DNA from: a virus
Lineage: Duplodnaviria > Heunggongvirae > Uroviricota > Caudoviricetes
Direction: 5' to 3' (one strand)
DNA length: 64,000 nucleotides
IMG/VR virus record: IMGVR_UViG_3300012348_000120
The translations under genes and the position numbers were made by a program. Position 1 is the stretch's first letter. The number at the start of each line of letters is the position of its first letter. The notes under the pieces were generated by a model. It saw only the letters and a list, made by a program, of their open reading frames with translations. It did no database searches and was not told the origin of the DNA. Positions 1 through 64,000 of the stretch are shown here, in pieces.

Positions 1-144
1 TCCAAGTTCCCCGTCAAGAGGTAAAAACCATTTACATCCACAACTACAGTCTGGATAATCTTGATTGTCAGCCCATCGCTTTACTTCACCACCATAATCT
101 GTATAATCAGATGGAAGGACTTTTACAAACGACATATCAATCAT
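1..144 (-). CDS. hypothetical Cys-rich protein; start (ATG at 144) lies in the window, 3' end truncated at the window edge
   Basis: minus-strand frame open from the ATG at 144 to position 1 (MIDMSFVKVLPSDYTDYGGEVKRWADNQDYPDCSCGCKW...); not in the ORF track because it is under 60 aa. Confidence 0.4.
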   Translation of the reverse strand, partial: MIDMSFVKVLPSDYTDYGGEVKRWADNQDYPDCSCGCKWFLPLDGELG

Positions 145-162
145 ATTCAGACCTTTTTATTT

Positions 163-238
163 TGGTAGTCCCCCTCGGACTTGAACCGAGATATCCGTTC
201 TTATGAGGAACGCTCATTCACCAATTATGATAAAGGAC
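163..238 (-). tRNA. tRNA with CAU anticodon (Met or lysidine-Ile), CCA encoded
   Basis: reverse complement folds as a cloverleaf with acceptor stem GTCCTTT/AGGGGAC-type pairing, anticodon stem CGTTC/GAACG, loop CTCATAA, T-loop GGTTCAAGTCC, 3' CCA. Confidence 0.7.
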
Positions 239-354
239 CGTAATTCTGATCGGTTTGTCGCAGACACCGAAAAACTGCTTTCAGCAACCTAGACGCAGAG
301 CATCATCCCTGTAGGACCATTGTCCCGCAACCGCCATCGTGTTACTGTCTAAAA

Positions 355-437
355 TGGTGTCCCCTGTCGGACTCGAACCGACACTCCTAAGAAGGAGATT
401 TTAAGTCTCCCGCGCCTACCAATTACGCCAAGGGGAC
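355..437 (-). tRNA. tRNA-Leu (UAA anticodon), class II with long variable arm, CCA encoded
   Basis: reverse complement: 7-bp acceptor GTCCCCT/AGGGGAC, anticodon stem GGAGA/TCTCC, loop CTTAAAA, T-loop GGTTCGAGTCC, 83 nt. Confidence 0.65.
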
Positions 438-557
438 GTTTATTTCGTTTCCGACACCAGCCCCCATACCCGCCGTGTCAGTGATTACTTCCATATCCCA
501 AAGAGAACAAGAAAGGAGAAAAGTTCTCAACGGTTTATTAAGTATCTTTCCTAAGAT

Positions 558-634
558 TGGCGATTCCGACAGGACTCGAACCTGTAACCCACAGCTTAGA
601 AGGCTGTTGCTCTATCCAGTTGAGCTACGGAACC
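558..634 (-). tRNA. tRNA-Arg (UCU anticodon), CCA encoded
   Basis: reverse complement: acceptor GGTTCCG/CGGAATC (one G-U pair), anticodon stem ACAGC/GCTGT, loop CTTCTAA, T-loop GGTTCGAGTCC. Confidence 0.7.
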
Positions 635-855
635 ATTATGTAGGTATTTATCAAATGGCTTTCAGTTCAGCACGAGACACGCCGTTGTGTCCACGAATGG
701 CATGAAAGAAAGACAAGGCGGCGGCACGAGTATCAAACACTTTTTCACCAGCATGACGACCATAGCGGCTCCAAACGACTTTGAACATTTCGTTCATCCC
801 TCTCTTGATTACTTTCTTACTATAGCTGATTCGCGTTAGATTGTCAAGTGTGTTT

Positions 856-1191
856 TCAGAGTTTGATGCCGAGAACTTCAAGTTCTTCTGCGGTGAGTTT
901 ACCCAAAGCAACTTTGCGAAGTTCTTCCTTACGCTTTTCAGCAGCTTCACGAGCACGGCGCTTTTCATCTTTCTCTTTGTGCTTCTTCCACCAAAGACCA
1001 AGAGTGCGGCGTTTCACGCCAGCTTCTTCCCAATCAACCAAGTCAAGAACCTTGTTCAGTTCGTCTACACCGAGTTTGGTTTCAAGTGCAGTCAACATAC
1101 CGCACATCGATGCTTCAAGCATATTGTGTTCAGCAACATCATCGCGGCTCACGCGAACTTCATCACTCCAACCACCATCACTGCAAGGCAT
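856..1191 (-). CDS. hypothetical protein with basic Lys/Arg-rich C-terminus
   Basis: ORF with AGGAGA RBS before the ATG at 1191; 3' end overlaps a hairpin. Confidence 0.5.
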   Translation of the reverse strand: MPCSDGGWSDEVRVSRDDVAEHNMLEASMCGMLTALETKLGVDELNKVLDLVDWEEAGVKRRTLGLWWKKHKEKDEKRRAREAAEKRKEELRKVALGKLTAEELEVLGIKL

Positions 1192-1226
1192 TTTGTATCT
1201 CCTTATGTTTCAGAAGTAGGGTTGGT

Positions 1227-1530
1227 TCAGGCAGCAGCCTGAACCTTATTCACCATCATTGCAGGAACTTTCCAGTTCGTAGTCACATTGTTCAGAGCCT
1301 TCTGAGAAACAATCAGGTTCTTGCGATTGACTTTTGTGACAACACCACGAATGGTCATACCACGAGCAACAAATTCAACTTGGTCACCAACAACAACCGA
1401 GCGAACATTTTGGTTGGTAATGAAGGTGCGTTGAAGTTTGATGCGTTCAGCAATGCGAACGATTTGGTCAAAGTCGGCTTTACCGATTAGAGCAAGAACG
1501 GTGTCCATTTCAGTGGCGGTGAGTTTCATT
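1227..1530 (-). CDS. hypothetical protein (start trimmed to MKLTATEM)
   Basis: ATG follows the conserved leader aagagaggaaatcaaaATG; the upstream part of the track ORF is the translated promoter. Confidence 0.55.
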
Positions 1531-1548
1531 TTGATTTCCTCTCTTTTG

Positions 1549-1590
1549 CTTACAGGATATGTATATCGTGATTCGTTCAGAATGTCAAGC
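1549..1590 (-). promoter_or_regulatory. early sigma70-type promoter plus conserved leader (copy)
   Basis: gene-sense TTGACA-ttctgaacgaatcac-gaTATACA-tatcctgtaagc then RBS. Confidence 0.6.
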
Positions 1591-1782
1591 AGATTCTTCA
1601 ACGTAAAAGTTATGAGTTTCTTTTACGAATTGAGAAAGCCAAGCATCAACCATATCAATGTATGATTTATACTTTGCAACTGGGATTGCGCCATTCAATC
1701 CAGTGTAAGGATCATAGGTGACGCCTTTGGTTTCATACACAACGTAGATGGGATTTTCTAACAACTCAGTTTTCATCATCAC
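1585..1782 (-). CDS. hypothetical protein (start trimmed to MMKTELLENP)
   Basis: RBS agggaag before ATGATG; promoter cassette immediately upstream. Confidence 0.5.
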   Translation of the reverse strand: MMMKTELLENPIYVVYETKGVTYDPYTGLNGAIPVAKYKSYIDMVDAWLSQFVKETHNFYVEESA

Positions 1783-1790
1783 TTCCCTAT

Positions 1791-1833
1791 TGGTTACATT
1801 GTATGTATATAGTGATTCGTTCAGATAGTCAAG
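1791..1833 (-). promoter_or_regulatory. early promoter plus conserved leader (copy)
   Basis: gene-sense TTGACT-atctgaacgaatcac-TATATA-catacaatgtaacc. Confidence 0.6.
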
Positions 1834-2230
1834 TGAAAACCATAGGAAGAATTGCCATAAACATAGCAAAAATCCCACCAGCAACGACTTTCATCATATA
1901 ATTACTGGACTTCAAATCGCGAACTTGTCGTTGCAATGAATAATTTTTGCTCATCAGACTGCGATGTTCAGTTGACAGATTGTCATACATGTATTTCAAT
2001 GTCTGCAAGTCAGCAGAGTTTGCGTTTTGCTTATGATAGTTGTAATAAGCCAGTGCCTTCTCATACCAATACTTCGCGGTATGGCCATTGTAAGTAACTT
2101 CTTCAACCTTGGTGTCAAAGGATTGAGTTACTTTTCCACCTTTTTTTCGTGCCATACGCAGACAAGCAATCGCTTCATCTTCTGAAGTTGTGCTCATAGC
2201 CTTGGCGATAAGTTGGTTAGTTGTGCTCAT
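1829..2230 (-). CDS. hypothetical protein with C-terminal transmembrane helix
   Basis: 133-aa ORF; hydrophobic C-terminus VVAGGIFAMFMAILPMVF. Confidence 0.5.
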   Translation of the reverse strand: MSTTNQLIAKAMSTTSEDEAIACLRMARKKGGKVTQSFDTKVEEVTYNGHTAKYWYEKALAYYNYHKQNANSADLQTLKYMYDNLSTEHRSLMSKNYSLQRQVRDLKSSNYMMKVVAGGIFAMFMAILPMVFT

Positions 2231-2478
2231 TTTACTTCCACTTCACGATATTGAACTTCAAGCCATTCATATGCAGAAATAGCATCATTAGGAATCCAGC
2301 GACCTTTGACAAACTCATGCTCACGACCATGGTTAGGTAAGTCAGCGTAAGCCTCTTCGGCTGTTGGCCAACGATCAAGAACTACCGCGCTGTTTGGATA
2401 GTTACAACCATATTGGTCAACTTGTTGAATAACAACTTGCCATTCACACTGAATTGTTTTTGTCCTGAAGTTTTTCAT
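2227..2478 (-). CDS. hypothetical protein
   Basis: 83-aa ORF; ATGA overlap with the upstream gene. Confidence 0.5.
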   Translation of the reverse strand: MKNFRTKTIQCEWQVVIQQVDQYGCNYPNSAVVLDRWPTAEEAYADLPNHGREHEFVKGRWIPNDAISAYEWLEVQYREVEVK

Positions 2479-2646
2479 CAGTAATCCCGCTCAGTTTCAA
2501 ACATCACGCCAAAGACAAACATCAGGGCAAGCCCTGGAATAGCAAGGGCAGCAGCAACCCATAGGGAAACTCCTTCATCAATGCAACCAGCGGCAATCAC
2601 CATCAAAAGACCAATCATAACCATCACAGTGCGAAACCAAGCCATT
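2478..2646 (-). CDS. small hydrophobic membrane protein (about 56 aa)
   Basis: not in the ORF track; RBS cagaaaggaaaataca then ATG; two predicted TM helices; stop overlaps the next ATG. Confidence 0.45.
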
Positions 2647-2662
2647 GTATTTTCCTTTCTGA

Positions 2663-2929
2663 TTAGGTGCGAACCGAAATGGTTGAACCATCTTTGAATT
2701 TCATATAGAAGCCATCATAGTAGTCAGCATCACCATGATCTTTTTCAAACTTGCCATATTCTTCTTCAAGGGCATCATATGCAATCACGGGAACAGACGT
2801 ATGAAACAGCTTGGCATCACGAGGATCAAACTTGACAAACTGTGCAAGGTGAGCGATGGTGGTTGACGTATCACCTTCTGCGGGATTGATCAGAAGCCGA
2901 GAACCGAAATGAGAAGCGAGAGTTTTCAT
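2663..2929 (-). CDS. hypothetical protein (start trimmed to MKTLASHFGS)
   Basis: ATG after a conserved-leader-like RBS; the track ORF runs through the promoter. Confidence 0.5.
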   Translation of the reverse strand: MKTLASHFGSRLLINPAEGDTSTTIAHLAQFVKFDPRDAKLFHTSVPVIAYDALEEEYGKFEKDHGDADYYDGFYMKFKDGSTISVRT

Positions 2930-2946
2930 GGTTGTCTCCTTGTTTG

Positions 2947-2986
2947 CTACAGGATATGTATATAGTGATTCGTAGTTCTTGTCAAG
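2947..2986 (-). promoter_or_regulatory. early promoter plus leader (copy)
   Basis: gene-sense TTGACA-agaactacgaatcac-TATATA-catatcctgtagc. Confidence 0.6.
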
Positions 2987-3194
2987 CCACATTCGGCTCA
3001 AGACGGAAAAACCACGAGTTTTTGTTTTCGGAAAACTTCGCAAGCACACGCTCACCGCAATGACGATAAGTGTTCATCAAACGAAGGCAAGCGAGTTCGG
3101 AACCAAAGGCATATAGCGTTCCACCAATTTCTTCAACCTCAAGATTTTCTTTTGCATGGATTTCAAACTCACGCTTGGCACGGAAAAGGTTCAT
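2982..3194 (-). CDS. hypothetical protein
   Basis: ATG preceded by cctgtaaccaagagagaggaaaccag. Confidence 0.5.
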   Translation of the reverse strand: MNLFRAKREFEIHAKENLEVEEIGGTLYAFGSELACLRLMNTYRHCGERVLAKFSENKNSWFFRLEPNVA

Positions 3195-3210
3195 CTGGTT
3201 TCCTCTCTCT

Positions 3211-3252
3211 TGGTTACAGATTACTTATATAGTGATTCGTATGGAATGTCAA
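3211..3252 (-). promoter_or_regulatory. early promoter plus leader (copy)
   Basis: gene-sense TTGACA-ttccatacgaatcac-TATATAagtaatctgtaacc. Confidence 0.6.
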
Positions 3253-3262
3253 TAGAAAAAAC

Positions 3263-4513
3263 TCAAGCGGCGGCAACCGCTTGAGTCCGAGCACGTTTCA
3301 TGCCTTCTTTGATCTTTTCAACTTTCTTTTCACCATTCGGGAAAACATCGTTGAACTTCACACTCTTGAACGCTTCCCACTTAGTCAGCAGAACATCCAG
3401 TTGATCAACAGGATTGTTTTCACTACCCAGACGACCACGCTCATCGCACATACCAACCCGATGCAGAACATTCACAGTCTCAGGATCATTCAGCGAACCC
3501 ATTTCATCAAACATTTTGACGAAAGTTTTAGCAGTCAGTTCATCCAGCTTGTGCATATTCATGTGAAACCGAGTAGCTTTCATAGCACGGTCACGCATCT
3601 TAGCAGGAACAGTCAGCCGATCAGCAAAGGCTTCAACAACGGGAACACCTTTCACGTCATGACCGAAGTGCTTCGGAAAGTCTTCTTTACGAGTCAGACC
3701 TTTACCAAAGTCATGAACCAGTGCAGCAAACCGAGTTTCCAGATCAAACCCAAACTTGGCAGCTTGAGTCAGAACCAGCATGGTATGCTCAAAGGCATTA
3801 CCTTCGGGATGCCAACGACGACTTTCCATTGCAGAACACAGGGCATACACTTCAGGAAACAGAACATGCAGAGCATCACATTCCAGCAGCGTATCAAAGA
3901 ACAGACGAGGATGGGGTTCCATCAGAGCACGGCTCAGTTCTTTCCACACACGTTCAGCAGTCAGTTCGTTCAGAACACCCTTCTTGGCCATCATGTGAAC
4001 CAGTTCACGAGTTTCCTTGGCAACAGTCCATTCCGCACCAAAACGAGCGCGAAACCGAGCCAGCCGCAGAACACGAACAGGGTCTTCAACAAAAGCATCA
4101 GAAGTATGACGCAGCACTTTCGCTTGCAGATCGTCTTGACCACCAAAGGGATCAAACAGAGCAAAACGACCTTCGTCACCTTCAACAAAGAACTCAGTGT
4201 CTTCCATCCGTTGCAGAGACATACTGTTGATGGTCAGGTCACGACGAGACAGGTCTTCTTCCAGCGTCACATCAGTGCCGAACTCAGAAGTGAAACCCAG
4301 ATACCCAGTGCCAGTCTTTTTTTCACGACGAGCCAGAGCAAATTCTTCACCAGTTTCGGGGTGCAGAAACACAGGAAAATCAGCGCCAACTTTTTCAAAG
4401 CCAGCAGCCAGCATTTCTTCGACCGTGGAACCAACCACCACGAAATCTTTATCTTTCGGCTCCATGCCCATCAGCATATCGCGAACAGCACCGCCGACCA
4501 GAAACGTTTGCAT
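3263..4513 (-). CDS. cca: CCA-adding tRNA nucleotidyltransferase with HD domain
   Basis: N-terminal PolB-type NTase (GGAVRD...DxD) plus HD-domain residues along 417 aa; start trimmed to MQTFLVGG after RBS aaggaa. Confidence 0.85.
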   Translation of the reverse strand: MQTFLVGGAVRDMLMGMEPKDKDFVVVGSTVEEMLAAGFEKVGADFPVFLHPETGEEFALARREKKTGTGYLGFTSEFGTDVTLEEDLSRRDLTINSMSLQRMEDTEFFVEGDEGRFALFDPFGGQDDLQAKVLRHTSDAFVEDPVRVLRLARFRARFGAEWTVAKETRELVHMMAKKGVLNELTAERVWKELSRALMEPHPRLFFDTLLECDALHVLFPEVYALCSAMESRRWHPEGNAFEHTMLVLTQAAKFGFDLETRFAALVHDFGKGLTRKEDFPKHFGHDVKGVPVVEAFADRLTVPAKMRDRAMKATRFHMNMHKLDELTAKTFVKMFDEMGSLNDPETVNVLHRVGMCDERGRLGSENNPVDQLDVLLTKWEAFKSVKFNDVFPNGEKKVEKIKEGMKRARTQAVAAA

Positions 4514-4532
4514 TGGTGATTCCTTTCTCATT

Positions 4533-4570
4533 ACTGTTATACCATACAGTATGATTCTTTCTTTGTCAAA
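4533..4570 (-). promoter_or_regulatory. sigma70-type promoter for cca (variant: TTGACA-N17-TATGGTATAAC)
   Basis: gene-sense TTGACAaagaaagaatcatactgTATGGTATAAC. Confidence 0.5.
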
Positions 4571-4601
4571 TAAAAAAGAGGGTTTCCCCTCTTTATTTTT
4601 G
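4571..4601 (-). terminator. intrinsic terminator hairpin (GAGGG-tttc-CCCTC flanked by A/T runs)
   Basis: aaaaaagagggtttcccctctttattttt, symmetric, downstream of CDS 4593..4787. Confidence 0.6.
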
Positions 4602-4787
4602 TTCTACAACTCGTATTTCTTTTTCTGCAATCATATACCAATCAGGTGCGATTGGTAGTTGATTGAATGAGTTGATATGGTCACGATACTTGATTGCTTC
4701 TTCTATTGTGTCAAACAGTGCATATTCTCGTGTTTGCCCCCAACCACGTTCTGATTCGATGGTGCAAACTTCATATTTTACTTTCAT
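4593..4787 (-). CDS. hypothetical protein
   Basis: 64-aa ORF with RBS. Confidence 0.5.
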   Translation of the reverse strand: MKVKYEVCTIESERGWGQTREYALFDTIEEAIKYRDHINSFNQLPIAPDWYMIAEKEIRVVEQK

Positions 4788-4845
4788 CTTGGGTTCCTTT
4801 CTGTTTCTATACTTCTATGATAGGTCCATAAACAAAGTTTGTCAA

Positions 4846-4878
4846 ACAAAAAAGGCGACCGAAGCCGCCTTTTGTTGA
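4846..4878 (-). terminator. UUCG-tetraloop intrinsic terminator (copy 1)
   Basis: aaaaaaggcgaccgaagccgccttttgttg; GGCGGCUUCGGUCGCC stem-loop plus U-tract in gene sense, downstream of LemA. Confidence 0.7.
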
Positions 4879-4880
4879 GA

Positions 4881-5426
4881 TTATCGTAGTTTGAGAGGTT
4901 CTTCAATTCCAGTCTTGAATGCTTCTTCGGTTCGGGCATTCGTAACAATCTTATAGTCGTCAAGATTGATTTTCGGGTATCCAGCAATTCGCATCCAAGT
5001 GCCTTGCCAGAAAGAACCAAGAGCAGTTTCATAAACACGTTTTTGATCAATCAACCGAGTTTGAGAGTTTGCAAAATCAATACGACCAGCTTCAATCATA
5101 CGTTGTAGTTGAGTATAAACCGTGCTGTCAATAGTTGGGTTTTGTTCCTGAATGAACTGAAACATAGCTTTTGAACCTTCTTCACCATAACGAGCATCAA
5201 GGGCAGCGGTTACAACGGCAGTAAGATCATCACGTTGCATAGCAGGGATTTGTGCAGCTTCGCCAATACGGTTGCTATACTGCGCAAGAACGTTTTTGTT
5301 GTCTTCAAATGTAGCAACAATTTGATTTTCAAGTTGGTTTGCAGTGTTATACGCTGTGATATAACTCATACTGACAATTCCAACAAGACCAACAACAAAA
5401 ACAAGGGCGGCGATTAGGTATTTCAT
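4881..5426 (-). CDS. lemA: LemA-family membrane protein
   Basis: N-terminal TM helix then LemA-like domain (AQIPAMQRDDLTAVV...FANSQTRLIDQKRVYE...); start trimmed to MKYLIAALVF after AAGGAGA. Confidence 0.75.
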   Translation of the reverse strand: MKYLIAALVFVVGLVGIVSMSYITAYNTANQLENQIVATFEDNKNVLAQYSNRIGEAAQIPAMQRDDLTAVVTAALDARYGEEGSKAMFQFIQEQNPTIDSTVYTQLQRMIEAGRIDFANSQTRLIDQKRVYETALGSFWQGTWMRIAGYPKINLDDYKIVTNARTEEAFKTGIEEPLKLR

Positions 5427-5436
5427 CTTTTTCTCC

Positions 5437-6546
5437 TTAGACGATTTCATATTTGTTCATCACATATGTGATGAGTGGGGTTACGATGAGAAGGACAATC
5501 AGTGCCAAGACAAATGCCCAAGTTGGCGGAACAATGTCGTTTGACAGGTATTCAAAAGCATCCATTGATTGGAGTTTATAGTCACTCCGAATCACATTCT
5601 CAATATAGGCATTGATAGTGTCAATGTCAAGAACTTTCGCATCATAAATTGCATCACGGATTTTAACATTTACGATACTATCAGAACTCCAACTACGAAC
5701 ATCTACCCAAGATACTTTGTCATCAGACATGCCAACAACAACAATCACATCGTTGATATTATGAGCATCCCAAGATTGCGCAAGTTGTTCTGCAAAGTTT
5801 TGCGTTTTACTGGTTACTACTACAATTACGTTTGCACCAGTTTTCATAACATTTGAGTTTAGAACAGAAAGTTTCTTATTCCACTCTGCTTTCATAGTGG
5901 CTGACATAGCATAATCAACTGTGATCACACGATCAGTCTTATAAAAATCATAGATTTTTGGATATGAGATTGATGGTAGTTCTTCTGGTTTCAGGCGTTT
6001 ATTGAAAAGACTTGCTGATGCACCACGAATATAGTTGGTGTATGAGACTTGACCAGACACAGGATCACCAACTTTCACTTCTGCAAAACGAGGTGGCGTA
6101 TTTACACCTTGGGCATCAACACGAGAAACCTCATACGTGTCAATTGTTGAGGTAATAAAGTAGCGGCGTTCCCAAGGATATACTGAACGGTATTGTGTTT
6201 TGTATTTTGGTGTGCAAGTCCGCTTATCATTTATAGTAGTGCAAGTTTGGCCATCACGGACTCGACGAGTATTTTGGTTTGTGCAAAAACTATCTGGCCA
6301 ATCACTCCAATATTGATCACATGATTTCTTACGTGGATCAAGTTCTGTCACCACGCCATTTACAAACTTAACATCACTTGTCTGTGATCCAACGCCAGTG
6401 AGGAATACCAGAAATATGATGAGACTTGTTGCGAAAAACTGAATCGCAATTTCACCCCAAGTAATATTCATATGAAGAAATATCTTGGCGATACCAATCC
6501 ATACAATAAGAGGAAGAATGAATAGAAATGCATAGTATATGGTCAT
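5437..6546 (-). CDS. membrane protein with two N-terminal TM helices and a Cys-rich extracytoplasmic domain
   Basis: 369-aa ORF; promoter TTGACA-N17-TATATG just upstream at 6560-6605. Confidence 0.55.
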   Translation of the reverse strand: MTIYYAFLFILPLIVWIGIAKIFLHMNITWGEIAIQFFATSLIIFLVFLTGVGSQTSDVKFVNGVVTELDPRKKSCDQYWSDWPDSFCTNQNTRRVRDGQTCTTINDKRTCTPKYKTQYRSVYPWERRYFITSTIDTYEVSRVDAQGVNTPPRFAEVKVGDPVSGQVSYTNYIRGASASLFNKRLKPEELPSISYPKIYDFYKTDRVITVDYAMSATMKAEWNKKLSVLNSNVMKTGANVIVVVTSKTQNFAEQLAQSWDAHNINDVIVVVGMSDDKVSWVDVRSWSSDSIVNVKIRDAIYDAKVLDIDTINAYIENVIRSDYKLQSMDAFEYLSNDIVPPTWAFVLALIVLLIVTPLITYVMNKYEIV

Positions 6547-6559
6547 GTATCACCTATTG

Positions 6560-6605
6560 ATCGATTACGAATCCATACATATACTATACAGATAAATTTG
6601 TCAAG
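6560..6605 (-). promoter_or_regulatory. early promoter (variant) for CDS 5437..6546
   Basis: gene-sense TTGACAaatttatctgtatagTATATGtatggattcgtaatcg. Confidence 0.5.
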
Positions 6606-6609
6606 TGTT

Positions 6610-7168
6610 TTTTTCATACAGATACTTACTTTGTAAGTATCAAATTATTATAGATATTCATTCCTCGCTATCACTTCGTCATTCATATCTATAATAATTC
6701 TTTTAGTTATGATATTATTTTGAATATCATTTCCAGAGCCAAGATACACTTTGCCTTCAGGCTGGCAAGCGTGTATCTATGGGGAAATCTTTTCCGTCAC
6801 ACTGATACTTCATACAGAACAACCTTATAATGTCAGGTTATGGTGGTCACGCGGTGCCATTTTACGTTCTAACTTATTATGACGCAGACATGCTATAGCA
6901 GTATGAATTACATTAGCAGTCTTGCAAGTTTCCGAGGTGTCGTGAAGAGCTTGCTCATTTTCAAGTGGTCATCTTGATACATAAACGAACTCAGGCATCG
7001 GTAAAATGCCTGAGCACACATTGTTACTATATCTATTCGCATAGTGGTTTATTACTACCGAAAACGTAACAGAGGATATATCCTCATTATTTGTGTTATG
7101 GGTTTTACTACCTTTATATGACAGGTATTACCTGACCTTATTAGAGTATCATAGACTCCATGATTCGG
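6610..7168. other. roughly 560-bp ORF-free, hairpin-dense intergenic region; candidate structured ncRNA(s) or origin
   Basis: no ORF of 60 aa or more on either strand; several perfect palindromes or hairpins (6621-6641, 6648-6693, 6751-6787, 6993-7017, 7071-7084, 7123-7135). Confidence 0.4.
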
Positions 7169-7417
7169 TCAACATACTACTTTATCAAAATATGCTTTTA
7201 GTTCTGTGAATCCACCAATGTGATTTCCATCTACCCAGATTTGAGGATATGTTCTTGGCGTATATCCAGCTTTTTCACACTCTATAAGCATGTTTTCTTT
7301 TGCCCCATCTACAAACTCAACGTTCAATTCTTCATACTGAACGCCACGAATTTGCAATAGTGTTTTCGCTTGAATGCAATAACTGCATCCATTTTTTGTG
7401 TATATTTTTGCTTTCAT
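7169..7417 (-). CDS. nrdC: glutaredoxin (T4 NrdC-like)
   Basis: 82 aa with CxYC active site (NGCSYCIQAK) and a thioredoxin fold. Confidence 0.8.
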   Translation of the reverse strand: MKAKIYTKNGCSYCIQAKTLLQIRGVQYEELNVEFVDGAKENMLIECEKAGYTPRTYPQIWVDGNHIGGFTELKAYFDKVVC

Positions 7418-7420
7418 TTT

Positions 7421-7735
7421 TTATCCATATAATATAATAAGATGTGCCTTTGTTTCGTCTGGCACATTAGTTTTGTTGATCCATTCATCAAAGTCATAAC
7501 GTTCACCATTCAAATAGAAATCAGAAAAATCATTTTCAATTATATCGGCTGGACCATCATTACGATGTATTTTTCCATAGCGGTAATATATTTTTCTATT
7601 TGCAGTGTGGTCAATATACGCTGCGCCTTTTTCTCTATGAAGACAACCGTATCTGTAATACATTGTCAAATTGCCATCTTGATAGATGGTATATTTATGA
7701 TCACCTTTACTTTTTGGTCTTTTGTAGTTCTTCAT
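7421..7735 (-). CDS. MORN-repeat-like protein
   Basis: repeated YYRYG(x)HRxxGPA motifs; paralogous to CDS 29562..29837. Confidence 0.45.
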   Translation of the reverse strand: MKNYKRPKSKGDHKYTIYQDGNLTMYYRYGCLHREKGAAYIDHTANRKIYYRYGKIHRNDGPADIIENDFSDFYLNGERYDFDEWINKTNVPDETKAHLIILYG

Positions 7736-8135
7736 TTGTTACTCGTTTTCGTAGATCACTTGAACTGAATCTGTGATCTCTCTGGTTGAAGTGAATTTCA
7801 ATTCCACGCTTTTTACAAATGTCTCTGCCTGTGAAATCCATATCTCTGTATTCAACACCAAGAATACGAATGTCAATATGCATTCCTGACAAAATATCTT
7901 CTAAGTCTTGTTCGGTTGCATATGGTATTATTTCGTCAACATACTTACATGCTCTTAGCTGTAAGTATCGTTCAACGACTGTTTGAACTGGTTTGTTCTT
8001 ATTTGGTCGGTCAATGGTTGGGTCGGTTTGAAGTCCTACAATGAGATAATCACACACTGTTTTAGCTTCTTCAAGCATCAGTGTGTGACCAGAATGTAGT
8101 AAATCAAAGGAAGACGCTGTAAATCCTATTTTCAT
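7707..8135 (-). CDS. cytidylyltransferase-like nucleotidyltransferase (TagD / RfaE-domain-II family, HxGH motif)
   Basis: FTASSFDLLHSGHTLMLEEAK...YLIVGLQTD matches the (H/T)xGH nucleotidyltransferase signature. Confidence 0.7.
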   Translation of the reverse strand: MKIGFTASSFDLLHSGHTLMLEEAKTVCDYLIVGLQTDPTIDRPNKNKPVQTVVERYLQLRACKYVDEIIPYATEQDLEDILSGMHIDIRILGVEYRDMDFTGRDICKKRGIEIHFNQRDHRFSSSDLRKRVTNEELQKTKK

Positions 8136-8408
8136 TTATATCAACATTGTAAATATGGCTGCATCATCTTCGTTGCGAAAACTGAGAGTTGCGGTCAATG
8201 TATATCTATCAAAGTATATACCAATATCTTTCCCACAGTTTTCAGCAAGAAGTTTGCGAAAGTCTTTTTCGCATTTTTTGATATTATGATTGTCGTAACT
8301 GCCAGGGTCTATACTAACAATTACGGTGTATGGAAGTCCAGCCCCTTTTATATGTCGTGTGCTGACAATCTTTATTTTGTAATCAAGGTTGGAGTTCTTC
8401 TCATACAT
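8136..8408 (-). CDS. hypothetical protein
   Basis: 90-aa ORF. Confidence 0.5.
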   Translation of the reverse strand: MYEKNSNLDYKIKIVSTRHIKGAGLPYTVIVSIDPGSYDNHNIKKCEKDFRKLLAENCGKDIGIYFDRYTLTATLSFRNEDDAAIFTMLI

Positions 8409-8414
8409 TCATTA

Positions 8415-8615
8415 TCAGCCAGCAATATCCTTAATTCGTTTTGCTTCTTCGCCTCTTTTCTCAACTGTTTTACCAGCGATAAGAAGGACCAATCCTACCA
8501 ATACGGGAGAAAGAATAAAGGCGGCGATGCCCCAACCCCAACCATTTCTACCCCAAGAGTTTGCCCAATATCCTACACCGAATGAGAATATCAGAAGAAA
8601 AATTAAAACTTCCAT
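8415..8615 (-). CDS. small membrane protein (two TM helices)
   Basis: 66-aa hydrophobic ORF. Confidence 0.5.
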   Translation of the reverse strand: MEVLIFLLIFSFGVGYWANSWGRNGWGWGIAAFILSPVLVGLVLLIAGKTVEKRGEEAKRIKDIAG

Positions 8616-8624
8616 TGTCTTTCC

Positions 8625-9797
8625 TTACATTTTTGTTGTTGTGGACTCGTATGTCCGATTGTATTGATTATTTACTCGAATAAATGTTGTGCATTTACTG
8701 AGTTGTTTCAGAGTTGGTGCGCCAACATATGTGCAAGTTGATCGTATTCCTCCGAGAATGGTTTGAACCGTAGATGAAACATTTCCACGATACGGAACTA
8801 ATACTTCCCTGCCTTCACTTGCCCGATAGTCCTTGAGGCCACCAAAGTGTTTTTCATTTGCAGCATCAGAACTCATACCATAGAACTGAACAAACTTCTT
8901 TTCTTTAACAACTGGAATATATGCCCTGTATTCTTCTGGGCGTCCAGTATTTGTATATTCACCCGTGGCATACCATTTACTTATGATTTCGCCGCCGCCT
9001 TCATCATGGCCAGCAAGCATTCCACCGAGCATCACAAAATCGGCCCCTGCTGCAAAAGCCTTTGCAACATCACCAGCACAGACACAACCGCCATCAGCAA
9101 TAATATGTCCCCCAAGACCATGAGCGGCATCAGCACATTCGATGATGGCCGATAGTTGAGGATAACCAACCCCAGTTTGTATACGAGTAGTGCACACGCT
9201 GCCAGGGCCAATCCCAACTTTAACAATATCGGCTCCATTTAGAATTAACTCCTGTGTTTGATCTGCGGTTACAACGTTTCCTGCAATGATCACGATGTTT
9301 GGATAAATTTTACGAATGTTTTTCACATGCTCAACAAAATGCTGACTGTATCCATTCGCAACATCAATGCACAAGTATTTCAGCTTTTCCCCAACTCTGG
9401 CATAGACTTGAACAAATTTATCATAGTCGGAATTGCTAATGCCAATACTCATCGCTACATGTTGAGTTATACGTTCAATGTTTTGTGAAAAGAACTCAAC
9501 AAGTTCTTCCTTAGAATATGTCTTGACCAAGCAAGTAAATATGCCTTGACTGGACAGAACGTCTGCCATTTTAAATGTTCCAACGCCATCCATGTTTGCT
9601 GCCATAATCGGAACTCCCTTGTATTGAGAGTAGTGACGATCAAACACTTCATTCATAGTTTCGTTTGGACTTGAAACATAGTTTCGAAACGTATACGACC
9701 GTTCCAGACTTACATCTGAACGGCTTTTGAGTGTGCTTCGTTTTGGACGAATTAGAACATCACTATAATCAAGTAACACTTCATTTTCTATACGCAT
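8625..9797 (-). CDS. guaC: GMP reductase (IMPDH/GuaC family)
   Basis: N-terminus [29 protein letters not shown] is near-identical to bacterial GuaC; catalytic-Cys loop [11 protein letters not shown]. Confidence 0.85.
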
Positions 9798-9999
9798 TCT
9801 TATTCCTATTTTTTACGTGTTGTTTTATAAATTCAACAGGAACATTAGGATTTAAATTGACCAATTCCTGTTCAGTATATGTTTCTGGTTTGCGAACACC
9901 GAACTTGTCGAATTGTTCGTAAGCCCAATCTGTTAAATCTTTTTTGTCTTTGAAAATCATTAGTATTTTCCATGTAATAAAGGGTGGGACGTTGCCCAC
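9781..9999 (-). CDS. hypothetical protein
   Basis: 72-aa ORF. Confidence 0.45.
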
Positions 10000-10006
10000 C
10001 CTTATT

Positions 10007-10279
10007 TTACTTACCGAGAATTTGTTTGAATTCTGTCAGGGTGTCGGCATCAACTAAGTCACTTCGGTAGAGTGCGTATCGTTTTGTGTTGCCATTATAT
10101 ACACCTACTTCGGTCACATCCCCACGATCATTGGTAGAAATCATGCCGTATAGATTTTCCTTGCCGCGAAACTGCTTTGCCAGTTTAATCGCTTCATCAA
10201 GAGAAGGAGTCCGAGAACGCCGCTGGTTTGATTGATTTGATTGAGGGCGACGATTCTTCTGATTAGTTTGGTTTGTCAT
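10007..10279 (-). CDS. hypothetical basic protein
   Basis: 90-aa ORF with RBS gaggaaaat before the ATG; preceded by an unusually long (about 300 nt) leader. Confidence 0.5.
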   Translation of the reverse strand: MTNQTNQKNRRPQSNQSNQRRSRTPSLDEAIKLAKQFRGKENLYGMISTNDRGDVTEVGVYNGNTKRYALYRSDLVDADTLTEFKQILGK

Positions 10280-10371
10280 ATTTTCCTCATATTGACAAAT
10301 TTAAAAAAGAGAAAGTTTTCAACTTGAGGTGAAGCATTTCTCATTACGGCTTCACCGATTAATTAATAAGA

Positions 10372-10530
10372 ATAACGATGACGGTTACATGACACCTACT
10401 CCAAGTGGAGGTTGAAGGTTAGTTTTTTGTTTTACGAGCAGCATTCCCATTATTCGGCGCTCATCATACTAAATTAGTCTCATATATCTATTAGTCAGTC
10501 ATAACATTAAGATGTAACCGTCATCGTCGC
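10372..10530. repeat. perfect 15-bp inverted repeat (CGATGACGGTTACAT / ATGTAACCGTCATCG) separated by about 120 bp, inside a 300-nt untranslated leader
   Basis: read directly: 10376-10390 and 10512-10526 are exact reverse complements; no ORF between them. Confidence 0.6.
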
Positions 10531-10564
10531 ATTTTGTTCTCCACGGTCAAGTTCTTGTTTCTGA

Positions 10565-10603
10565 TGTATTATTTATATCAGATTCGTGTCAAAGTGTCAA
10601 GAC
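10565..10603 (-). promoter_or_regulatory. early promoter with duplicated -35-like TGTCAA boxes
   Basis: gattcgtgtcaaagtgtcaagac; TTGACA occurs twice 9 bp apart. Confidence 0.45.
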
Positions 10604-11134
10604 TTATTCACTATCTTTGTAGAAAATATGATTGTCAATCACTTTCGTTTCTACGAAGTCTGAACTCCAATACGGATTTACGTAATCCGCATGATACATT
10701 GTTGCTCCACCAGTTGGGTCTGGAATTTGCCCATATGTATGGATTGCAACTTCTGCAACGAATTGTGCAAGCATCCAAGATGTTTTATCTTTTGGTTTGT
10801 CAGACATTCCGTCTTCTGTCCAAGAGAATTGGCCATCTTGCCAAACTACTTCACATACGCTTTTTGGGTAATTTTCATTTGTAACCCGATTGAGTGTCAC
10901 CCAAGCAACTGCCCGTTGCCCAAGAAACGATTGATTTCGTGCTTCAAAATAAATATTTTTTGCAAGACAATCTGTTTGTTTTTCAATATTCACTTGTTGA
11001 ATTTCGTTGTCGATAGACTTGGCCATAGCCACACGTCTTTCCGACTCTGCTTTTACCTCATGAACTCCGAGACCCGCAAGTCCTATTGCTACAGTAGCAT
11101 TCATGAGAAACGCTGCAAGGTTTAACCTTTTCAT
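10604..11134 (-). CDS. SleB-family cell-wall hydrolase with N-terminal signal or SAR-like segment (endolysin candidate)
   Basis: Hydrolase_2-like core (CLAKNIYFEARNQS...VAWVTLNRV...YPKSVCEVVWQDGQFSW); Gly/Ala-rich weakly hydrophobic N-terminus LAAFLMNATVAIGLAGLG. Confidence 0.75.
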   Translation of the reverse strand: MKRLNLAAFLMNATVAIGLAGLGVHEVKAESERRVAMAKSIDNEIQQVNIEKQTDCLAKNIYFEARNQSFLGQRAVAWVTLNRVTNENYPKSVCEVVWQDGQFSWTEDGMSDKPKDKTSWMLAQFVAEVAIHTYGQIPDPTGGATMYHADYVNPYWSSDFVETKVIDNHIFYKDSE

Positions 11135-11154
11135 TGTTGCTCCATGTTTGTTTC

Positions 11155-11196
11155 TTTTGCATCTTACTTATATTCTGATTCGTCGGTCGTGTCAAG
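11155..11196 (-). promoter_or_regulatory. early promoter (copy) for the hydrolase gene
   Basis: gene-sense TTGACAcgaccgacgaatcagaaTATAAGtaag. Confidence 0.5.
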
Positions 11197-11201
11197 GATT
11201 A

Positions 11202-11744
11202 TTATGCGAAAATTTTCAATATTTCGAGTTCTATATAATCTTTGTTTCGTTCAATATAAGCAACATCACCGATGGAACATCCTAATAGTTCTTTTCCAAC
11301 TGGTGATTTATGACTTATAACGCCCTCAGATGGATTACTTTCCATCTCTCCAAGGATTGTGTATGTTATAATTTTGTCAGTTGATAAGTTTTTCACAGTC
11401 ACACTAAGCCCAACTTCGACCTTACTATATTCCCCCTTTTTTTTCGCTGGTATGATAGTATATGTTTCTGCTACGATTTGGAGTTTTGCAATCTCCATAT
11501 CTAATCTCATCATTTCTTCCAGCGCCATAGAGAATTCTTCATTTTCTTCTATGCCGCCGTTTTCTCTGGCATCTTTAAGTTGCTCAGAAATTAGTGGTTT
11601 CTTTTTGGAAAGGATTTGAATCTTTTCCAAAATTTGTTTTCTTCCCTGTTCGGTAATAATGTCCCCACTCACTTCGTAGTATTCCTTGTTATTATTGTTG
11701 TGGTTATATTTATCGAAAACCACAAATGAAAGAGCATTATTCAC
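11202..11744 (-). CDS. GreA/GreB-family transcript-cleavage-factor-like protein
   Basis: coiled-coil N-domain with acidic tip plus C-terminal FKBP-like domain (VEVGLSVTVKNLSTDKIITYTILGE...SPVGKELLGCSIGDV). Confidence 0.65.
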   Translation of the reverse strand: MNNALSFVVFDKYNHNNNNKEYYEVSGDIITEQGRKQILEKIQILSKKKPLISEQLKDARENGGIEENEEFSMALEEMMRLDMEIAKLQIVAETYTIIPAKKKGEYSKVEVGLSVTVKNLSTDKIITYTILGEMESNPSEGVISHKSPVGKELLGCSIGDVAYIERNKDYIELEILKIFA

Positions 11745-12009
11745 TTTGCGTAACCTTATCGTTTATAATAGAGAAAACTTCAAACAAGTTGTCATCAATA
11801 TCATTTAGGTAATTGATGTGTGATTGAAATAGCATACTCAGTAAAATCATATTTTCTGCGGTCTGAATGTCATACGCATTATATTTGTATTTCATAAGTA
11901 TGGTTATAATGGATTTCATCAACTCTAATGACTCTATTTCATCTGTGCGAGTTGAAATAGAGTCATCTTTCTTGGAACGATAGTCTTCCAAATTTATTAT
12001 ATTACTCAT
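11737..12009 (-). CDS. hypothetical protein
   Basis: 90-aa ORF; ATGA coupling. Confidence 0.5.
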   Translation of the reverse strand: MSNIINLEDYRSKKDDSISTRTDEIESLELMKSIITILMKYKYNAYDIQTAENMILLSMLFQSHINYLNDIDDNLFEVFSIINDKVTQSE

Positions 12010-12545
12010 CGGATAGACAAACCTAATGTAGCAATAGCATCTTGGACAGACTTCGCTTGAAACTTCGCATCCTGCAACGGATCATGTTTCAAAAATGTGT
12101 ATTTCTTCCTTGGGTCATCTGGAAGAATACCAAACAATGTGGCACTATCTTTGATTCCCCAATAAGGCCAAGGAACGGGCGAGTCATATTGCTTGCACAT
12201 ATTCTGAACAATGCCAATATCCATCAGAATGCGTTGTGACCATACTGTGTCACAGCCAACATACCACTTCTTCAAGTGGCGTAGCATTTCTTGTGGTGAT
12301 ACACGATTGTCTGGCGAGAATGCCATTTCAATCGCATCTTTGTCCTGAGTAGACCACCAATCCAGCGTCTCAGTGCTTACGGTTCTACCAGTGCTTTCCT
12401 GACAGTCAATATCAACCCGAAAGAAAAACTCATCAAACGGGTCTTCTTTTGTATTCGGATTGAATTTTACTCCACCGATGGATAGAACCTGTGCGGTTGG
12501 AGACACGTCAAGTGTCTCCAAATCAATCATTGCATGTATTGTCAT
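12006..12545 (-). CDS. dexA: DnaQ-like 3'-5' exonuclease (T4 DexA-like)
   Basis: Exo I motif IDLETLD at the N-terminus, 179 aa. Confidence 0.7.
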   Translation of the reverse strand: MTIHAMIDLETLDVSPTAQVLSIGGVKFNPNTKEDPFDEFFFRVDIDCQESTGRTVSTETLDWWSTQDKDAIEMAFSPDNRVSPQEMLRHLKKWYVGCDTVWSQRILMDIGIVQNMCKQYDSPVPWPYWGIKDSATLFGILPDDPRKKYTFLKHDPLQDAKFQAKSVQDAIATLGLSIR

Positions 12546-12559
12546 TATTTTTCCTGTAA

Positions 12560-13027
12560 TTAAATACCATACGTATCTAGCAATAACTGCCCAACACGTT
12601 TCATATCTACTTTCGCCCCAAATGCGAATCTTGCAGCTTGCATAAATTCACTTTTCTTTGGAGTTGTTTCTGGGGTTTTGTCTTTCATTATCGAATTTAA
12701 CAAATTCAAAATTTCTTCCTCAGATGCCATTTGTGGCAGAACACCAGAAAGAATATTCTTTTCAAAATTCAGGGCGACACGGCGACCATCATCAATATTC
12801 AGCTTTAAGTTTTCGTCAATAGTGACGATAAGTTTTTGAATAACCTTGATGGCTTCGTCTTCTGTGGTTTCACGGTTGCCGTTATTCTTGCCAACCTTTT
12901 CAATTTCGCTAAGTGCAAAAAGAATGGATGGCGCAATAGGACTGCGAGTTTTACGCAGTGCGATGGATTCAGCTTTTAGTTTTTCAATAACACTCATTTT
13001 CTTTTCCTTAGCTACATAGTCCTGCAA
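12560..13027 (-). CDS. GatB/YqeY-domain protein
   Basis: C-terminal segment ILSGVLPQMASEEEILNLLNSI...KSEFMQAARFAFGAKVDMKRVGQLL resembles YqeY. Confidence 0.55.
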   Translation of the reverse strand: MQDYVAKEKKMSVIEKLKAESIALRKTRSPIAPSILFALSEIEKVGKNNGNRETTEDEAIKVIQKLIVTIDENLKLNIDDGRRVALNFEKNILSGVLPQMASEEEILNLLNSIMKDKTPETTPKKSEFMQAARFAFGAKVDMKRVGQLLLDTYGI

Positions 13028-13403
13028 GCATTTGATAGTGTTCCCATGCTTCTTTTACGGCGGGAACGTTGTCAAGTTCGTCAATTGGAACTGCACAATC
13101 AAGCCAATAATAGTTCAGCCGAAGTGGATTTGAACCAAACTTTCGCGGTTGGTGTATCTTTCCACTGTCATATAACTTGACTGCCAGTTTCCGAAAATCG
13201 TCGTATTTTTCAGCATGTGCATACCATTCTGGATTTGACCAACCACCTCGTGTGTATCCTTCCCAGATTTGATTCCATTCTGAGTCCACGTGAGGCGAAA
13301 AGTCGGTTCTTGAAATGATGACCATTACGTCATGAAAGTCAACCTTTCCTTCGTAGATGTCACGCATACAGCGACTAAAACTCAATCCGACTTTCATTTG
13401 CAC
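13008..13403 (-). CDS. hypothetical protein, paralog A of a tandem pair
   Basis: C-terminus AVKEAWEHYQMLAGLCS matches the neighbour's AVKLAWDHYRMLSGLCK. Confidence 0.5.
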   Translation of the reverse strand: MQMKVGLSFSRCMRDIYEGKVDFHDVMVIISRTDFSPHVDSEWNQIWEGYTRGGWSNPEWYAHAEKYDDFRKLAVKLYDSGKIHQPRKFGSNPLRLNYYWLDCAVPIDELDNVPAVKEAWEHYQMLAGLCS

Positions 13404-13801
13404 AATCCTGACAACATTCTATAATGATCCCACGCCAACTTTACCGCTGGCTCCATATCTTTTTCTCTTAGGTTTATCTGATACCAGTGATCACGTATTG
13501 ACTGATTTGCTCTCACAAGCAAGTTGATCGGATTACCTGTATCGCGAACCACTATAACACCATCTTGATACAGTGTCAAGCACAAATGATAAACTTCTTC
13601 AAAATCAAATAGGTGTAACACATTGTTTCCTTTTGATAGATTGACAACCATCGGATCAACTTGACCATCATACCAGTGAGTAAACGAATCCATATTTTTT
13701 ATGTTTACTTCATGTGCGATTATACAGTAAACATCGTTGATGTTTACTTTTTTTAGTAGTATGTCGCTGACACAATACGAAAGTTTTGTTCCGAGTAACA
13801 T
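13394..13801 (-). CDS. hypothetical protein, paralog B of a tandem pair
   Basis: same length class and shared C-terminal motif with CDS 13008..13403. Confidence 0.5.
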   Translation of the reverse strand: MLLGTKLSYCVSDILLKKVNINDVYCIIAHEVNIKNMDSFTHWYDGQVDPMVVNLSKGNNVLHLFDFEEVYHLCLTLYQDGVIVVRDTGNPINLLVRANQSIRDHWYQINLREKDMEPAVKLAWDHYRMLSGLCK

Positions 13802-14520
13802 TATAGCTTTCTTAGTTTGTTATTTACTTCTATCACTTTTTCAAGGATTTCACTGTTGCTGAAGTTCAGAAAGGCTTCTGTATCCTTTGGAAAGCAGTAA
13901 CCACCAAATCCCAACCCACCTTCATCATTTGGTGCCATCATATGACTTGGACCGATGTTTGGGAATTGAGATAGAATGTTTACCATAGAGTAAAAATTAG
14001 CTTCTGGAACAAGGGAATATATTTCATGAAAAAAGGCAACCTTCGTTGCAAGCCATACGTTATGCATATACTTTACCATACTTGCGGTATGCCGATCAGT
14101 TTCCATAATTTTGGCATCAATGTAAGAAAACACATGCTTCCAGTAAAATAGCTGAGAGTGGTCCCCACCAAGAACCATAATCTGTTGGTTCTTGAAATCC
14201 TCATAAGCATGAGCCGCCCGTAAAAACTCTGGATAGTAACTCACGTTATTTGGATATAGTGCGATAAGATCAGGAGGAACAGTGCTTTTCAGCAATATCG
14301 GAATATCACCAAGTTTTTCTATGATGAACCGTATTAGAGAATCGTCACATTTTCCATCTACTGTTGGAGTAGGAAGGCATATAATAGCAGACTGAAAGTT
14401 TGAAAAACTTGAAAGGTCTGTATCAAGTTTTGGGTCAACTCGCCCAACTGTATGTCTATTTTTTTCTAGGCTTGTTGCAACAGTTTCACCAACAAACCCA
14501 CATCCGATTACTAATATCAT
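13801..14520 (-). CDS. nucleotide-sugar dehydrogenase-like protein (UDP-glucose/GDP-mannose dehydrogenase family) lacking the C-terminal sugar-nucleotide-binding domain
   Basis: Rossmann start MILVIGCGFVGETVA, ICLPTP, PEFLRAAHAYEDF, catalytic-Cys motif GFGGYCFPKDTEAF; only 239 aa. Confidence 0.7.
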   Translation of the reverse strand: MILVIGCGFVGETVATSLEKNRHTVGRVDPKLDTDLSSFSNFQSAIICLPTPTVDGKCDDSLIRFIIEKLGDIPILLKSTVPPDLIALYPNNVSYYPEFLRAAHAYEDFKNQQIMVLGGDHSQLFYWKHVFSYIDAKIMETDRHTASMVKYMHNVWLATKVAFFHEIYSLVPEANFYSMVNILSQFPNIGPSHMMAPNDEGGLGFGGYCFPKDTEAFLNFSNSEILEKVIEVNNKLRKL

Positions 14521-14720
14521 TCTTCTATCTCAGCCCACCAACAACGACAAGGAATTTCTTTGTTTGGGAAACTATCTATAATTGATTGTGGGTAGCCCTC
14601 AGAAACCAACCAACGATGGAAATCAAAATCTTCTTTGAGTGTGAAATATTCTTCATGCATCTGTTTCGGAAAGCCATACTTCCAACCCTCTGGCGGGTCA
14701 ACCATTAGAACTTTTTGCAT
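14517..14720 (-). CDS. hypothetical protein
   Basis: 67-aa ORF, ATGA coupling. Confidence 0.45.
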   Translation of the reverse strand: MQKVLMVDPPEGWKYGFPKQMHEEYFTLKEDFDFHRWLVSEGYPQSIIDSFPNKEIPCRCWWAEIEE

Positions 14721-14854
14721 TTATTCCTCTTGCTTTGAAAGTAGATACATTTTCCAATAATGCTCAAAACATTTTGGATAGTGTTCTGGGTTTGGAATCT
14801 TACTTCCAAACATTTCAATGAACTCTTGAATTTGATCGTCAGTTGGTTTTGATT

Positions 14855-15697
14855 TTACGTCCACAGACTTCCTCTAACTTTGATCAGGCGAATAAGCATT
14901 TCAGTTTCTTCATCTTCGTATGCTTTTTCCATTTCGCGAATTTTATCATGCATTGAACGAGTATCCCATTTTTCTTCATCTGGGTCTTCTTCAAGAAAGT
15001 CTACGCCACGTTCACGCTTGTTGTCGCAGTATTCACTCCAACCGCTTACATCATATGGGTCTGGACGATTTGGATATACTTCTGTCCACCAAATGTAAAG
15101 ATCGTAGATTTCTTTTGCAGCAATGGATTGATAAGTTGGCTGTGCTTCAGATTTCTTATCTTCATCAAGCCATTCCTCATCGGTCAAGCCCATTTCCCAT
15201 TTCAGGTGTTCAATACCAGCTTCGGCACTTCTCCAAGTGCGAGTGCGCCAGCGACCAACTTGCCACCACTTCATGCCTTTTTGCTTTTCTTCGCACCAGC
15301 GATAATTGCTATATGCTTTTTCAATTTCAACAAAGTCGGCAAGTTCATCAAACAGACAAATCAGAATGCGATTATCAAAGTCGCGATACTCACCAGGTTT
15401 GATATGCTTTGGATGTGCAACAAGTGCATTTGACTGGTCAATCCAACGATTGACAATATAGTATTTCACTTCGTAAAGTTTGTCGATGGGCCAGTTTACA
15501 AAATTCTGAACTTTATCCAAGCCTTCTTCTGCCAACCAATAGCGGAAAGAATGCTTTTGTTTCGCTTCATTCTTCCATTGTTTCCAACCAGAACCAGACG
15601 CAACGTATGGTTTTTCAGTTCCACGAAGCCAGTCGGCAAACTTACTACAAGACCAATAATTATTTCTACTTACCATTTTTTGCAATCCTTTGATCAC
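14855..15697 (-). CDS. hypothetical Trp-rich protein with acidic C-terminus
   Basis: 280-aa ORF. Confidence 0.5.
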   Translation of the reverse strand: MIKGLQKMVSRNNYWSCSKFADWLRGTEKPYVASGSGWKQWKNEAKQKHSFRYWLAEEGLDKVQNFVNWPIDKLYEVKYYIVNRWIDQSNALVAHPKHIKPGEYRDFDNRILICLFDELADFVEIEKAYSNYRWCEEKQKGMKWWQVGRWRTRTWRSAEAGIEHLKWEMGLTDEEWLDEDKKSEAQPTYQSIAAKEIYDLYIWWTEVYPNRPDPYDVSGWSEYCDNKRERGVDFLEEDPDEEKWDTRSMHDKIREMEKAYEDEETEMLIRLIKVRGSLWT

Positions 15698-16049
15698 GAA
15701 ACTGTTTCACATCTTCAATCGCTGATTTCAGCACAGCAGAATAATTGAGTGCAGTCTGCTCATTCAACACAATAGTAGTTTCCATTTCTGCGTATCCTTT
15801 GGATAGGATTTGCCAGATTTGTTTCCACCGATTAGACTTCCACCACTTGGTATGCTGCTTGTGATAAATGTGGACTTGGACAAGCATATCATCTGCCTCT
15901 ACTTCAACAATGTGAGCACAATCTTCATTGCTACAATCACACTGCACATAGTAGAACTTTGCGTCTCCATAGTCGCCTTGTTTTAGAATACCTGATGCTG
16001 GTGTCTCTGGTGTCATACTTCTTTGACCTTTCCCTTTTCGTAATCCCAT
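15666..16049 (-). CDS. hypothetical protein (Cys/His-rich)
   Basis: 127-aa ORF. Confidence 0.45.
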   Translation of the reverse strand: MGLRKGKGQRSMTPETPASGILKQGDYGDAKFYYVQCDCSNEDCAHIVEVEADDMLVQVHIYHKQHTKWWKSNRWKQIWQILSKGYAEMETTIVLNEQTALNYSAVLKSAIEDVKQFRDQRIAKNGK

Positions 16050-16246
16050 CCTTGTCCACCAAGGATTTCCATCATTTTATACATTTCTGCTTTTTCTTGG
16101 CATTGCCTTGGTTCGCCAATGCTACCAACCATTGCAAAACAAGTCATGCAGCGATAACCCATATCTGATTCAGAATCCCACCTTGCAATATTGTTACAAG
16201 GTGGAATAATAAACTTTGGCGTCATTACTTTGTTGCTTCCAAACAT
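16013..16246 (-). CDS. hypothetical Cys-rich small protein
   Basis: 77-aa ORF. Confidence 0.4.
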   Translation of the reverse strand: MFGSNKVMTPKFIIPPCNNIARWDSESDMGYRCMTCFAMVGSIGEPRQCQEKAEMYKMMEILGGQGWDYEKGKVKEV

Positions 16247-16527
16247 GCAATATATGAAATGCCAGCAACCGATTCTGGGGCGGCAGTCGGCATCTTGTCA
16301 TAGACAATTTTGATGATTCCAAGTGCGACTTCTTCATCCAGACCTTGTTCAACAAGTGCTACGTATGCAGTAGATGCTGTCTGTCCCTCGTCTCTATATG
16401 CGGCGGTAACTCCAGCAAGTCGTCCCACAGCATTACAAAGTAATTCCCTGTCGGTGTCAGATATAGGTTGAGCAATTACAGCCAAGGGAGTAATAGCCAA
16501 CAGAGTAGCAAGTAGTAGTGATTTCAT
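16225..16527 (-). CDS. secreted protein with signal peptide (start trimmed to MKSLLLATLLAI)
   Basis: RBS ggagaacgaa before the ATG; classic n/h/c signal peptide ending AVIAQP. Confidence 0.5.
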   Translation of the reverse strand: MKSLLLATLLAITPLAVIAQPISDTDRELLCNAVGRLAGVTAAYRDEGQTASTAYVALVEQGLDEEVALGIIKIVYDKMPTAAPESVAGISYIACLEATK

Positions 16528-16547
16528 TTCGTTCTCCAAACGGTAGG

Positions 16548-16889
16548 TTATGCAACACCCTGTAGAATCTTCCACATATGGGCGGTCTTCTGCTTTTCCG
16601 CCCAATCTGAACGGATACCATTGGTGTCTTTGCACCAATTTTTGAAATTACCCTCATTGCCAAAACTACCATTTGGAAATTCAAGATAAATCCATTTTGC
16701 CTGACGTGTCATTAGTGGAGCATTGAAGTGGTCTGCTCTTGCCGAAGCAAGATACAGATTGCCACTCAGCAATGCGGTTGTGTATCCACCAGGTTCAATC
16801 CCAAGAAAAAGATACAATTCCAACGCTTCTACCATATAGTTGTTAAAAATATCATTTGGGATTTCAAACACGCCCTGAATGTCTTTCAT
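16548..16889 (-). CDS. hypothetical protein
   Basis: 113-aa ORF. Confidence 0.5.
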   Translation of the reverse strand: MKDIQGVFEIPNDIFNNYMVEALELYLFLGIEPGGYTTALLSGNLYLASARADHFNAPLMTRQAKWIYLEFPNGSFGNEGNFKNWCKDTNGIRSDWAEKQKTAHMWKILQGVA

Positions 16890-17038
16890 TCTTTTGCCTT
16901 TTTCTCTAAGATTTCAATGTATTGTAGCACACGATCTAGGCGATTCGCAAGGGTGTGAAACCCTTCATCCCACATCCAATCAATATCTTGTTCTAGCATC
17001 TTTTTTAGGCTGTCAGAATTTGGCATTGTTTTCTCCAT
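16886..17038 (-). CDS. small hypothetical protein (about 50 aa)
   Basis: not in the ORF track; ATGA-coupled to the downstream gene; weak RBS. Confidence 0.3.
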   Translation of the reverse strand: MEKTMPNSDSLKKMLEQDIDWMWDEGFHTLANRLDRVLQYIEILEKKAKE

Positions 17039-17090
17039 TGCACCAAAGTTTTTGTAGAGTTGATGGTAGTAGGTTGGCTAAAAGCCAACC

Positions 17091-17744
17091 TTATTGATCA
17101 AGCGGCGTAGTCGCGAGTTTTACGCCTTCAAAATACTTCGTAGCTTTTTCGCTCTTGGTATCAACTGCAACAACTTTTGCAATTGTGATGCCTTTGGTAT
17201 CATCAGTTTTGAGTAGCAAATCGCCAACCGAAACTGAACCTTCTTTACCAAGATACGAATACTCAGTTCCTTGTCCATTGAATTTGACAGAGAATGTGAA
17301 TGGCATAACCACTTCGACCTCTCGCTTGTCAAATGCTTCAAGATCACCAGAACCTTTCATTTCAAGAACGTATTTTCCAGTGCTATTGATCGCAAGACCA
17401 ATACCGAACCGTGGATTTGGTTCTTTCGTTTGAAATAGTTTACCCTTCATAGTAGTATTACCCTTCTGTTCATTGTTTCCATCAATCCTGACAAACTCAC
17501 TCATATGACGATAAGAAATCATACCACCACTATGCTCATAGCGGGCAGAAACTTTGTCATTGCCATATACACTTTCAACTATCAGTGGTCTTGTTCCAAA
17601 TCCGAGACGAACCCTGTCGCCTACAACAAGTTTCATGCTGTTTCCTTTTTTCTTCGTTTTTGTGATGTGATGGTATGGCGGGTCATCAAACCAACCGTCA
17701 ACCATGTGGTCAATATAATCGTCTGTATAATCGCTCATATCCAT
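17091..17744 (-). CDS. hypothetical protein
   Basis: 217-aa ORF; variant early promoter at about 17762-17790 (caatcattcgcctaagtcaagg). Confidence 0.5.
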   Translation of the reverse strand: MDMSDYTDDYIDHMVDGWFDDPPYHHITKTKKKGNSMKLVVGDRVRLGFGTRPLIVESVYGNDKVSARYEHSGGMISYRHMSEFVRIDGNNEQKGNTTMKGKLFQTKEPNPRFGIGLAINSTGKYVLEMKGSGDLEAFDKREVEVVMPFTFSVKFNGQGTEYSYLGKEGSVSVGDLLLKTDDTKGITIAKVVAVDTKSEKATKYFEGVKLATTPLDQ

Positions 17745-17771
17745 ATCCTTAGTTCAAGTATACTACTACAA

Positions 17772-18080
17772 TCATTCGCCTAAGTCAAGGACTTTATTAG
17801 GTTTTTTTACAGCTTTTATTCTGTCTTCCATCGTCAGTGGCGGTTGTGGGTCAACACTCCAATGTGGACTTCCCCATCGCCTTCTTTGGTTTTCTTTGTG
17901 AGTTTCTTCTTTACTTAGGTATTCACCAGACCAACTATCTATCACATCGGCCATTTCATATAGGGCTGAAACAACACTCTGATTGTCACCCCATGGACTC
18001 TCCCTTGCATTATGCTCACTCAAAAACTTGGCGCGGTCACGAAATGCATCTGCTAAACTTTTCATTACTTTTCCTTCCAT
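17772..18080 (-). CDS. hypothetical protein
   Basis: 102-aa ORF. Confidence 0.45.
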   Translation of the reverse strand: MEGKVMKSLADAFRDRAKFLSEHNARESPWGDNQSVVSALYEMADVIDSWSGEYLSKEETHKENQRRRWGSPHWSVDPQPPLTMEDRIKAVKKPNKVLDLGE

Positions 18081-18289
18081 ACAAATGAGAAATATACAGC
18101 ATCTTCTTCATCATCAAAGAAGAAAGTCCCTGCTATATCATGAAATGGGGATGCGTCAGAAATATCCAATACGTCATAGTAGGTATAACTTGGACAATGA
18201 TCTACCGCCCAATTATGTAGTTCGCTGTAGTATCGTGATGCATCATGCCAAGGTTCAACATCATATATTATAATTTTGTTCATAACCAA
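18065..18289 (-). CDS. hypothetical protein
   Basis: 74-aa ORF, coupled. Confidence 0.45.
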   Translation of the reverse strand: MVMNKIIIYDVEPWHDASRYYSELHNWAVDHCPSYTYYDVLDISDASPFHDIAGTFFFDDEEDAVYFSFVWKEK

Positions 18290-18525
18290 GTAAACAAAAA
18301 CTGACTGCGTTCTTCTTCGGTGTCAAAGTAAAAATGATTGCCCCATGGCCACCCAACATTCTGATTGCACCACTCATGTGCATTTTTCATTAGTTCATCG
18401 TCTTCGTCGGTTTCTTTTGACATATGGACACCAAATCGTTCGGGACTTGGTTGCATTACCCATTCGTCTTCTTCAATCTCAAACGGCTGTAAGGTTGATT
18501 CTTGATAAAAAAGACGTATTTTCAT
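18280..18525 (-). CDS. hypothetical acidic protein
   Basis: 81-aa ORF. Confidence 0.45.
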   Translation of the reverse strand: MKIRLFYQESTLQPFEIEEDEWVMQPSPERFGVHMSKETDEDDELMKNAHEWCNQNVGWPWGNHFYFDTEEERSQFLFTWL

Positions 18526-18526
18526 T

Positions 18527-18919
18527 TTATCCGTTTACCATACCAAACCATACGGCATCAGCTTCATATGCGAACACGAAGTGGTTATTCAACTGAATAT
18601 ATGCCCCAGGTTTTAGGTTTTTTTCACACCATAACATTGCATCTTTATACTTCAATGCAGGTATTTTCACACGAGTATACTTGTATTTTTCAACAATCTC
18701 TGAAAACCTATGAAACTTCTTACGGTTTGGCAACCGAACAAAATGCTGATAGTGAACTTTCTGCATAATAACCGACCCTTTTTCATAAATCATTGCATCA
18801 ATATAGTTGTCGGACGACATGTTTTGAACGCCAATAATATCATTTGCAATGATATTTGGCATAACTCGTCTTATGAGCGGCAGTAATACCTTGGCTGTGT
18901 TTGTATCTAACTCATTCAA
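18527..18919 (-). CDS. hypothetical protein
   Basis: 130-aa ORF. Confidence 0.5.
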   Translation of the reverse strand: MNELDTNTAKVLLPLIRRVMPNIIANDIIGVQNMSSDNYIDAMIYEKGSVIMQKVHYQHFVRLPNRKKFHRFSEIVEKYKYTRVKIPALKYKDAMLWCEKNLKPGAYIQLNNHFVFAYEADAVWFGMVNG

Positions 18920-19166
18920 ACTGATAATCCACTTCTTTTAGCATTTCTGCGATTCTGACCAAGTTATTTGCCCATGATCCAGTGATTGTAATATAGTTCA
19001 ACTCTCCAGTTTCGTCAAGAACTTTCTCATATTCAAAGTTGAAATCTATTTCGTCTTCCATCAGCAACTTGATAAACTTGCGAACTTGTGACACATCACG
19101 AAAATGAAACTCAAGTTCCCAAGTGCAGATACTTGCTCTGCCATTCACTACTGGCTTGTATGTCAA
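18912..19166 (-). CDS. hypothetical protein
   Basis: 84-aa ORF. Confidence 0.45.
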   Translation of the reverse strand: MTYKPVVNGRASICTWELEFHFRDVSQVRKFIKLLMEDEIDFNFEYEKVLDETGELNYITITGSWANNLVRIAEMLKEVDYQFE

Positions 19167-19738
19167 AATCCATGATCCTTTTTGTATTGAGTAAGCCAGT
19201 TTACTGCTCTTACTCGTTCTCTATCCCATCGTGGAATATGTTCTTCATATCCAACATAATATGGCCAAGTTGTGGGCTTCACATACGACTGTGGTGCTGA
19301 CAACTTTTCAATGGCTTCATCAATAGTTACGTTTCCACCAGAACCAAATACTCCCTGAATCTTTGCCGCTTCATGTTTCCCAAGTCCCTCAAGGGTAGAA
19401 ATACCAAGGGCGGTTTCCGCCCAACATTTCATACAGGATGCAGCAACACAGGTGCAATCACCCATATGAGAATATTGAAGTTCACTTACAAGTGCGGCTA
19501 CTCTTGAATCATCTTCATCCATATCACAGATTCTTGCCCACGCCGAAACTCGTCGTAGAATGTCTTTGTTAGATAGTGGGGGTTTGTTTTGATTGATGTG
19601 TTCTTCAAGTGTTAGAGACAGATCACAAAGAATCTCAACATAATCCTCGTTTTGAAGATACATACAAATACGTTGACGATCCCGTTCATCAACATCAACT
19701 GTTGTGAGTAGTGGGTTTTGATGCCAGTTTATTTTCAT
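19163..19738 (-). CDS. hypothetical Cys-containing protein
   Basis: 191-aa ORF. Confidence 0.5.
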   Translation of the reverse strand: MKINWHQNPLLTTVDVDERDRQRICMYLQNEDYVEILCDLSLTLEEHINQNKPPLSNKDILRRVSAWARICDMDEDDSRVAALVSELQYSHMGDCTCVAASCMKCWAETALGISTLEGLGKHEAAKIQGVFGSGGNVTIDEAIEKLSAPQSYVKPTTWPYYVGYEEHIPRWDRERVRAVNWLTQYKKDHGF

Positions 19739-20157
19739 TCGTATTTCGTGCTTTCTCGCTTACTTGCAAGATTGTGGTTCTTACAATCTTCCAAGAATAC
19801 ATTCAGATTTTCGCTTGTGCGACTTACTTTATAGCAGAACGTCCCACCAAAATAAACAAGGTATTCTTGTGTATTTCTGCATTCCAACACAATAGTATAA
19901 GCAGTTGTTATAGCAGCACCACCCATCCCACCATGTCCAAGTGCAGTGCTCCCCCAAGTTTGAGTAAACATAGTGTAAACCCAAAAGTCACGACCCGTGG
20001 GTCTGCGGGTTGCAGTAATTCTCACATCATCTTTACCAGAACTGTCGCGGTATGCTTTCCAGTCTCGCGTTTCATATTCAATGTCACTAAACCCCTCGTA
20101 TTGAGCATGTGCCATGGCTTCGTGCAAGTCGTGTAGTGGATTTTCTGCATACATCAT
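19735..20157 (-). CDS. hypothetical protein
   Basis: 140-aa ORF. Confidence 0.5.
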   Translation of the reverse strand: MMYAENPLHDLHEAMAHAQYEGFSDIEYETRDWKAYRDSSGKDDVRITATRRPTGRDFWVYTMFTQTWGSTALGHGGMGGAAITTAYTIVLECRNTQEYLVYFGGTFCYKVSRTSENLNVFLEDCKNHNLASKRESTKYE

Positions 20158-20435
20158 TTGGTCCTCACAATATATCTGCCTACTTGCTTGATCTTCATTT
20201 TCTTTTTCAGGCGGCGCATATGCTTTCCTCTGATTTGAAGAAGATGTTTCCCGTTGATACGAATACCATCAGGAAAGATTTCAAGCCTTTCTTCAACTTT
20301 GTTTTTTAGTTCGCGGGTTGAATACCAATGTTGGATTCCTTTTGGTTGGTCAATAACCGCCTTGCCATTACGAAGGATGCGACCCTTTACGTATCCAAGC
20401 TCGATAAGTCGGCGCTTTTTATCATTCGTCATCAT
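20154..20435 (-). CDS. hypothetical basic protein
   Basis: 93-aa ORF. Confidence 0.45.
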   Translation of the reverse strand: MMTNDKKRRLIELGYVKGRILRNGKAVIDQPKGIQHWYSTRELKNKVEERLEIFPDGIRINGKHLLQIRGKHMRRLKKKMKIKQVGRYIVRTK

Positions 20436-20743
20436 TTCTTGATACTTCCTCCAATCAAGTATGAAACTGCCCAGAACAACGCAGTTGAGCCGTTTTCAGT
20501 CTCATAATGCACATCCAGCCAGTCAAGAAACTCTGCCAGTTTTTCTTGTGCATCTATTGGCAACGGATTGGTTCCGATTGGAGTTTCAAGTGTATGATAA
20601 ACAACAGGACAAGGATCAGCAAGTTTGCCCCATCCACTTGGTGTATCAGCGGTATCACACTTTTTACATACGTAATCGTAGTGTGAACTATCATGCCATT
20701 CTAAATCATGGCTTGGATGTGCTTGGCTCATTTTCTTCTCCAC
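20432..20743 (-). CDS. hypothetical Cys-rich protein
   Basis: 103-aa ORF. Confidence 0.45.
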   Translation of the reverse strand: MEKKMSQAHPSHDLEWHDSSHYDYVCKKCDTADTPSGWGKLADPCPVVYHTLETPIGTNPLPIDAQEKLAEFLDWLDVHYETENGSTALFWAVSYLIGGSIKK

Positions 20744-20930
20744 AAACAGGGCAATGGTTTTCTCTTACATTGAATGAAGTAAGAAAGGCATTTGACGTTC
20801 CTACATAAGAGCCTTTTGCCCATCGAATAGTTGTATCATAAAGTGCATCGCAACACTTGCAACGCACAAGATTGTGCTGGTTGGAATAAGTCATTTTTTC
20901 TTCGGAAAGCAAGTGCATTTGGGGCCGCAA
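20706..20930 (-). CDS. zinc-ribbon protein (CxxC...CxxC)
   Basis: 74 aa; CKCC...CPVCG. Confidence 0.45.
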   Translation of the reverse strand: MRPQMHLLSEEKMTYSNQHNLVRCKCCDALYDTTIRWAKGSYVGTSNAFLTSFNVRENHCPVCGEENEPSTSKP

Positions 20931-20970
20931 CTACTTCCACGATGTTCAAAGTTGTTTGGACAAATCAGTT

Positions 20971-21195
20971 TCATTTCTTACCCCATGTGGCGATGAAATA
21001 GCTGGCATCATCTTGTGAAGGAAAATCAATAGTGATAGTAGGTGAATTCCCATTGGTGTATTTCATAAACACTTTGATGTTGTGAGTAGCCAACCAACTT
21101 TTTACATCTTGTGTCAAGTTCCACTCTCCTTGTTGTGGACTCGGTTCCACCAAGTTACTATGATCTTTATGATGAAATATAACTTGATGTATCAT
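20971..21195 (-). CDS. hypothetical protein
   Basis: 74-aa ORF. Confidence 0.45.
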   Translation of the reverse strand: MIHQVIFHHKDHSNLVEPSPQQGEWNLTQDVKSWLATHNIKVFMKYTNGNSPTITIDFPSQDDASYFIATWGKK

Positions 21196-21210
21196 TCTAT
21201 AAGAATTCCC

Positions 21211-21357
21211 CGTGTCCCCCAGTTGTTCAGGTCAGAAAGGCGATGAACTTTACGCCAGTCATCAGCATAGTCGCCACCCTCATAGAAAACTTCTGTATCA
21301 GGTGGAAACTTTTTTAGTTCTTCAATGAGTTCTTTGACTGTCATTTTCTTGCTCTTT
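21211..21357 (-). CDS. small hypothetical protein (about 49 aa)
   Basis: not in the ORF track; MTVKELIEELKKFPPDTEVFYEGGDYADDW... Confidence 0.3.
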
Positions 21358-21439
21358 CAGAAGTTCCAGAAGTCGTTCTTCCAATGCTGGCATTCTATAA
21401 CCATGAAATGCTCCAAGCATAATCTCACCTTCAAGATCA

Positions 21440-21679
21440 TCAATCAGTTTGAGTCGTTCTTTCGCTGTCATCTTCAATGCCTTCTTCGTTTATAATTTCC
21501 ATAACACGCATAATGGCGTGACGAGTCATATTACATTCTTGTTTGTAACGATCTATAATCTCGTCCTTGGTCAGTGGAGTATGTCTAAAGCCAACTTCAA
21601 GTGAGTTATACGTTGGGTTCTCCAAGCAACTTGCCCAGAACTCAAGATTTACCAATACGTCACTTACTTTCATTTGCAT
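21440..21679 (-). CDS. hypothetical acidic protein
   Basis: 79-aa ORF. Confidence 0.45.
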   Translation of the reverse strand: MQMKVSDVLVNLEFWASCLENPTYNSLEVGFRHTPLTKDEIIDRYKQECNMTRHAIMRVMEIINEEGIEDDSERTTQTD

Positions 21680-21807
21680 TACCTATATGAATAATGACTT
21701 TTCGCCGTTCTTTTATCAACTCCACAATTCTATGCAAAGACGTTTCATCCTCTATTGTGATGAAACGTCTCATAGAATCTTTGATTTCCGTGTTTATTCG
21801 GCGTAGG

Positions 21808-22182
21808 TCATTCGACACTTTTTGGTTTCCATAACTTGGCGAACTTCAACACATTTGGCAAAGGTTCATCATCTTGATATGGACATACTACCACGCAACT
21901 ATCCCTTCCGTCAAGAGTTTTCTTCTCATGACCAATATAAACACTTGGAAGTGCTGCAATCTTGTCAAACTCTTTTTGACTTACTCGGACCACACATTTC
22001 TTGAATGAGTTTTCAAGCCAGTCAATATATTGCGGATACTTGTATGGACCATCATCTACAATACGAGCAAGGTCAGTATGGCATTTGACAAAATGCAGAT
22101 GAGCACCAAGCATAGAATGAGCGACAAGAGTTGGCGTCATATAGTCTGGAAACTCATCTAATACTGCAATGTAAAGTTTCAT
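21808..22182 (-). CDS. possible PTH2-family peptidyl-tRNA hydrolase-like protein (weak)
   Basis: MKLYIAVLDEF...TPTLVAHSMLGAHLHF resembles the PTH2 N-terminal motif; weaker than CDS 29170..29559. Confidence 0.4.
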   Translation of the reverse strand: MKLYIAVLDEFPDYMTPTLVAHSMLGAHLHFVKCHTDLARIVDDGPYKYPQYIDWLENSFKKCVVRVSQKEFDKIAALPSVYIGHEKKTLDGRDSCVVVCPYQDDEPLPNVLKFAKLWKPKSVE

Positions 22183-22346
22183 TTGTCATCCCATTCTTCC
22201 AAGGTTTCCATAAGTTCATACAAACTCATATCAATAATGTGTTGTCTGAATGCTATTTCTGGAGTATCCCCATAGTAAAGCGATGGAATGTTATGTGGGG
22301 CTTGATGCTTGATCCACCAAGCCTTATAGTTAGTATATGCTTTCAT
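22180..22346 (-). CDS. small hypothetical protein (about 55 aa)
   Basis: not in the ORF track; ATGA-coupled at both ends. Confidence 0.35.
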
Positions 22347-22582
22347 TCTTGAATAAACCCTTGCTGCTTTTGATATTCAATTAAACCCAAGTTGATCAAA
22401 TTTTCAATAAACTTAGGATCAAACTGAGAAGCGGGTTCAACCATATTGATTAGGTTCCATCCATGCCTATGACCACATCGCCCTAAGTAAAGGGCGTAGC
22501 CATCTCCATGTGGTTCAATCGTGTATTTACTTTCACAAGTGCAAGGTTTGAGTAATGCTGTCCATACATCTTCATTGGTCAT
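22343..22582 (-). CDS. hypothetical Cys/His-rich protein
   Basis: 79-aa ORF. Confidence 0.45.
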   Translation of the reverse strand: MTNEDVWTALLKPCTCESKYTIEPHGDGYALYLGRCGHRHGWNLINMVEPASQFDPKFIENLINLGLIEYQKQQGFIQE

Positions 22583-23199
22583 CCGCGATACTCTCCAACG
22601 CCAAGTCCATCTTTCAGCCCCGCACTTCGAGTTCCCGGCCTTACAGGAATTACTGTGAGGTTAATCCAGCTTTCAATTCCAACACCATCATGTGCGTCTT
22701 CAACCCTGATATGAAGTGCGTTCTCCCTTGCCCATCTCGCAAGTTCGTCCCAAATATCTTGGTGTGCAGCTTTACCTTTCACTGCATCTTGAACCCATTT
22801 CTTTCGGTCATAATCCTTGATCTTAATCAAGGGAACTTTTCCTTCAACGATTGATGCGGTCAACGTAACAATCGTGTCATCTTTCAGACGCGATAGTTTG
22901 ATACGTTCTTGACGAATCTTTTCACGATCCGCATTCGCTTGTTGTTCAAGACCTTTGATTTTTGCTTGTTCAAGTTCATCAAGGGTAGCAGCCAGTTTTT
23001 GGCCAAGAGTTTCACTTTGCATATTCTTATCTCCGCGATTCAAGTAAATGAGAGTTTTTACCAAGTCGGGGTTTGGAACACATTCCCCTTTGTTATGCCC
23101 CATCATAGACGATGCCTTTCCGCAAGTCAAGCAGAAATATCCATGAGCAAGACCGTTTGGGCGAATGTGTTCCATATTAGTTACTCCATAGTCGGACAA
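22579..23199 (-). CDS. hypothetical protein with N-terminal zinc-finger-like motif and coiled coil
   Basis: 206-aa ORF; CLTCGK...HNKGEC. Confidence 0.5.
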   Translation of the reverse strand: MSDYGVTNMEHIRPNGLAHGYFCLTCGKASSMMGHNKGECVPNPDLVKTLIYLNRGDKNMQSETLGQKLAATLDELEQAKIKGLEQQANADREKIRQERIKLSRLKDDTIVTLTASIVEGKVPLIKIKDYDRKKWVQDAVKGKAAHQDIWDELARWARENALHIRVEDAHDGVGIESWINLTVIPVRPGTRSAGLKDGLGVGEYRG

Positions 23200-24230
23200 A
23201 GGTTACGTAGTTGTGGGGCTTCAGTGAAGCCATAACGGTTCATAATGTTCTGTGCCTCTTGGACAGTGCCGCGATGATAGTAGCCACCAGCTACCGATTG
23301 CTCAGTCATAACAACAGGAACCATACCATACGGCAGTTCTACAAACTCTGCGGTCACACCGTCAAACTTGTTTTGTGGAATAACCCATACTGCTACAGCT
23401 TCTTCATCGCCATCCCAAGGATTATCAATGGTGAAAGCAACATAGTAGCAATCTTCTGGATTCAGTTCTGGTTCTTTGACAACAAGACTTTCTTTTTCTT
23501 TTTCATCACTTTCGATTTTGTTTGCCAACGCATCAAGAAAATCATCAAGAGAGAGGTTCATAAAGTCGTCAGAGAACTCAACACCAGTGTCTTTTTCTGT
23601 AACTTCATCTGCAAGTTCCATCAAAAGTTTGAATGGTTCTGAGCCTTCAGCAAACTCGTCATTATCTTCATTGCACTTATCCATATAGTCTTGGATCATT
23701 TTAGAAAAATCGGAATTTTCAACCAGACCAAGAGCAAGAAGCGCGGCCTTAGCTTCCTCTACCGTGCCATCATACACAAACTGCCCTTCCATGACTTCAT
23801 CAAATCCATCAGGAAGATCAATTCCACTGTGCTGATCATACATGTGTCCAGTTTGCTTGAAATAGTCAATCGGCGTGATAGAAACCGATGTTACAAGATC
23901 ATCATCGTCATCACCGAAAATGTCGGGTGCTTCATGTGCATAAAAGCAGTAACCACTTGGATTGGTTGGCGGTTGATACGTTGCCGTGTTATCATCCTCA
24001 TCTTCATCATCTTCATACGGATGATAGTGTTCGGAAATCTCAAAATCCGCATTATCATGAAGTTCCAAGTCTTCTTCGCGCCAGCCGATGTCTTCATTTA
24101 GGTCAGACAACTTGTCAATACGTGCCTGACGTGCAGCCGCAGTCGAAAACACTTCAATCGGAGAATAGAAGATATTGCAATCTTCACGGCTTCCATGGTC
24201 AACATCATAGATGAGAACGTATACGGTCAT
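23181..24230 (-). CDS. highly acidic protein (Asp/Glu-rich); candidate DNA mimic or internal protein
   Basis: 349 aa with long D/E runs (EDDEDEDD, GDDDDDL). Confidence 0.5.
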   Translation of the reverse strand: MTVYVLIYDVDHGSREDCNIFYSPIEVFSTAAARQARIDKLSDLNEDIGWREEDLELHDNADFEISEHYHPYEDDEDEDDNTATYQPPTNPSGYCFYAHEAPDIFGDDDDDLVTSVSITPIDYFKQTGHMYDQHSGIDLPDGFDEVMEGQFVYDGTVEEAKAALLALGLVENSDFSKMIQDYMDKCNEDNDEFAEGSEPFKLLMELADEVTEKDTGVEFSDDFMNLSLDDFLDALANKIESDEKEKESLVVKEPELNPEDCYYVAFTIDNPWDGDEEAVAVWVIPQNKFDGVTAEFVELPYGMVPVVMTEQSVAGGYYHRGTVQEAQNIMNRYGFTEAPQLRNLCPTME

Positions 24231-24496
24231 TTAGTTTCGCTTTCCATTACAAAAAAAGTGGGTTCGTAGTCAAGTTCAAATACAAAGTATCGTTTATTTC
24301 CTGATTCGTCAATAGCCAAAATGCGTTCATCCGAATCTTTCATCCATTCCCAACCATCGCGGTGACTATACAGATACTTGCAAAAGTTGGTAATATCCCA
24401 ATCAATCATCAAATCGGAAGAATCGATGACGTGAGTTGGTTCCAACTCACCATTGAAATCTTTATATTCTTGTTCTAAGAACAACTGATACTTCAT
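24227..24496 (-). CDS. hypothetical acidic protein
   Basis: 89-aa ORF. Confidence 0.45.
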   Translation of the reverse strand: MKYQLFLEQEYKDFNGELEPTHVIDSSDLMIDWDITNFCKYLYSHRDGWEWMKDSDERILAIDESGNKRYFVFELDYEPTFFVMESETK

Positions 24497-25206
24497 TAGT
24501 AGTCTCGCTTTCCATATGTGAAACGTTTCACTGACCCAGTGATACTTGCATCGTCAACAAGCAACTCATGAGAAAGAGTTGCGGCCAAAGTAGGCCAATC
24601 TTCAGCAAACATTTTGCAATCATAGCTAAATGTGTTATTATTGCCGCCACCACCTGTTCCAATGTGAATACCAGTTTTACGCATTACGTCAGAACCAAAG
24701 CCAAGATCATGACTGACCTGATACGAGATGCGTCCTTGCCAACCAGGGTAAGAACGAGGAATGCCCTCTTTATCCTTGCTACCACACCAGTTGGTTTTCT
24801 TTCCACGCGGTGCAGAATGTGAGTTGGAAATTTGTTGGTTGTAGGTCAAGTCCAAATAATGGATTTTGATCCAGAATTCGGAACGAATATGAGCACGACG
24901 ATTTGACCACCCACTGTGGCCAAACTCAATCATATTGTCAAAAAAGAATTCTGGATTGGTTTCAATCCAATCAATAATGTCTTTGAATGTCGGTTGATTG
25001 TAGAACGTAGCAAACTTACGGTCTAAGATGTTGCGCCGCGCCCGCTTATGCATACGATTTTCGCGAAGGTCTTTCAAATGTTTCAAATATGCTTTTTTTG
25101 TGGAAAACAAATCGTTTGTCCAAGGGCATTGGTAAACCTTTGCAATCTTTGCTTCACTCACTGGAATAATCTTTCCGTTTGCTTTGTATGCTTGAATCGC
25201 GGGCAT
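24496..25206 (-). CDS. hypothetical protein
   Basis: 236-aa ORF. Confidence 0.5.
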   Translation of the reverse strand: MPAIQAYKANGKIIPVSEAKIAKVYQCPWTNDLFSTKKAYLKHLKDLRENRMHKRARRNILDRKFATFYNQPTFKDIIDWIETNPEFFFDNMIEFGHSGWSNRRAHIRSEFWIKIHYLDLTYNQQISNSHSAPRGKKTNWCGSKDKEGIPRSYPGWQGRISYQVSHDLGFGSDVMRKTGIHIGTGGGGNNNTFSYDCKMFAEDWPTLAATLSHELLVDDASITGSVKRFTYGKRDY

Positions 25207-25259
25207 TTTAGTTTCCTATTGTTTCTTCAAAACAGTTATGCCACAAAATGGCATAACTG

Positions 25260-25601
25260 TCAAGAACCTTTTTTCTTGTCCCAATAGTCTTTTGGAACGT
25301 TTGTCCAGTAAGTCGACCAATAGAACACAATGAAATACAGGTTCAGTTGAGCATGTGGACAATCATGCCAAAATTTATGAAACCCGAAGTTCTCAGAACC
25401 CCAAATTTTTCGCATCCAAGAGTCGCCTTTGAACTCTCGCATCGCTTTACGCATTTCTTTGTCAACGAGTCCGACCTTGAAATAGTAGGCATACCAATCA
25501 GACCCAAGAGTCTTTTCGGTTTGATACCATTCAATACCAAGTTCGCCCTTCCAACAAAGTTTGAACTTCCAAGGATATTGTTTTACTTTTTCCATTGTCA
25601 T
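25260..25601 (-). CDS. hypothetical Trp-rich protein
   Basis: 113-aa ORF. Confidence 0.45.
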   Translation of the reverse strand: MTMEKVKQYPWKFKLCWKGELGIEWYQTEKTLGSDWYAYYFKVGLVDKEMRKAMREFKGDSWMRKIWGSENFGFHKFWHDCPHAQLNLYFIVFYWSTYWTNVPKDYWDKKKGS

Positions 25602-25607
25602 TTACTA

Positions 25608-25796
25608 CTATCCAAGTTTCTCTGCCCAAAACTCCGCATATGCTCGGTCAGGAGACGCCCATGATTTATGACCCGGCTGTTTCCTGATCCACGATTCTAC
25701 TTCTTTTCGCATCTGTAATTCAAAATCTGATTTGACTGGCTTTGCATAGATTCTCCAATACTCATCCATCACAGTATCATTATACTTGTCACTCAT
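25608..25796 (-). CDS. hypothetical protein
   Basis: 62-aa ORF. Confidence 0.4.
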   Translation of the reverse strand: MSDKYNDTVMDEYWRIYAKPVKSDFELQMRKEVESWIRKQPGHKSWASPDRAYAEFWAEKLG

Positions 25797-25820
25797 TGTT
25801 TATCCTCTACATATTTCATA

Positions 25821-26870
25821 TCAGTCCCCGCCTTTCAGAAGGAACTGATTGCTGATCGTCTTGAAACTGAAACTTGGGTCTTCGTTGCATTTCCACACAA
25901 GACCCTCGCGAACCTTGTGAACGATGCTTGGACCTTCAGCAAGAGCAAGACCTTCTTCCACATTACGTGGCGCTGGCATTGCCGTTCCGAACACTGGAAC
26001 GTGTTCCAGTTTCAATTGTTTACATACTTCCCGCCGTGCTGTGGGACCAACGTATAGATGGCTGAACATATTGAACACGTCAAACACAAAGAACTGATGT
26101 TCTTTGAACCCTTCACGGTTTCCCTGAATGCCCGGACCCATAAATTCACCTTGGAAAGCAAACCCATCGGGAATGCTGTCACCAATCTTGAGGGCCATAG
26201 CAACAAGAGTATTGTCTTTGTTTTCTTCGTTGATTTTCAGTTCAAGGTTCCGACTGCAAACACGAAGTTCACCTTCCCAACGGAAGATAGTGCAACTGGT
26301 TCCATCCAGTTTCATTGTTACTTCGTAAGTAACATCACCTTTGTCCTGAATCTCTTGGAAACAGTTCTGAATGCGTTCCTGATCAGTTTTAGGAATCAGG
26401 CTGGTGGGAAACAGACCACGAACTTGACCAGCAAGTTGAGCAGGGATTTCTGGTTCCCACTTTTGGATGTTGAGAGCATCAGTTACGTCATCGTCCAGTG
26501 AAACTTGTCGATGGAACCCAATCCCATCTTCATGCTTGAAAGCCAGAATACATGGGAACTTGTCGCGGTCACCGTGCCATTCTACAGGAAGCAGTAGCCC
26601 CTGAGAAACTTGACCACGCAGTTTGACTGTCCGAAGACGTTCACCTTTCACCCCATTGTATTCACGGGGTTCTTGTCCTTTTGACAGGAACGCAGCAAGT
26701 TCAGTTGGCACCCAAGAGTCAATTTCAAGGTAAACGGCAAGGTCACCAACTTGAAACTCGTCTTTCTTGACCACAACTTTCCAGCCATCAACTGTGGCCA
26801 CGACAATAGCATCAGCACCTTCAATGGGCTGAATGTCGGAAATCCGACGAATAGAGGCAAGTTTACGCAT
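25821..26870 (-). CDS. ATP-dependent RNA ligase, DraRnl/Rnl5-like (N-terminal OB-like domain plus nucleotidyltransferase domain)
   Basis: motif I KLDGTS (Lys about 187), motif III FQGEFMGPG, motif IV EGLVWK, motif V SFKTISNQFLLK; start trimmed to MRKLASIRR after gggagaaaaaata. Confidence 0.8.
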   Translation of the reverse strand: MRKLASIRRISDIQPIEGADAIVVATVDGWKVVVKKDEFQVGDLAVYLEIDSWVPTELAAFLSKGQEPREYNGVKGERLRTVKLRGQVSQGLLLPVEWHGDRDKFPCILAFKHEDGIGFHRQVSLDDDVTDALNIQKWEPEIPAQLAGQVRGLFPTSLIPKTDQERIQNCFQEIQDKGDVTYEVTMKLDGTSCTIFRWEGELRVCSRNLELKINEENKDNTLVAMALKIGDSIPDGFAFQGEFMGPGIQGNREGFKEHQFFVFDVFNMFSHLYVGPTARREVCKQLKLEHVPVFGTAMPAPRNVEEGLALAEGPSIVHKVREGLVWKCNEDPSFSFKTISNQFLLKGGD

Positions 26871-27229
26871 TATTTTTTCTCCCGAATAAAGGCAGTGAGT
26901 GGAGTTCCGTATCCACATTGTAAGTCCGAATGAAGATTTCCACCGTTGATGGAATCGTTTAGATAGTCACTTTCAGTATAGCCATACCGATCAATACCAT
27001 CGCCAATCCCAACGTATTCACCGTCAGCATCAAAGGCAGAGTATCCGTAACTGTCAAAACCTTCGCTGTCGTAGTCGCCAAACATGGTTTTTTCATCATA
27101 TTCGATTCCATCCTCATACACTTCTTGATTCCAATCGGCAGGAACTTCGCCATAGCAGTTGTATTTGAACATTTCCCATCCGCTTTCATTCGCGTGTGGG
27201 CATAGCGGCGAATATTTTCCAGTGCTCAT
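26870..27229 (-). CDS. acidic Tyr/Gly/Asp-rich protein
   Basis: 119-aa ORF. Confidence 0.45.
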   Translation of the reverse strand: MSTGKYSPLCPHANESGWEMFKYNCYGEVPADWNQEVYEDGIEYDEKTMFGDYDSEGFDSYGYSAFDADGEYVGIGDGIDRYGYTESDYLNDSINGGNLHSDLQCGYGTPLTAFIREKK

Positions 27230-27240
27230 TTGTTACTCCT

Positions 27241-27468
27241 TCAGATTTCGCCGTTCAGACCTACATAGACCGCAATGGTTTTGATGTCATGCTCACGAAA
27301 GCCTTCCATCGCAAGACAGTTGCGAAGATATTTCAACAGTCGTTCTTCGTCCGCTTTGATTTGCGGCATCTGATTTTCAAGCGTGTTCCAAATGGAGAAC
27401 GACTTCCAAGGTTTCAGAAACCCAGAAGTGAAGCTATTGCAGAACGATTCAAAACGACGATAGTCCAT
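27241..27468 (-). CDS. hypothetical protein
   Basis: 75-aa ORF directly after a promoter cassette. Confidence 0.5.
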   Translation of the reverse strand: MDYRRFESFCNSFTSGFLKPWKSFSIWNTLENQMPQIKADEERLLKYLRNCLAMEGFREHDIKTIAVYVGLNGEI

Positions 27469-27483
27469 ATCTTCACCTCTCTT

Positions 27484-27525
27484 GGTTACAGATTATGTAT
27501 ACAGTGATTCGTATGAAATGTCAAG
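27484..27525 (-). promoter_or_regulatory. early promoter plus leader (copy)
   Basis: gene-sense TTGACAtttcatacgaatcacTGTATAcataatctgtaacc. Confidence 0.6.
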
Positions 27526-28045
27526 AGTATGATTTCAAAAAGTTGCGAACATATTCATCGGAAGCATCGCCCATATCTTTGCCTTCATCCATCACATGAT
27601 GCTGATTGCCAAATTTAGCAAGTTTGCGGCCAGCAGCATCATTATCACATACACAAATGACGGGACGATTCTTTCTCGCCACCCATAACCAACGAGCCAC
27701 AGAACTGTCCAGATCATTAGAAAGGGTGGCAATAGCAGAATAGCCATAAGAAGTAAGTCGAGCAGCATCAAAAACACCTTCTGTTACAAACAATACGTTT
27801 GAGAATGACCAAGATTCAAGACCCCAAACCCCGACCACTTTATCTTTTCGCCAAGTAAAGTATTTGCCATCTTTCGGATGGTTGAATGCTTTTTTGTCAC
27901 CAGCAGGGCGATATTGCTGATAGCCAACCATTTGACCAGAAAGGTTCCACAATGGAAAAGTGGCAACGCCTTCTTCTTCATCCACCCAAGCAGTGTGAAC
28001 GTTCAAGTCAAAGTGTCTGGACTTCAAGTTTTCAAGAACGGTCAC
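27521..28045 (-). CDS. stand-alone Toprim-domain protein
   Basis: VICVCDNDAAGRKLAKF...DASDEY Toprim acidic motifs; probable GTG start after aaggag; the track start is a TTG. Confidence 0.55.
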   Translation of the reverse strand: MTVLENLKSRHFDLNVHTAWVDEEEGVATFPLWNLSGQMVGYQQYRPAGDKKAFNHPKDGKYFTWRKDKVVGVWGLESWSFSNVLFVTEGVFDAARLTSYGYSAIATLSNDLDSSVARWLWVARKNRPVICVCDNDAAGRKLAKFGNQHHVMDEGKDMGDASDEYVRNFLKSYS

Positions 28046-28057
28046 AATATTACTCCT

Positions 28058-28100
28058 TCTTATCAAAAGCAATATACGACGATTCGTGTAGAATGTAAAG
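28058..28100 (-). promoter_or_regulatory. early promoter variant (TTTACA -35)
   Basis: gene-sense cTTTACAttctacacgaatcgtcgTATATTg. Confidence 0.45.
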
Positions 28101-28102
28101 AG

Positions 28103-28327
28103 TTATTTTTGTTTTTCGATGACTTCTTTACGCCAGTCGGCATAAAAAACGAAAGTCAAATAACCCAAAACGATCATTGCCGCATACCACAAAAAATCTA
28201 CGGTTGTAGCGGCAGTGATGGTCATTATAAAACTTGCAGCCATTCCATCTGCAATCCACAAACAAACTAAGTAATCATACCATTTCATAGTTTTGTTTCC
28301 GCAAGTTGTTTCATTTTCGGTAGCCAA
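28103..28327 (-). CDS. small membrane protein (two TM helices)
   Basis: 74-aa ORF. Confidence 0.5.
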   Translation of the reverse strand: MATENETTCGNKTMKWYDYLVCLWIADGMAASFIMTITAATTVDFLWYAAMIVLGYLTFVFYADWRKEVIEKQK

Positions 28328-28764
28328 GTATTGGTGTAATCGTTCAGAAACGTTGTAAGACCATCAGGTGCGTTTTTGAACTCTGGGGCATTATGAATCA
28401 TATCGATGAGTTCGTTCAAATGACGTTGCAGAATATTTCGCTGAACGATTGCGTTTGCAACATGATCATCAATGAACGCAGCGACTGGAACATTTTGAGA
28501 GTTCAATAGATCGCGAATTGCTGCACTTACTGCTCCTTCCAATCCATCGTTTTCATGATACTTTTCAATTGCACTATCACGTTCATATACCAAGGCAGTG
28601 ATAGCAATAGCCGCTTCTTTTTGAATAGGTGGAGTTTCAAACGTCCGAACAAACTCGTTTGGATTATTTGGTTCTTCTCCACCCGCCGCTCCAAGCCCAT
28701 CAGTGATCGGAATACGGTATTCTCCATTCAGTCGTTGAACCAAACTTGTGTATTCATGTGCCAT
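28285..28764 (-). CDS. hypothetical protein
   Basis: 159-aa ORF. Confidence 0.5.
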   Translation of the reverse strand: MAHEYTSLVQRLNGEYRIPITDGLGAAGGEEPNNPNEFVRTFETPPIQKEAAIAITALVYERDSAIEKYHENDGLEGAVSAAIRDLLNSQNVPVAAFIDDHVANAIVQRNILQRHLNELIDMIHNAPEFKNAPDGLTTFLNDYTNTWLPKMKQLAETKL

Positions 28765-29159
28765 CAGTCGTCCTTTACTAACATATTCATTGCGATTCTT
28801 TCAAGTGAAAGATATTCTTTTTCGGACATACCGTTCATCATGATTTCTTTTTTATGCTTCTGCAACTCATCTATATACTTTTTGAAACGATATATAGTAT
28901 ACCGAGATGCCCTTCCATTGATTGGAGAATCACGAAGAGTAGCGTATGAATGTGGATATGACGCAATCCAAACAGAGACATCACCAAATGAAATAGTATA
29001 TGTGTTTAGGTCACCTTTTACGTTTCTATCCAAAATATCATTTATGAACTTGTCTATGTTGGGGTTGTATTTTGATGACATCACCCAAAATGCAGGGTTT
29101 AAAATGACAGTTGAGTAGAAAAGAAACTTTACCAACTTATTTTTTGCGTTTTGTCTCAT
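28764..29159 (-). CDS. hypothetical membrane-anchored protein
   Basis: 131 aa; N-terminal TM helix. Confidence 0.5.
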   Translation of the reverse strand: MRQNAKNKLVKFLFYSTVILNPAFWVMSSKYNPNIDKFINDILDRNVKGDLNTYTISFGDVSVWIASYPHSYATLRDSPINGRASRYTIYRFKKYIDELQKHKKEIMMNGMSEKEYLSLERIAMNMLVKDD

Positions 29160-29169
29160 TTACTTTCAC

Positions 29170-29559
29170 CTACCGATGCAGAGAAAATTGTTTCATGTAT
29201 TCCGCTTCTTCTTCGGTGTAAACAAACACCCAAGCACAGGTGACTTCCGAACTTACGAAAACATCACCATAGAAGTTACGCCAAGGATAAGTCGGATCAA
29301 CCGTAACGCCACTGTGTGGCATAACACTGGTGATTTCGTTGATCTTTTCCAGAGGTTCGTGTAGAACCAGAGTTACACCAAATTCACGATCTTCTCGCCA
29401 AGCACTCATAGCCCGCCAAAACTCATCTCCGTCTTGATGAACTAACGAACTTTGATAAGCCCCAAAGTCTGCTTGAGCATGTGCAGCTTGCGCCATAGCT
29501 TTGCCAGGATTCATATCCTGAATATCTTTGCGCATGATAATATACAGTTTCGGTTCCAT
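29170..29559 (-). CDS. PTH2-family peptidyl-tRNA hydrolase
   Basis: LYIIMRKDIQDMNPGKAMAQAAHAQ matches the PTH2 signature (KMVxVVRxDL..GKxAAQxxHA). Confidence 0.65.
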   Translation of the reverse strand: MEPKLYIIMRKDIQDMNPGKAMAQAAHAQADFGAYQSSLVHQDGDEFWRAMSAWREDREFGVTLVLHEPLEKINEITSVMPHSGVTVDPTYPWRNFYGDVFVSSEVTCAWVFVYTEEEAEYMKQFSLHR

Positions 29560-29561
29560 TT

Positions 29562-29837
29562 TTACTCCATTGTGAACAACATCATTGCCTTATCTGTATC
29601 AGATAATGTGCAGTATGTCAACCATTCTTTGAAGGACATATCACATCCTTCGATATAAAACAAGGAAACCCCACGCCGAATAATTGCAGGACCATTCGTG
29701 TTATGGAGTTTCCCATTTTTTAGAAACATCGTTCCCTGTGATAAATCCACTCGTTTCGTCTCACCTTCGGTTACAAAAATAATCCGACTCGCGATGTATT
29801 GATCAATAGTCTTTGATGTATTCTTAGCCTTTGCCAT
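29562..29837 (-). CDS. MORN-repeat-like protein
   Basis: NGKLHNTNGPAII motif; paralogous to CDS 7421..7735. Confidence 0.45.
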   Translation of the reverse strand: MAKAKNTSKTIDQYIASRIIFVTEGETKRVDLSQGTMFLKNGKLHNTNGPAIIRRGVSLFYIEGCDMSFKEWLTYCTLSDTDKAMMLFTME

Positions 29838-30519
29838 AGATACTCTCGTGTGTCACTTCCAGATCATCCAAATCCACGTCTACATAATCAAGTTCTCCAA
29901 GACACATAAACGTGGTGTTTCCATACTTGTGACGCATGGTGTGGTGCCAGTGGCCAAAAAACCAAAAGTCAGGTTGATGAATATCAAGCATTGCATCAAA
30001 CGCTTGGGCAGTTCTGGTTTTGTATTCAGCCCCTTTGATAATCCCAGTATTGAAAAACATTTCTCGTGAGATACGTTGAGGGCAATCATGAGTAATCATA
30101 ATACGAGGTTTTGCAAAAGAATACAGTTCAATAAAACGATAGAACTGTTCATCAGAACATTGCTCATCTGCCCACCAATCCACATCCTCTGTGCGACGAT
30201 ACCAACCTGGTGCACCATCTGGACCGTCAATACTCCAAGCACCACCGATGAACATTGTTTCATTTTCAACCGTGCCATCTGGAATGTATCCGACCATTTC
30301 AGACCTACACATTGAAGGCTTGTCATGGTTTCCACGAATGAAGCGATGAGTGCCATCAGAATGAAATGAGTTTACACTTTCAACCCAGTAGTCACTTTGA
30401 CCAAACCCAATGCCAAAATCTCCGACCTGAATAGTAGGACCACCAAAGTTTCCAATAGAGTATGCTTTGTAGTCATTCACCATACCATGAATGTCACCAA
30501 TCAAACGAGTGAGTGTCAT
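29824..30519 (-). CDS. calcineurin-like metallophosphoesterase
   Basis: GDIHG, GDFG...GNHD, GHWHH motifs. Confidence 0.75.
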   Translation of the reverse strand: MTLTRLIGDIHGMVNDYKAYSIGNFGGPTIQVGDFGIGFGQSDYWVESVNSFHSDGTHRFIRGNHDKPSMCRSEMVGYIPDGTVENETMFIGGAWSIDGPDGAPGWYRRTEDVDWWADEQCSDEQFYRFIELYSFAKPRIMITHDCPQRISREMFFNTGIIKGAEYKTRTAQAFDAMLDIHQPDFWFFGHWHHTMRHKYGNTTFMCLGELDYVDVDLDDLEVTHESIYGKG

Positions 30520-30707
30520 TGTCCAACTTCCTCCAAGAAACTTTCAATGTCCTCTTTCAGACAGTAACCATCACAATCAGTGCCATCGTAGAACGCAGTT
30601 TCACTGAGAACATCCAACACATACGTGCTTTTATCGCATTTGTTTAGTAGTTGCAGTGCTGCTTTCAGAAGCACAATAGCACGATCTTCTTCCATCAAAA
30701 TCTCCAT
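30516..30707 (-). CDS. hypothetical acidic protein
   Basis: 63-aa ORF. Confidence 0.4.
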   Translation of the reverse strand: MEILMEEDRAIVLLKAALQLLNKCDKSTYVLDVLSETAFYDGTDCDGYCLKEDIESFLEEVGQ

Positions 30708-30973
30708 TACTCATTTTCGTCTTCGGAGTCCAGACTGACCCATTCGGTTTCAAGATGACATTCTGCGAAGAATGTGCTTGTCTCACCTTCTTTACCATAC
30801 ACGAAGATACTTGGTCCGTCAAGGTCTTTTGACATAAAAACAGTGTGAAACATCAAATCTTCTGCTGTTTCTAGGCTTTCACATAGATAATCAAGTTCTG
30901 ATCTTACCTTTGCTACTTGTTCTGCGGTGGGAATGATTTCGCCTTCCCATACGATTTCATAGTTTTCAATCAT
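30707..30973 (-). CDS. hypothetical acidic protein
   Basis: 88-aa ORF. Confidence 0.45.
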   Translation of the reverse strand: MIENYEIVWEGEIIPTAEQVAKVRSELDYLCESLETAEDLMFHTVFMSKDLDGPSIFVYGKEGETSTFFAECHLETEWVSLDSEDENE

Positions 30974-31194
30974 CTACATTTCTCAATCATTTGACGAGCC
31001 AGTGTGGTATCTTTTGTTTCTTCCAATTCTTCATCAATCATAGACAGTATCAGCATTTCACGCAAAACCATTACTTCTTTGACAAGAACTGGGGGTAGAC
31101 CTCGTATCCAATCTGCCAATTCTTCCTCTGTTTCAATACTCCACATTTTGTCAAGTAGCTTGCATTGATCTTGGGTGATTCCATGTAGGATCAT
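30970..31194 (-). CDS. hypothetical protein
   Basis: 74-aa ORF; promoter TTGACT-N17-TATATT upstream at about 31200-31250. Confidence 0.45.
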   Translation of the reverse strand: MILHGITQDQCKLLDKMWSIETEEELADWIRGLPPVLVKEVMVLREMLILSMIDEELEETKDTTLARQMIEKCR

Positions 31195-31254
31195 TCGCCA
31201 TTCCTTTTCTTGGTTGCAATAGAGTCAATATACTCTAAACTTATTCCGAAGTCA

Positions 31255-31292
31255 ACAAAAAAGAGGCGACCGAAGCCGCCTCTTTTGTATAT
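31255..31292 (-). terminator. UUCG-tetraloop intrinsic terminator (copy 2)
   Basis: aaaaaagaggcgaccgaagccgcctcttttgtat; same GGCGGCUUCGGUCGCC core as at 4846-4878. Confidence 0.7.
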
Positions 31293-31301
31293 GTAAACAG
31301 A

Positions 31302-32696
31302 TTACTGTTTGGTAGGAGTTCCGATAGTTGGATCAACACTCAGTTGTTTTGCAGAGTTCAGCATCATAAGTTGCATGAACTGGTCAACCGTGCCAAGTGC
31401 ATTTCCAGAAGTCCCATCACCACCACCAGCAATCACAGTAGAAGGAACGTTGATCTTAGAGGCAGCATCCGCCCAAACACGCTGTGCTTCAACCCAAGCA
31501 TCAAGTTTCTGTTGTAGAGCACCGTCAGCTTCAAGAATGGCTTGCTTTGCGTAGGCTTCTGCATCAGCAGCAACAGTCACAGATTGTGCGTCAACCTTTG
31601 CACGTTCCAGATTGATTTCAGAAGTTTCTTGTGCAATTCGGGCTTCTTCGCGAACACGTTCAGCTTCGATCAGAGCAAGTTTTTTCGTGGTTTCAGCGTT
31701 TGTGGTCTTTTCAATCTGTTCCACTTTTGCTTCTGCTTGACGCTTGGCAATGTCAGTTTCACCTTGTTGGATTGCAAGCAACCGCTGTTCTTCTTGTTCA
31801 AGACGCTGTTCACGAGCAACTACGCGACGAGATGCAGCTTTCTTACGTTCACCAATCTGACGCTCGTATTCATCATCGGGGTCAATGTTTTCAAGAATTG
31901 CAGAAGATACAACAACACCGATTTCCGCGAAGTCATGTGGGGTTCGGATGTCATTGCCGCTTGCGTCTGTCACTTTTTCCATCATAACACGACGAACTTC
32001 AGTGTCACCAACTTCCGAAGTGTCGGCAGCAACATCGCTACTTGATGGAGCAGCACGGCTAGGAATTACGCCACCAGCTTGGTTGAATGAAACTTGACGA
32101 ACCTGAGCACGACCCTTTTCAACAGTATCTTTGAACTCGCTCTTGAACTGGTCACGCTTACCACCAGAGTAGTATTCTTCCATTGTGAACATGTTAGATA
32201 CTGAGTCAAGTGATGCAGTAACGGCAGGTTTCAGAGTAGTGCTAATTAGACGTTCAGGACTACGGAAGGTTCGTGCCATCGTCAAGAATTGTTCTTGATC
32301 TTGTGGGATCGCAAAACGAGTGGTCTGAGTAACATCACCTGTCCAGTTGTCTGCTAGGCGAACACGATATGGACCCGTGACAGAACTGCCATCCGCTTCG
32401 ATATCAATCGTGTTTGCGACTGTGATGAAGTGAGGCCATGCTGTGGAAGTCCCCCAACCAACAAAGAACCAACCTGTTTCACAGACTGCGGTTTCGGTTC
32501 CGAAAATGCTTCGCGTATGCTGGCAGTATCCAGCGTCATTGTAACTTACCGCGCCAAGACCGATGATCGCGACACCAAATACACCAATTGCCGATGCGAC
32601 AATTGTTTTTACTTTTCGTAGTTCGGGAATGAGAGGAACCGCCTTGATTGCAATTGCAGCAATGATAAAGACGATGCCTAGAATGAGTCCAGTCAT
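31302..32696 (-). CDS. SPFH/band-7 (prohibitin/HflK-like) membrane protein with long coiled-coil C-terminal region
   Basis: N-terminal TM helix, SPFH-like core, then a long Ala/Glu/Gln-rich coiled coil. Confidence 0.7.
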   Translation of the reverse strand: MTGLILGIVFIIAAIAIKAVPLIPELRKVKTIVASAIGVFGVAIIGLGAVSYNDAGYCQHTRSIFGTETAVCETGWFFVGWGTSTAWPHFITVANTIDIEADGSSVTGPYRVRLADNWTGDVTQTTRFAIPQDQEQFLTMARTFRSPERLISTTLKPAVTASLDSVSNMFTMEEYYSGGKRDQFKSEFKDTVEKGRAQVRQVSFNQAGGVIPSRAAPSSSDVAADTSEVGDTEVRRVMMEKVTDASGNDIRTPHDFAEIGVVVSSAILENIDPDDEYERQIGERKKAASRRVVAREQRLEQEEQRLLAIQQGETDIAKRQAEAKVEQIEKTTNAETTKKLALIEAERVREEARIAQETSEINLERAKVDAQSVTVAADAEAYAKQAILEADGALQQKLDAWVEAQRVWADAASKINVPSTVIAGGGDGTSGNALGTVDQFMQLMMLNSAKQLSVDPTIGTPTKQ

Positions 32697-32744
32697 TTAT
32701 ATATCCTATTTTGAGATTGTGTGTGAGTTAGAGTTGTGTTGAAC

Positions 32745-32880
32745 TATCGTAGTTCATAATGGTTTCATGGTTTTCAATCAAGTGCCATACTCCGCGCTCA
32801 ATCGCTTTACCAAGACCCCATAGCCCGCCAAACATAAGAACGTTTGGGATTACATAGTATACAATTACATCTACCATGTT
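32745..32880 (-). CDS. small membrane protein (about 45 aa)
   Basis: not in the ORF track; promoter cassette at 32912-32956 directly upstream; RBS ggaaataac before the ATG. Confidence 0.4.
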
Positions 32881-32911
32881 ATTTCCTTCATATTGAGTTC
32901 GCACTATTGCT

Positions 32912-32956
32912 CACTCTTATGTGTTATATATAGTATAGATTCGTGTCTATGTCAAG
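32912..32956 (-). promoter_or_regulatory. early promoter (copy)
   Basis: gene-sense TTGACAtagacacgaatctatacTATATAtaacac. Confidence 0.55.
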
Positions 32957-33144
32957 AGGATATTAAGTGAAAAGCAAGATTTTCTGAGTTTGCATACTTT
33001 CTATAAGTATAGATGTATTCCATCCTTCCGCCCATAATAGTAACTTTAGTGCATATTCTCAAAAACATCCACTTTTTAGTAAAGATGCACCAACTAAATG
33101 GATTGATGCACCTTACTTCTTTGCAGTCTATTATACGGTCATCA

Positions 33145-33483
33145 TTATGCAAAGTTTACAGAGACTCCACATCCGCAGCCAGATTGTGCATTTGGATTGA
33201 AAAGTTCAATCTTACTTCCAGTAATATCGCTGACATAATCAACAGTTGTTCCGATGAGATACATTAGACTGTGACTGTCAACATACAGAGTAAATGTATC
33301 GTATTCTTGAACTTCATCACCAAACATATGGTCTTTGACTTCATCAAAGATTTCCCAGTGGTATTGAAACCCTGCACATCCGCCGCCTATAATTCCAAAC
33401 TTCACCAGTTTGCCAGATGCGATATTAGTAAAGTGATTGATTGCTTTGTCGGTTAGTGTTACAACACTCATTTTTTTCTCCAT
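33145..33483 (-). CDS. HesB/IscA-family iron-sulfur cluster insertion protein
   Basis: GGGCAGFQY and C-terminal GCGCGVS Cys motifs. Confidence 0.75.
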   Translation of the reverse strand: MEKKMSVVTLTDKAINHFTNIASGKLVKFGIIGGGCAGFQYHWEIFDEVKDHMFGDEVQEYDTFTLYVDSHSLMYLIGTTVDYVSDITGSKIELFNPNAQSGCGCGVSVNFA

Positions 33484-33965
33484 TTCGTAATTGATAGACC
33501 ACTATCTGTGAGTTCGTTATTGTGAATATAAAAGTTACTTTCAACTTTTTCTTTGGGTAAGAATACATCACAGTCATACGAACTCGTAATATTACTTATC
33601 CACAATTCATCTATAATGCCAATACAGCTTTCAACAAGAGTTGCGCCGCCGATGATCCATGTGATATACTCTGAATATCTGGGTTCAATGATTTCTTTTA
33701 TTATCTTAGATGGATCGCCACTATAAACTCCATGTGGGGCATTCTTCCACTCATTTGAATTCATGGTAGAAGATATTACAAAGTTTAGACGATTAGATAG
33801 TGGCTTATAAGGAAGACTTTCCCAAGTTTTTCGCCCCATAACAACTGAATGTCCATTTGTGCAATCTTTGAACCATTTCAGATCAGCAGAGTTGCGAGGC
33901 CAAGGCAAGTCTCCGTTCTTGCCTATGCCCCAATTTTCATCCATCGCAAATATTGCTCTTATCAT
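33468..33965 (-). CDS. frd: dihydrofolate reductase
   Basis: MIRAIFAMDENWGIGKNGDLPW...VMGRKTWESLP...IGGATL. Confidence 0.85.
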   Translation of the reverse strand: MIRAIFAMDENWGIGKNGDLPWPRNSADLKWFKDCTNGHSVVMGRKTWESLPYKPLSNRLNFVISSTMNSNEWKNAPHGVYSGDPSKIIKEIIEPRYSEYITWIIGGATLVESCIGIIDELWISNITSSYDCDVFLPKEKVESNFYIHNNELTDSGLSITKWRKK

Positions 33966-33976
33966 TGTATTCCTAC

Positions 33977-36643
33977 TTAAAACCTTTTTGTAAGTGTGAA
34001 ACCAATCTGTGGTGCAGTTTCACCGTCAATGCCCATATAGTTTTCGCGAACTTCTGCAAACATAGACACATTTGTAGTAGGTGTTACATCTACGTTATAA
34101 AACAGACCAAGATTTACTTCTCGGCTATTGTTCGCAAGAGATTCCGACGAAGTAGCGGAAGACACAATTCCCTCTGCACTTACGGATGATGCGTATTCCA
34201 TACTTACGTCACCAGATTGAATTGCTACGGGCAATGCAGCAACAATACCAAAATTTCCATTTCTGGTATTGAATTTTGCTCCAACACTCGCAGTGTTGCT
34301 GATCATTGTGCCAGCACTTTTCATCATAGAATTTTCTCCAACGTTTAGATCAGTAGCACCAACACCGATACTTCCGAACAAAGAACCAGACGAAGTTTGG
34401 ACTTCATGCTTCAGATTTACATAGGTAGTGGTTGCGCCCGTTACATTCATAATTGGACTGGTTGCCACATTTCCAAGGAATGATCCATCTTCTTTCATAA
34501 CACCAAATGTTACAAAGTCGTTGTTATATGAAACCCCATAGTTTGTGCCATCGTCATTAGCTGATACTGCAAAGTTTCCAACATTGATATTGAGTCCCTT
34601 TGTATAGCCAAGATAATTGTCCGCATTTGAATTGTATGATGCGGCAAGAACTGGACTCACCATACGAGTATCAGTCGCAATATTTAGTTTGTTGCCATCC
34701 ATATAAAAGTTTCGGTCATATTCATCTACCACCATCATACTTGACAGTGAAGCCATATTCATACCAGAAACCGATAGCTGTCCATCAATAGATGTAGTTG
34801 CACCATCAACCCGCCCAGTAGTTGGAATACCAATCGCACCCTGTGGACTTGTTGCATTGTCAAGGTCCATAAGTCCTTGTCCATGAATGTTTACATCATA
34901 ACCAGAAAATGATTTGTCAGCAGTATTCATTAGCAACTTTACAACATTCTCGCCAGTCATATATGGCCACATTTGATGAACAAGTGCAACGCCACCAGAA
35001 ATAGCAGGAGCAGCCATTGAAGTTCCACTCAATGCACGATAGTCGCCGTTATTGTTGGTAGAAGTCACCCAAGTCCCTGGTGCCATTAGGTAGTAATCAC
35101 TAATACGGTTTGTATTGTTACAATCGTTTGTGACTGCATTGTAATCAAAGCACATTGTTCCAGCACGGTTGGAGTAGGATGCAATGTTATTGGTGCCAAG
35201 ATCAAATGAACCAGCGATGATTACACGACCATCCAGCGCAAGGTTTCCACTTTCGTCTGTGATAGTTGCATAATGTGCAGGGAAAGCAGGAAATGCCAAG
35301 CCTTGGTTTCCAGCAGCAACAACCAGAACGGTGTCATTTCCACTCATTGCAGTAATAACTGGTGCCGTGAAATTGTCGCTGTTTAGGAGTTGGTTATATC
35401 CAAGAGACTGATATGGAGCATATGTGCTGCGATAGAACCCATCACCAATTGATACTACGCTGTTGCGATAGGTAGAGTCCATATTCATTTCTGCACTTAC
35501 GTTTACAACATCAGCACCGTTTGATACTGCCCAAGCGATGCCATTGCCAACTTGGTCAAGTTCAACGTATCCATTATCATGGCTGATTTTACCAACCAGA
35601 ATATCAGCATCGGGTGCAACACCAGTCATACCCACTCCATCAAGTGCGGCAGCAGCAATACCAGTAACATGTGTGCCATGTGCTACTGAGTTTTTGTCCT
35701 GAATCGTTTCATAGCCATTCTTGCACATCACAGTGAAACATTTGGTTCCGACAATACGACCATCAAACTCTTGATGATCCAAATCAATACCAGTGTCCAG
35801 AATTGCGATAGTTGAGCCAGCACCAGTATATCCGCGACTCCAAGCAACGTTTGCGCCAGTAGCAGGAAGCCAGTTGGCATATGGTCCAAGCCCACTTGGA
35901 TTTAGAATTGTATTAGTTGTGTAATATGGATTCGTAACTTTTACCGCATCAATATACGTCTGTGTCCCTGCAAGGCTTACGTCCGTTCTTGTCGCATATT
36001 CTTCTGCGGTCAAGAATTCAGATTGGCTCGCGTGTGTATTTTGCACAGAACTTACCAACACTCTACCCGATGTTTGCGTCTCAGAGATTGACGAAGAAGT
36101 TGAAATTACGTTTGATGCTGTATTTGTTTTTGTTGTTCCATCACTGTAATACTCAGTGGTAATTTTGGTTTCAACAACTTGAATCGTAGTTGTGGTTTGA
36201 TAATACTTTACCGTAACCTCATATGTATCGGTTGTAGTGTCAGTGTTTACAACTTCGGTTGTTTTAGTTGTATTTACGAGAACTGGATCAGAAACCGTTG
36301 TATTTGTATTTTGTGTAGAAGTTGATGCAGTGTTGATAACTGTCGGTGTGAGAGGATTTGAAACACCCAACAGAATAGCAAACTTTGCAACATCTTCCTT
36401 ATACATTACAACTTTCGCTTCCAACGATTCGTAACTTGCAGTGCCATCTAACCGCTTGTATGCATCAAGATAGGCAGAATAGGTTTTGATATAACCCAAG
36501 TATTGAGTCATATATCTTTGAGCAAGAGTTGTCTGTGTTGTTTTGTTTTTGATGCTTGCGATTGAATCGTAAACTGCACCAGCATACACTGGTGAGACGA
36601 CTGCGAACATAGAAATCAAAAAAGCGAACAGAAAGTTTTTCAT
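33977..36643 (-). CDS. secreted subtilisin-like serine protease (S8) with Thr-rich linker and autotransporter-like C-terminal beta-domain
   Basis: signal peptide; catalytic triad motifs DTGID, HGTHVTG, GTSMAAPAISG; about 330-aa C-terminal region of alternating residues ending in ...FTLTKRF. Confidence 0.75.
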   Translation of the reverse strand: MKNFLFAFLISMFAVVSPVYAGAVYDSIASIKNKTTQTTLAQRYMTQYLGYIKTYSAYLDAYKRLDGTASYESLEAKVVMYKEDVAKFAILLGVSNPLTPTVINTASTSTQNTNTTVSDPVLVNTTKTTEVVNTDTTTDTYEVTVKYYQTTTTIQVVETKITTEYYSDGTTKTNTASNVISTSSSISETQTSGRVLVSSVQNTHASQSEFLTAEEYATRTDVSLAGTQTYIDAVKVTNPYYTTNTILNPSGLGPYANWLPATGANVAWSRGYTGAGSTIAILDTGIDLDHQEFDGRIVGTKCFTVMCKNGYETIQDKNSVAHGTHVTGIAAAALDGVGMTGVAPDADILVGKISHDNGYVELDQVGNGIAWAVSNGADVVNVSAEMNMDSTYRNSVVSIGDGFYRSTYAPYQSLGYNQLLNSDNFTAPVITAMSGNDTVLVVAAGNQGLAFPAFPAHYATITDESGNLALDGRVIIAGSFDLGTNNIASYSNRAGTMCFDYNAVTNDCNNTNRISDYYLMAPGTWVTSTNNNGDYRALSGTSMAAPAISGGVALVHQMWPYMTGENVVKLLMNTADKSFSGYDVNIHGQGLMDLDNATSPQGAIGIPTTGRVDGATTSIDGQLSVSGMNMASLSSMMVVDEYDRNFYMDGNKLNIATDTRMVSPVLAASYNSNADNYLGYTKGLNINVGNFAVSANDDGTNYGVSYNNDFVTFGVMKEDGSFLGNVATSPIMNVTGATTTYVNLKHEVQTSSGSLFGSIGVGATDLNVGENSMMKSAGTMISNTASVGAKFNTRNGNFGIVAALPVAIQSGDVSMEYASSVSAEGIVSSATSSESLANNSREVNLGLFYNVDVTPTTNVSMFAEVRENYMGIDGETAPQIGFTLTKRF

Positions 36644-36678
36644 TGCGAGTCTCCAATTGGTAAAATACTTCGCACCAA

Positions 36679-37230
36679 TTATTTGATGCGAAGTTCTTCG
36701 ATGTTGACAGGAGTGTAGTTAGTCTGTTCCACACAGACACACTTGTATGGACCTTCTGGCGAAAGGTTTTGGTGAATGTGACCATGAACGTTCAATAGTT
36801 GGTTTGGTGGATGCTCCGAAAAACTCTTATCGGGCGCACCACGAAATAGAGAACTTTCGTGCAATGGAACATGGCTCAACATAAGTCCAAACTCTGGAAA
36901 CATTCTCCACATTTGAACTTTCTGAAAGAAGCCACCACTGGATAGAAACTTGATGTCATCATGGTTTCCAACAATCAGACGCTTACTGCCTGTAAGTCGT
37001 GGCCATAGCTTCTTGAATTCATCGCCATTTCCCATGAACACATCACCAAGGTGATATACTTTGTCGCCTTGTTTGACAACGCTATTCCAGCGGTCTACCA
37101 TACATTCATTCATTTCCTCAACAGTTGAAAACTCTGGACGAATTCTTAGCCCAGTATTACTGTCGGTAAATGAAAGAATATTTTTATGGAAAAAGTGTGT
37201 ATCACTCGTAATCCAAATATCAGACATCAT
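36679..37230 (-). CDS. calcineurin-like metallophosphoesterase (second copy)
   Basis: ITSDTHFFH, LGDVF, GNHD, GHIH motifs. Confidence 0.75.
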   Translation of the reverse strand: MMSDIWITSDTHFFHKNILSFTDSNTGLRIRPEFSTVEEMNECMVDRWNSVVKQGDKVYHLGDVFMGNGDEFKKLWPRLTGSKRLIVGNHDDIKFLSSGGFFQKVQMWRMFPEFGLMLSHVPLHESSLFRGAPDKSFSEHPPNQLLNVHGHIHQNLSPEGPYKCVCVEQTNYTPVNIEELRIK

Positions 37231-37465
37231 ATTCTCCGTATATTAGCACATAATGTGCCTTGCTTATATCATCAAGATAGAATACCACATCGCACACTTC
37301 TGCGTCAAGGTCCATATCAAAGACATGATTAGAAAATTCATACTTGTTGCTATTATGACATAGAAAGTTGATTTTTTCATAATCTTGACATATTTGAGCC
37401 AACCAAGTTTCTTTTGTCCATCCGCCTGAAATCTCCATCGTTATTTTCAATGTGTCAGATTTCAT
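37220..37465 (-). CDS. hypothetical acidic protein
   Basis: 81-aa ORF, coupled chain. Confidence 0.45.
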   Translation of the reverse strand: MKSDTLKITMEISGGWTKETWLAQICQDYEKINFLCHNSNKYEFSNHVFDMDLDAEVCDVVFYLDDISKAHYVLIYGEYDV

Positions 37466-37707
37466 GATTGTTGCCCGTATAGCAATGCATACATTGCCGC
37501 ATCATCAAATGTCATAACATAGCAGATTTGCCAGCGTTCAATATAATCCATTGTATCTAACATCAACTCAGTTCTATCAAGTTTGTGAGTTTCAAGATAG
37601 TTTAGCCATGGCATCTTTGATGCCATTCCCTCAACCAAATCGGAGTATTTATCGCCAGCCGCCAAGGCCCACTCAACGTAAACTGCGCCTGAATCAGTGT
37701 CGATCAT
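37462..37707 (-). CDS. hypothetical protein
   Basis: 81-aa ORF, ATGA coupling. Confidence 0.45.
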   Translation of the reverse strand: MIDTDSGAVYVEWALAAGDKYSDLVEGMASKMPWLNYLETHKLDRTELMLDTMDYIERWQICYVMTFDDAAMYALLYGQQS

Positions 37708-37943
37708 TTGAACCTCACGATAAATTCTGCTGCGTCATCTTCAATCATATACGAAAAGAACTCTAAACGCAATCCCATATTTTCATAATCGTTGTGAATG
37801 TCGTATTCAATCACACATTCGGGTTTTGACGTAACCCATTTTCCAGCGTCAGTTTGGTAGAAATCATTTAGAACAAGTTTGGCGGTCCTGTTTACTGCTA
37901 TATCCATACCAATAAGCTGTTCATAAACTGAAACTCTTACCAT
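37704..37943 (-). CDS. hypothetical protein
   Basis: 79-aa ORF. Confidence 0.45.
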   Translation of the reverse strand: MVRVSVYEQLIGMDIAVNRTAKLVLNDFYQTDAGKWVTSKPECVIEYDIHNDYENMGLRLEFFSYMIEDDAAEFIVRFK

Positions 37944-38278
37944 CTCTGAACCGCTGGATACACAAATTGTGTGTCTCCTTTTCGCAAGGTAGAGTGAAGA
38001 ACTGCATGGTCATATTCGTCAATCGCATAGATCAATGCCGCACGAAATACTCCTTCGCCAAGGGATTCTTTGGCAAAGGTTTGAGCATCGGTGGGAGAAG
38101 TAAATTCAATATCAGAGCGAACACTGCCACCAGTTCGAAAGAAGTTCACAACGAAGCGTGTATTCTCGCCGTTGCGAATATCTTCTTCATACTTGTCAAG
38201 CGGCTTCAATTCACCTTTCACCCGTTCAGATTGAATCTTCTGAACAGGTGCAGATTTCTTTACGACAAAGGGTTTCAT
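37937..38278 (-). CDS. hypothetical protein
   Basis: 113-aa ORF. Confidence 0.5.
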   Translation of the reverse strand: MKPFVVKKSAPVQKIQSERVKGELKPLDKYEEDIRNGENTRFVVNFFRTGGSVRSDIEFTSPTDAQTFAKESLGEGVFRAALIYAIDEYDHAVLHSTLRKGDTQFVYPAVQRW

Positions 38279-38514
38279 TACAATCCAAGAACTCGTGAAA
38301 CAGAAGTGCTTGTAAGTTTCTCTGGACTGTCAGCAATGAACTCTGCAAGTTGCCCAAAGTAATATGCAGCGCCTTCTTCGCCAGCGGCTTCAAGTTCTTT
38401 CTGCGCAAGAAGTGCAAATGTCTTCAAATCTTGCAAAGACATATTACCTTCGTTGGCAGAGGCAGCGGCACGATGCATTTTGGCAGGACGTTGATTCGAC
38501 ATGTATATCTCCAA
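38278..38514 (-). CDS. hypothetical protein
   Basis: 78-aa ORF. Confidence 0.45.
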   Translation of the reverse strand: MEIYMSNQRPAKMHRAAASANEGNMSLQDLKTFALLAQKELEAAGEEGAAYYFGQLAEFIADSPEKLTSTSVSRVLGL

Positions 38515-38556
38515 GGTTTCTCTTCACTTGTTTTATACACCGCTGGAGTTAGAATG

Positions 38557-39873
38557 TCAATCGTTTTTTTCTTTCATTTTCAGAAAACCTAACTTATTTC
38601 CAGCACTAAACCCTGCCCAGTCAAATTTGAAGTCGGCATTCTTGAAACGCTCGTGTGAAAAATACACAATTGATTTTGTCACGTCAACGTTCAACTGTAT
38701 CATTGAAATGTTTCTGGCTAAGTTGGTAAGAGATTCACGATACTCTTTATGATCGTTGTTTAGATATTTTGCAATATAGTCTCCAAGTGGAGCAACAACA
38801 AAACGAACTCTGTCGTCTGCTTCTAACACTCGTTTGGTGAATTTGTAATCATTCGCTGCTTTCCAGAATGGAGACAACGTTTGAATTATGTCTTTTTGAG
38901 GAAGCCCATCCATAAATTCTTTGATAGAATAGATATTGATTTCTGAACTATCCATCTGCATAACTTCTGCAAGTTTCTGTATTGCAGGAGTATTCAAATA
39001 CTTATTGAGTTCAATGAAACCTTCTTTCATTGTCGTAGTATTCACAATATCAATGATCTTGTATACTTTGTGTTCTGGCAATGAAATTTTGCCTTGTGTG
39101 ATTTTATCTGACAATGCATCAACAATGTTTTGAACGGTGACCTTACCACCCCCACCAGATTTGATAGAAACTGGATATTCTACTTTCAGGCGTTCTCCAT
39201 AAAAGTCGATCAGTTTTTCATTTGAAACGGATGGAAATGAAATAGTCTTGAACGAAAGATTGTTAGTTGCCCATATTGCACCCAATACTTCTCCAAAGTT
39301 TTTTGATATTGTTGCCAAATCGGAGGAAGAATATTTTGTAGTGTCAATACTAAACGAAAATGAACTGCCCTTCTTATTGCATATATCCATCAAGTAAGAA
39401 AGCATTTCAAGATGGTCAGGATATTTTTGCTGTATTACGTTTTTTGATTCTGTTATGATTTCAGAAGCAGTCAGTTTCTTTCCAGCAAGTTCAAGGTCAT
39501 CTGGTGTAAGGTCTTTTGGTCCAAATAGTTTGTTTACAGAAGAGTTTGCACCCACGTAGTTGTTGACCCAAGGCAGAGTTGTTCCAACTGGAATACCGTT
39601 GGTTTCGTCTCTCATTACTAAGTCATATGTGGGAAACGTGCCAGAGGACGAACTTGCGCCCGTCATAACATCTACGCCAAATTCATCAAAAAAAGATTGA
39701 AAGTCGGACAGTTCGCCTTCCAATTGAAAACGAATATGCATGCCACCTCGGCCAAGATCACTTGATCCAAGTATTTTTTGTATTCCTTTTTGGCGTAGCT
39801 TAGACATAAGCCAACGCTTGAAATCATTCTGTGCTGCGTCTTCAAGTAGAATGCTTGTGATTTTTGAAATCAT
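38557..39873 (-). CDS. large hypothetical protein (438 aa), no recognisable motif
   Basis: long uninterrupted ORF; Ser-rich. Confidence 0.55.
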   Translation of the reverse strand: MISKITSILLEDAAQNDFKRWLMSKLRQKGIQKILGSSDLGRGGMHIRFQLEGELSDFQSFFDEFGVDVMTGASSSSGTFPTYDLVMRDETNGIPVGTTLPWVNNYVGANSSVNKLFGPKDLTPDDLELAGKKLTASEIITESKNVIQQKYPDHLEMLSYLMDICNKKGSSFSFSIDTTKYSSSDLATISKNFGEVLGAIWATNNLSFKTISFPSVSNEKLIDFYGERLKVEYPVSIKSGGGGKVTVQNIVDALSDKITQGKISLPEHKVYKIIDIVNTTTMKEGFIELNKYLNTPAIQKLAEVMQMDSSEINIYSIKEFMDGLPQKDIIQTLSPFWKAANDYKFTKRVLEADDRVRFVVAPLGDYIAKYLNNDHKEYRESLTNLARNISMIQLNVDVTKSIVYFSHERFKNADFKFDWAGFSAGNKLGFLKMKEKND

Positions 39874-39902
39874 CTGATAAACCCCAATTTGTATATTGGT
39901 AT

Positions 39903-40274
39903 TTATCCTTTCGTTGCTTCATCTTTTGCAGATTGTGCATCTCCAATATTGAGATATACATTTACAAGCGGGTTTTCACATACAAAATTCAATGTATGTT
40001 TTTCGTTGGTTTTCACATTTTCCAACACAATAATGTCAGTATAGTCACTTATGGTGTCATCTTCTGGCAACTCTCCTTCAAACAGTTGAGTTACTTTTCC
40101 TTTGACCACCCATGTCGCAACATAATATTCAACGCTTGGCTTGTCATAACGATGCCATTGATTGCCTTCATCATCAATCATAGTAAGACGCTTCTGACTT
40201 CCATTCGCCCAGTTGTATATTTCTTCAACTGTATAAATTAAGTCGCCTATGTTTATATCTTTTATATGTGTCAT
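39903..40274 (-). CDS. hypothetical protein
   Basis: 123-aa ORF. Confidence 0.5.
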   Translation of the reverse strand: MTHIKDINIGDLIYTVEEIYNWANGSQKRLTMIDDEGNQWHRYDKPSVEYYVATWVVKGKVTQLFEGELPEDDTISDYTDIIVLENVKTNEKHTLNFVCENPLVNVYLNIGDAQSAKDEATKG

Positions 40275-40633
40275 GAGAAGTTAAAATGAAACTCTTGGAA
40301 ATATATAAGATTGAATGGCTGATTTTCGTTTTCTGGATTGCTCATATTAATGACTACGTGTGGAATATAGAATTGATATGCATTCAAAAATTCTTCACGA
40401 GTATAATGCTGAACGCCTCTCATAAAGTATGAATCAACACGTTCCGCCATTTCTCGCTCAATTATTTTTTCTGGTGGAACAGCAAGAGTTCCGAACCAGC
40501 CATTTTTCAATGATGGCGGGTCTTCCCAATCCTCTGCGATAGGATTTCCACGTGTGATCATAAGAAACATAGTGCGACCTTCTCCTGTAGCAGAATAGTC
40601 AATCGCTGCATAATAATTCAAGTCTTCGGTCAT
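40271..40633 (-). CDS. hypothetical protein
   Basis: 120-aa ORF. Confidence 0.5.
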   Translation of the reverse strand: MTEDLNYYAAIDYSATGEGRTMFLMITRGNPIAEDWEDPPSLKNGWFGTLAVPPEKIIEREMAERVDSYFMRGVQHYTREEFLNAYQFYIPHVVINMSNPENENQPFNLIYFQEFHFNFS

Positions 40634-40941
40634 TTTACGATTTCTTTCACTATGTCGTAGTTTTCTTTGGCTTCGCGAAGTGCAGGATATTCTCGCAACA
40701 GATGCTTATCAGTTTGACGATATTTCAGTTGGGCATTGCCTTCGTTATTGATGCCCATGTAATACTCATACCCCTTTTCAAAACGGTTCAGAATACGCTC
40801 CAAACTCCTACGCTGACGTTGGTAGTCTGACAGCAACAAAAACTTTTCCTCTTTTTCATAGACGGTTTCAAGTTCTTTGAGAGTATCGATTTCTTCACGA
40901 ATTGCATCTATGATGGTATATGGTTCACTCATCGGTTCCAC
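40630..40941 (-). CDS. hypothetical protein
   Basis: 103-aa ORF. Confidence 0.5.
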   Translation of the reverse strand: MEPMSEPYTIIDAIREEIDTLKELETVYEKEEKFLLLSDYQRQRRSLERILNRFEKGYEYYMGINNEGNAQLKYRQTDKHLLREYPALREAKENYDIVKEIVK

Positions 40942-41290
40942 CTTGGATTATTTTGAAAGGAATGACTTTTGCTGATTTATTAATGATTGGTTTTTTTGTC
41001 GGACGTGGGGGCGTAGGAACATATCCTTCGCCAATAGTTCGCGGATCATAGCTTCCATCTGGGACAACGCCTACTTCCAGCCAATTGTCTCTGGCAAGAT
41101 TAATTCCACGATGTTTGCTATAATCGATAGAGTAATCAGTTTTGAACTTTCGTTTCCCACATGCACACTGATAGAAACGCATCGTGTGATATATTACTCT
41201 CTCAGAATCAGTGTAAGTTGTATGATAGTCGCGATTGACTGCGACCACCTCAAACTTATGTGAGCCAAAAAAACAACCAATAGATTTCAA
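40925..41290 (-). CDS. hypothetical Cys-containing protein
   Basis: 121-aa ORF. Confidence 0.5.
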   Translation of the reverse strand: MKSIGCFFGSHKFEVVAVNRDYHTTYTDSERVIYHTMRFYQCACGKRKFKTDYSIDYSKHRGINLARDNWLEVGVVPDGSYDPRTIGEGYVPTPPRPTKKPIINKSAKVIPFKIIQGGTDE

Positions 41291-41565
41291 ATCAGATCAC
41301 TCCATTTTTTCAGTTTTTCTTTCTTGACTTCTGATCGGGCTTCCAGTTCATCCCAAGTCAATACATTATGGGCAACCATTAGCTGTAACATGCACAACAC
41401 GTCACCCGCTTCTTCTACCAACTTTACGCGGTTCGCAATCGCTCTTTCATCATCGGCAATCACTTCTTCAACAGTTTCGTATTTGCGAACAGTCTTACTG
41501 CATTGCTGCGTAAGTTCGGCGCATTCTTCCATGGTGATTACCATCAGTTGTTGTAGCTTATTCAT
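41287..41565 (-). CDS. mazG: MazG-like nucleotide pyrophosphohydrolase
   Basis: ITMEECAELTQ...LVEEAGDVLCMLQL, all-alpha NTP-PPase EExxE motifs. Confidence 0.65.
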   Translation of the reverse strand: MNKLQQLMVITMEECAELTQQCSKTVRKYETVEEVIADDERAIANRVKLVEEAGDVLCMLQLMVAHNVLTWDELEARSEVKKEKLKKWSDLI

Positions 41566-41804
41566 GTGAACCTCAATTTATGTAGTTTGTCTCTTACCGC
41601 ACGAGTATACCAAGTTTGATCCTGTTTGTCAACGGTTTCAATAAGATATTCAAGATCAAACTTATCTAAGAATTGATCGGAACTGTGGTTTTCCTCTGGT
41701 TCAGCAATATAGCCACGGAGTTTTAGTTCTTCCACTAAGTCATCATCAGTGAAATCATCCAAGTCAACATCTACATCAACATCGACTGTAATCGTTTTAT
41801 ACAT
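41562..41804 (-). CDS. hypothetical acidic protein
   Basis: 80-aa ORF. Confidence 0.45.
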   Translation of the reverse strand: MYKTITVDVDVDVDLDDFTDDDLVEELKLRGYIAEPEENHSSDQFLDKFDLEYLIETVDKQDQTWYTRAVRDKLHKLRFT

Positions 41805-42051
41805 TTTCCATCTCCCTTATTTTTGCTGGTGGAAGTATGTCGCCTTGCATAAGCATCATTTCTTCCAATGCATTCTCATTTGTTGGATGTGTGACGACCC
41901 ATCTAACCGTTTCGTTAGCTTGTGTCACCTCTTTAGTCACAAATCCTGTATCACGTAGGATGTTTCGCCATCTGTCAATTTTGTTCCTCTTGACATAATA
42001 CGGATTTGTGTTTCCGTAGTATACTTCAATCACCCAAGTTTTCATAGCCAT
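41797..42051 (-). CDS. hypothetical protein
   Basis: 84-aa ORF. Confidence 0.45.
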   Translation of the reverse strand: MAMKTWVIEVYYGNTNPYYVKRNKIDRWRNILRDTGFVTKEVTQANETVRWVVTHPTNENALEEMMLMQGDILPPAKIREMENV

Positions 42052-42473
42052 TGTAATGCAAACCTCGCAGCGTCAGTTTCATTTTCAAATGCGACAAATA
42101 CAGCTTCGCCGCCTCTCCCATCAAAGTAGTCAAATGTTCCATCGGAACGAGTTCTATGCCAATGCACTCTATACTTGCCCTCGCAGTTATGTTTGCACCA
42201 TATTCTAAACTCAAACGTTCCGTCTGAAAAAAATCCATTATCATACGAAGGCTGTCGCATTACAATTCCAAATGGAACTTCAAACAGAATGTAACCAGAA
42301 TAAAACTCTTGGACTGTCTTAGCATTTACATTCAAGTTGGGGTCACGAATCATATGATATTCATACCAAGTCTTGCATCCAGAATCTTCAAGAACCTTGC
42401 GGATTCTTCTTTTTCTAAGTCTTGCCCTGATACGAAAAATACCAAACATAGTTATTGCTTGCGTTCCCACCAC
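42042..42473 (-). CDS. hypothetical protein
   Basis: 143-aa ORF. Confidence 0.5.
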   Translation of the reverse strand: MVGTQAITMFGIFRIRARLRKRRIRKVLEDSGCKTWYEYHMIRDPNLNVNAKTVQEFYSGYILFEVPFGIVMRQPSYDNGFFSDGTFEFRIWCKHNCEGKYRVHWHRTRSDGTFDYFDGRGGEAVFVAFENETDAARFALQWL

Positions 42474-43018
42474 TGTTTCCAGACTTTGCGTGACACAGTG
42501 TCATACAAATCTTCGTATCCAGTCTCTACTGGATTATCATTGCCGCCTTTCTTGATATGAAAGAACGCCAACGCACCTTTATTTTCCTTGCAGAAGTTCT
42601 CAATCGGTATGAGTTCATCTGCAATTTTCATCAGTTCTTCAGAACCAGTAAAGAATTCTCCTTGCCAATTCAGTCTTAGGCCATAACAATACACGTTGAT
42701 ATTCCAATTGTCAACAAGATTCGCTAAATCCCATACTTGTTCTTTTGTAAGAAACTGTGCCTCATCAACCATCAAAAAGTCTGGTTTGGTGGCGTGTGAT
42801 TTTAGAATCTTTGCACTCGGTAAGTCAGATGGTCCGACAATCAAACACTCATGCTCAATACCAAGGCGAGTTGTAATGGCAGTTGATCTATCATCAACCG
42901 CTGGCTTCATTAGAACCGTGCTAAATCCTTTTTGTGTCAATGTATGATTTCTGGTAAGAACCGAAAGGCTCTTACCAGAATTCATTGACGAATATACAAA
43001 CGTCAGTTTAGTCATCAA
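42452..43018 (-). CDS. tk: thymidine kinase
   Basis: P-loop FVYSSMNSGKS, FLMVDEAQF, C-terminal zinc-ribbon-like region. Confidence 0.85.
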   Translation of the reverse strand: MMTKLTFVYSSMNSGKSLSVLTRNHTLTQKGFSTVLMKPAVDDRSTAITTRLGIEHECLIVGPSDLPSAKILKSHATKPDFLMVDEAQFLTKEQVWDLANLVDNWNINVYCYGLRLNWQGEFFTGSEELMKIADELIPIENFCKENKGALAFFHIKKGGNDNPVETGYEDLYDTVSRKVWKQWWERKQ

Positions 43019-43590
43019 CGGCTCTCGCTGTGCAGCTTCTTTGCATAGTATTTGCCGATTTTGTCAAACGACGAACCAAGGAAAACATAAACGAAGTTGT
43101 ATAGGAATACAAAAGGCTTATGAATAACTTCCCAAGTAAAGTGGAATGGCCACATTAGAACGTATGACGCAAGACGATCTTTGTTGTTTCGGGCTGTATA
43201 CTTTGAATATTCATATGAGTCCAAATAGTCATCAAACGTGCCTTCATGATTGCGATGCCAAGATTTGAACTTATCTTCAATATCGTAGTGATGATGTTTG
43301 ATGAACAGAGGCCAACGCCATAGACCTGTATATACTGCACCAATAGCTGCGTAGACAAATGCGGAAACTACAAATGTCAAGGTATTTGCAAAAATATAAG
43401 AAATAACTGCAATACCCACCGCATACTCTGCGACTATGGCACCAAGGAATAGAATTCCAAACCCCATAATCATACTTTCAGTTCGGCTTGCCAGAATACC
43501 AGAGGCAAGAAATACAATCAAAAATAGTGCCGCCCAAACGCCACTAAACGCACCAATAAAACTTTCCATCAGATTTACCTTTCTATCCAA
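43015..43590 (-). CDS. polytopic membrane protein (about 5 TM helices)
   Basis: 191-aa hydrophobic ORF. Confidence 0.55.
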   Translation of the reverse strand: MDRKVNLMESFIGAFSGVWAALFLIVFLASGILASRTESMIMGFGILFLGAIVAEYAVGIAVISYIFANTLTFVVSAFVYAAIGAVYTGLWRWPLFIKHHHYDIEDKFKSWHRNHEGTFDDYLDSYEYSKYTARNNKDRLASYVLMWPFHFTWEVIHKPFVFLYNFVYVFLGSSFDKIGKYYAKKLHSESR

Positions 43591-44087
43591 TTGCCCATGA
43601 TGCTTTGTGCATTGAGCATGTGTTTATACAATAGACCGTTTTCTGGATCGGTCTGAACCAATCTTCCTTTTCCGAGGATTTCCTTGAACCGATACCGATT
43701 ATCATCAAACAAGATGAAATCATCTACATCGGTTGCAAAATTTTCAAGATAGTCTTTTACTTCATTTGCACGATCCCACTTCTTTTGAACTGCAAAATTG
43801 TCTGGATCGGTTTTCCAAGGTGATGCAATCATACCACGAAAACCAGAGTTGGCAAAAGCAGAACGAACCCAATGTTCAATCATGTTGTCGTCATTACGAA
43901 GTCCATTTTTCCAAGTTGACATAATAACAAACTCAACTGGATACTTGTCATGAATCTTGTTCATAAAGTCAACGGCAACTGGATCAAACCTTGCCCACAT
44001 CTTGTATTCTGAATTGTGTGCAAAGTGGACACGTGACGAAGTAAACACTCCGTCAATATCCAAAAACACAAGATACTTTCTATCCAT
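43575..44087 (-). CDS. HAD-superfamily phosphatase-like protein
   Basis: motif I FLDIDGVF near the N-terminus. Confidence 0.55.
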   Translation of the reverse strand: MDRKYLVFLDIDGVFTSSRVHFAHNSEYKMWARFDPVAVDFMNKIHDKYPVEFVIMSTWKNGLRNDDNMIEHWVRSAFANSGFRGMIASPWKTDPDNFAVQKKWDRANEVKDYLENFATDVDDFILFDDNRYRFKEILGKGRLVQTDPENGLLYKHMLNAQSIMGNWIER

Positions 44088-44242
44088 TACGCCAATTCTC
44101 GTAGTTTGTCTGGTGGGACTTTCATAATGTCTGCCAGCGCATCCACCACTTCGTTGATAGAATGACCACCAAACATCATATTCTCATCTTGCCGTTCTGC
44201 GAACAACAGAAAGAAGACCAACTTATATAGACTTTCATTCAT
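44087..44242 (-). CDS. small hypothetical protein (start trimmed to MNESLYK)
   Basis: ATG overlaps the upstream stop (ATGAATGA). Confidence 0.35.
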   Translation of the reverse strand: MNESLYKLVFFLLFAERQDENMMFGGHSINEVVDALADIMKVPPDKLRELA

Positions 44243-44519
44243 TATGTAGTTCCTTTCGGGCGGCTTCAAGTTCTGCGCGAAGTGAAAGAACTTCTGCGGC
44301 GAGTTCAGGTGCAAGAGCGATGAGTTCAGCGTTTGCGTCATTCTTCATGCCGACTACATAAGCGACTACAAACACATCACCTTCAAACTCAGGGGGGAAT
44401 TCAGCACCGCATACATATGGATGTGGATGTCCATTAGTGCCACGTTCATGATGCGTCCAAGGTCCAGTCGTTGCCTTTTGCAATAGATCAGGAAGACGCT
44501 TTATAAGATCATCATCCAT
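44235..44519 (-). CDS. hypothetical protein (start trimmed to MDDDLIKRL)
   Basis: ATG 4 nt after the upstream TAA. Confidence 0.4.
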   Translation of the reverse strand: MDDDLIKRLPDLLQKATTGPWTHHERGTNGHPHPYVCGAEFPPEFEGDVFVVAYVVGMKNDANAELIALAPELAAEVLSLRAELEAARKELHNE

Positions 44520-44523
44520 TCTT

Positions 44524-44679
44524 TTATGCTCGGTTGCTGCCAGCAGCAAGACCAAGGGCGACCCATCCAACGATGGAATCGACATGTTGATCAAGTAGCC
44601 AAGCCATACCGTATACGACACCAACAGCGATGACTGTGTTAATCAACACAGTGAACACATTTAGAAAAAACTTTTCCAT
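44524..44679 (-). CDS. small membrane protein, about 51 aa (start trimmed to MEKFFLNVF)
   Basis: hydrophobic core TVLINTVIAVGVVYGMAWLL. Confidence 0.4.
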   Translation of the reverse strand: MEKFFLNVFTVLINTVIAVGVVYGMAWLLDQHVDSIVGWVALGLAAGSNRA

Positions 44680-44680
44680 A

Positions 44681-44995
44681 TCAGGCACCCATCTTTTTAA
44701 GAGCAGTAAGAACACGTTTGGAACCACCCGATTTGTTCATCTTGAACATGCGGCTGGACATTGCAGACATTGCACCGATGCCACCACCATCAGTCCCCCA
44801 CACCGAACCAGCAGACGTGGAAGGCAGAAGTCCAAGAATGCTGTAATATTCCATATCAGCACGGCAGAAGGCTTCACGGTCATTGATGCCATCTTTGTAG
44901 ATGGTCAGAATGGAACCACGGACAGTAACGTCCCAACCAAGTTCTTTGGCGGTGTCAAGGATTTTCTTGGCGGTTTCAGTGGCGTTCACAGTCAT
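44681..44995 (-). CDS. hypothetical protein
   Basis: 104-aa ORF directly after a promoter cassette; RBS aaggagagataa. Confidence 0.5.
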   Translation of the reverse strand: MTVNATETAKKILDTAKELGWDVTVRGSILTIYKDGINDREAFCRADMEYYSILGLLPSTSAGSVWGTDGGGIGAMSAMSSRMFKMNKSGGSKRVLTALKKMGA

Positions 44996-45005
44996 TTATC
45001 TCTCC

Positions 45006-45050
45006 TTGCTGACTACTCTATTCTTATAGCGTGATTCGTTCAGTTTGTCA
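45006..45050 (-). promoter_or_regulatory. early promoter (copy)
   Basis: gene-sense TTGACAaactgaacgaatcacgcTATAAGaatagag. Confidence 0.55.
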
Positions 45051-45054
45051 ACTA

Positions 45055-45273
45055 TTAGATTGATTGGACTTTGTAAAATAGTCGAACCAACCCAACAAAC
45101 TCACAATAAACTTCTTCCAGTCCACCAGAGTGGCGACGATCATAAGCCTCGGACCAAAGGAATGAAGCCTGTGCTTCTGAAACAATGTCTTTGTATTCAT
45201 GAAAGACGCATTCAGTAAGGACGGCTTCATCATCAGTGCGGTATTCATGAAAGGAGCGATATTCAGGAAGCAT
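45055..45273 (-). CDS. hypothetical protein
   Basis: 72-aa ORF. Confidence 0.45.
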   Translation of the reverse strand: MLPEYRSFHEYRTDDEAVLTECVFHEYKDIVSEAQASFLWSEAYDRRHSGGLEEVYCEFVGLVRLFYKVQSI

Positions 45274-45294
45274 TTGTTTTCCTTTATTTGCGTT

Positions 45295-45335
45295 ATGTAG
45301 TCAATCTATACTGATTCTTTCAGTTTGTCAACTCA
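45295..45335 (-). promoter_or_regulatory. early promoter (copy)
   Basis: gene-sense TTGACAaactgaaagaatcagTATAGAttgac. Confidence 0.5.
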
Positions 45336-45781
45336 TTCTTTTTGATTTTCTGTTTTTTTCGAAACAAAAGAAGACTTAGTTGCGAACTGCGACCTACCTC
45401 GCGCAACGATTTTACACGGTAGTTTTTTTGCAGAGTTGTTTGAATTGTTTTGATTAGGGCAGATTGCGATTTTGGCAAGGAGTATGTCAGCGCCCGCAAT
45501 GATTTTTCTTGTTCATGCGTAAGTTGTGCAGTGTCAAGCACTTCTAATGTGTATTTGAATGTTTCTGCAAGACCCTTGGTGGCATAAGAGTTTCCTTCAT
45601 ACTCAAACCAAGAGACACCCGTTCCATCATAATACCACGCATCCTTGCCGATGATGGCAGGGCCGATAAATGAATCACAGTCTGGGGTTCTATCATCGAA
45701 GTTGTCGTCGCTGATCTTCATCCAGAACTCAAGTTGAAGAACTTTGATTCGTGTCGGAAACTTAGTCATTGAGTTCTCCAT
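45320..45781 (-). CDS. hypothetical protein
   Basis: 153-aa ORF. Confidence 0.5.
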   Translation of the reverse strand: MENSMTKFPTRIKVLQLEFWMKISDDNFDDRTPDCDSFIGPAIIGKDAWYYDGTGVSWFEYEGNSYATKGLAETFKYTLEVLDTAQLTHEQEKSLRALTYSLPKSQSALIKTIQTTLQKNYRVKSLREVGRSSQLSLLLFRKKQKIKKNELTN

Positions 45782-45829
45782 CTGATTCTTACTTTTGTAA
45801 GTTATACCAGATAGAGAACGAAGTCAACA

Positions 45830-46087
45830 TTATTCTACTGAAATAACGTTTTCCCAACGAAAAGATCGCCAACCATTTGCTTCAACGTCCCACACGCTGC
45901 AAACTTCTGGACTTACTGCTCTTACTTTCTTTTGTGATAGTGGGTCTTCTTTTGTTGCTGGCGGAATGACACTCTCTTGTAGAGTGCATTTCATAGTGCG
46001 TTCTTCACCAGAAACTTTCTTGAACTTTACAATTACTTCTTCTGATTTCAGACGTTCCGATAGAATGTCTTTTTCTTCTTGTGTCAT
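45830..46087 (-). CDS. hypothetical protein
   Basis: 85-aa ORF. Confidence 0.45.
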   Translation of the reverse strand: MTQEEKDILSERLKSEEVIVKFKKVSGEERTMKCTLQESVIPPATKEDPLSQKKVRAVSPEVCSVWDVEANGWRSFRWENVISVE

Positions 46088-46944
46088 TTGTATCCAATCC
46101 TCATAAATCGTTTGTATTTTGGGAGTAGTAGCTCACCAGAAAACAATTCAGTTTTCATTGGTGTTTGTATAGAGAACGCTTCCAAATCTTTTGAGCAATT
46201 CACATGTTCTTTGATTTCAAAGTAATCGTTACTTTGTAGAACAACTAATCTTCCTTCTGGAATCTTGGCATACCATTCATCAAAATTGCTGATGTGCTCA
46301 CAAGACGTGTTGATGATTGTATCAGGAGATTCAACAATAGGATGGCTATATCTATTGTTCTTGTTGCTCCACACTTGCCAAGAGTGCGATTCAAAATTTA
46401 TGTCATTGATGTTCTGTGTTATAGACTTGAATTTCCAGTTTTCCATAACCCAAGGTTTATTGAAGACTTCTGCAATTGCTACACAGCTTTCATCTATGTC
46501 AAAACTTCGTATGCTTTCAATTGAAGTTCCACTTTCAAACAGCATAGTGGCAAGAGTGCCATACCATCCTGCACAGAGATACACAGTTCCAAGTGGTATT
46601 TTCAAATCAACTACGTTATTCACTAACCAAAGCTTCGATTCAAGTTGACCCCTACTGAAACAGTCATCTGCGAATTCTGTGTTGTTCACGTAGAAATTTT
46701 TGAATGCTGCAACGAATTGAGTGGAATTACATTCTTGTAGAATTTTCCATAGCGCCCAATAATTATCTTCTAATATTACCTTACGCAAATCTTCTGGTTC
46801 AACGCCATTCGCTATGAGCCGAAAGATGCTATTCAAATCTTTGTCTATATATGCCCTACGAAGGTCAGACATATTTTTGTTGTCTGAATAGAGAAGTTCA
46901 AATCTATCAAGTAACTGATAGATGTCTAAATGTGTGGTCATCAT
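46084..46944 (-). CDS. hypothetical protein, possible SAM-dependent methyltransferase-like fold (weak)
   Basis: 286 aa; VYLCAGWYGTLATMLFE resembles an MTase motif I. Confidence 0.45.
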   Translation of the reverse strand: MMTTHLDIYQLLDRFELLYSDNKNMSDLRRAYIDKDLNSIFRLIANGVEPEDLRKVILEDNYWALWKILQECNSTQFVAAFKNFYVNNTEFADDCFSRGQLESKLWLVNNVVDLKIPLGTVYLCAGWYGTLATMLFESGTSIESIRSFDIDESCVAIAEVFNKPWVMENWKFKSITQNINDINFESHSWQVWSNKNNRYSHPIVESPDTIINTSCEHISNFDEWYAKIPEGRLVVLQSNDYFEIKEHVNCSKDLEAFSIQTPMKTELFSGELLLPKYKRFMRIGYK

Positions 46945-47687
46945 ATGTTATATCTTCCAACTATGTGGGCATAGTAAAAATTATTACCGAACAGTTTCCT
47001 TATGTAGACGGTTCCTGAAAAATCAATTGTGTTATTATTTAGGTCAAGAACCTTGTCCATAAGTTGAGATTCCATAGTATGCATTGGTATTAGCATACGA
47101 AACAAATGACCTTTGGTGTTCTTGAACCAGTAATCATGCTTCGCCGCAGAGTTCAAAAACTTAGTTGTTCGTTTTTTTGCAAAGATCAGCTTTCCTTGGT
47201 AATGCTCACCATTTTTATGATTGTCATTATGTGGAATATCCACAAACTCTTTCATAAGTTCAAATATCTTGTGGTCTTCTTCATACATGCTTGGCAGAGA
47301 AATAACCATACCAACATTGTCTAAGTTCAACGAGTTTTTATTGTCTGCCGCCAGAAATTTTATCAATGCAGTTTGAAACGGAGATAGATGTTCTTCTCCC
47401 ATCATAAGTGCGTAGGCATATTTTTGCTGGTAAAAGTCACGAATTTCTTGTGCTTTTCGAAGTGAGGATTCCGAAATCATATAAGCAGAGGGAGCCATAT
47501 CTGGCTGATTCGTCAATGCAGATGCAACGTCAAACGGCGCATATCCAGCCGATGACGCTGAATGTGGTAGATTTCCATCAAGCCAATGGATTGTCAATGC
47601 AAGAGGGTCAACAGGGTATGTTTTGAATCTTGATTCTATTTCTTTGGATTGTTCGTAATCTTCAAACAATACTTTTAACGTTTGCAT
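46941..47687 (-). CDS. hypothetical protein
   Basis: 248-aa ORF, ATGA-coupled to the downstream gene. Confidence 0.5.
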   Translation of the reverse strand: MQTLKVLFEDYEQSKEIESRFKTYPVDPLALTIHWLDGNLPHSASSAGYAPFDVASALTNQPDMAPSAYMISESSLRKAQEIRDFYQQKYAYALMMGEEHLSPFQTALIKFLAADNKNSLNLDNVGMVISLPSMYEEDHKIFELMKEFVDIPHNDNHKNGEHYQGKLIFAKKRTTKFLNSAAKHDYWFKNTKGHLFRMLIPMHTMESQLMDKVLDLNNNTIDFSGTVYIRKLFGNNFYYAHIVGRYNI

Positions 47688-47691
47688 TTCA

Positions 47692-48021
47692 CTATCCTTT
47701 CATAAACAGATATTGTGCGTATACTTCATCTGGTATTACCATAGACACAGTAAATTTCATTTCCATCGTTGCTGCCTCATAAAAGACTTGTGCGGTGGTG
47801 TGCTCGTCTACGTAGTCTTTTACAAGGTGGAAGTATTCGAACTCGTTGACAAACCAGTTCATCGCATATTCTTGCGCTACTTTTAATTTTACGTCAAATA
47901 CAATCCCATATAAAGAATTGCTTTGAATAAAATTATCTGGTATGGAACCTCTAAAAATGACACGTTTTGCCCATAGACGACCGTCTTTGTGCCAACGATA
48001 ATTGTTCAGTTGTTCCATCAA
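47692..48021 (-). CDS. hypothetical protein
   Basis: 109-aa ORF. Confidence 0.45.
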   Translation of the reverse strand: MMEQLNNYRWHKDGRLWAKRVIFRGSIPDNFIQSNSLYGIVFDVKLKVAQEYAMNWFVNEFEYFHLVKDYVDEHTTAQVFYEAATMEMKFTVSMVIPDEVYAQYLFMKG

Positions 48022-48260
48022 ATCATAGCAGTCCCTTGCTTCAAGTTGAGAACAAAGTTTTCAACAAGCAGCTTGACAATAGACGCCATCGCGACAACCT
48101 CTTTCTCGTTGTCGTTCAACTTCGTCATCATCTCAATAACAGATGCCGCCATCATTTCGTAGGCGACATCTTCTTGTATGGTAAGCTCGCCCCATTCAAT
48201 AGGGTCGGTTATTTCAGCTTCTTTGGCAAGTTTTGCCAACTGTGATGTTGTTATTTGCAT
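48018..48260 (-). CDS. hypothetical acidic protein
   Basis: 80-aa ORF. Confidence 0.45.
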   Translation of the reverse strand: MQITTSQLAKLAKEAEITDPIEWGELTIQEDVAYEMMAASVIEMMTKLNDNEKEVVAMASIVKLLVENFVLNLKQGTAMI

Positions 48261-48267
48261 ACGGTCC

Positions 48268-48528
48268 TTACTTGATGTCGGGAGAATGGACGAAACGTAG
48301 AAACGCTTCTACATCCGCCTTCTCTTTTGGAACCACAACAGTTTTACGAACAGCAGTGTTTGTGGAAAGCCAAGTGTATTGCTCTGACCTCTTCAGGCTT
48401 TTCAATACCCTTCCACGAATGGTCCACTTTCCTTTTCCGCACTCTTTGTTCAGAGTATTTACAACCGCATAAAATTGTTCACGATTAGTGAACACAAACT
48501 CAAATTCATGATCGTTAGTGGCAGTCAT
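48268..48528 (-). CDS. hypothetical protein
   Basis: 86-aa ORF; promoter TTGACA-N17-TAGTAT at 48560-48600. Confidence 0.5.
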   Translation of the reverse strand: MTATNDHEFEFVFTNREQFYAVVNTLNKECGKGKWTIRGRVLKSLKRSEQYTWLSTNTAVRKTVVVPKEKADVEAFLRFVHSPDIK

Positions 48529-48559
48529 TGTCTTTCTCTTTCAGTGTTGGTTTGATTCT

Positions 48560-48600
48560 ACATTTCTCATACTAACAGATAAATACATATATGTCAAGAA
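48560..48600. promoter_or_regulatory. divergent promoter region: minus-strand early promoter plus plus-strand ATAAATAC late-promoter-like box
   Basis: minus-sense cTTGACAtatatgtatttatctgttagTATGAG; plus-sense cagATAAATACat about 40 nt before the ATG at 48620. Confidence 0.45.
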
Positions 48601-48619
48601 ATGATGAAGGGATTTTTCA

Positions 48620-49354
48620 ATGAAATACAATGCAGACATGCTAAAGTGGAAGCGTCTTATCGAAAGTATATCAAGACAAGACGAGCAAGCAGAAGATGAG
48701 CCTGACCATGAAGTTGGTATGGCAAAGGGCCAATTGCTTTCGGCAGTGAAAAATGCAACTCGCATCGCAAAACATCTATCTAAAACCTCAGAAGAAGATG
48801 GAATAGATGGATGGATTGCAAGTAAAATTACATTAGCGAGTGACTACATCGAGAATGTGGCCAACTATATGGACGGTCAATCTCTGAGAGAATCATCAGA
48901 AGGTGGCGACAAGACGGATACCGTGACGATGGATGTTCCTCTCATTCTTCGCATAATGGAATATGCAAGAGAAGAAATAAAAGATGATGTGACTTTGCAC
49001 AAGGTTGCGGAAAAATTGGTTGAGTTGTCAAAAACAAAATCCCTTTCTATGGATGACTACGAATCTATTGTTGGCGAGGCCGCTGCTACTATGACAGAAG
49101 CAAGAGGCGAAGAGGTTTCCTCACCAGAAGAAGCAATTGAGCAAGCATATGACTATCTGGATACTCGCCATGATAGTTTGGATATGGTAGAAATTATGAC
49201 CAAAGATGGATCAGCTTTCATTCTTCGTGATTCCCAAAACCGAAACGGAATAAACTCAATGAAAGAACGCGGATGGAAAACAGTAATCATCGCGCACAAA
49301 GATCGAACTCTTAGAACCACTAAAAAATATGAATACGTGAAAACCGAGCAATAA
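48620..49354 (+). CDS. acidic hypothetical protein; the only plus-strand gene in the window; possible late gene
   Basis: 244-aa ORF with RBS gaaggga; bracketed by the divergent promoter region and a bidirectional terminator. Confidence 0.55.
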   Translation: MKYNADMLKWKRLIESISRQDEQAEDEPDHEVGMAKGQLLSAVKNATRIAKHLSKTSEEDGIDGWIASKITLASDYIENVANYMDGQSLRESSEGGDKTDTVTMDVPLILRIMEYAREEIKDDVTLHKVAEKLVELSKTKSLSMDDYESIVGEAAATMTEARGEEVSSPEEAIEQAYDYLDTRHDSLDMVEIMTKDGSAFILRDSQNRNGINSMKERGWKTVIIAHKDRTLRTTKKYEYVKTEQ

Positions 49355-49355
49355 A

Positions 49356-49395
49356 AAAAAGCCCTACAAAAAGTAGGGCTTTATTATTTCTGAGA
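49356..49395. terminator. bidirectional intrinsic terminator
   Basis: aaaaaaaagccctacaaaaagtagggctttattattt; hairpin flanked by A-tract and T-tract. Confidence 0.7.
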
Positions 49396-49455
49396 GTTAG
49401 TCCTTCGCGGGTTGCCTTATTGTTGACAACTTATGTTATTTATACAAAACTTAAA

Positions 49456-49869
49456 TTATAGCTTTACTTTTCCCTGTTCTATAAGAATTTTTCTATTTGC
49501 TGCATGCGCATCGGCTACTAACTTTTTATTTTCGCCGTTATATGGAACTGCCAAATGATTTTCAAGTAGGTGTTGACTGAGCAAAACTCCATCCACGCGA
49601 ATGTCTCCAAGTATACGCCCATACTTTCCTCTAAACTCCATTGAAACAAGAGTACATTCCTTTCCAACTGGAAGCATTTCTGTCACACATTTTTTGGCCA
49701 GCAGTCCAAATACTTTTTCTTGGGCATCTAATGTTTTGCTTTCTGGTGTATCAATTCCCTGAATGCGAATACGTTCTGATTGCATCCACACTCCGAACCC
49801 CAAGTCAATGTTCACATCAACTGTGTCGCCATCTATTACTTCTACGATCACGCATCTATACTCATACAT
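49456..49869 (-). CDS. staphylococcal-nuclease (SNase/thermonuclease)-like nuclease
   Basis: VIDGDTVDV...IRIQGIDTPE...GKYGRILGDI matches SNase fold motifs. Confidence 0.65.
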   Translation of the reverse strand: MYEYRCVIVEVIDGDTVDVNIDLGFGVWMQSERIRIQGIDTPESKTLDAQEKVFGLLAKKCVTEMLPVGKECTLVSMEFRGKYGRILGDIRVDGVLLSQHLLENHLAVPYNGENKKLVADAHAANRKILIEQGKVKL

Positions 49870-50867
49870 TATTCAATATCCTTCTTGCTTACTTGTTTCC
49901 ATTCACCATAAATTCCATGATCTGGCAAGTATAGCATACGGTCGTTCCAAGATATTTCTGTTCCACTTTCAATTATTGCATCAATATTTTCTACGTAACT
50001 ATTCATGTAATGATCTGGAAGTTCTTTTCCAACTTCATAGAACGATAAACTCTCTTCAGATGCAAACAGCCAAAAACTATTCACGCCGTAATTCAAACTG
50101 TCTGGCTCATCAATATAGCAGTATTTTCCATTTTCCAATAGCTTTATCATAGTACCAAGATGTGCGTAACGATTTCTGTGTGTTCCAGTAGGAGGAACTA
50201 ATGCAACTACATCAGTTTCGTTTACGATGCGAGTAAGTTTTATTTTACCTCTCATCACACGAGTTCCTATTGAATCTGTGACTTTTGGCTGTCCAAAGGT
50301 AATACACTCAGCGATGTTGAAATTACTGTAATCTAAATACCAAGACACAATAAGGGCTTGTGCCGCACCAAGGCTGTGACCAGTAACATATATGCTGTAT
50401 GTTTTGTCTAAGCGATTTAGCAAATCATCCGCAATTAGTTCTGCGGTTCTATGAAATCCAGTATGCAGATAAATTCCCAAACGAAAACTTTTGTCTTTTA
50501 GAAAGTTTATGTCTTGTAATGCGTTGTGTGAATTATTTGTTCCACGAATTGAAATGTAATACTTTTTTGTGGCATCGTCTTTCAATACGATATATTTGAT
50601 GCTATTGATTTCATGTATGTAAATTTCTGAGAAGGTTTCATACTTTTTGCGTATAACATCGTTGTCTCTTTTGTATGCGTATGCAGCAAGAACAGCGAAC
50701 CAACGAATGTTGACCCAATCGATCTCACGTGATCGTTCAACGTTCTGAACGAACGTTTCGTCCAGTCTGTATCTTTTTACGATTGCTCTGCGAATAAGTT
50801 TTGCAAAATTGGCAATAAGCCATTTTTGAAATACATGCCGTAGCAAGTATGAAATAATAATACTCAT
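49869..50867 (-). CDS. class-3 (fungal-type) lipase-like alpha/beta hydrolase with N-terminal hydrophobic segment
   Basis: ISIRGT motif and nucleophile elbow VTGHSLGAAQA. Confidence 0.7.
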   Translation of the reverse strand: MSIIISYLLRHVFQKWLIANFAKLIRRAIVKRYRLDETFVQNVERSREIDWVNIRWFAVLAAYAYKRDNDVIRKKYETFSEIYIHEINSIKYIVLKDDATKKYYISIRGTNNSHNALQDINFLKDKSFRLGIYLHTGFHRTAELIADDLLNRLDKTYSIYVTGHSLGAAQALIVSWYLDYSNFNIAECITFGQPKVTDSIGTRVMRGKIKLTRIVNETDVVALVPPTGTHRNRYAHLGTMIKLLENGKYCYIDEPDSLNYGVNSFWLFASEESLSFYEVGKELPDHYMNSYVENIDAIIESGTEISWNDRMLYLPDHGIYGEWKQVSKKDIE

Positions 50868-50900
50868 AGCGTCTCTCCCAACAGCTATGAGTATTTATCG

Positions 50901-51764
50901 TCAATCTTTGAATTTGTTCTCTATGTAATTTATAATTTCTTCAACACTTGACAGACGAAGTGAGGATGCCTTTGCTAAAAACTTATCCAAGTCTGGACGC
51001 GACGAGCCATTTCTTGCATTATGTATATCTGCGGCCAATGATCGTTTAGCATCATTTTTATACCAGCCATCCATATTAGACAACAGGCGTCTTGCATCTT
51101 TACTGAGTTTTGATTTATCTGGAACCGACAACAACTCCATATATGGTGCAAAGTAGTTCCTTGAAACACGGGCGTATGGTTTTACTATCTCTTGGTTGGT
51201 GTCATATTTTAGAGTTGAAATGCTTACTGATTTTGACGTATTCAACAGTTTGAATGCTTCTATGTCATCATATACATACATCTTTATTCCAAGTTTATTC
51301 GCCATCAGATATGCAGCCCGTAGCCATCTTACGCTTTTTGCCTTCATATCTTCATCTGATTCTGCTTTGTAAAATACGTGTATCTCTTTTAGATACTTTG
51401 ACGCACCTTCAATGTATGGCTTTTTACTGAACAAACGATCTTCCATTTCATCTTTGTTGCCCCATCCCCAATAGTCAATTGGGTTGCCAGTATATCCATC
51501 TTGTTTTAACTGTCTGCCATCAATCACCAAGAGTGCAAGATTTCCAGCATACTTGCTTGGTTGATGATAATCTCCCATCTTGCTTCTTGCGAAACTCATG
51601 TAATAGATACGGTTTTTCTTTCGTAGATTTGCTTCTGCGTCCGTGCCAATGTCTGGAGTCAATTGAAATTTGTTATTTTTTAGAATGCTCAACACATTAT
51701 ACAAACTGGTAGAATGATAGAGTATATCACTCAATCCTTCGGTTATAATTTGTGACATTTTCAT
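50901..51764 (-). CDS. hypothetical protein (start trimmed to MKMSQIITEG); ATAAATAC late-promoter-like box upstream
   Basis: RBS ggagaacatca before the ATG; gene-sense ttgATAAATACatcaaatacc about 25 nt upstream. Confidence 0.5.
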   Translation of the reverse strand: MKMSQIITEGLSDILYHSTSLYNVLSILKNNKFQLTPDIGTDAEANLRKKNRIYYMSFARSKMGDYHQPSKYAGNLALLVIDGRQLKQDGYTGNPIDYWGWGNKDEMEDRLFSKKPYIEGASKYLKEIHVFYKAESDEDMKAKSVRWLRAAYLMANKLGIKMYVYDDIEAFKLLNTSKSVSISTLKYDTNQEIVKPYARVSRNYFAPYMELLSVPDKSKLSKDARRLLSNMDGWYKNDAKRSLAADIHNARNGSSRPDLDKFLAKASSLRLSSVEEIINYIENKFKD

Positions 51765-51815
51765 TGATGTTCTCCAACTGGTATTTGATGTATTTATCAA
51801 AAAAAACGCAGCCAA

Positions 51816-51850
51816 TAAAGGCTGCGTTGAGTAGGAAAACCAAATGAAAT
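51816..51850 (-). terminator. intrinsic terminator
   Basis: gene-sense caacgcagcctttattggctgcgtttttttt. Confidence 0.65.
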
Positions 51851-51859
51851 TATTATATA

Positions 51860-52102
51860 TTATGCCATGAAGCCAGTTCGTTTACGTGGATCGCCATAGT
51901 GTTCACGGGCGTTCACGCGAATGAACTTTTTGTTAGTTTCATTCTTGTTTGGGTTTTCAATGGTAATCACTACGTTCTTACCAGCTTTCCATGCCAGAAG
52001 CTGGTTCATAATCCGATCCGCAGGATGACGAGTTGCGGTCTTCATTGACCCAATACGTTCACCCTTGGAAGTGTAATGCTTACCAGATGCTTTCTTACCC
52101 AT
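51860..52102 (-). CDS. small basic hypothetical protein
   Basis: 80-aa Lys/Arg-rich ORF. Confidence 0.5.
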   Translation of the reverse strand: MGKKASGKHYTSKGERIGSMKTATRHPADRIMNQLLAWKAGKNVVITIENPNKNETNKKFIRVNAREHYGDPRKRTGFMA

Positions 52103-52103
52103 T

Positions 52104-52619
52104 TTATAGTCCTTCTTTGTTGATTTTGTATGGAATGATCTTTACGTCTTCAAACTTTTGACCAAACGTATCGATCCAGTGTTTCAGTCTATTTTCAGCT
52201 TCTTTGTGTGTTTCAAAACCCCACTCTTGGTGAATATCTCCCCAAGAGCCATACCATCTAAACTGCAATCTCCACCTGTCCACTAATTCAACATCAGTGT
52301 TTGGTTTCAATTTTAGCTGTCGTTCAAGTTCAGCAACACGTTCTTTGTAGAACTTTGTTTCATCAGAATTTGAATATACCACAGATTCGGCTTTGATGTC
52401 AAGTCTTTTTTCTAATACTTTTGAATTCAATGGAAGTGCGATATTTGGATTTTCAGTTGCGGATGTTTGAATATATTCTGGTGGATCACAGACGGTGTAT
52501 GGCATAACTGCCATGTTTACATAACCCTTATGTCCATCCTCATCCGAAACTTCCCATACGTTTGGAGTTGTGAGTTCAAACCCACGGCGATGACAAGTTG
52601 TGTATACTTTCATAACCAA
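52104..52619 (-). CDS. hypothetical protein
   Basis: 171-aa ORF. Confidence 0.5.
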   Translation of the reverse strand: MVMKVYTTCHRRGFELTTPNVWEVSDEDGHKGYVNMAVMPYTVCDPPEYIQTSATENPNIALPLNSKVLEKRLDIKAESVVYSNSDETKFYKERVAELERQLKLKPNTDVELVDRWRLQFRWYGSWGDIHQEWGFETHKEAENRLKHWIDTFGQKFEDVKIIPYKINKEGL

Positions 52620-53329
52620 GCATCCAATATGGGCAATAGTTTTTGTGTAAGGTTTGCAGCTTTTTCACTGCTTTCGTCTACAAACGTATCAAAATCAAAG
52701 TGAGACGTATTTCCAGCCAAGTCACTCAAAACACGAATGACAATGAATGGCTTGCTCCAGTTACAGCAAACTTGTGCGATTGCCGCACCTTCCATTTCAA
52801 CTGCGTCTGCGCCGAATTTGTTTCGTAGTTGTTCTCTGGTTGTGCTACAAGCCACATAGGTGTCGCCTGTCAAGACCTTGCCAAAGTAAACATCATGGTC
52901 TGGTCCGAGAAGATGGCGAATGGTATTCTTCATTGCGGTTGGCATTTTGTAAGAGACGTTTTTATCATCTTCGGTATACCCAGGAAAACTCCCAGGAATC
53001 GCATTGAAGAAAACACTTTTTGACATTGTGCCGTAATCATGCTGCACAAGTTCATCTGCAATGATGACTTGTCCTATATTGAGTTTTGGATTTATTCCAC
53101 CAGCAACGCCGCTAAAAATAATCCCATCACAGTTGTAGTGGCCAAGAAGCAAAGAAGTGGTCATTGCAGCGTTTACTTTTCCAATACCGCACTCTGCGGC
53201 AATTACGTCAACGCCGTTGATTGTTCCAAATTGGAATATCTTGTTTATTATAGATTCTGTTCTTGGTGCAGCGTCCCAAGATAATTTAGAATATTCTTCT
53301 GGAATTGCGGATATTACGCCAATTGGCAT
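52610..53329 (-). CDS. mtnN: 5'-methylthioadenosine/S-adenosylhomocysteine nucleosidase
   Basis: GVISAIPEE..., SGVAGGINP, AVEMEGAAIAQVC, VIRVLSDLAGN match Pfs/MtnN. Confidence 0.8.
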   Translation of the reverse strand: MPIGVISAIPEEYSKLSWDAAPRTESIINKIFQFGTINGVDVIAAECGIGKVNAAMTTSLLLGHYNCDGIIFSGVAGGINPKLNIGQVIIADELVQHDYGTMSKSVFFNAIPGSFPGYTEDDKNVSYKMPTAMKNTIRHLLGPDHDVYFGKVLTGDTYVACSTTREQLRNKFGADAVEMEGAAIAQVCCNWSKPFIVIRVLSDLAGNTSHFDFDTFVDESSEKAANLTQKLLPILDAWL

Positions 53330-53631
53330 TAGGCTGGCTCCACCGTAGATTTTAGTGGATGGTCATGAACTTTGGCTACATGAGAAACATCTGAAACCTT
53401 TTGTTCTGCGATTTCCAAGTTATACATTCCCACAATTGCTTTGCCTTCTTCGTGAATCTTCATTGTAAGATCAAAAGAAGTTTGAGGATCATGATGGAAG
53501 ATTTCAATCAATACATCAACGACGAAATCCATTGGAGTTGTGTCATCATTATGCATAATGACATAATAGTTAAGAGGTTCAGTAATTTCTACTTCAGTTC
53601 GACTTGATGATTTTACTTCTGCTATTGACAT
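53329..53631 (-). CDS. clpS: ClpS ATP-dependent Clp protease adaptor
   Basis: YYVIMHNDDTTPMDFVVDVL...GKAIVGMY matches the ClpS core. Confidence 0.8.
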   Translation of the reverse strand: MSIAEVKSSSRTEVEITEPLNYYVIMHNDDTTPMDFVVDVLIEIFHHDPQTSFDLTMKIHEEGKAIVGMYNLEIAEQKVSDVSHVAKVHDHPLKSTVEPA

Positions 53632-53680
53632 TGTTTCTATCCAGTAAAGGTGAGGGGCTTATTCAGCCCCTCTGTTAAAA

Positions 53681-54118
53681 TTATACTTGAGTGATCTCGA
53701 TGCGCTTTGGCTGTAGTTCTGGTGGAACAACTCTGGTTAGATGAATGTTCAACATTCCCAACTCCAATGTTGCATTAGAGATTTCGATATGATCCGCAAG
53801 AGTAAACTCTCTACGGAATGCCCGACCTGCAATACCTTTGTGTAGGTAATTTACTTCTTCCTCACCCGATGGCGGTGTTCCTTCAATTCGCAATATGTTT
53901 TTATCGCGAGTGATTTCAAGGTTGTCCATTCCAAATCCAGCCACGGCCAGAGTAACCATATACTCATTTTCATTGATCTGTGCAACATTATATGGAGGGT
54001 ATCCCCCACTGTTGACTCCACTCAGTTGCGCGTCAAGCGCACTTAGTAACTTGTCAAAACCAATTGTTGCACTGTATAGGTGTGGAATAGATGAAGATGT
54101 AATTTTTCGTTGTGTCAT
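53681..54118 (-). CDS. small heat-shock protein (Hsp20/alpha-crystallin family; IbpA-like)
   Basis: alpha-crystallin domain (YNVAQINENEYMVTLAVAGF...ILRIEG...AFRREFTL); start trimmed to MTQRK after AAGGAGA. Confidence 0.75.
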   Translation of the reverse strand: MTQRKITSSSIPHLYSATIGFDKLLSALDAQLSGVNSGGYPPYNVAQINENEYMVTLAVAGFGMDNLEITRDKNILRIEGTPPSGEEEVNYLHKGIAGRAFRREFTLADHIEISNATLELGMLNIHLTRVVPPELQPKRIEITQV

Positions 54119-54169
54119 TTTTTTCTCCTTAATAAGCAAGAATATCGTGACCCATTATGGCGTCACAGT

Positions 54170-54215
54170 AAAGTTCAAATCATTATGAAACTTTACACCA
54201 TCAATATAACACTTT
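54170..54215 (-). promoter_or_regulatory. sigma70-type promoter with about 80-nt structured leader upstream of hsp20
   Basis: gene-sense TTGACAatcaacataaaaagtgtTATATT, then hairpin gtgacgccataatgggtcac. Confidence 0.5.
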
Positions 54216-54235
54216 TTATGTTGATTGTCAATAGT

Positions 54236-54505
54236 TTAGAGACCAATTTTTTCAGAAAAAAGTTCAATACTTTTTGCTGGTCCGACTTGACTTGGCAATC
54301 CCCCATACTCATCCATGTATGACTGAATGACAGACTTATACCATAGTTGAGAATTGTGGTGTGCCAGTTTATTGAACTTTGAAAGTCCATCATTTGTCCC
54401 GTCCATTGTCAATAATGCACGGGTAGATTCTTTTTGCAATGTTCTCAAATCCAGACTGTCTAAGTTGATCAGTCGTTTCTCATCTGACGTAGCTTCTTCT
54501 GCCAT
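54236..54505 (-). CDS. hypothetical protein
   Basis: 89-aa ORF. Confidence 0.45.
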   Translation of the reverse strand: MAEEATSDEKRLINLDSLDLRTLQKESTRALLTMDGTNDGLSKFNKLAHHNSQLWYKSVIQSYMDEYGGLPSQVGPAKSIELFSEKIGL

Positions 54506-54717
54506 CTTTTTTTGCCCGCATCTTTATCTTTTCTGCGTTTCTCACTTCCACCAACATATTCTTGGCGGTCGCGATATTCTTGAATGATGTTTTCATCAAC
54601 GCATAGTTTTTTGAACCTACGGATTGCACGTTCAACATTTCCATTCTTCACAGTGACAGTTGTCCCTGATTTAATGTGTCGCTCTTGGTCGTTGCCTTTT
54701 ATATAATGTTTAGCCAT
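54469..54717 (-). CDS. rpsU: ribosomal protein S21 homolog
   Basis: VKNGNVERAIRRFKKLCVDENIIQEYRDRQEY...KRRKDKDAGKKRWQKKL parallels bacterial bS21. Confidence 0.65.
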   Translation of the reverse strand: MAKHYIKGNDQERHIKSGTTVTVKNGNVERAIRRFKKLCVDENIIQEYRDRQEYVGGSEKRRKDKDAGKKRWQKKLRQMRND

Positions 54718-55234
54718 CTTTTGTTATAACACCTGTAATTCGATTTCCCGATTGTTTAAGTTCTTGTTCATATTTGAAGTTTGAAAGAAGTGATGCAATA
54801 TCATCTATCATGCTTGCAATCACATCAGACCCTTTCGTGATCTCCCGACCACGAAGTGGAATTGTAATTTTTACTTTTGCATTAGCTTCAAGGAACTTCA
54901 TAACCTGTTTCATTTTGATTTCAAGGTCATGAATACCGATTCCCGGTCTGATCTTTACCTCTTTTACTTCAACAACATTCTGTCGTGCTTTTTTCTCAGC
55001 ATCTTTCTGACGCTTTTTTTGCTCGTAGGTATATTTAGCTACATCAACAATTCGTGCAACAGGAGGGTTGCTTTGTAGTGTGATTACAACTAAATCCAGA
55101 TTTTTATTATAGGCAAGACTTCTTGCTTTTGATGTTTCCATAACACCAAGTTGAGTTCCATCATCATCGATGACTCTGACCTCAGTGCTTTTAATATACT
55201 CGTTGTAGACGATTGTGTTGGCGGAATTAGTCAT
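54710..55234 (-). CDS. infC: translation initiation factor IF-3 homolog
   Basis: N- and C-domains align with E. coli IF3 ([14 protein letters not shown]...LDLVVI...PPVARIVD...[14 protein letters not shown]...[12 protein letters not shown]); start trimmed to MTNSANT overlapping the clpX stop. Confidence 0.75.
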
Positions 55235-56471
55235 TTTGAGTATCGGAAAGTCCTTGCTCGTCATTGAATACCATAATAGGTTTGTTGCTTCCTTCGATAA
55301 ATTCTTTGGTGATAATCACCTTTTTCAGTCCTTCTTTTGCAAGAGTTGGTAATTTAAATTGTAGTTGTAGTAGAGATTTTTCAATAACACTACGAAGACC
55401 ACGCGCACCAGTTTTGTTATTTATTGCTTGCTTCGCAACAGACTTGATTGCATCATCTGTAAATTCAAGTTCAACATTATCAAGGCTGAACAAGCGAATA
55501 AATTGGCTTACGATGTTGTTCTTTGGCGCAGTCATTACATGAATAAGCTGTTCCTCTGACAAGTTGTCCAGTCCAACAATGATAGGAAAGCGGCCCATAA
55601 ATTCTGGAATAAGACCGAATTTCATAAGGTCTTGTGCCATAATGTTCTGCCGAACATTTACTTCATCATTTTCAGATTTTACACTTGCATTGAAGCCAAT
55701 GCCACTCTTTTTGTTGACACGGCGCTCAATTATCTTATCTACGCCAACGAATGCCCCGCCGACAATGAATAGAATGTTAGTGGTATTTACCTCAATCATA
55801 TCTTGGCCAGGATGCTTTCTGCCGCCGCCAGGGGGGACACGAACCTTGGTGCCTTCAACGATTTTCAGAAGTGCTTGCTGGACGCCTTCACCAGAAACAT
55901 CTTTTGTAATCGACACGTTTTCGCCTTTCTTGGCTTTCTTGTCAATTTCATCAATGTATACAATTCCACGCTCTGCTTTTTCAATATCAAAGTCAGCAGC
56001 AATAAGTAGACGCTGAACGACATTTTCAACATCTTCTCCAACATACCCACTTTCAGTGAGTGTAGTGGCGTCCACTTGTGCGAATGGGACATCCAATATT
56101 TTAGCAACTGTTTTTGCGATCAGTGTTTTGCCTGTGCCAGACGGACCCAAAAGAATGACGTTAGATTTCTCAATCTCAATGTCACTATTTGTATGATTGA
56201 TACGCTTGTAATGATTATATACGGCCACACTCAATACTTCTTTTGCTTCATCTTGACCAATGATGTATTGGTCAAGATGTGCTTTTATTTCTTCTGGTGT
56301 GGGGAAACTGTCAGTAGATTTGTGCTTTTCCGACTTTTTCTGATGAATAATGTCATAGCATAAATCAATACACTCATCACATATATAAATTCCTGGCCCT
56401 GCAATTAGCGTGTTGACTTCGGATTTGTTCTTGCCGCAAAACGAACAAGAGTAGTTTTTATTATCAGACAT
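55227..56471 (-). CDS. clpX: ClpX ATP-dependent unfoldase (full length, with C4 zinc-binding domain and IGF loop)
   Basis: CSFCGK...CDEC ZBD, Walker A GPSGTGKT, pore loop GYVG, IGF docking tripeptide, sensor motifs. Confidence 0.9.
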
Positions 56472-56480
56472 ATTTCCTCG

Positions 56481-57917
56481 TTATTTGCGAATGTAATCTA
56501 ACCATCCGTTAGGTTTTCTTGGTGTTTTGATAATCGTAGGCTCTGGTGTTGCCTCCGTTTTATTTATCACAGTATATGACTTTTCACTGGTAGTTAGGTC
56601 ATTATGCGTAATTTCTTCATCAATAACAGTTTGATTATCACTTATATCCTCTTGATTGTCAAGAGGTTTTTCAGTCTTTTCTTCGTTAGTTTGACGTGAA
56701 AAGATTGCTTCAAAGATTTCCTCTTGGCCTCTGTCATCATGACGATGCTTCCAAGAGAAGTTTGCTGCAATCAACAACAAAACTGCCAGTGGATCAAACA
56801 CAAAAATGAATACAATGATTAGCCAACGGACTGCAACGTCAATTGTGCTTTTCTCTGTATTCCCATATACTAATTCTGCAATGTATTTTATCGGCCCAAC
56901 TTCTGCTTCTAATTTACGAATTTCTGTTTCCAGCATAAACTTTTCTTCAACCATTTTATTCAGTTCATCAGTCTCAGTTTCAATCTGAGTTTGAACCTTT
57001 TGAACTTCAGCCGTATTGTCAGCAGTAGAAACAGTTGTAAGTTGTTGACGTAAGTTGTCAATGGTTGTTTGTGATGCTGCAACCTCTTGTTCTGCCAATG
57101 AACGAATACGTGCAATCTCTGCACGTGCTGCATCAATTTTTGACTGGTCTGCGTTTTGCTGTGCTTTTGCTATTGAATCAAGTAAAGCGTTTTTCTCACT
57201 GATTTTTTGTTGTTTGAAACGATCAACTGCCGCAGTTGTTTGTGACCCATAGTTTCCATCAGCTTCAACGCCGACCATTGCTTGTAATTGAGCAATACTA
57301 TTAGATTCAATATAGCTTTGTATCTGTGCCAACTCAGCGTCAATTTGCTCAACACTACGTTGATAGGTCTGAACTTCTGGACTTGCGCCACTCTGTTCTC
57401 TTTCGATTATAGCATTTTGCTCATCAATCGCTGGTTGAATACGTGCATAAGCCTGATCTTTTCTTGCCTGTTCAGCATCAATCTGTGCTTGTATACTTGC
57501 AGTGTTGTCACTTGTCTGTGATTGCAACTCTTTTGATTTTTCTATAAGAGATGCAATCTCTCGTTCTTTATTGCTAATTTCTGAAGCAAACTGTTCAACT
57601 TGCGCACTACCTTGTTCCATTTGTGCAGATTGTTCTAAGTGAGCCTTAGACAAAAAGCCAAAAATGCCCATCGATGTGATGAACATCAAGATGACTGTCG
57701 CCGCAGTCAAATACGACTTCAATAGAAATGGTGCAATATTCCAGTTTCTATAAACCCAAGATGCAGATACTAACTTGCCCACTTCAAGCGATCCCGCCAT
57801 CAATGCAACAGGAATCGCAGCAGAAGAAAATATAGCAATCAACCCTGCGATAGAAAACCAAGCCGCAATGATTGCAATAGCAATAGCGACAATAAATGTA
57901 ATAATTGGAAATAACAT
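56481..57917 (-). CDS. membrane protein with N-terminal TM helices, long Gln/Ala-rich coiled coil, PG_binding_1-like motif and C-terminal TM helix
   Basis: VGVEADGNYGSQTTAAVDRFKQQ matches a peptidoglycan-binding-domain consensus; start trimmed to MLFPIITFIV after gagaggggg. Confidence 0.55.
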   Translation of the reverse strand: MLFPIITFIVAIAIAIIAAWFSIAGLIAIFSSAAIPVALMAGSLEVGKLVSASWVYRNWNIAPFLLKSYLTAATVILMFITSMGIFGFLSKAHLEQSAQMEQGSAQVEQFASEISNKEREIASLIEKSKELQSQTSDNTASIQAQIDAEQARKDQAYARIQPAIDEQNAIIEREQSGASPEVQTYQRSVEQIDAELAQIQSYIESNSIAQLQAMVGVEADGNYGSQTTAAVDRFKQQKISEKNALLDSIAKAQQNADQSKIDAARAEIARIRSLAEQEVAASQTTIDNLRQQLTTVSTADNTAEVQKVQTQIETETDELNKMVEEKFMLETEIRKLEAEVGPIKYIAELVYGNTEKSTIDVAVRWLIIVFIFVFDPLAVLLLIAANFSWKHRHDDRGQEEIFEAIFSRQTNEEKTEKPLDNQEDISDNQTVIDEEITHNDLTTSEKSYTVINKTEATPEPTIIKTPRKPNGWLDYIRK

Positions 57918-57971
57918 TACCAACCCCCTCTCAAAATAACTCTCACCTGTATTTATCATTTTTGAGGGACT

Positions 57972-58451
57972 TTACTGGATTTGAACATGGAAGGATACGT
58001 AGTCTCCATAGCGAAAACGTTCATTTGTATGAAAAGTGAAATACTGCCAACCATCATAGATCACAGTTTCAAATCCATGTCGGTGATGTGTTTGGACCGT
58101 AACCCACTCTACATAGCATTCAACATGGTTGGTAGTTTCAGTGCGAACATGACTATTCTTACGGCCTTGGTCGGCCCCGACAATGGCACCAAGAACTGTC
58201 ATTGCATCCTTGCCGCTTCCACTGCCGAATTGGTTTCCGATAATTGCTCCAATCACAGCGCCAGCTACTTGGTTGTCTTGGCGGTATTGTTGTGTGACCT
58301 GAACGTTTTGACAAACTTGTTGTGGAACACTCTCTGTGATGTAAGAACGAACTGGGTTAGTAGATACAACCTCGCCCTGAACAACAATAGTGTCTGCAAG
58401 TGCAGAACTTCCAACAAGAGCGAATACCGCCGCCATAAGTTTAGTTTTCAT
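57972..58451 (-). CDS. secreted glycine-zipper (SlyB/Pcp-like) envelope protein
   Basis: signal peptide MKTKLMAAVFALVGSSALA; glycine-zipper segment GAVIGAIIGNQFGSGSG...LGAIVGA. Confidence 0.6.
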   Translation of the reverse strand: MKTKLMAAVFALVGSSALADTIVVQGEVVSTNPVRSYITESVPQQVCQNVQVTQQYRQDNQVAGAVIGAIIGNQFGSGSGKDAMTVLGAIVGADQGRKNSHVRTETTNHVECYVEWVTVQTHHRHGFETVIYDGWQYFTFHTNERFRYGDYVSFHVQIQ

Positions 58452-58678
58452 TTGTTTTTTCCTTTTAGAATTCTGATGTTGCCAACGTCAACTGTAACCT
58501 CTCCCAATGCCACGTCATCAACAATAACATATTTAGGGTCATTGCCCCATAGTTTGTCAGCTTCGCATATTACTTTCTTGACAACACCCATGCCTTTTCG
58601 GTGAGGTTCAAACCATTCTACATTACATCCTTTCTGGACACGCCAGCTTGGTTTGTGTTTTGTTTTGTCTATTTTCAT
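58448..58678 (-). CDS. hypothetical protein
   Basis: 76-aa ORF. Confidence 0.45.
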   Translation of the reverse strand: MKIDKTKHKPSWRVQKGCNVEWFEPHRKGMGVVKKVICEADKLWGNDPKYVIVDDVALGEVTVDVGNIRILKGKNK

Positions 58679-59035
58679 GTGATTCTCGGTTTCGTCCCAC
58701 GTTCACCATACATCTTGGTTCCGTTCTTACGAATCCAATCCACCAACCACTGAGGATCACGATCAGCAACTTCACGCAGAGATTCTTCGGTGATGTCTTC
58801 ATTAGAAGTGAAAGTCCAAATCTCAGGATGGCGTTGAGGATTGAAACGCGCCCGCATCGTCATCATATTGTAGATGGACGAAATACTTTGATCTTGGCGT
58901 TTGTCATGCACTAATAGATCAAATGCTTCTTTTTCAAGACGAGCGCCAACGTCAACAATACCTTCAAATCCAGTATTGTCCCAATAAACTAACCATTGTT
59001 TTCCTTCAAACATCGTGAGTCCATTCTTCTTTTGC
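58675..59035 (-). CDS. hypothetical protein (start uncertain)
   Basis: the track ORF overlaps the upstream gene by 89 nt; probable start MTLQKK or MFEGK. Confidence 0.4.
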
Positions 59036-59482
59036 AAGGTCATTTTCTTCCGCCCACCGAACAAAAAGTCCAGTTTCGCGTCCGTATGCTTCAATTTCCC
59101 AAGGCAAATCCCAGTAGGAAATCGTATTCATATCTACTTCTTTTCCCATCCACTTGCGAATGTTAGCAGGACGGGACATCAAATCCTTCATTTCCCCTTT
59201 GGCAAACTGCTTCACATGAACCATTTCATGAGTCACAGTTTCCAGCATTCTACGAAGGCGAATATGTTTAGAGGCGTTCACTTCAATGGTGAACTCACGA
59301 GGGCGATGATTATCATCTTCCCAAGTCGCGTTTCCAAGAGTAGCGCCAAGGTCATGGCGAAGTTCAATAGTGATTTCAACTGAAGCGGCAAGACGCGAAC
59401 CCAACAGCTTCACTGCCGAATACTCAGCAATGCTCTGAACGAGTTCACGTTGTTTCTTAGTTCCGCCAGTAACTTCAATCAT
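59006..59482 (-). CDS. HExxH-motif protein, putative zinc metallopeptidase (SprT/WLM-like)
   Basis: TVTHEMVHVKQF HExxH motif; 158 aa. Confidence 0.45.
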   Translation of the reverse strand: MIEVTGGTKKQRELVQSIAEYSAVKLLGSRLAASVEITIELRHDLGATLGNATWEDDNHRPREFTIEVNASKHIRLRRMLETVTHEMVHVKQFAKGEMKDLMSRPANIRKWMGKEVDMNTISYWDLPWEIEAYGRETGLFVRWAEENDLAKEEWTHDV

Positions 59483-59724
59483 TACTTGATTTCCTTGCCA
59501 GTGGTGATTTCGTAAATAGCACCTTCTGCAAGTTTCACATTGAGAAATTTTACACCCTCATCGAGGATGTCCCAGTTGTCATGGGTTGAGGGATGATTAA
59601 TGAAATGTTGTTTTGCCAAGTCAAGGGCATCAGTGTATGTCGCAGTCGCAGCAAACGACTTGATGTCGTCAAGAGCAAGGCGAATAAGTTCTTCATTGGT
59701 CATGGCGATCTCCCGATTACTCAT
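59482..59724 (-). CDS. hypothetical protein
   Basis: 80-aa ORF. Confidence 0.45.
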   Translation of the reverse strand: MSNREIAMTNEELIRLALDDIKSFAATATYTDALDLAKQHFINHPSTHDNWDILDEGVKFLNVKLAEGAIYEITTGKEIK

Positions 59725-59870
59725 ACAATATAGAGTGATTCGGGAGATAAGTCAAGTAAAAAAGTATTGTGCAATCTCACAGTCTGCAATGATTGTGCCA
59801 AGATAAAGAATGGTCGGTTCAAAGTTTTTGTTAGTTCGAAAGGCGTGTGCGAAAATAAGTGCGATTGTAA

Positions 59871-60218
59871 TCATTGTTTGATAATCCCTTTTTGTTTGAG
59901 GCGTTGTTTCATATTATAAGAATCAGAGTATGGGCAAGGATCGGCAATGATTGCAATCCGTTGAAACTCATCGTTGTCAACTTGAAACTTAGAATGGGCG
60001 CTTTCACCCGTCCATCCATCATATTTTTCGTAAAACACATTTCCAGTTTTTGTATCATACCGCCAAATACGACGAGAACCGCTATCAAAGTTCTTCTTGT
60101 TCAGGGCATCCTTGTCCACTGCCATCGCATAATACTCATAGTTTTCTTGTTCTGGCCAAGCATGTATGTCTTTATATTCGTAATATTCAACATATCTTGA
60201 CATTAGTATAGCCCCCAA
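59871..60218 (-). CDS. hypothetical protein
   Basis: 115-aa ORF. Confidence 0.45.
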   Translation of the reverse strand: MGAILMSRYVEYYEYKDIHAWPEQENYEYYAMAVDKDALNKKNFDSGSRRIWRYDTKTGNVFYEKYDGWTGESAHSKFQVDNDEFQRIAIIADPCPYSDSYNMKQRLKQKGIIKQ

Positions 60219-60511
60219 CAGGTTCGTAGGTCATATTCAAGTTGCACAAAGAAACGCTTTACTTTGTGGCAAATCGTATTAGGGCGAATGTCTTTTTGAT
60301 TCCAATTGCGGACAGCAGATTCGATTGCTTCATCTTCTGTTTCTTCAATAAAGGTTCCGCCTTGAGCAGAACAATGCTCACATTTTACATATGCCTTTAC
60401 GCCCAACCGATGTTTGCCAGTGTTGATGCTAATACCGTCTTCACCGGCACCATTTCCACAAAACGGGCAGTATTCAAGCATATGTCCCATCAGAACTCTT
60501 CTACTTCCCAT
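60203..60511 (-). CDS. lar: Lar-family restriction-alleviation-like zinc-ribbon protein
   Basis: EYCPFCGNGAGEDG...CEHCSAQG Cys4 pattern typical of Lar. Confidence 0.55.
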   Translation of the reverse strand: MGSRRVLMGHMLEYCPFCGNGAGEDGISINTGKHRLGVKAYVKCEHCSAQGGTFIEETEDEAIESAVRNWNQKDIRPNTICHKVKRFFVQLEYDLRTCWGLY

Positions 60512-60819
60512 TGTGGCGCAACACCGTTATAGACGGTTTCAATGCCATATGGCATCTTACCATCGCGTTTGAGCAGGAATTCTTCAGTTTCAAACCAATG
60601 TGAGTGTAGGTTCTGTTGGTATCTCGCAGAAGAACGAGCACCCGAAAGTGTTGGATACACTCGTGCATAGATGGGGTCTTTGTAGTCCACCGACTTTGCG
60701 TGGCTTGTAGTTACATATTTACCAGTAGAAAGGTCTTTGACACGATACGGCATTACGTTTTCCTTATGAATAGTGAACGAGTGATACAAGTTTCCAAGGC
60801 TTTTCTGCAAGCCAGTCAT
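60490..60819 (-). CDS. hypothetical protein
   Basis: 109-aa ORF. Confidence 0.45.
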   Translation of the reverse strand: MTGLQKSLGNLYHSFTIHKENVMPYRVKDLSTGKYVTTSHAKSVDYKDPIYARVYPTLSGARSSARYQQNLHSHWFETEEFLLKRDGKMPYGIETVYNGVAPQWEVEEF

Positions 60820-61162
60820 AATACTGTGGAAACTTTTCTTTGAACTCGGCCATAAACTTTGTTTTCATATCTTCCAAAAGTGCGTCATTGATTTCAATCT
60901 CATTGGAATTATTCATTTCACCCCAACGAGCATCGCCAGAATCGTATAAACGATTGCCGAAGACCATATATTCGCAACTCATACCATCAAAAAGATATTG
61001 CGAAGTATCAAGTTCGTCATATACTTCTTCGAAATCTTCTGATAAGTCATGATTGTATTCAGTGCGGACACCCCAATAGGTGTAAACATGTGTATTGATA
61101 CCCAACTGACTTATTCCTTTTCCTCTGAAAAGTCGCCTTCGGTTCGTCCGTAGCTTCCCCAA
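60764..61162 (-). CDS. hypothetical acidic protein
   Basis: 132-aa ORF. Confidence 0.45.
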   Translation of the reverse strand: MGKLRTNRRRLFRGKGISQLGINTHVYTYWGVRTEYNHDLSEDFEEVYDELDTSQYLFDGMSCEYMVFGNRLYDSGDARWGEMNNSNEIEINDALLEDMKTKFMAEFKEKFPQYYDWLAEKPWKLVSLVHYS

Positions 61163-61380
61163 TAGACTTTACTTCCATCGGGCATCTTAATACGAATGAA
61201 CGATGTTCCGTTCACATATGAGGTTTTTGGTTTATCACCTTCTTTGAGGCCAGCCTCAGTGGTATTCCAAGCATGACTATGCCCAGAAAAGTCGCCAGGT
61301 CTGAATGCAGTTGCCGACTTGTCAGCCAAATACCATCCACTGCGAATGTAAAGGCCATGTTTATCCTTACGGATTATCAT
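61111..61380 (-). CDS. hypothetical protein
   Basis: 89-aa ORF. Confidence 0.45.
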   Translation of the reverse strand: MIIRKDKHGLYIRSGWYLADKSATAFRPGDFSGHSHAWNTTEAGLKEGDKPKTSYVNGTSFIRIKMPDGSKVYWGSYGRTEGDFSEEKE

Positions 61381-61537
61381 TGTTTCTCATCCCATTCAAT
61401 GCCACGGTCAGCAAACCATTTGCGGCGAACCGCTTTCTCTTGCTCAGTTTTGGCACAGAACGCCCAACTCTTATATCCATTGACAAACATAATCACATCT
61501 GCGATTACAAAGCCAGCGATCAAAATGCATATACCAG

Positions 61538-61771
61538 TCATATGTTTTCCGTTTTTTGAGGTTGCAGGATTTTCTGTTCACAAGTAACAGAAAATTCGTT
61601 GGTAGGATAGATACTGTTTTTTACTTCTTCTGTCGGATTTTCGTAGGTTGCTGCAATATCATTTTCTATGATTTGCGAAAGAGTGTTGCATTGATCTGCG
61701 TTCTGCCCTTCGTAACCCAATACCATAACGACTGTTCCGGCATACCAAACTGTCGCCCAAAATGTGACCAT
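61538..61771 (-). CDS. small membrane protein
   Basis: 77 aa; hydrophobic N-terminus. Confidence 0.4.
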   Translation of the reverse strand: MVTFWATVWYAGTVVMVLGYEGQNADQCNTLSQIIENDIAATYENPTEEVKNSIYPTNEFSVTCEQKILQPQKTENI

Positions 61772-61927
61772 TATTATATTCCATTTTTCAAAGTTTTAAT
61801 GCAACAGCCATTTGTAGAAGTTCAAACTTTCCAGCCATCAGCGCATACCGATGGTTGGAACCTTCTGGTTGTTGGGAAATCAGATGGTCCAGTTCGTTGA
61901 CCCGTTCAATGATGTATGCTTTCATAT

Positions 61928-62197
61928 TTAGTCTGTCCATTGTCCCAACCCTTCTGACGAAAAAGGATGAACATCATCAAGATGTTCACCATGTTGATAG
62001 TCTTTTAGGCGTTCTGGATGCAGATTACTTACTCCGCGTCCATTCATGAATGCTTTGTATTGTCCGTTTTTCTTTTCTTGATTTTTTGCTTTGCAAGATT
62101 TGGAACAAAATCGTCCCCATCCTCTTGTCACATCAGCGGCGCGGACGCTCATATTGCATCCGCACCACTTACAACGTGTATCAACCATCTTTGCCAT
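61928..62197 (-). CDS. zinc-ribbon protein
   Basis: CKWCGC...CSKSC. Confidence 0.45.
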   Translation of the reverse strand: MAKMVDTRCKWCGCNMSVRAADVTRGWGRFCSKSCKAKNQEKKNGQYKAFMNGRGVSNLHPERLKDYQHGEHLDDVHPFSSEGLGQWTD

Positions 62198-62202
62198 TAT
62201 GC

Positions 62203-62451
62203 TTACTCAAAGTAAACATGAAGGTTGCGATAGGTGGCGTTTTCGCCAGCAAGAAGAACAGACCCGTCAATAATATCGCCACCATACCCAGTTTCTTTCA
62301 TCGACTCTTCGTCATAAGCGATGGTGACTTGAATGTCGCTGCCATACTTCACACGAGTCTTGGTGATGTAACCAAGAAACGGCACATCATTCTTATAACC
62401 AGTGACAACCGAACCTTCAGCATTGTAAAGGGCGTTCATGAAGCTGTTCAT
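62203..62451 (-). CDS. hypothetical protein, paralog of CDS 63156..63359
   Basis: shared motif TRVKYGSDIQVT versus SRVKYGGKVQHT. Confidence 0.5.
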   Translation of the reverse strand: MNSFMNALYNAEGSVVTGYKNDVPFLGYITKTRVKYGSDIQVTIAYDEESMKETGYGGDIIDGSVLLAGENATYRNLHVYFE

Positions 62452-62467
62452 CGTGTTTCCTCTCTCT

Positions 62468-62511
62468 TGGCTACAGATTATGTATACAGCGATTCGTATG
62501 GAAAGTCAAGC
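62468..62511 (-). promoter_or_regulatory. early promoter plus leader (copy)
   Basis: gene-sense TTGACTttccatacgaatcgcTGTATAcataatctgtagcc. Confidence 0.6.
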
Positions 62512-62747
62512 GATGTTTTCGATTCTTTTGTATTATGCGTGTATGGAATGATGCGAATGTTATTTTCATCGCCTTCCATCATAAGCATAAGTGCTAACGA
62601 CTCTTCGTTGTAAGAATGATATATCACACCAATAGTATGATATATTCCATAATCTTTGATGCGTTCCTTGAACTCGCGTTTTGGTATTCCCGCAAGTCCT
62701 TGGGGAATGATTTTCCAGAACAAAGGAACGGGTGGAATGCTGGACAT
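62478..62747 (-). CDS. hypothetical protein (start trimmed to MSSIPPV); 3' end reads through the downstream promoter
   Basis: ATG 2 nt after the upstream TAA. Confidence 0.4.
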   Translation of the reverse strand: MSSIPPVPLFWKIIPQGLAGIPKREFKERIKDYGIYHTIGVIYHSYNEESLALMLMMEGDENNIRIIPYTHNTKESKTSLDFPYESLYT

Positions 62748-62748
62748 A

Positions 62749-63090
62749 TTAGTCCAGCCGCGACCCCGCCCACACATCCAGATCAGTCAGTTCACGCATC
62801 TTTGCAGCATAGGCAGCGGCCCCTGCTTCTTTGATGTCAATGTTCTGGCCAGGATATTTGGAGGGGTTCCACAGTTCCCACGATTTGCCAGTCCAGTCTT
62901 TGCGGAAGCCAATCGATTCAAGGAGTTTACGTTCAGCGCGGCCACCTTTGGTGTTACCTTTTTCTTTGGGCGTGACTTTCACCCAAGCAAAACCGCACAT
63001 ACCGAAGTCACCGCCCCACTGTTTCAGTGCAGCATCCGAAGCGGCTTTTGCTTCGTCAAGAGCGAGAGAGTGAACGAGTTGAATATCCAT
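62749..63090 (-). CDS. hypothetical protein
   Basis: 113-aa ORF after a promoter cassette. Confidence 0.5.
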   Translation of the reverse strand: MDIQLVHSLALDEAKAASDAALKQWGGDFGMCGFAWVKVTPKEKGNTKGGRAERKLLESIGFRKDWTGKSWELWNPSKYPGQNIDIKEAGAAAYAAKMRELTDLDVWAGSRLD

Positions 63091-63105
63091 TGGAAGTCCC
63101 TTTCT

Positions 63106-63150
63106 ATTGGCTACATTGTATGTATATAGTGATTCGTTCAGAAAGTCAAG
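63106..63150 (-). promoter_or_regulatory. early promoter plus leader (copy)
   Basis: gene-sense TTGACTttctgaacgaatcacTATATAcatacaatgtagcc. Confidence 0.6.
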
Positions 63151-63155
63151 AACTA

Positions 63156-63359
63156 TTACACTACAACCAGTTCATCTTCATCAACAAGAATCGTATCTCG
63201 GTCTTCGCCAAACACGTTGATGGCCGAAAGAAGTTTTACCGTATGCTGGACCTTGCCACCATACTTCACACGAGATTCAGAAATCTTGCCAGCATAGGGA
63301 AAGATACCCATATAGTTGCCAGCAACAAAATCACCTTCGCGGTTCCAAGAAGCCATTTT
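63156..63359 (-). CDS. hypothetical protein, paralog of CDS 62203..62451 (start trimmed to MKMASW)
   Basis: the upstream part of the track ORF is leader sequence. Confidence 0.45.
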   Translation of the reverse strand, partial: KMASWNREGDFVAGNYMGIFPYAGKISESRVKYGGKVQHTVKLLSAINVFGEDRDTILVDEDELVVV

Positions 63360-63372
63360 CATATCCTCTCTA

Positions 63373-63582
63373 TTAGCAGAAGCCAAACGCAGAAAGACCA
63401 AGCCGAATGAATTTGTCAGCAGCGTCTTTTGCAAACTCTTCAGTTTTCAGAAACATCGTGGTCATCAGTTGTTTACCTTCGTAAAGTTCAACAACCCAAG
63501 TCGTCTTGGTGACGAACCCATCATAATCACCGTAGCACACATCAACATCAATGAGTTCGGGAGTGATAGTCACGTTACGCAT
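63373..63582 (-). CDS. hypothetical protein
   Basis: 69-aa ORF after a promoter cassette. Confidence 0.45.
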   Translation of the reverse strand: MRNVTITPELIDVDVCYGDYDGFVTKTTWVVELYEGKQLMTTMFLKTEEFAKDAADKFIRLGLSAFGFC

Positions 63583-63595
63583 CTGATTTCCTCTC

Positions 63596-63640
63596 TTGGT
63601 TACAGGATATGTATATAGTGATTCGTCTTGAATGTCAAGA
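63596..63640 (-). promoter_or_regulatory. early promoter plus leader (canonical copy)
   Basis: gene-sense TTGACAttcaagacgaatcacTATATAcatatcctgtaaccaagagaggaaatcagATG. Confidence 0.65.
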
Positions 63641-63644
63641 CATT

Positions 63645-63932
63645 TTACACACGAATTTTGTTTACATTCCGAATTTCTTCGTCGTGTTCTTTCACAATCA
63701 TGGAAGAAGGATAGTAAAACCGACGAGAACCAAGACCATCAACCTCAGTGGGATAGTCTTTGGCGGGCAAGTAGCAGAACCCGTTGTAGTTGCCAGACTC
63801 ATGGAGAACAGCTTCAATGAACGAAGCAACACCTTCCCGTTCATCGGCTGACGTATTTTTTGCGGCAAGAAAGTGATTTGCCATACGCAGAATTTTACCA
63901 ACTTCAATCGTTTTACGAGCGGGTTTCGTCAT
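63645..63932 (-). CDS. hypothetical protein
   Basis: 95-aa ORF. Confidence 0.45.
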   Translation of the reverse strand: MTKPARKTIEVGKILRMANHFLAAKNTSADEREGVASFIEAVLHESGNYNGFCYLPAKDYPTEVDGLGSRRFYYPSSMIVKEHDEEIRNVNKIRV

Positions 63933-63944
63933 CTGTCTCTCCTT

Positions 63945-63990
63945 GCTGACTACATGATATGTATATAGTGATTCGTTAGGATTGTCAAAT
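63945..63990 (-). promoter_or_regulatory. early promoter plus leader (copy)
   Basis: gene-sense TTGACAatcctaacgaatcacTATATAcatatcatgtagtcagcaaggagagac. Confidence 0.6.
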
Positions 63991-64000
63991 AAAAAAAGAG

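Follow-up and report, generated by a model that had tools for sequence, protein, structure and literature searches.

Structured 5′ leaders of phage early genes form a familiar category, into which the element described here falls. The leader of the lambda N gene is laid out as pL, nutL, an RNase III-sensitive structure, and N itself, and the structure of this leader limits translation initiation. The early RNase III sites of T7 (R0.3, R0.5, R1.1, and others) are compact hairpins of about 20–25 bp with an internal loop, and typical RNase III substrates are near-continuous double-stranded RNA of roughly two helical turns. The T4 gene 32 leader consists of a pseudoknot followed by an unstructured tract and the ribosome-binding site (RBS), and it mediates autogenous translational control. 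Miniature inverted-repeat elements also occur in phages, as exemplified by mycobacteriophage MPME. Gene regulation in uncultured jumbo phages is almost unstudied territory, and the leader analyzed here is a non-coding element of such a phage under clear selection.

The stretch of DNA that was analyzed (64,000 nt, referred to as the window) comes from an uncultured marine jumbo phage of about 356 kb. It is phage-like in that nearly all long open reading frames (ORFs) lie on the minus strand; its GC content is about 40%, and three tRNAs are located at 163–634. A 99% identical copy is present on a 356-kb metagenome-assembled contig at NCBI, and the other relatives were found on marine metagenome contigs of 150–369 kb. 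Searches of 50,697 GenBank phage records with megablast, blastn, and tblastn returned no match to the region or to the adjacent 90-aa protein. An 888-aa protein of the window (33977–36643) gave distant subtilase-domain matches in tblastn, mostly to Bacillus phages, at about 26–30% identity over about 35% of the query. The genes around the region are arranged as follows:

11202–11744, minus strand: GreA/GreB-like gene.
10604–11134, minus strand: cell-wall hydrolase gene (PF07486), adjoining the gap on its upstream side.
10280–10603: the gap flagged by the initial annotation, between the hydrolase gene and the 90-aa gene.
10007–10279, minus strand: 90-aa gene, the putative regulated gene of the unit.
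Between the 90-aa gene and the following gene, minus strand: ORF of about 60 aa.
8625–9797, minus strand: GMP-reductase/IMPDH-family gene.

The 90-aa protein belongs to no Pfam or PHROG family. Its AlphaFold model (pLDDT 78.5, confident for the domain) shows an alpha-beta3-alpha domain after a basic, disordered N-terminal tail, with no structural match to dsRBD folds.

Transcription of this gene is assigned to a strong sigma-70-type early promoter lying directly after the hydrolase stop codon, a position that is homologous in all relatives. The promoter call is well founded because 10572–10600 matches a cassette, CTTGACA...CGAATC(A/T)...TATA, that recurs at least ten times on the minus strand of the window. 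It also fits the pattern CTTGACA, N8–9, CGAATC(A/T), N2–3, and a TATA-type −10; the number of strict matches was five, against 0.27 expected. The consensus of promoter and leader together reads CTTGACA-N8-ACGAATCAC-TATATACATA-N3-TGTAACCAAGAGAGAGGAAA-N4-ATG, and the spacer of the leader promoter contains the phage-typical CGAATCTG motif. The initial annotation had described this promoter as carrying two TGTCAA boxes 9 bp apart. Both boxes exist (10587–10592 and 10595–10600), but they stand 8 bp apart from start to start, and the one that reads as a second TTGACA at 10592–10587 on the minus strand occurs in no sequence other than the window and the copy that is 99% identical to it; only the 10595–10600 box is conserved, and the two-box promoter is not retained.

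With transcription predicted to start near 10565, the leader ahead of the ATG (10279–10277) is about 286 nt long, in agreement with the distance of roughly 300 nt given at the outset. No second promoter was found close to the 90-aa gene, and an internal promoter at the UGUAACC motif in the 3′ repeat arm of the leader was rejected, no −10 or −35 elements being present upstream on either strand. Since the remaining cassettes of the window have leaders of just 20–35 nt or so, the 286-nt leader is an outlier within its own genome. Downstream, a strong, GC-rich hairpin comes directly after the stop codon in all relatives (the short-leader clade has a different, internally covarying one), and the 90-aa gene therefore forms a discrete, self-contained transcription unit. 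Its features, in the order of the transcript, are:

10572–10600, minus strand: sigma-70-type early promoter, with −35 TTGACA at 10600–10595, −10 TATAAA at 10577–10572, and a spacer of 17 nt.
10528–10565, minus strand: 5′ end of the leader from the predicted start at about 10565, A-rich and mostly unpaired.
10512–10527, minus strand: repeat arm that is 5′ in the transcript, ACGAUGACGGUUACAU, the variable arm among relatives.
10463–10511, minus strand: 5′ half of the clamped interior, clade-specific; L062 and L070 carry indels here, and L035 lacks an equivalent segment.
10436–10462, minus strand: 27-nt core, GAGCGCCGAAUAAUGGGAAUGCUGCUC, nearly invariant; a hairpin of 7+2 bp, two G·U pairs included, is predicted within it.
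10391–10435, minus strand: A-rich linker and a small, variable candidate hairpin (CCUCCACUUGGAG region), ending in a conserved UC before the 3′ arm.
10375–10390, minus strand: repeat arm that is 3′ in the transcript, AUGUAACCGUCAUCGU.
10357–10374, minus strand: AU-rich linker, whose 17–50% divergence cannot be told apart from that of 4-fold sites (the neutral rate).
10328–10356, minus strand: hairpin 2, with an 8-bp stem GGUGAAGC/GCUUCACC and the conserved loop AAYGAGAAAU.
10309–10314, minus strand: invariant UUUCUC tract, complementary both to GAGAAA in the hairpin-2 loop (10337–10342) and to the Shine-Dalgarno sequence GAGGAA.
10272–10299, minus strand: start hairpin UUUGUCAAUAU-GAGGAAA-AUAUGACAAA, with the Shine-Dalgarno sequence in its loop and the AUG in its 3′ arm.
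9980–10003, minus strand: GC-rich 3′ hairpin (terminator or stabilizer), immediately 3′ of the stop codon and closing the unit.

The inverted repeat that drew attention to the leader, first described as a perfect 15-bp pair 120 nt apart, is indeed perfect, extending over 16 bp (ACGATGACGGTTACAT at 10375–10390, with its reverse complement at 10512–10527) and with 121 nt separating the arms; one extra G·U pair would lengthen the helix to 17 bp in RNA. It is the sole perfect inverted repeat of at least 16 nt within 400 nt in the 64-kb window, and such a repeat arose in 1% of 200 windows simulated under a first-order Markov model (mean 0.015 per window). The long-range helix forms in the predicted minimum-free-energy fold of the leader, as had been expected of a clamp, and closes a 153-nt domain. 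The fold has an energy of −74 kcal/mol with z = −4.8, and the domain alone z = −4.1, although for several of the relatives such scores are weak, and they do not discriminate the sense from the antisense strand. We infer that the two arms pair in the RNA in vivo. Two further pairings were set aside: one between a 5′ GUGGAG and an interior CUCCAC, which is not conserved in L064 or L070, and AACUUGA/UCAAGUU of the minimum-free-energy fold, which is window-specific and not conserved in L029. With the covariance models of Rfam 15 only the three tRNAs reached the gathering threshold, and relaxing the search to E ≤10 over 10200–10700 gave no meaningful match; full-text searches of the literature returned no description of the element.

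The distribution of the leader was followed in a homologue set of 31 loci from IMG/VR and metagenomes, collected by protein-guided search, together with 12 contigs obtained by exact-protein look-up. At about 25 of the loci (58–64% protein identity), the distance from the hydrolase stop to the ATG is 82–84 nt, and 83–84 nt in nearly all, with the promoter directly after the hydrolase stop and a leader of about 35 nt. The long leader is confined to one clade with eight distinct sequences: the window, L060, L029, L062, L064, L065, and L070 (86–99% protein identity), and L035 (73%). The L064 leader sequence was found on four contigs. L035, the most distant of these relatives, has neither the 5′ arm nor the 5′ half of the interior, and an 11-bp GC hairpin at the transcription start takes the place of the 5′ end of its leader. 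The initial annotation had raised the prospect that the region might be absent or unconserved in relatives; absence applies to the 25 or so distant loci with their 83–84-nt gaps, whereas inside the clade the region is strongly conserved. As most relatives express the same gene from a short leader, the long one is dispensable for the basic function of the gene. Unrelated sequence occupies the equivalent site in L059 (a leader of about 190 nt, on a 369-kb contig) and in L053 and L057 (about 110 nt), from which the position between transcription start and RBS seems prone to acquire extra sequence.

These presence and absence data bear on one of the original proposals, namely that a MITE-like or other mobile element had inserted between promoter and gene and has been decaying since. 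Such an origin would suit a unit whose 121-nt non-coding interior is framed by perfect 16-bp terminal inverted repeats and which is found in one clade and is absent from about 25 orthologous loci. It is nevertheless rejected as extremely improbable. There is no target-site duplication, the flanks (...AAGAATA and CGCATTT...) sharing no direct repeat, and the borders of the segment missing from L035 lie some 35 nt outside the 5′ arm and some 50 nt into the element instead of at the repeat ends. The extra leader (about 250 nt) exceeds the element itself (153 nt), and the interior is under strong purifying selection. Moreover, the element is single-copy: no further copy was found in the window, the collected loci, or bacterial genomes, and patterns for the arms, the core, and hairpin 2 gave only chance matches elsewhere in IMG/VR. 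Given how slowly parts of it evolve relative to silent sites in the neighboring genes, the leader is probably a new control RNA rather than a mobile insertion or a chance repeat.

Selection on this RNA was gauged against a neutral yardstick, the 4-fold degenerate sites of four flanking genes with the window as reference, at which divergence amounted to 0.34–0.37 for L029, L062, L064, and L065, 0.40 for L070, and 0.55 for L035. The core block at 10391–10462 diverges by 0.01–0.06 in the close members (99% twin L060 excluded; P 1e-9 to 1e-12), and by 0.15 in L070 and 0.31 in L035 against their respective 0.40 and 0.55, with binomial P values of 1e-5 to 1e-12 over all comparisons. The 5′ end of the leader (10528–10565) is also conserved within the clade, with 5–16% divergence compared to 34–40% at 4-fold sites, and among close relatives parts of the leader show about 6–30 times less divergence than the silent sites of the neighboring genes. 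Because conserved and neutral blocks are interleaved, this pattern points to purifying selection on the nucleotide sequence and not to a recent transfer of the whole block. Judged by these rates, the leader is under blockwise purifying selection. Hairpin 2, the UUUCUC tract, and the start hairpin, together with the 27-nt core, are more deeply shared than the repeat, so that conservation, as far as the relatives allow it to be read, does not peak in the perfect repeat, which is secondary and lineage-specific within an RNA conserved to greater depth.

The two arms of the repeat have evolved very differently. The 5′ arm is intact in L029, L060, and L065, carries one mismatch in L064, has lost its inner 4–5 nt in L062 and L070, and is absent in L035. 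In the 3′ arm, the first 14 nt (AUGUAACCGUCAUC) are invariant in 7/7 clade members, with no difference from the window over 14–16 nt in any of the seven; L064 and L065 lack the last two nucleotides, and L035 retains 11 of 15 aligned positions. The UGUAAC motif of this arm also precedes Shine-Dalgarno sequences in the short leaders of the phage. The potential to form the repeat helix is present in all seven clade members over 11–17 bp: 16–17 bp in the window, L060, and L029; 14 bp in L065; 14 bp with a mid-helix U-C mismatch in L064; 12 bp in L070; and 11 bp in L062. Apart from the outer two pairs lost in L064 and L065, all changes to the helix fall on the 5′ arm, and neither the repeat helix nor the core hairpin shows a compensatory change in any pair (94% of cells are paired). 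Since the 3′ arm is kept where its partner is gone and the variation is one-sided, arm conservation could reflect a constraint on sequence instead of pairing. The perfect repeat can be regarded as a derived, clade-specific clamp on an older RNA module, because L035 lacks the 5′ arm yet keeps the core, AUGUAAC, hairpin 2, UUUCUC, and the start hairpin.

The same helix lengths weaken the suggestion that the leader is an RNase III processing site, at which cleavage of the helix would remove the 5′ part of the leader and alter translation or stability. A perfect 16-bp helix (17 bp with the G·U pair) in the leader of an early transcript, of which at least the outer 11 bp are retained in 7/7 clade members, would be compatible with such a role, but the helix falls short of the roughly two turns (at least some 20 bp) of a typical substrate, is reduced to 11–14 bp or mismatched in L062, L064, L065, and L070, and is missing altogether from L035. 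The strongest conservation, furthermore, resides in the single-stranded or hairpin core and not in the helix. Processing of this kind is therefore considered rather unlikely.

The behavior of the arms is also informative for a DNA-level cis site, which could be an origin of replication, a packaging site, or a pair of protein-binding sites acting as operator or through looping. In favor of such a site are the single copy of the element, its lack of coding capacity, its high conservation, and its inverted repeat between AT-rich flanks, together with arms that lie 137 bp apart from center to center (about 13 helical turns) and the absence of covariation in the repeat itself. On the other hand, a palindromic operator pair, as listed in the initial annotation, is rejected in view of an invariant 3′ copy next to a 5′ copy that erodes from its inner end or is missing, and neither of the arms is a palindrome. 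No inflection of cumulative GC skew was seen at the element, which lies inside a transcription unit, between promoter and RBS, and the U·G pairs of hairpin 2 and the predicted core hairpin exist only in sense-strand RNA. A function at the DNA level is accordingly held to be highly unlikely.

The reading of the leader as a structured control RNA draws instead on its most conserved segments, foremost the 27-nt core, which is identical in 7/8 leaders, the sole change being one C-to-A in L035. In L035 this near-invariance coexists with 55% divergence at 4-fold sites. The core occurs once in the window, is absent from 185,579 bacterial and archaeal genomes, and, like the pair of arms, was encountered in IMG/VR only at the orthologous locus; nor was a copy of the element found in bacterial genomes. 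The leader is non-coding, in line with its original description as untranslated: it has no minus-strand ORF of at least 25 aa, and on none of the related contigs was a gene called in this interval. Two shorter frames were discarded. A 22-codon upstream ORF (ATGAGAAAT...) with an ATGA overlap with the start codon has ACG in place of its ATG in L029, L062, L064, L070, and L035, and a 21-codon ORF beginning in the core is shortened to 7 codons in L035. A hidden peptide is argued against because all three codon positions are invariant and these mini-ORFs are not conserved.

A core this close to invariant suggests a functional RNA more than a simple spacer, and would also fit a leader-derived small RNA or attenuator: the transcript would mostly end, or be processed, after the helix and a U-rich tail, releasing a stable, trans-acting RNA of about 190 nt, with read-through feeding the gene. 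A U-rich tract does follow the 3′ arm (UAUUCUUAUU in the window, UAUUUUUAG in L062). This tract, however, lies in the neutrally drifting linker and is poor in L064 and L070, and in L035 no stem precedes it. A helix around 121 nt is not a canonical intrinsic terminator, a scan of the leader minus strand found none, and hairpin 2 stands 20 nt from the T-run. No complementary target for the leader RNA was found within the window. Release of a small RNA is for these reasons quite unlikely.

Evidence that the leader acts as RNA comes from hairpin 2, the local hairpin already noticed at 10328–10335/10349–10356 (GGTGAAGC...GCTTCACC on the window strand). It forms in every variant, its stem being re-formed as UGUUAGGC/GCCUGACG in L064 and L065 and as UGUAAAGC/GCUUUACA in L070, and three positions are changed on both sides, which constitutes covariation. 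The U·G pairs that result fit the sense strand only and would be A-C mismatches on the other strand. Covariation was seen in hairpin 2 alone, and not in the core or repeat helices. Among the four candidates of the initial annotation, a riboregulator is accordingly the best fit, given that purifying selection acts block by block and that a hairpin covaries, with U·G pairs suited to the sense strand.

Downstream of hairpin 2, the invariant UUUCUC tract has two potential partners. With RNAalifold, GAGAAA of the hairpin-2 loop is paired with UUUCUC in 8/8 sequences, both sides being invariant, so that no covariation is possible; by its geometry, the arrangement would permit an H-type pseudoknot whose loops measure 6, 1, and 13 nt. 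In the minimum-free-energy fold computed without coding sequence, the tract pairs with the Shine-Dalgarno region instead. The models thus suggest that pseudoknot and anti-Shine-Dalgarno pairing may be alternatives. The start hairpin is kept in all of the approximately 30 relatives, whether their leader is long or short. In the short-leader relatives it is UUGUCAU...AUGACAA throughout, and U·G is tolerated where the codon is GCA.

Taken together, and with somewhat better than even confidence, the region is read as a lineage-specific, cis-acting structured 5′ leader RNA in which the repeat would serve as the closing helix. In such a stand-alone early unit, running from the promoter through the leader of about 286 nt and the 90-aa gene to the 3′ hairpin, the 16-bp repeat would close the 153-nt folded domain and hold the nearly invariant core in place. 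Hairpin 2 with its GAGAAA loop, the UUUCUC tract, and the AUG-burying hairpin would form the expression platform downstream, UUUCUC pairing either with the hairpin-2 loop or with the Shine-Dalgarno sequence GAGGAA. The leader would set the amount of the small protein via ribosome access, mRNA stability, or both, and tuning of translation and/or stability of the 90-aa mRNA is the most likely regulatory output. The core may further respond to a bound factor, either a protein or a small molecule.

A bolder version of this cis-acting reading makes the core a sensor that flips UUUCUC, in which case the leader would represent a new class of phage regulatory RNA, riboswitch-like or autoregulatory and private to a clade of marine jumbo phages. 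The ligand of the core would then be a small molecule or else a protein of phage or host origin, perhaps the basic product of the 90-aa gene; the RBS would be open while UUUCUC is engaged with the hairpin-2 loop in a pseudoknot, and closed when UUUCUC pairs with the Shine-Dalgarno sequence. This version is put forward tentatively, as a speculative possibility. If the core is a sensor, a phage-specific class of regulatory RNA would be gained; if the leader is only a stability or processing element, it would be an ordinary though well-documented example. In either case, the acquisition of this leader by one clade, in a promoter-gene cassette of otherwise standard form, provides a natural comparison with and without the element.

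Set beside the described systems, the element resembles MPME as a small non-coding stretch between inverted repeats that some related phages have and others lack, but differs from it in its single copy, in the lack of a target duplication, in indel borders out of step with the repeat ends, and in an interior under selection. With the T7 RNase III sites it shares a double-stranded RNA element placed in early transcripts between promoter or genes and the next RBS. Unlike those sites, however, its 16-bp helix encloses a 121-nt multi-branch domain and shrinks to 11–14 bp in relatives. Riboswitches and the cis-regulatory leaders of Rfam offer a closer parallel in architecture, a conserved core being followed by a platform with mutually exclusive Shine-Dalgarno pairings, which exist here on paper only; the element differs from them in having no Rfam match and no covariation in its core helices, and in serving one gene in one phage clade.

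The likeness to the T4 gene 32 leader lies in hairpin 2 with its possible pseudoknot, followed by a pyrimidine- and A-U-rich tract up to the RBS, and in a downstream product that is a small, probably abundant early protein, although the pseudoknot here consists only of the complementarity of invariant hexamers and nucleic-acid binding by the 90-aa protein is putative. Finally, the lambda N leader differs in several respects: no boxA/boxB was identified in the present leader, UGCUCGUAAAACAA being only loosely similar to rrn boxA; the helix is shorter; the 90-aa protein has a folded alpha/beta domain and no similarity to N; and most orthologues of its gene lack the long leader. The overall plan is nonetheless the same in both: an early promoter is followed by a structured leader, longer than 200 nt and closed by pairing over a long range, and then by the coding sequence of a small basic protein.

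The minus strand of the window carries a family of promoter-leader cassettes of about 64 nt, grouped toward both of its ends, with the consensus CTTGACA-N8-ACGAATCAC-TATATACATA-N3-TGTAACCAAGAGAGAGGAAA-N4-ATG, in which CGAATCAC is the conserved spacer motif and a UGUAAC box is also present:

1525-1588, minus strand, promoter-leader cassette
1769-1832, minus strand, promoter-leader cassette
2922-2985, minus strand, promoter-leader cassette
3189-3252, minus strand, promoter-leader cassette
27461-27524, minus strand, promoter-leader cassette
44991-45054, minus strand, promoter-leader cassette
45268-45331, minus strand, promoter-leader cassette
62446-62509, minus strand, promoter-leader cassette
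63086-63149, minus strand, promoter-leader cassette
63575-63638, minus strand, promoter-leader cassette
63925-63988, minus strand, promoter-leader cassette

Toward its inner end, the 3′ arm of the leader repeat (10375-10390) reads AUGUAACC, which is the UGUAAC motif of the window's short-leader cassettes. This motif lies a few nucleotides upstream of the Shine-Dalgarno sequence both in these cassettes and in the short-leader orthologues of the 90-aa gene, where it appears as AAAUGUAACUUGUCAU (L030-L056, around position 2970-2990). The 3′ arm thus holds a motif common to the leaders of this phage, so that pairing with the 5′ arm would be predicted to sequester it.

Longer forms of the same leader are found at other related loci, with about 190 nt of unrelated, weakly structured sequence (z = -0.6) in L059 (2250-2455 of a 368,898-bp contig) and about 110 nt of unrelated sequence in L053 and L057 (about 2360-2444). 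Lengthening at this site is independent in these other lineages. A 22-codon upstream ORF (AUGAGAAAU..., 10277-10345, minus strand), which starts in the loop of hairpin 2 and whose terminal UGA overlaps the main AUG (AUGA), occurs only in the window and L060; it is probably incidental, because its start codon is ACG in the six other leader variants.

Downstream of the 90-aa gene, a GC-rich hairpin is present in every relative (9980-10003 in the window; just past the stop codon in L030-L057), taking the form AAGGGUGGGC-loop-(G)CCCACCCUU in the long-leader clade and a two-tiered form with a covarying inner stem (CCUAACCGGUUAG / CCUUACCGGUAAG / CCUAGCCGGCUAG) in the short-leader clade. A small ORF of about 60 aa (window 9781-9963) separates the 90-aa gene from the GMP-reductase gene; it is missing from L062, L063, L070, and L071, a presence/absence polymorphism adjoining the leader locus. 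Two genes upstream of the leader lies a gene for a GreA/GreB homologue (11202-11744).

Elsewhere in the window, a further perfect, AT-rich 15-bp inverted repeat (AATTATTATAGATAT; 6643-6657 / 6685-6699, arms 27 nt apart) is located within a 623-nt gap (6546-7169) without an ORF of at least 80 aa. Another stretch, exceeding 1 kb (20743-21808) and lacking ORFs of this size on both strands, gave no Rfam match at the gathering threshold.

Inside and just past the nearly invariant core of the leader is the segment UGCUCGUAAAACAA (10433-10446, minus strand), whose conservation beyond UGCUC is lost in L035. The rrn boxA antitermination element is UGCUCUUUAACAA, to which this segment bears a loose likeness. 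T4-type phages carry mobile regulatory cassettes (PeSL), and the promoter-leader cassettes of the window are similar to these.

Follow-up and report, generated by a model that had tools for sequence, protein, structure and literature searches.

Results

Gene content of the window

The window, the whole stretch of DNA analysed (64 kb), encodes the following features. The gene set lay on the minus strand throughout, and the coordinates given to it in a first-pass annotation held.

163–634, minus strand: three tRNA genes, Arg-TCT, Leu-TAA and Met/Ile-CAT (ARAGORN, Rfam, sequence)
3263–4531, minus strand: multifunctional CCA-adding/repair enzyme, 422 aa, with a C-terminal HD phosphohydrolase domain (Pfam, NF008137)
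12006–12545, minus strand: Rv2179c-like DEDD 3'-5' exoribonuclease, 179 aa, directly downstream of YqeY (PF16473, 7.5e-30)
12560–13027, minus strand: GatB/YqeY-domain protein (YqeY), 155 aa, putative tRNA-binding protein (PF09424, phrog_1460)
21808–22182, minus strand: Pth2-fold protein without the catalytic Lys, 124 aa, phrog_5822 (phrog match, model, alignment, PAK_P1 context)
25821–26870, minus strand: Rnl5 nick-sealing RNA ligase (PF21189, PF09414, PDB 5cot, TIGR02306, phrog_968)
29170–29559, minus strand: predicted divergent Pth2-family peptidyl-tRNA hydrolase, 129 aa (PF01981, AlphaFold model and Foldseek, hhalign, invariant residues)
29824–30519, minus strand: MPE-A, calcineurin-like metallophosphoesterase, 231 aa (PF00149, phrog_1649, invariant motifs, neighbourhood)
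36679–37230, minus strand: MPE-B, small metallophosphoesterase of the Aquifex aq_1665 type, 183 aa (phrog_547, PDB 1xm7)
43575–44087, minus strand: standalone HAD phosphatase of the HAD_SAK_2 ('Swiss-army-knife') family, 170 aa (PF18143)
45830–46087, minus strand: WYL_2 protein (Sm-like SH3 barrel), 85 aa (PF10902, 1.7e-14)

The repair genes were scattered over approximately 40 kb of the window among DHFR, subtilase, SPFH and thymidine kinase genes. Homology searches found tens to thousands of homologues for each gene, indicating that these are real genes and not chance ORFs. Profile matches established the family memberships that the first-pass annotation had assigned to the ligase, PTH2, HAD, CCA enzyme, YqeY and two metallophosphoesterases.

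Rnl5 ligase

The ligase contained a PHA02142 OB domain (3.2e-32) and an RNA_ligase domain (PF09414, 5.8e-24) in Pfam searches, matched phrog_968 (4e-90) and passed the NCBIfam model TIGR02306, RNA_lig_DRB0094, with 183 bits (cut-off 151). The Naegleria gruberi RNA ligase 5cot aligned over its full length (PDB sequence match, E=1.6e-67), with KTDQER, KLDG, QGE, REGLVxK and FSFK conserved between the two. The alignment thus confirmed the original reading of a DraRnl/Rnl5-like enzyme with motifs I, III, IV and V, including the catalytic Lys of the adenylation motif, and Lys187 in KLDG is the predicted adenylylation site. The window ligase shares with DraRnl (DR_B0094) and NgrRnl (5cot) the N-terminal OB domain and C-terminal adenylyltransferase layout, the Lys nucleophile and motifs III, IV and V, but it is phage-encoded and its activity is predicted from its family. 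Its start codon overlaps the stop codon of the ORF upstream, and ligases of cultured phages were 38–51% identical to it. Rnl2, NgrRnl and DraRnl have one common substrate specificity, and Rnl5 enzymes are duplex-nick sealers, not anticodon-loop ligases such as T4 Rnl1; the physiological role of Rnl5 has been termed 'uncharted', the sole reported phenotype being in DNA repair after irradiation (PMC5397189).

Phosphoesterases, Pth2-family proteins and tRNA-end enzymes

MPE-A exceeded the PF00149 cut-off (28.8 versus 21.5 bits) and its active site is complete, with the invariant motifs GDxHG, GD, GNHD, H and GHWH. MPE-B matched phrog_547 (2.3e-50) and PDB 1xm7 (7.5e-13). The HAD protein matched PF18143 (3.5e-19) and carries VFLDIDGV, with DIDGV as motif I and FDDN as motif IV.

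The protein of 29170–29559 exceeded the PF01981 cut-off (25.5 versus 23 bits) in its N-terminal half only and lay below the NCBIfam equivalog cut-off (20 versus 126 bits). Its AlphaFold model (pLDDT 85.6) had Pth2 structures as the top 11 Foldseek PDB matches, and hhalign against archaeal Pth2 gave 93% probability, supporting its annotation as PTH2. It retains Arg10, Asp12, Gly19-Lys20, Gln24 and His27, equivalent to Sulfolobus Arg9, Asp11, Gly17-Lys18, Gln22 and His25; the hhalign alignment gave no placement for the catalytic Asp. Both this protein and that of 21808–22182 share the fold of archaeal and eukaryal Pth2 (Sulfolobus 1xty, Pyrococcus 1wn2, human Bit1 1q7s). Compared with these enzymes, 29170–29559 is extended in its C-terminal beta-hairpin and preserves the catalytic signature of the N-terminus, Lys18 included, whereas 21808–22182 matched no sequence model and has an invariant Met15 at the Lys18 position and Leu19 at the Gln22 position. 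The proposal of a second PTH2 at 21808–22182 thus stood for the fold and failed for the catalytic Lys.

The CCA enzyme contains PolyA_pol, RNA-binding and HD domains (Pfam) and matched NF008137, 'multifunctional CCA addition/repair protein', with 481 bits (cut-off 451). YqeY exceeded the PF09424 cut-off (32 versus 27 bits).

Conserved islands in related phages

In compact islands of related uncultured phages, Rnl5, MPE-A, Pth2, CCA, YqeY, MPE-B and WYL_2 recurred together. The order was Rnl5, MPE-A, Pth2, CCA and YqeY within 8.5 kb in locus L007 and Rnl1, Rnl5, MPE-A, Pth2, Pnkp-HAD and YqeY in L008, with similar arrangements in L010 and L019. CCA adjoined YqeY in L007 and L010, and YqeY lay 1–3 kb from Rnl5 in L004, L012 and L016–18. 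In the association matrix, MPE-A was the conserved partner of Pth2, lying within 10 kb of it in 22 of 33 loci, followed by WYL_2 (17), Rnl1 (13) and CCA (11), and the controls thymidine kinase, DHFR, SPFH, ClpX, PNP, GreA, IF3 and S21 scored 0–3. WYL_2 was also found within 10 kb in 16 of the best 80 Rnl1 loci and 11 of 55 Rnl5 loci. When all 135 ORFs of the window were ranked without bias, the same island genes came out on top. In distant phages whose ligases were just 30–50% identical, a metallophosphoesterase lay directly upstream of the ligase (MPE-A in L027 and L050; also L052), and MPE-B was close to Rnl5 in L029, L033, L034, L037, L039 and L052 and also occurred near Rnl1, at 22 of its best 80 loci. 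This conserved neighbourhood, in which the controls did not recur, supports a functional module, and the recurrence fits a common RNA/tRNA-repair role for Rnl5, MPE-A, Pth2, CCA, YqeY and MPE-B.

The islands of relatives usually add a T4 Rnl1 ligase and Pnkp kinase/phosphatase domains. Rnl1 (PF09511) lay 0.6–3.4 kb from Rnl5 in approximately 11 loci, and HAD_PNKP and AAA_33 kinase genes were inside the same islands, indicating that Rnl5 is there an addition to Rnl1 and Pnkp and not a replacement. The earlier suggestion that an Rnl5-type ligase is used rather than the Rnl1/Pnk pair thus does not apply to the clade.

The co-localisation came largely from one phage clade, and shared descent contributes to it.

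Discussion

Considering these results, we propose the following scenario, in which, taken jointly for region, island and mechanism, we have slightly better than even confidence. The window would be an early or auxiliary region of an uncultured 'huge' phage of approximately 350 kb and would hold a dispersed, apparently reduced form of a clade-typical RNA-repair/tRNA-maintenance island, with Rnl5, the MPE-A/Pth2 gene pair, the CCA-adding/repair enzyme, YqeY, MPE-B and WYL_2 as its core. The ligase would self-adenylylate on Lys187 and seal 3'-OH/5'-PO4 nicks in base-paired RNA, as expected of its family. Targets may include tRNA-stem nicks left by metal-dependent Toprim (OLD/PARIS) or PIN nucleases. 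Removal of 2',3'-cyclic or 3'-phosphates would fall to the metallophosphoesterases and to the HD domain of the CCA enzyme, the DEDD exonuclease may trim the acceptor end for rebuilding by the CCA enzyme, and Pth2 would make tRNA available again by cleaving the peptide off peptidyl-tRNA that has dropped from stalled ribosomes. Family membership and the conservation of catalytic residues and gene neighbourhood are observed; the substrates, the joint action of the enzymes and a counter-defence role for the set we infer.

Membership in the module could not be demonstrated for the SAK-HAD or the Lys-less Pth2-fold protein. It is quite conceivable, at somewhat below an even chance, that the former dephosphorylates nucleotides in support of the neighbouring thymidine kinase/DHFR nucleotide-metabolism genes and that the latter is no peptidyl-tRNA hydrolase but a replication-module accessory with another ligand or substrate. 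The HAD gene shares a block with genes for a membrane protein and thymidine kinase, and among its 14 loci, thymidine kinase was found within 10 kb in seven and Rnl5 in none; the first-pass annotation of a HAD phosphatase was thus upheld for the family but not for its place in a toolkit with the ligase. The Met and Leu substitutions in 21808–22182 point the same way, as do replication modules of cultured phages holding this type of Pth2-like gene; in PAK_P1 the homologue is flanked by exonuclease and ribonucleotide reductase genes, and no repair gene lies less than 9 kb away. On the other hand, PF18143 was defined from RNA-repair contexts, standalone SAK-HAD is listed as a jumbo-phage 3'-phosphatase (Iyer 2021, PMC7824862), and MPE-A and Pth2 each occurred at 4 of the 14 HAD loci. 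Furthermore, the 80 loci of 21808–22182 homologues had MPE-B (18), Rnl1 (13) and Pnkp-HAD (9) within 10 kb, and a full Pnkp adjoins the homologue in L174.

No polynucleotide kinase was detectable in six frames of the 64-kb window, and neither were the T4 Rnl1 ligase or Pnkp kinase/phosphatase domains in any frame. PrrC/RloC/colicin-type breaks leave 5'-OH ends and are thus unsealable with window-encoded enzymes, so that the set, first described as the enzymology needed to heal such damage, is incomplete for it, Rnl5 enzymes moreover being nick sealers (PMC5397189). Ligation is thus chemically complete only for breaks that already have 5'-P/3'-OH ends, which can be resealed directly, and the complete chemistry in the window is the sealing of such nicks together with tRNA 3'-end maintenance. 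T4 Rnl1 and Rnl2 reseal, with no end healing, the single 5'-P/3'-OH nick that P2-OLD introduces into a tRNA stem (PMC12445682). The T4 tRNA restriction-repair system (Pnkp and Rnl1 versus PrrC) likewise joins an ATP-dependent RNA ligase to 3'-phosphoesterases in a presumed counter-defence, but the window is without Rnl1 and a P-loop polynucleotide kinase, and its phosphatase candidates, compared with the Pnkp HAD, are metallophosphoesterases, an HD domain and SAK-HAD. A possible but doubtful alternative is that another part of the 350-kb genome encodes Rnl1 and Pnkp, or RtcB, with Rnl5 as a second, specialised ligase and PrrC-type 5'-OH breaks repairable. The Rnl1 and Pnkp genes in the islands of relatives favour it, as do the ligase combinations carried by phages (Iyer 2021, PMC7824862) and the remaining approximately 285 kb, which could hold these genes. 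However, close relatives gave no Rnl1/Pnkp match in the 6.8 kb past the left edge or the approximately 8 kb past the right edge of the window, and the 203-kb contig of the closest relative was not among the best 80 Rnl1 loci, all at least 39% identical.

It is unlikely that the genes form no pathway, being independent auxiliary genes of hyperplastic early regions whose neighbourhoods reflect common descent and co-expression timing. Window genes are interspersed with unrelated functions, gene order varies among relatives, most of the informative loci come from one clade (ligases 59–81% identical), and glutaredoxin and other unrelated small genes recur too. Nevertheless, relatives keep the RNA-related genes and not the direct window neighbours, a metallophosphoesterase stays beside Rnl5 down to 30–50% ligase identity, same-window controls scored low, and all enriched enzymes act on RNA ends or tRNA. 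More unlikely still is that Rnl5 acts on DNA in replication or repair, sealing nicks with a ribonucleotide 3'-OH side (primer remnants, misincorporated rNMPs), possibly assisted by the primase-derived Toprim protein encoded two genes upstream and, as end-cleaning nucleases, by the metallophosphoesterases: DraRnl requires RNA on the 3'-OH side only and cells lacking it are delayed in reassembling their genome following irradiation (PMC5397189), a DnaG-type Toprim fragment (27521–28072) recurs near ligases and an ATP-dependent DNA ligase adjoins Rnl5 in approximately 10 loci, but the strongest partners are tRNA-specific (Pth2, CCA, YqeY) or the classical tRNA-repair enzymes Rnl1 and Pnkp, and the islands hold no polymerase or recombination genes except an occasional RuvC-like ORF.

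The gene complement of the proposed island is of a known kind, and the toolkit idea is not new, since the same concept has been published for jumbo/huge phages (PMC7824862, section 3.4.9; PMC7162821), with tRNAs, ATP-dependent RNA ligases, standalone SAK-HAD, calcineurin-like/HD phosphoesterases, CCA enzyme, PTH2, IF3 and S21 on the same list. Those studies group phage ligases as Rnl1 and Rnl2 and give no separate attention to the MPE-A/Pth2 pair, the Lys-less Pth2-fold family or an Rnl5 lineage without nearby Rnl1/Pnkp.

MPE-A had no detectable sequence similarity to solved RNA-repair phosphoesterases in PDB sequence matching, its single match being a borderline one to Dbr1 (E=0.006). The Clostridium thermocellum Pnkp-Hen1 RNA repair system comprises a kinase, a metallophosphoesterase and a ligase, the calcineurin-type metallophosphoesterase being the 2',3'-phosphate healing partner of the ATP-dependent ligase; in contrast, the window proteins are separate, with no kinase and no Hen1. 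Each of the three phage tRNA genes encodes its own 3'-CCA, so that the CCA enzyme is unneeded for building their ends from scratch.

Genomic setting and gene complement

The close relatives of the window phage measure 347-374 kb and include the NCBI assembly GCA_902725615.1 (356 kb), and a contig of 350,385 bp carries a protein 100% identical to the Pth2 of the window; the window is thus part of an uncultured 'huge' phage. When 24 kb were compared by megablast with the 50,697 deposited phage genomes of INPHARED, nothing near-identical turned up, and in a distant blastn of the window similarity was at the ClpX level only. Nearly all genes of the window use the minus strand; packing is tight, and the G+C content is 36-45%. 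The first-pass annotation had listed a distributed tRNA-repair and translation-rescue toolkit, and every gene that it named was found where it had been placed and in the family assigned. These genes are scattered over approximately 40 kb amid unrelated genes. The genes considered here are as follows.

3263-4531 (-), CCA enzyme
12006-12545 (-), DEDD exonuclease
12560-13027 (-), YqeY protein
21808-22182 (-), Pth2-fold protein without the catalytic lysine
25821-26870 (-), predicted Rnl5 (DraRnl/NgrRnl-type RNA ligase)
29170-29559 (-), predicted Pth2 (peptidyl-tRNA hydrolase)
29824-30519 (-), MPE-A (metallophosphoesterase)
36679-37230 (-), MPE-B (metallophosphoesterase)
43575-44087 (-), SAK-HAD (HAD_SAK_2 phosphatase)
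45830-46087 (-), WYL_2 protein

The RNA ligase and its neighbours

On the sequence evidence, the protein encoded at 25821-26870 is predicted to be an Rnl5 ligase, with an N-terminal OB domain (PF21189, PHA02142 OB domain; residues 20-112 of the 365-aa ORF) and a C-terminal adenylyltransferase domain (PF09414, RNA_ligase; residues 198-353). It scored above the cut-off of the DraRnl equivalog model TIGR02306 (183.1 versus 151.15 bits) and aligned end to end with the Naegleria gruberi RNA ligase (5cot, E = 1.6e-67). The alignment placed its motif I, KLDG, on KLDG of NgrRnl, in which Lys170 is the lysine nucleophile, and KTDQER, QGE, REGLVxK, and FSFK were also retained, so that motifs III, IV, and V are kept; the ligase assignment of the first-pass annotation was thereby borne out. 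The nicks sealed by Rnl5 enzymes have 3'-OH/5'-PO4 ends and lie in duplexes with RNA as the 3'-OH strand, and Rnl2, NgrRnl, and DraRnl share an identical substrate specificity; the physiological role of the Rnl5 enzymes has been called 'uncharted', the sole reported phenotype being in DNA repair (PMC5397189). In several phages (L024, L025, L026, L028, L030, and L054-L056; for example, L024 8700-10750), the Rnl5 gene is interrupted by approximately 1 kb containing a GIY-YIG endonuclease ORF (PF01541), as would be expected if an intron or other homing element had moved into the ligase gene.

The neighbourhoods of Rnl5 were compared in 55 IMG/VR loci with homologues 30-81% identical. In locus L007, Rnl5, MPE-A, Pth2, the CCA enzyme, and YqeY follow one another inside 8.5 kb, with similar islands in L008, L010, and L019, and a metallophosphoesterase is kept directly upstream even where the ligase is just 30-50% identical (L027, L050, and L052). 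In an association matrix built by reciprocal searches at a distance of 10 kb, the 33 Pth2 loci contained MPE-A 22 times, WYL_2 17 times, Rnl1 13 times, the CCA enzyme 11 times, MPE-B eight times, YqeY seven times, and Rnl5 six times, compared to zero to three occurrences for eight control genes of the window. Ranking all 135 window ORFs, with no choice of candidates and with the syntenic relative left out, brought the same genes to the top. The matrix, the compact islands, and the ranking thus support a core module of Rnl5, the MPE-A/Pth2 pair, the CCA enzyme, YqeY, MPE-B, and WYL_2. The toolkit proposed in the first pass is supported as to this recurrent core; by this test SAK-HAD falls outside it, and the second Pth2-like protein shows weak enrichment. 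The annotated neighbourhoods in phages S-CREM1 and pf16 were mostly 'hypothetical' and uninformative.

WYL_2, which has an Sm-like barrel, and the protein encoded at 51860-52102 (-), a basic 80-aa protein without a family match and unrelated to WYL_2, each lie beside the Pth2/CCA/YqeY island of other phages in 17 of 32 Pth2 loci; RNA binding is possible for both. A standalone 183-aa DnaG-type primase core/Toprim fragment (27521-28072 (-); positions 148-336 of 435 in phrog_849), lacking the zinc finger and the helicase-binding part, is encoded two genes upstream of Rnl5. In 15 of the 80 best Rnl1 loci a homologue of it is found at most 10 kb from Rnl1, and it may thus be a component of the RNA-repair island and not of the replication genes. 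Homologues of a glutaredoxin (7169-7417), encoded with a cytidylyltransferase-like protein (7707-8135) within 7169-8135 (-), were near Rnl1 in 22 of the 80 best loci, equal to MPE-B. In the L042-L057 group, a different HIGH-motif nucleotidyltransferase gene is located immediately upstream of Rnl5.

Rnl1, Pnkp, and the kinase step

In an unbiased clustering of the Rnl5 neighbours, the partner that told most about the relatives was a ligase of the T4 Rnl1 family (PF09511, 1.3e-20), located 0.6-3.4 kb upstream of Rnl5 in approximately 11 loci. The same islands carry Pnkp-type HAD domains (PF25109), present in 39 of the 80 best Rnl1 loci, as well as P-loop kinases of the AAA_33 type; the matches obtained with a T4 Pnkp query were confirmed with Pfam PF25109 and PF13671. 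In this clade, Rnl5 thus accompanies Rnl1/Pnkp and does not replace them. The earlier proposal that Rnl5 is used instead of the Rnl1/Pnk pair does not fit the islands of the clade, which hold both.

The window was scanned with local HMMs built from the island genes of relatives against 544 six-frame segments. Rnl1, the kinase, and the Pnkp-type HAD gave no match (best E = 0.075); for a P-loop 5'-OH polynucleotide kinase the best value was E = 0.14 at 7 bits, and tblastn of the window was also empty. HMM and tblastn searches for an Rnl1-family anticodon-loop ligase were likewise negative over the 64 kb, and the window ORFs scanned with Pfam and PHROGs, some small ORFs being left out, contained no RlaP, 2H, or RtcB domain. 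The main rival explanation is that the missing kinase and Rnl1 sit elsewhere in the genome, in the approximately 285 kb outside the window. The islands holding both ligases in the clade are in keeping with it; close relatives carry no ligase or kinase over the 6.8 kb beyond the left edge or the approximately 8 kb beyond the right edge, and the 203-kb contig of the closest relative was not among the best 80 Rnl1 loci. We regard this explanation as possible, though rather unlikely.

As established for the T4 system, cleavage by PrrC, RloC, and colicin-type nucleases takes place in the anticodon loop and yields 2',3'-cyclic phosphate and 5'-OH ends. Metal-independent RNases produce ends that need a kinase and phosphoesterases prior to ligation (Iyer et al., 2021, PMC7824862). 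As no kinase was found in the 64-kb window and 5'-OH ends are not ligatable by an ATP-dependent ligase, the window genes do not support the scenario of the first-pass annotation, in which they supply the enzymology to heal such damage. A chemically complete alternative by analogy is the direct resealing of 5'-P/3'-OH nicks in tRNA. Nicks made in tRNA anticodon stems by P2-OLD, a Toprim nuclease, carry 5'-phosphate/3'-OH ends, and T4 Rnl1 and Rnl2 can each reseal a single such nick without end healing (PMC12445682).

Phosphoesterases, CCA enzyme, and tRNAs

The window encodes four candidate 2',3'-cyclic/3'-phosphate esterases, namely MPE-A, MPE-B, SAK-HAD, and the HD domain of the CCA enzyme (putative). 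The two metallophosphoesterases and YqeY were confirmed as to family and position. MPE-A carries the metal-binding motifs GDxHG, GD, GNH[DE], H, and GHxH, invariant in 10 homologues, and its profile gave one match in the PDB, a borderline one to Dbr1 that points to no substrate. The metal-binding motifs of MPE-B are present in its alignment to 1xm7. SAK-HAD matched PF18143, 'HAD domain in Swiss Army Knife RNA repair proteins' (70 versus 27.5 bits), with VFLDIDGV, MSTW, and FDDN and an intact DIDGV, and the HAD assignment was thus upheld; a PDB sequence search gave no match. Its place in the toolkit was not: in 14 SAK-HAD loci, thymidine kinase occurred seven times, Rnl1 twice, and Rnl5 never. 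A 191-aa ORF beside the HAD gene, considered as a possible kinase, encodes a multi-pass membrane protein instead.

The CCA enzyme comprises a class II nucleotidyltransferase head, an RNA-binding domain, and an HD domain in Pfam, and exceeded the cut-off of NF008137, 'multifunctional CCA addition/repair protein' (481.5 versus 451 bits; E. coli Cca type), in agreement with the earlier assignment. Since all three phage tRNA genes encode the 3'-CCA, the enzyme is not required for making these ends de novo, which fits a repair role. In a relative, just past the left edge of the window, a PP-loop ORF with an SGGVDS motif (L278 15142-15768), TilS-like by eye, follows tRNA(CAT); the 'tRNA-Met' of the window (163-239) may thus be a lysidine-modified tRNA-Ile2. 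Three further tRNAs lie downstream in that relative, including the odd calls Tyr-ATA and Ser-ACT.

Two Pth2-like proteins

The protein encoded at 29170-29559 appears from its sequence to be a divergent Pth2 subfamily member. It matched PF01981 barely over the gathering threshold and in its N-terminal half only (25.5 versus 23 bits), and scored under the NCBIfam Pth2 equivalog cut-off (20.4 versus 126 bits). Its model (pLDDT 85.6) retrieved only Pth2 structures among the top 11 in Foldseek (TM 0.52-0.70), and profile-profile alignment to bona fide archaeal Pth2 (hhalign) gave 93% probability. Gly19-Lys20, Gln24, and His27 are invariant, Lys20, Gln24, and His27 being the equivalents of Sulfolobus Lys18, Gln22, and His25 in the N-terminal catalytic signature. 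The hhalign alignment stops short of the motif of the C-terminal catalytic Asp86 (DAGxT), for which the candidates are the invariant Asp88, Asn95, and Glu105, and Thr107-Cys108 match Thr98-Cys99. The Pfam match, the structures, and the retained lysine agree with its earlier placement in the PTH2 family.

The protein encoded at 21808-22182, described previously as a weaker second copy, has the Pth2 fold and profile-level homology to Pth2, but not the catalytic lysine: Met15, invariant, occupies the Lys18 position and Leu19 the Gln22 position. It had no Pfam or NCBIfam match, and none of its 1834 homologues carried a Pfam domain; the C-terminal extensions of the longer homologues are not conserved and gave no domain clue. 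The family occurs in 196 cultured phages, annotated almost always as 'hypothetical'. The two Pth2-like proteins are not recent paralogues, since no relation was detected between them (BLASTP E = 0.14; hhalign probability 0.6%) and each matches the Pth2 profile on its own. Per 80 loci, the lysine-less protein was weakly enriched near MPE-B (18), Rnl1 (13), and Pnkp-HAD (nine), and a full Pnkp adjoins it in L174. In Pseudomonas phage PAK_P1, its homologue is part of the replication module, and no repair gene is encoded closer than 9 kb.

Proposed function

We consider it somewhat probable, taken as a whole, that the window carries a reduced and dispersed form of the RNA-repair/tRNA-maintenance island of the clade, combining kinase-free resealing with 3'-end upkeep. 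Each of the non-ligase enzymes would have an RNA 3' end or a tRNA as its target, and the functional links between them are inferred. Rnl5, by its predicted activity, would reseal 5'-P/3'-OH nicks in base-paired tRNA stems; the phosphoesterases and the HD domain would strip 3'-phosphates; trimming and rebuilding of the acceptor end would fall to the DEDD exonuclease and the CCA enzyme; and Pth2 would deacylate peptidyl-tRNA.

A more specific reading, which as a joint claim we hold to be unlikely, is that this lineage reduced the island to a system of two branches, neither of which needs a kinase. Rnl5 may directly reseal stem nicks made by metal-dependent defence tRNases (Toprim OLD/PARIS-type or PIN-type). 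The MPE-A/Pth2 pair, which is strongly conserved, may form a dedicated tRNA acceptor-end repair module along with YqeY, the DEDD exonuclease, and the CCA/HD enzyme; the module would clear acyl/peptidyl groups and phosphoryl/pyrophosphoryl adducts, or aberrant 3' nucleotides, left by toxins targeting the CCA end, and rebuild CCA. The lysine-less Pth2-fold family would be a non-canonical member with another ester substrate or a purely binding role.

The concept of such a repair complement is already published (Iyer et al., 2021, PMC7824862; Al-Shayeb et al., 2020, PMC7162821). In the account of Iyer et al. (2021, section 3.4.9), jumbo phages answer host attacks on tRNA with tRNAs of their own, standalone SAK-HADs, ATP-dependent ligases, phosphoesterases of the calcineurin-like and HD types, PTH2, IF3, and CCA enzymes. 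The present finding is chiefly one further uncultured huge phage for this catalogued complement, and the observation of the first-pass annotation is confirmed while its interpretation is partly supported. Modestly beyond these reports are the close pairing of the MPE-A and Pth2 genes, a Pth2-fold family that is widespread yet lacks the catalytic lysine, and a lineage keeping Rnl5 without nearby Rnl1/Pnkp. Should the proposed module prove correct, the phage-branch Rnl5 ligases would gain their first physiological role, and phages would answer metal-dependent defences that nick tRNA (OLD, PARIS, and similar), a class that is growing, by direct resealing, skipping the kinase step of T4. The gene pair and the lysine-less family, some homologues of which belong to tractable phages (Pseudomonas and T5-like), are concrete and testable leads.

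Other genes of the window

The window also encodes three tRNAs, GreA, an IMPDH/GMP-reductase-family protein, PNP, DHFR, thymidine kinase, a subtilase, an SPFH protein, and a translation/proteostasis cluster at 53329-56471 (-):

55227-56471 (-), ClpX
54710-55264 (-), IF3
54469-54717 (-), ribosomal protein S21
53681-54139 (-), HSP20
53329-53631 (-), ClpS

IF3 and S21 are already known from huge phages; the close ClpX-IF3-S21 arrangement is notable. The region 31302-36643 (-) encodes the SPFH/Band 7 protein (464 aa) and the subtilase (888 aa), with Fe-S assembly (33145-33483) and DHFR genes in between; SPFH homologues occurred near Rnl1 in eight of the 80 best loci and near Rnl5 in four of 55 loci. 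A 130-aa ORF (18527-18919 (-)), remote from any structural module, resembles over its first approximately 46 residues the N-terminal part of the model for the major capsid protein T4 Gp23 (PF07068, 3.1e-8, residues 7-46); it may consist of another protein preceded by a sequence of capsid-targeting or propeptide-like nature. A 286-aa protein (46084-46944 (-)) had no match in Pfam, PHROG, or NCBIfam, and its motifs CAGWYG and SFDIDE resemble, by eye only, those of a class I SAM methyltransferase. Approximately 7 kb past the right end of the window, a close relative carries an alternative oxidase gene (PF01786 AOX; L062 219-818), an uncommon auxiliary metabolic gene for a phage.

What the first reader, a model, noticed from the sequence alone, without database searches (positions are those of the whole stretch)
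33977..36643. Phage-encoded subtilase (S8) with an autotransporter-like C-terminal domain
An 888-aa ORF carries a Sec signal peptide and a Thr-rich, likely O-glycosylatable or extended linker. It has a complete S8 catalytic triad (DTG, HGTH, GTSMAAP) and an alternating-pattern C-terminal region of about 330 aa ending in an aromatic residue, as in type Va autotransporter beta-barrels (SphB1/NalP/EprS class). A surface-displayed protease made during infection is very unusual for a virulent phage. It could clip host outer-membrane receptors (superinfection exclusion or release from debris) or process a phage or host substrate. It sits in the frd-iscA neighbourhood among early genes.
Basis: partly seen in the sequence, partly recalled or inferred. 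Interest (0 to 1): 0.8.

Follow-up and report, generated by a model that had tools for sequence, protein, structure and literature searches.

The report
Jumbo-phage subtilase with outer-membrane barrel
A ~350-kb uncultured marine phage encodes an intact, strongly conserved subtilisin-type protease fused to a C-terminal outer-membrane beta-barrel that is not a classical autotransporter domain; the same gene occurs in many uncultured jumbo phages but has never been studied.

Summary
ORF 33977-36643 (-) encodes 888 aa with a Sec signal peptide, a 30%-Thr region, a complete S8 catalytic set (D283/H322/N446/S542) and a C-terminal domain ending in an invariant Phe.

The "autotransporter" label is only partly right:
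- PF03797 is not matched in 67 family members.
- hhalign against Ag43 and YfaL beta-domains gives <1% probability.
- No long pore helix or beta-helix stalk is predicted.
- I count about 14 strands, not 12.
- The only detectable sequence link is to OprB-type porins, through a bacterial relative.

The Thr-rich region is predicted as long polar beta-hairpins, not a disordered linker.

The gene is not an oddity of one phage. Orthologs sit syntenically in related ~350-kb phages (dN/dS ~0.07). Full-length homologs at 40-50% identity occupy a conserved metabolic gene block in other jumbo-phage contigs. No GenBank phage or plasmid has the full architecture, and one bacterium (Litorivicinus) does.

Most likely it is an outer-membrane-anchored protease made during infection. 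Whether it faces outward or into the periplasm is unresolved. Interest is moderate to high: a new variant of a known kind.

The parts
33977..36643 (-). Complete gene: 888-aa exported subtilase with a C-terminal outer-membrane barrel (stop codon 33977-33979)
   Evidence: dN/dS is 0.06-0.08 against phage orthologs in L002 and L003.
36651..36654 (-). Shine-Dalgarno GGAG, 7 nt upstream of the ATG
36581..36643 (-). Sec type I signal peptide (aa 1-21, probable cleavage VYA|G)
   Evidence: Hydrophobic core with highest KD 2.36 at aa 5-19 and no Cys. All 44 homologs have the same kind of N-terminus. pLDDT is below 50. This is a heuristic call, not a dedicated predictor.
36359..36577 (-). N-terminal helical hairpin (aa 23-95): a lineage-specific, fast-evolving module
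   Evidence: Helices 34-61 and 69-92 in the model. Only 19% mean identity to distant homologs. No PDB or Pfam match. Absent from the short class.
36029..36358 (-). Thr-rich region (aa 96-205), predicted as four long polar beta-strands (two hairpins)
   Evidence: 30% Thr. Strands 102-117, 121-133, 138-166 and 171-200 at pLDDT 65-84. Both strand faces are polar. 21% identity to distant homologs.
35849..36028 (-). Helical pre-S8 segment (aa 206-265), conserved with the catalytic domain
   Evidence: pLDDT about 88-95. 40% identity to distant homologs, with invariant Y216, D221, V222 and A233.
34844..35848 (-). Peptidase S8 (subtilisin) catalytic domain, aa 266-600. Catalytic residues: D283 (35795-35797), H322 (35678-35680), N446 (35306-35308), S542 (35018-35020). 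Two invariant, closely spaced Cys pairs: 302/307 and 498/508.
   Evidence: Pfam PF00082 E=2.9e-36. PHROG 3677 'protease'. Closest solved relatives are intracellular and classical subtilisins. Invariant residues. pLDDT above 90.
34595..34843 (-). Conserved linker or candidate plug (aa 601-683), including the motif MVVD640-EYD-R644-NFY. Short strands and short helices only.
   Evidence: 49% identity to distant homologs, which is higher than the barrel itself. D640 and R644 are invariant. DSSP shows no long helix. The motif is kept in the short class.
33980..34594 (-). C-terminal outer-membrane beta-barrel (aa 684-888), about 14 amphipathic strands, with a beta-signal-like last strand ending in F888

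Best explanation
The gene encodes a catalytically competent subtilisin-family (S8A-like) serine protease that a ~350-kb marine jumbo phage makes inside its Gram-negative host.

Proposed pathway:
1. The Sec system exports the protein into the periplasm.
2. The host BAM machinery inserts the last ~205 residues into the outer membrane as a beta-barrel of about 14 strands.
3. The protease is thereby tethered to the outer membrane of the infected cell.

I think the most likely arrangement is that the conserved 80-residue segment before the barrel occupies or crosses the barrel lumen. The S8 domain, with its variable N-terminal add-on, would then be presented on the cell surface in an autotransporter-like way. 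There it would cut surface proteins of the infected cell. Likely targets are phage receptors or other outer-membrane proteins, pili or flagella. The effect would be to block superinfection or to stop progeny being lost on debris.

Shown here: the ORF, the signal-peptide-like N-terminus, the S8 domain with all catalytic residues, the barrel fold of the predicted model, the amphipathic strands, the terminal Phe, purifying selection on every domain, and the wide distribution on jumbo-phage contigs.

Inferred: insertion by BAM, the orientation of the protease, expression timing and the substrates.
For: Anatomy:
- Peptidase_S8 at E=2.9e-36 with invariant D283/H322/N446/S542.
- Signal peptides in all 44 homologs.
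- Full-length model at pLDDT 85.7 and C-terminal model at pLDDT 79.5.
- Family-averaged strand amphipathicity.
- G(-7), alternating hydrophobics and terminal F in 44/44 homologs.

Selection and distribution:
- dN/dS is 0.06-0.08 overall and 0.07 in the barrel.
- The gene is syntenic in a 350-kb relative.
- Homologs at 40-50% identity sit in a conserved GTP-CH-I / PRTase / S8 / TK / SAM-synthetase block in other phage contigs.
- The barrel profile finds 795 cluster representatives, always C-terminal. 47 of 50 sampled carry S8.

For outward display specifically:
- Subtilase autotransporters are an established precedent (PMC9977779).
- The four Cys residues form two closely spaced pairs. Autotransporter passengers are noted for few cysteines and disulphide bonds (PMC3297439). 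That closely spaced pairs are the arrangement such passengers tolerate is my own knowledge, not from that paper.
- The N-terminal module is the fastest-evolving and most exchangeable part.
- A barrel of the same fold is fused to a VCBS-repeat protein in an uncultured phage (BFVD A0A6J5L9S5, E=1.1e-9, TM 0.67). VCBS repeats are adhesin-type modules.
Against: - No sequence relationship to the autotransporter beta-domain. PF03797 is not hit at E<=10 in 17 members or at E<=1e-3 in 50 diverse members. hhalign gives <1% against Ag43 and YfaL, while those two detect each other.
- No long alpha-helix that could fill a pore, and no beta-helix or autochaperone between S8 and barrel.
- My strand count from DSSP is 14, not 12.
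- The barrel's only sequence link is to OprB-type porins. From my own knowledge, not tested here, N-terminal domains of OprB/OmpM-type proteins (SLH domains) stay in the periplasm. Many N-terminal-domain plus C-terminal-barrel proteins (BamA, LptD, FapF, BcsC) also keep the N-terminal part in the periplasm.
- I could not inspect model coordinates, so the position of the S8 domain relative to the barrel is unknown.
- There are no expression, localisation or substrate data.
- The fold evidence rests on predicted models, not solved structures.
Confidence: 0.5

Rival explanations
1. Same protein and same outer-membrane barrel anchor, but the protease domain stays on the periplasmic side. The conserved segment 601-683 plugs the barrel from below, as a FadL-type hatch does, and the S8 domain works in the periplasm of the infected cell. 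There it could cut envelope proteins such as outer-membrane-to-peptidoglycan tethers, periplasmic defence or stress proteins, or receptor precursors. The outcome would be envelope remodelling or help with late outer-membrane disruption.
For: - The barrel is not a PF03797 domain.
- There are about 14 strands and no pore helix.
- There is a sequence link to OprB porins.
- From general knowledge, not tested here, the default topology of N-terminal-domain plus C-terminal-barrel proteins is periplasmic.
- The barrel is almost exclusively tied to S8 rather than serving many passengers (47/50). That is unlike a general translocator.
Against: - Subtilases of Gram-negative bacteria are typically extracellular (general knowledge).
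- The N-terminal add-ons are highly variable and swappable, as expected for an exposed surface.
- The same barrel fold carries a VCBS-repeat passenger in another phage protein.
- The gene lies in a nucleotide-metabolism block, not with lysis genes.
Confidence: 0.3
2. The barrel acts as a secretion device, and the protease cuts itself free as Ssp and the SPATEs do. It is released into seawater or the cell's surroundings. There it digests dissolved or particulate protein, or capsule and S-layer proteins of neighbouring cells. This would supply amino acids to the infected cell during a long jumbo-phage latent period, as an auxiliary metabolic gene, or clear the way for progeny.
For: - Self-cleavage and release are documented for the subtilase autotransporter Ssp (PMC9977779).
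- The gene sits among auxiliary metabolic genes: DHFR, TK, PRPP synthetase, SAM synthetase and GTP cyclohydrolase I.
- The hosts are marine, and the only cellular close homolog is in the marine gammaproteobacterium Litorivicinus.
Against: - No cleavage site can be identified.
- The linker is strongly conserved (49% identity), which suggests a structural role rather than a scissile one.
- A released enzyme would be a diluted public good for a single infected cell in seawater (reasoning).
- This rival depends on outward translocation, which is itself unproven.
Confidence: 0.12
3. The gene is a recently captured bacterial passenger with no role in the phage life cycle.
For: - One close homolog lies on the Litorivicinus lipolyticus chromosome next to rhamnose and glycosyltransferase genes.
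- Remote S8+barrel relatives are clearly cellular.
Against: - The ORF is intact, with dN/dS 0.06-0.08 in every domain between phage orthologs.
- Its position is conserved in a 350-kb relative.
- Divergent phage lineages keep it in a conserved gene block.
- The nearest relatives of the Litorivicinus copy are themselves phage-borne.
Confidence: 0.03

Closest known systems
Subtilase autotransporters of type Va secretion (Serratia Ssp, Neisseria NalP, Bordetella SphB1, Pseudomonas EprS)
   Same: A Sec signal peptide, an S8 subtilase with no classical I9 propeptide, a C-terminal outer-membrane beta-barrel ending in an aromatic residue, and few, closely spaced cysteines. One viral relative (L035) has a lipobox. 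From my own knowledge, NalP and SphB1 are lipoproteins.
   Different: - The barrel is not PF03797 and has <1% hhalign probability to Ag43 and YfaL beta-domains.
- NCBIfam EprS matches only the protease part, at 69 bits against a cutoff of 1700.
- There is no long pore helix and no beta-helix or autochaperone stalk. Ssp has a 248-residue beta-helix (PMC9977779). Here only ~85 residues separate S8 and barrel.
- The extra 240 residues lie N-terminal to the S8 domain.
- There are about 14 strands rather than 12.
- It is encoded by phages.
OprB-family carbohydrate-selective porins (PF04966) and bacterial Ank/S8 proteins with an OprB-like barrel (e.g. P0234)
   Same: This is the only detectable sequence affinity of the barrel. 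The A2 profile against P0234 gives hhalign 96.9%, E=1.3e-10 over 163 columns. The same region of P0234 matches OprB at 33.9 bits, above the cutoff of 22.9. P0234 also has an S8 domain upstream of the barrel.
   Different: - The window protein and its 17+50 sampled relatives do not themselves reach OprB significance, apart from 2 remote members.
- The match covers only the C-terminal half of the OprB model.
- OprB porins are larger barrels with no protease.
- P0234 and P0258 are cellular.
Plugged 12-14-stranded outer-membrane barrels (FapF, FadL/TodX, CymA, PorV, OmpG)
   Different: Sequence identity is 5-13% with no sequence-level signal. The scores do not separate these barrels from porins or autotransporters. 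None of them carries a protease domain.
Phage- and prophage-encoded outer-membrane proteins (lambda Lom, prophage porins, Ag43 in cryptic prophage CP4-44)
   Same: They are precedents for phage genomes encoding BAM-dependent barrels. flu (Ag43) lies inside CP4-44 in E. coli K-12. BFVD lists many uncultured-phage porin and OMP-like barrels and one 'autotransporter beta-domain' protein.
   Different: - The examples I know of are morons of temperate phages and are not proteases.
- The BFVD autotransporter-domain protein matches this barrel only at E=0.14, TM 0.31.
- Here the gene sits in the metabolic region of jumbo phages. No integrase was seen in the window, and the lifestyle was not established.
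S8 proteases of cultured phages (Bacillus phages SP-15, Goe3, Tsamsa etc.; PHROG 3677)
   Same: An S8 catalytic domain at 24-30% identity.
   Different: They cover only ~35-38% of the query, which is the catalytic domain. None of 50,697 phage records has the barrel. Their hosts are mostly Gram-positive, where an outer-membrane barrel has no meaning.

Membership tests
Peptidase family S8 (subtilases) | Match to the Peptidase_S8 profile above the curated threshold | tested here: met
   PF00082 at 125.7 bits against a cutoff of 21.8, E=2.9e-36, residues 274-590 covering the full profile. The profile against PDB hits subtilisins at up to E=7e-41.
Peptidase family S8 (subtilases) | Asp-His-Ser triad in that order, plus the oxyanion-hole Asn | tested here: met
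   D283 (ILDTG), H322 (HGTH), N446 (AAGN) and S542 (GTSMAAP). All are invariant in 44 homologs.
Peptidase family S8 (subtilases) | N-terminal I9-type propeptide (typical of secreted subtilisins but not universal) | tested here: not met
   No Inhibitor_I9 hit. The N-terminal profile has no PDB match. The short class begins S8 about 30 residues after the start.
Type Va (classical) autotransporters | N-terminal Sec signal peptide | tested here: met
   Heuristic features, conserved in 44/44 homologs.
Type Va (classical) autotransporters | C-terminal beta-domain homologous to Pfam Autotransporter PF03797 | tested here: not met
   No hit at E<=1 for the full protein, at E<=10 for 17 barrel sequences, or at E<=1e-3 for 50 diverse members. 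hhalign probability is 0.3% to the Ag43 beta-domain and 0.1% to the YfaL beta-domain. The positive control, Ag43 against YfaL, gives E=3e-4.
Type Va (classical) autotransporters | 12-stranded barrel | tested here: inconclusive
Type Va (classical) autotransporters | Alpha-helical linker spanning the barrel pore | tested here: not met
   Only three short helices of 4-6 residues (650-653, 664-669, 678-681) precede the barrel in both models. These are predicted models only.
Type Va (classical) autotransporters | Beta-helical stalk or autochaperone between the functional domain and the barrel (present in Ssp and SPATEs, absent in EstA) | tested here: not met
   Only ~85 residues separate S8 and barrel, with no beta-helix in DSSP. 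Ssp has a 248-residue beta-helix (PMC9977779).
Type Va (classical) autotransporters | Passenger translocated to the cell surface | not testable with these tools
   This needs localisation experiments or inspection of a structure placed in a membrane.
Outer-membrane beta-barrel proteins (BAM substrates, Pfam clan MBB) | Closed antiparallel barrel fold | tested here: met
Outer-membrane beta-barrel proteins (BAM substrates, Pfam clan MBB) | Strands with alternating lipid-facing hydrophobic residues | tested here: met
   11 of 15 C-terminal strand segments have a face difference of 2.0-3.65 KD units, averaged over 44 homologs. The N-terminal Thr-rich strands score 0.03-0.6.
Outer-membrane beta-barrel proteins (BAM substrates, Pfam clan MBB) | C-terminal beta-signal ending in an aromatic residue | tested here: met
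   F at position 0 in 44/44, G at -7 in 44/44, and hydrophobic residues at -6/-4/-2.
OprB porin family (PF04966) | Match to the OprB profile | tested here: inconclusive
   The window protein does not match. The remote relative P0234 matches above threshold (33.9 bits against 22.9). P0234 aligns to the window family's barrel at 96.9% hhalign probability. The link is transitive and covers only part of the OprB model.

The most novel reading that the evidence does not exclude
A whole clade of marine jumbo phages carries a previously undescribed secretion-and-anchoring module. It is a porin-derived barrel of about 14 strands with a conserved plug-like linker, and it evolved autotransporter-like surface display of a subtilase independently of type V secretion. 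The phages use it to proteolytically re-sculpt the outer surface of the infected cell. This would be a protease-based route to receptor destruction or superinfection exclusion. I know of no phage example, and none turned up in the literature searches I ran.
Probability: 0.25. Interest if true: 0.85.

Novelty: new variant of a known kind. Interest (0 to 1): 0.62.

Why it matters
If the protease is displayed or anchored as proposed, three things follow.

1. Large marine phages would be investing in a BAM-dependent outer-membrane enzyme during infection. That implies host envelope biogenesis stays functional, and that remodelling the infected cell's surface by proteolysis is under strong selection. 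The evidence is dN/dS of about 0.07 and conservation across lineages that share only 40% identity.

2. It would add a protease-based mechanism to the known repertoire of phage superinfection exclusion and receptor masking.

3. It would add a new barrel type, unrelated in sequence to PF03797, to the ways Gram-negative cells attach enzymes to their outer membrane. The barrel family has 795 representatives at 50% clustering and no Pfam model, so it is also an annotation gap.

The hypothesis is directly testable by heterologous expression.

Tried and rejected
- Megablast of 33000-38000 against GenBank phages found nothing. The phage has no close sequenced relative in that collection.
- The GTDB genome scan was swamped by generic S8 motifs (HGTHVAG and similar). 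It returned only catalytic-domain hits, so it says nothing about the cellular distribution of the full architecture. That cap was wasted.
- The search for homologous proteins with the barrel alignment saturated on its word index and returned only 9 fragments.
- The afdb50 fold library was unavailable.
- Sequence profiles of the barrel (A2) and of the N-terminal region (A4) against PDB found nothing significant. The antifreeze-protein hit at E=0.45 is Thr-rich low complexity and was rejected.
- The 'barrel-only' ORF P0292 looked like a natural split gene. It lies on a Pilon-polished long-read contig where neighbouring genes are also fragmented, so I treat it as a frameshift artefact.
- P0247 (bactofilin repeats, 11 matched stretches, no terminal Phe) was rejected as a repeat-driven false positive of the barrel profile.
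- Most 'S8-less' barrel proteins are N-terminally truncated fragments from contig ends.
- A TolC-like reading of the N-terminal helical hairpin plus four strands was considered. I rejected it because those strands are polar on both faces.
- Promoter and terminator scans around the gene were no better than shuffled sequence.
- Literature searches found no description of this gene family in phages. One search failed on a term that was too short.
- I could not obtain model coordinates. Strand closure, the position of the linker in the lumen and the S8-barrel orientation therefore could not be checked.
Full report
**1. The observation**

GGAG lies 7 nt upstream of the start. The gene is tightly packed in a long run of minus-strand genes. 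DHFR starts 11 nt downstream and a phosphoesterase gene ends 35 nt upstream.

The N-terminus (MKNFLFAFLISMFAVVSPVYA|G) has the features of a Sec type I signal peptide and no lipobox. All 44 aligned homologs begin in the same way. Residues 96-205 are 30% Thr.

Pfam Peptidase_S8 matches residues 274-590 over the whole profile at E=2.9e-36. D283, H322, the oxyanion Asn446 and S542 are invariant in the family. The protein ends in Phe in 44 of 44 homologs. Gly is invariant at -7 and hydrophobic residues sit at -6, -4 and -2.

There are two corrections. The C-terminal region is about 290 aa, not 330. The Thr-rich segment is predicted as structure, not as a loose linker.

**2. What the genome is**

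The window carries the following:
- three tRNAs;
- a CCA-adding enzyme, an RNA ligase and an AAA/Lon-like protein;
- DHFR, an IscA-like protein, two phosphoesterases and a UDP-glucose dehydrogenase-like protein;
- an SPFH/Band 7 protein whose closest relatives are in Alishewanella and Sinorhizobium myophages.

Everything is co-directional. No structural or lysis genes were recognised among the ORFs scanned, and only about 20 ORFs were scanned. Nothing in GenBank phages matches at the nucleotide level.

The exact protein is found on a 36.9-kb Logan contig. Members of its 90% cluster lie on contigs of 350 and 356 kb. A 350-kb JGI contig carrying an 81%-identical ortholog has the same gene order: phosphoesterase, S8, DHFR, IscA, SPFH, RNA ligase. 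The window is therefore part of an uncultured jumbo phage of about 350 kb.

**3. Anatomy of the protein**

An AlphaFold2 model built on 44 homologs is confident, with mean pLDDT 85.7. It shows these segments:
- a disordered signal peptide;
- a helical hairpin (34-92);
- four very long beta-strands (102-200);
- a helical segment (206-265) packed with the S8 domain;
- the S8 domain (to about residue 600, pLDDT above 90);
- an 80-residue segment of short strands and three short helices (601-683);
- an almost continuous series of beta-strands from 684 to 886.

A separate model of residues 596-888 (pLDDT 79.5, pTM 0.73) gives the same secondary structure.

- FadL 9.7, NalP 9.7, AIDA-I 9.5, EstA 9.2.

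Foldseek against the PDB also returns only outer-membrane barrels, and only weakly (best E=2.5e-3, TM at most 0.39).

Hydropathy averaged over the 44 homologs shows that 11 of the 15 C-terminal strand segments have one hydrophobic and one polar face, with a difference of 2.0-3.65 KD units. The long N-terminal Thr-rich strands are polar on both faces. Together with the invariant terminal Phe, this supports a membrane-embedded barrel at 684-888.

From the DSSP strings I count 14 strands with very short connections on both sides. I could not inspect coordinates, so this count is provisional.

**4. Is it an autotransporter?**

By sequence it is not a member of the classical family.
- PF03797 is not matched by the full protein at E<=1.
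- It is not matched by any of 17 barrel sequences at E<=10.
- It is not matched by any of 50 diverse barrel-bearing proteins at E<=1e-3.
- NCBIfam's EprS model aligns only to the protease part and falls far below its cutoff.
- hhalign of the barrel alignment against the beta-domains of two genuine E. coli autotransporters gives probabilities of 0.3% (Ag43) and 0.1% (YfaL). Those two beta-domains recognise each other even by pairwise BLASTP, at E=3e-4.

The architecture also differs. Subtilase autotransporters such as Ssp have the subtilase at the mature N-terminus, followed by a ~250-residue beta-helix with an autochaperone region and then the translocator (PMC9977779). Here only ~85 residues separate S8 and barrel. 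No beta-helix and no long helix is predicted. The extra 240 residues lie in front of the S8 domain.

The one sequence affinity I could find points elsewhere. A bacterial protein with ankyrin repeats, S8 and a barrel (P0234, in a clearly cellular context) aligns to the barrel profile at 96.9% hhalign probability, E=1.3e-10. The same region of that protein matches the OprB porin family above Pfam's threshold.

In the viral structure library the barrel matches two proteins well:
- another uncultured-phage S8 protein (E=1.4e-12, TM 0.66);
- an uncultured-phage VCBS-repeat protein (E=1.1e-9, TM 0.67).

A phage protein annotated 'autotransporter beta-domain' matches only at E=0.14, TM 0.31.

The label 'works like an autotransporter' remains possible. 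The label 'is a type Va autotransporter' fails the tests that could be run.

**5. Distribution**

The full-length search found 623 relatives. Seven are at 68-99% identity and represent the window's own lineage. A large set is at 40-50% identity over the whole length.

Every close-family context I sampled, other than Litorivicinus, is phage-like:
- P0004;
- P0056 on a 127-kb IMG/VR contig;
- P0096 on a 322-kb contig deposited as a 'bacterium' MAG;
- P0292 on a 323-kb contig;
- P0079.

The last four share a block of GTP cyclohydrolase I, a phosphoribosyltransferase, S8, thymidine kinase and SAM synthetase. This argues for long vertical inheritance in a phage clade.

IMG/VR holds dozens of full-length copies. 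It also holds a shorter class that lacks the N-terminal module. One example of 671 aa, on a 335-kb viral contig, is simply signal peptide, S8, linker and barrel. Another has a lipobox and PVEE repeats in front.

A barrel-only profile finds 795 representatives at 50% clustering. The domain is always at the extreme C-terminus, and 47 of 50 sampled proteins carry S8. The barrel is thus a dedicated partner of the subtilase rather than a general carrier.

One close homolog is cellular. It is on the Litorivicinus lipolyticus chromosome beside rhamnose-synthesis and glycosyltransferase genes. Its nearest relatives, at 46% identity, are phage copies.

No GenBank phage and no PLSDB plasmid has a match covering 80% of the protein. 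I found no paper that describes the family.

**6. Selection**

Against the two phage orthologs for which I had DNA, dN/dS is 0.06-0.08 overall. By domain it is 0.04-0.06 in S8, 0.05-0.11 in the linker, 0.07 in the barrel and 0.09-0.11 in the N-terminal module. dS is close to saturation, so these values are approximate.

Identity to distant homologs falls in this order: S8 (57%), linker (49%), barrel (40%), Thr-rich region (21%) and helical hairpin (19%). All parts are maintained. The N-terminal module is the most plastic.

**7. Mechanism**

What is shown is an exported, catalytically intact subtilase fused to a domain with the fold, surface chemistry and C-terminal motif of a BAM-inserted barrel. 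It is maintained by selection in jumbo phages.

I infer that it is made during infection, crosses the inner membrane by Sec and is anchored in the host outer membrane. The orientation of the protease is the open step.

Evidence for outward display:
- the precedent of subtilase autotransporters;
- two closely spaced Cys pairs. Autotransporter passengers are noted for few cysteines (PMC3297439), and from my own knowledge closely spaced pairs are the arrangement they tolerate;
- the variable, exchangeable N-terminal modules;
- the VCBS-repeat protein carrying the same barrel fold.

Evidence for a periplasmic protease:
- the porin-type affinity of the barrel;
- the lack of a pore helix;
- the 14-strand count and the resemblance to plugged barrels;
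- the many known proteins that combine a periplasmic N-terminal part with a C-terminal barrel.

My weights are about 0.5 for surface display, 0.3 for periplasmic, 0.12 for release after self-cleavage and very little for a functionless passenger.

The biological role is speculation consistent with the anatomy and with the gene's place among metabolic rather than lysis genes. The candidate roles are cutting receptors or other surface proteins to prevent superinfection or loss of progeny, envelope remodelling, and nutrient scavenging.

**8. Verdict**

Its central structural guess, a barrel after an S8 domain, is borne out. Assignment to the SphB1/NalP/EprS class is not.

The finding is better described as a phage-borne member of an undescribed family of subtilases with a porin-like C-terminal barrel. 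It is common in uncultured marine jumbo phages and absent from cultured ones. I rate it a new variant of a known kind, of moderate to high interest, with a clear experimental path.

Noticed in passing
window 163-634 (-): Three phage tRNA genes in a cluster: Met(cat), Leu(taa) and Arg(tct). A CCA-adding tRNA nucleotidyltransferase lies nearby at 3263-4531.
   Followed up: no
window 57972-58451 (-): A 159-aa ORF with a clear signal-peptide-like N-terminus (MKTKLMAAVFALVGSSALA|D). It is a second candidate exported protein of this phage, found by a crude scan.
   Followed up: no
window 31302-32696 (-): An SPFH/Band 7 (stomatin/prohibitin-like) membrane protein. It is 58% identical to proteins of Alishewanella phages Slicko01 and Slickus01 and 49% identical to one in Sinorhizobium phage phiN3. 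It lies a few genes from the protease and is conserved in the 350-kb relative.
   Followed up: partly
window 56481-57959 (-): A 492-aa protein with an N-terminal transmembrane-like segment and no PHROG match. It is partly similar to hypothetical proteins of jumbo phages (Xanthomonas Xoo-sp13 and XacN1, Stenotrophomonas CM1, Salicola SCTP-2) and of Pelagibacter phage Mosig.
   Followed up: no
L165/L166 (NCBI GCA_028125345.1 and GCA_028380945.1): Two assemblies deposited as 'bacterium' MAGs. Their contigs of 322 kb and 78 kb around the S8 homolog look like jumbo-phage sequence: small co-directional ORFs, GTP cyclohydrolase I, a PRTase, radical SAM, SufE and SAM synthetase. They are probably mis-binned phage genomes.
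   Followed up: partly
L163, L165, L170, L174 (loci around P0056, P0096, P0292, P0079): A conserved gene block recurs in divergent marine jumbo-phage contigs: GTP cyclohydrolase I, phosphoribosyltransferase, S8-barrel protease, thymidine kinase, SAM synthetase and a 5'-3' exonuclease.
   Followed up: partly
L035 4870-7869 (IMG/VR contig of 306,714 bp): A 999-aa variant of the family. It has a lipoprotein-type signal (LALTAC), a Gly run and PVEE/EEPV acidic repeats in front of the S8 and barrel. From my own knowledge, this parallels the lipidated autotransporters NalP and SphB1.
   Followed up: no
L170 6001-6876 (ENA contig erskine_4__contig_10903_pilon, 323 kb): A barrel-only 291-aa ORF (P0292). 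It sits on a long-read contig where many genes are fragmented, so it is most likely a frameshift artefact rather than a natural split of protease and barrel.
   Followed up: yes
L175 2540-5659 (E. coli K-12 NC_000913.3 2071539-2074658): The Ag43 autotransporter gene flu is annotated inside the cryptic prophage CP4-44. This is a precedent for prophage-borne autotransporters.
   Followed up: no
L001 8001-10769 (Litorivicinus lipolyticus chromosome): The only clearly cellular close homolog sits between dTDP-rhamnose synthesis genes (rmlD-, rmlC- and rmlA-like) and a glycosyltransferase/acyltransferase cluster. This is a surface-polysaccharide region and a typical site of horizontal gene exchange.
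   Followed up: partly
L002 12669-13421: The 350-kb relative has an extra 250-aa gene of unknown function between the S8 gene and DHFR. The window lacks this gene.
   Followed up: no
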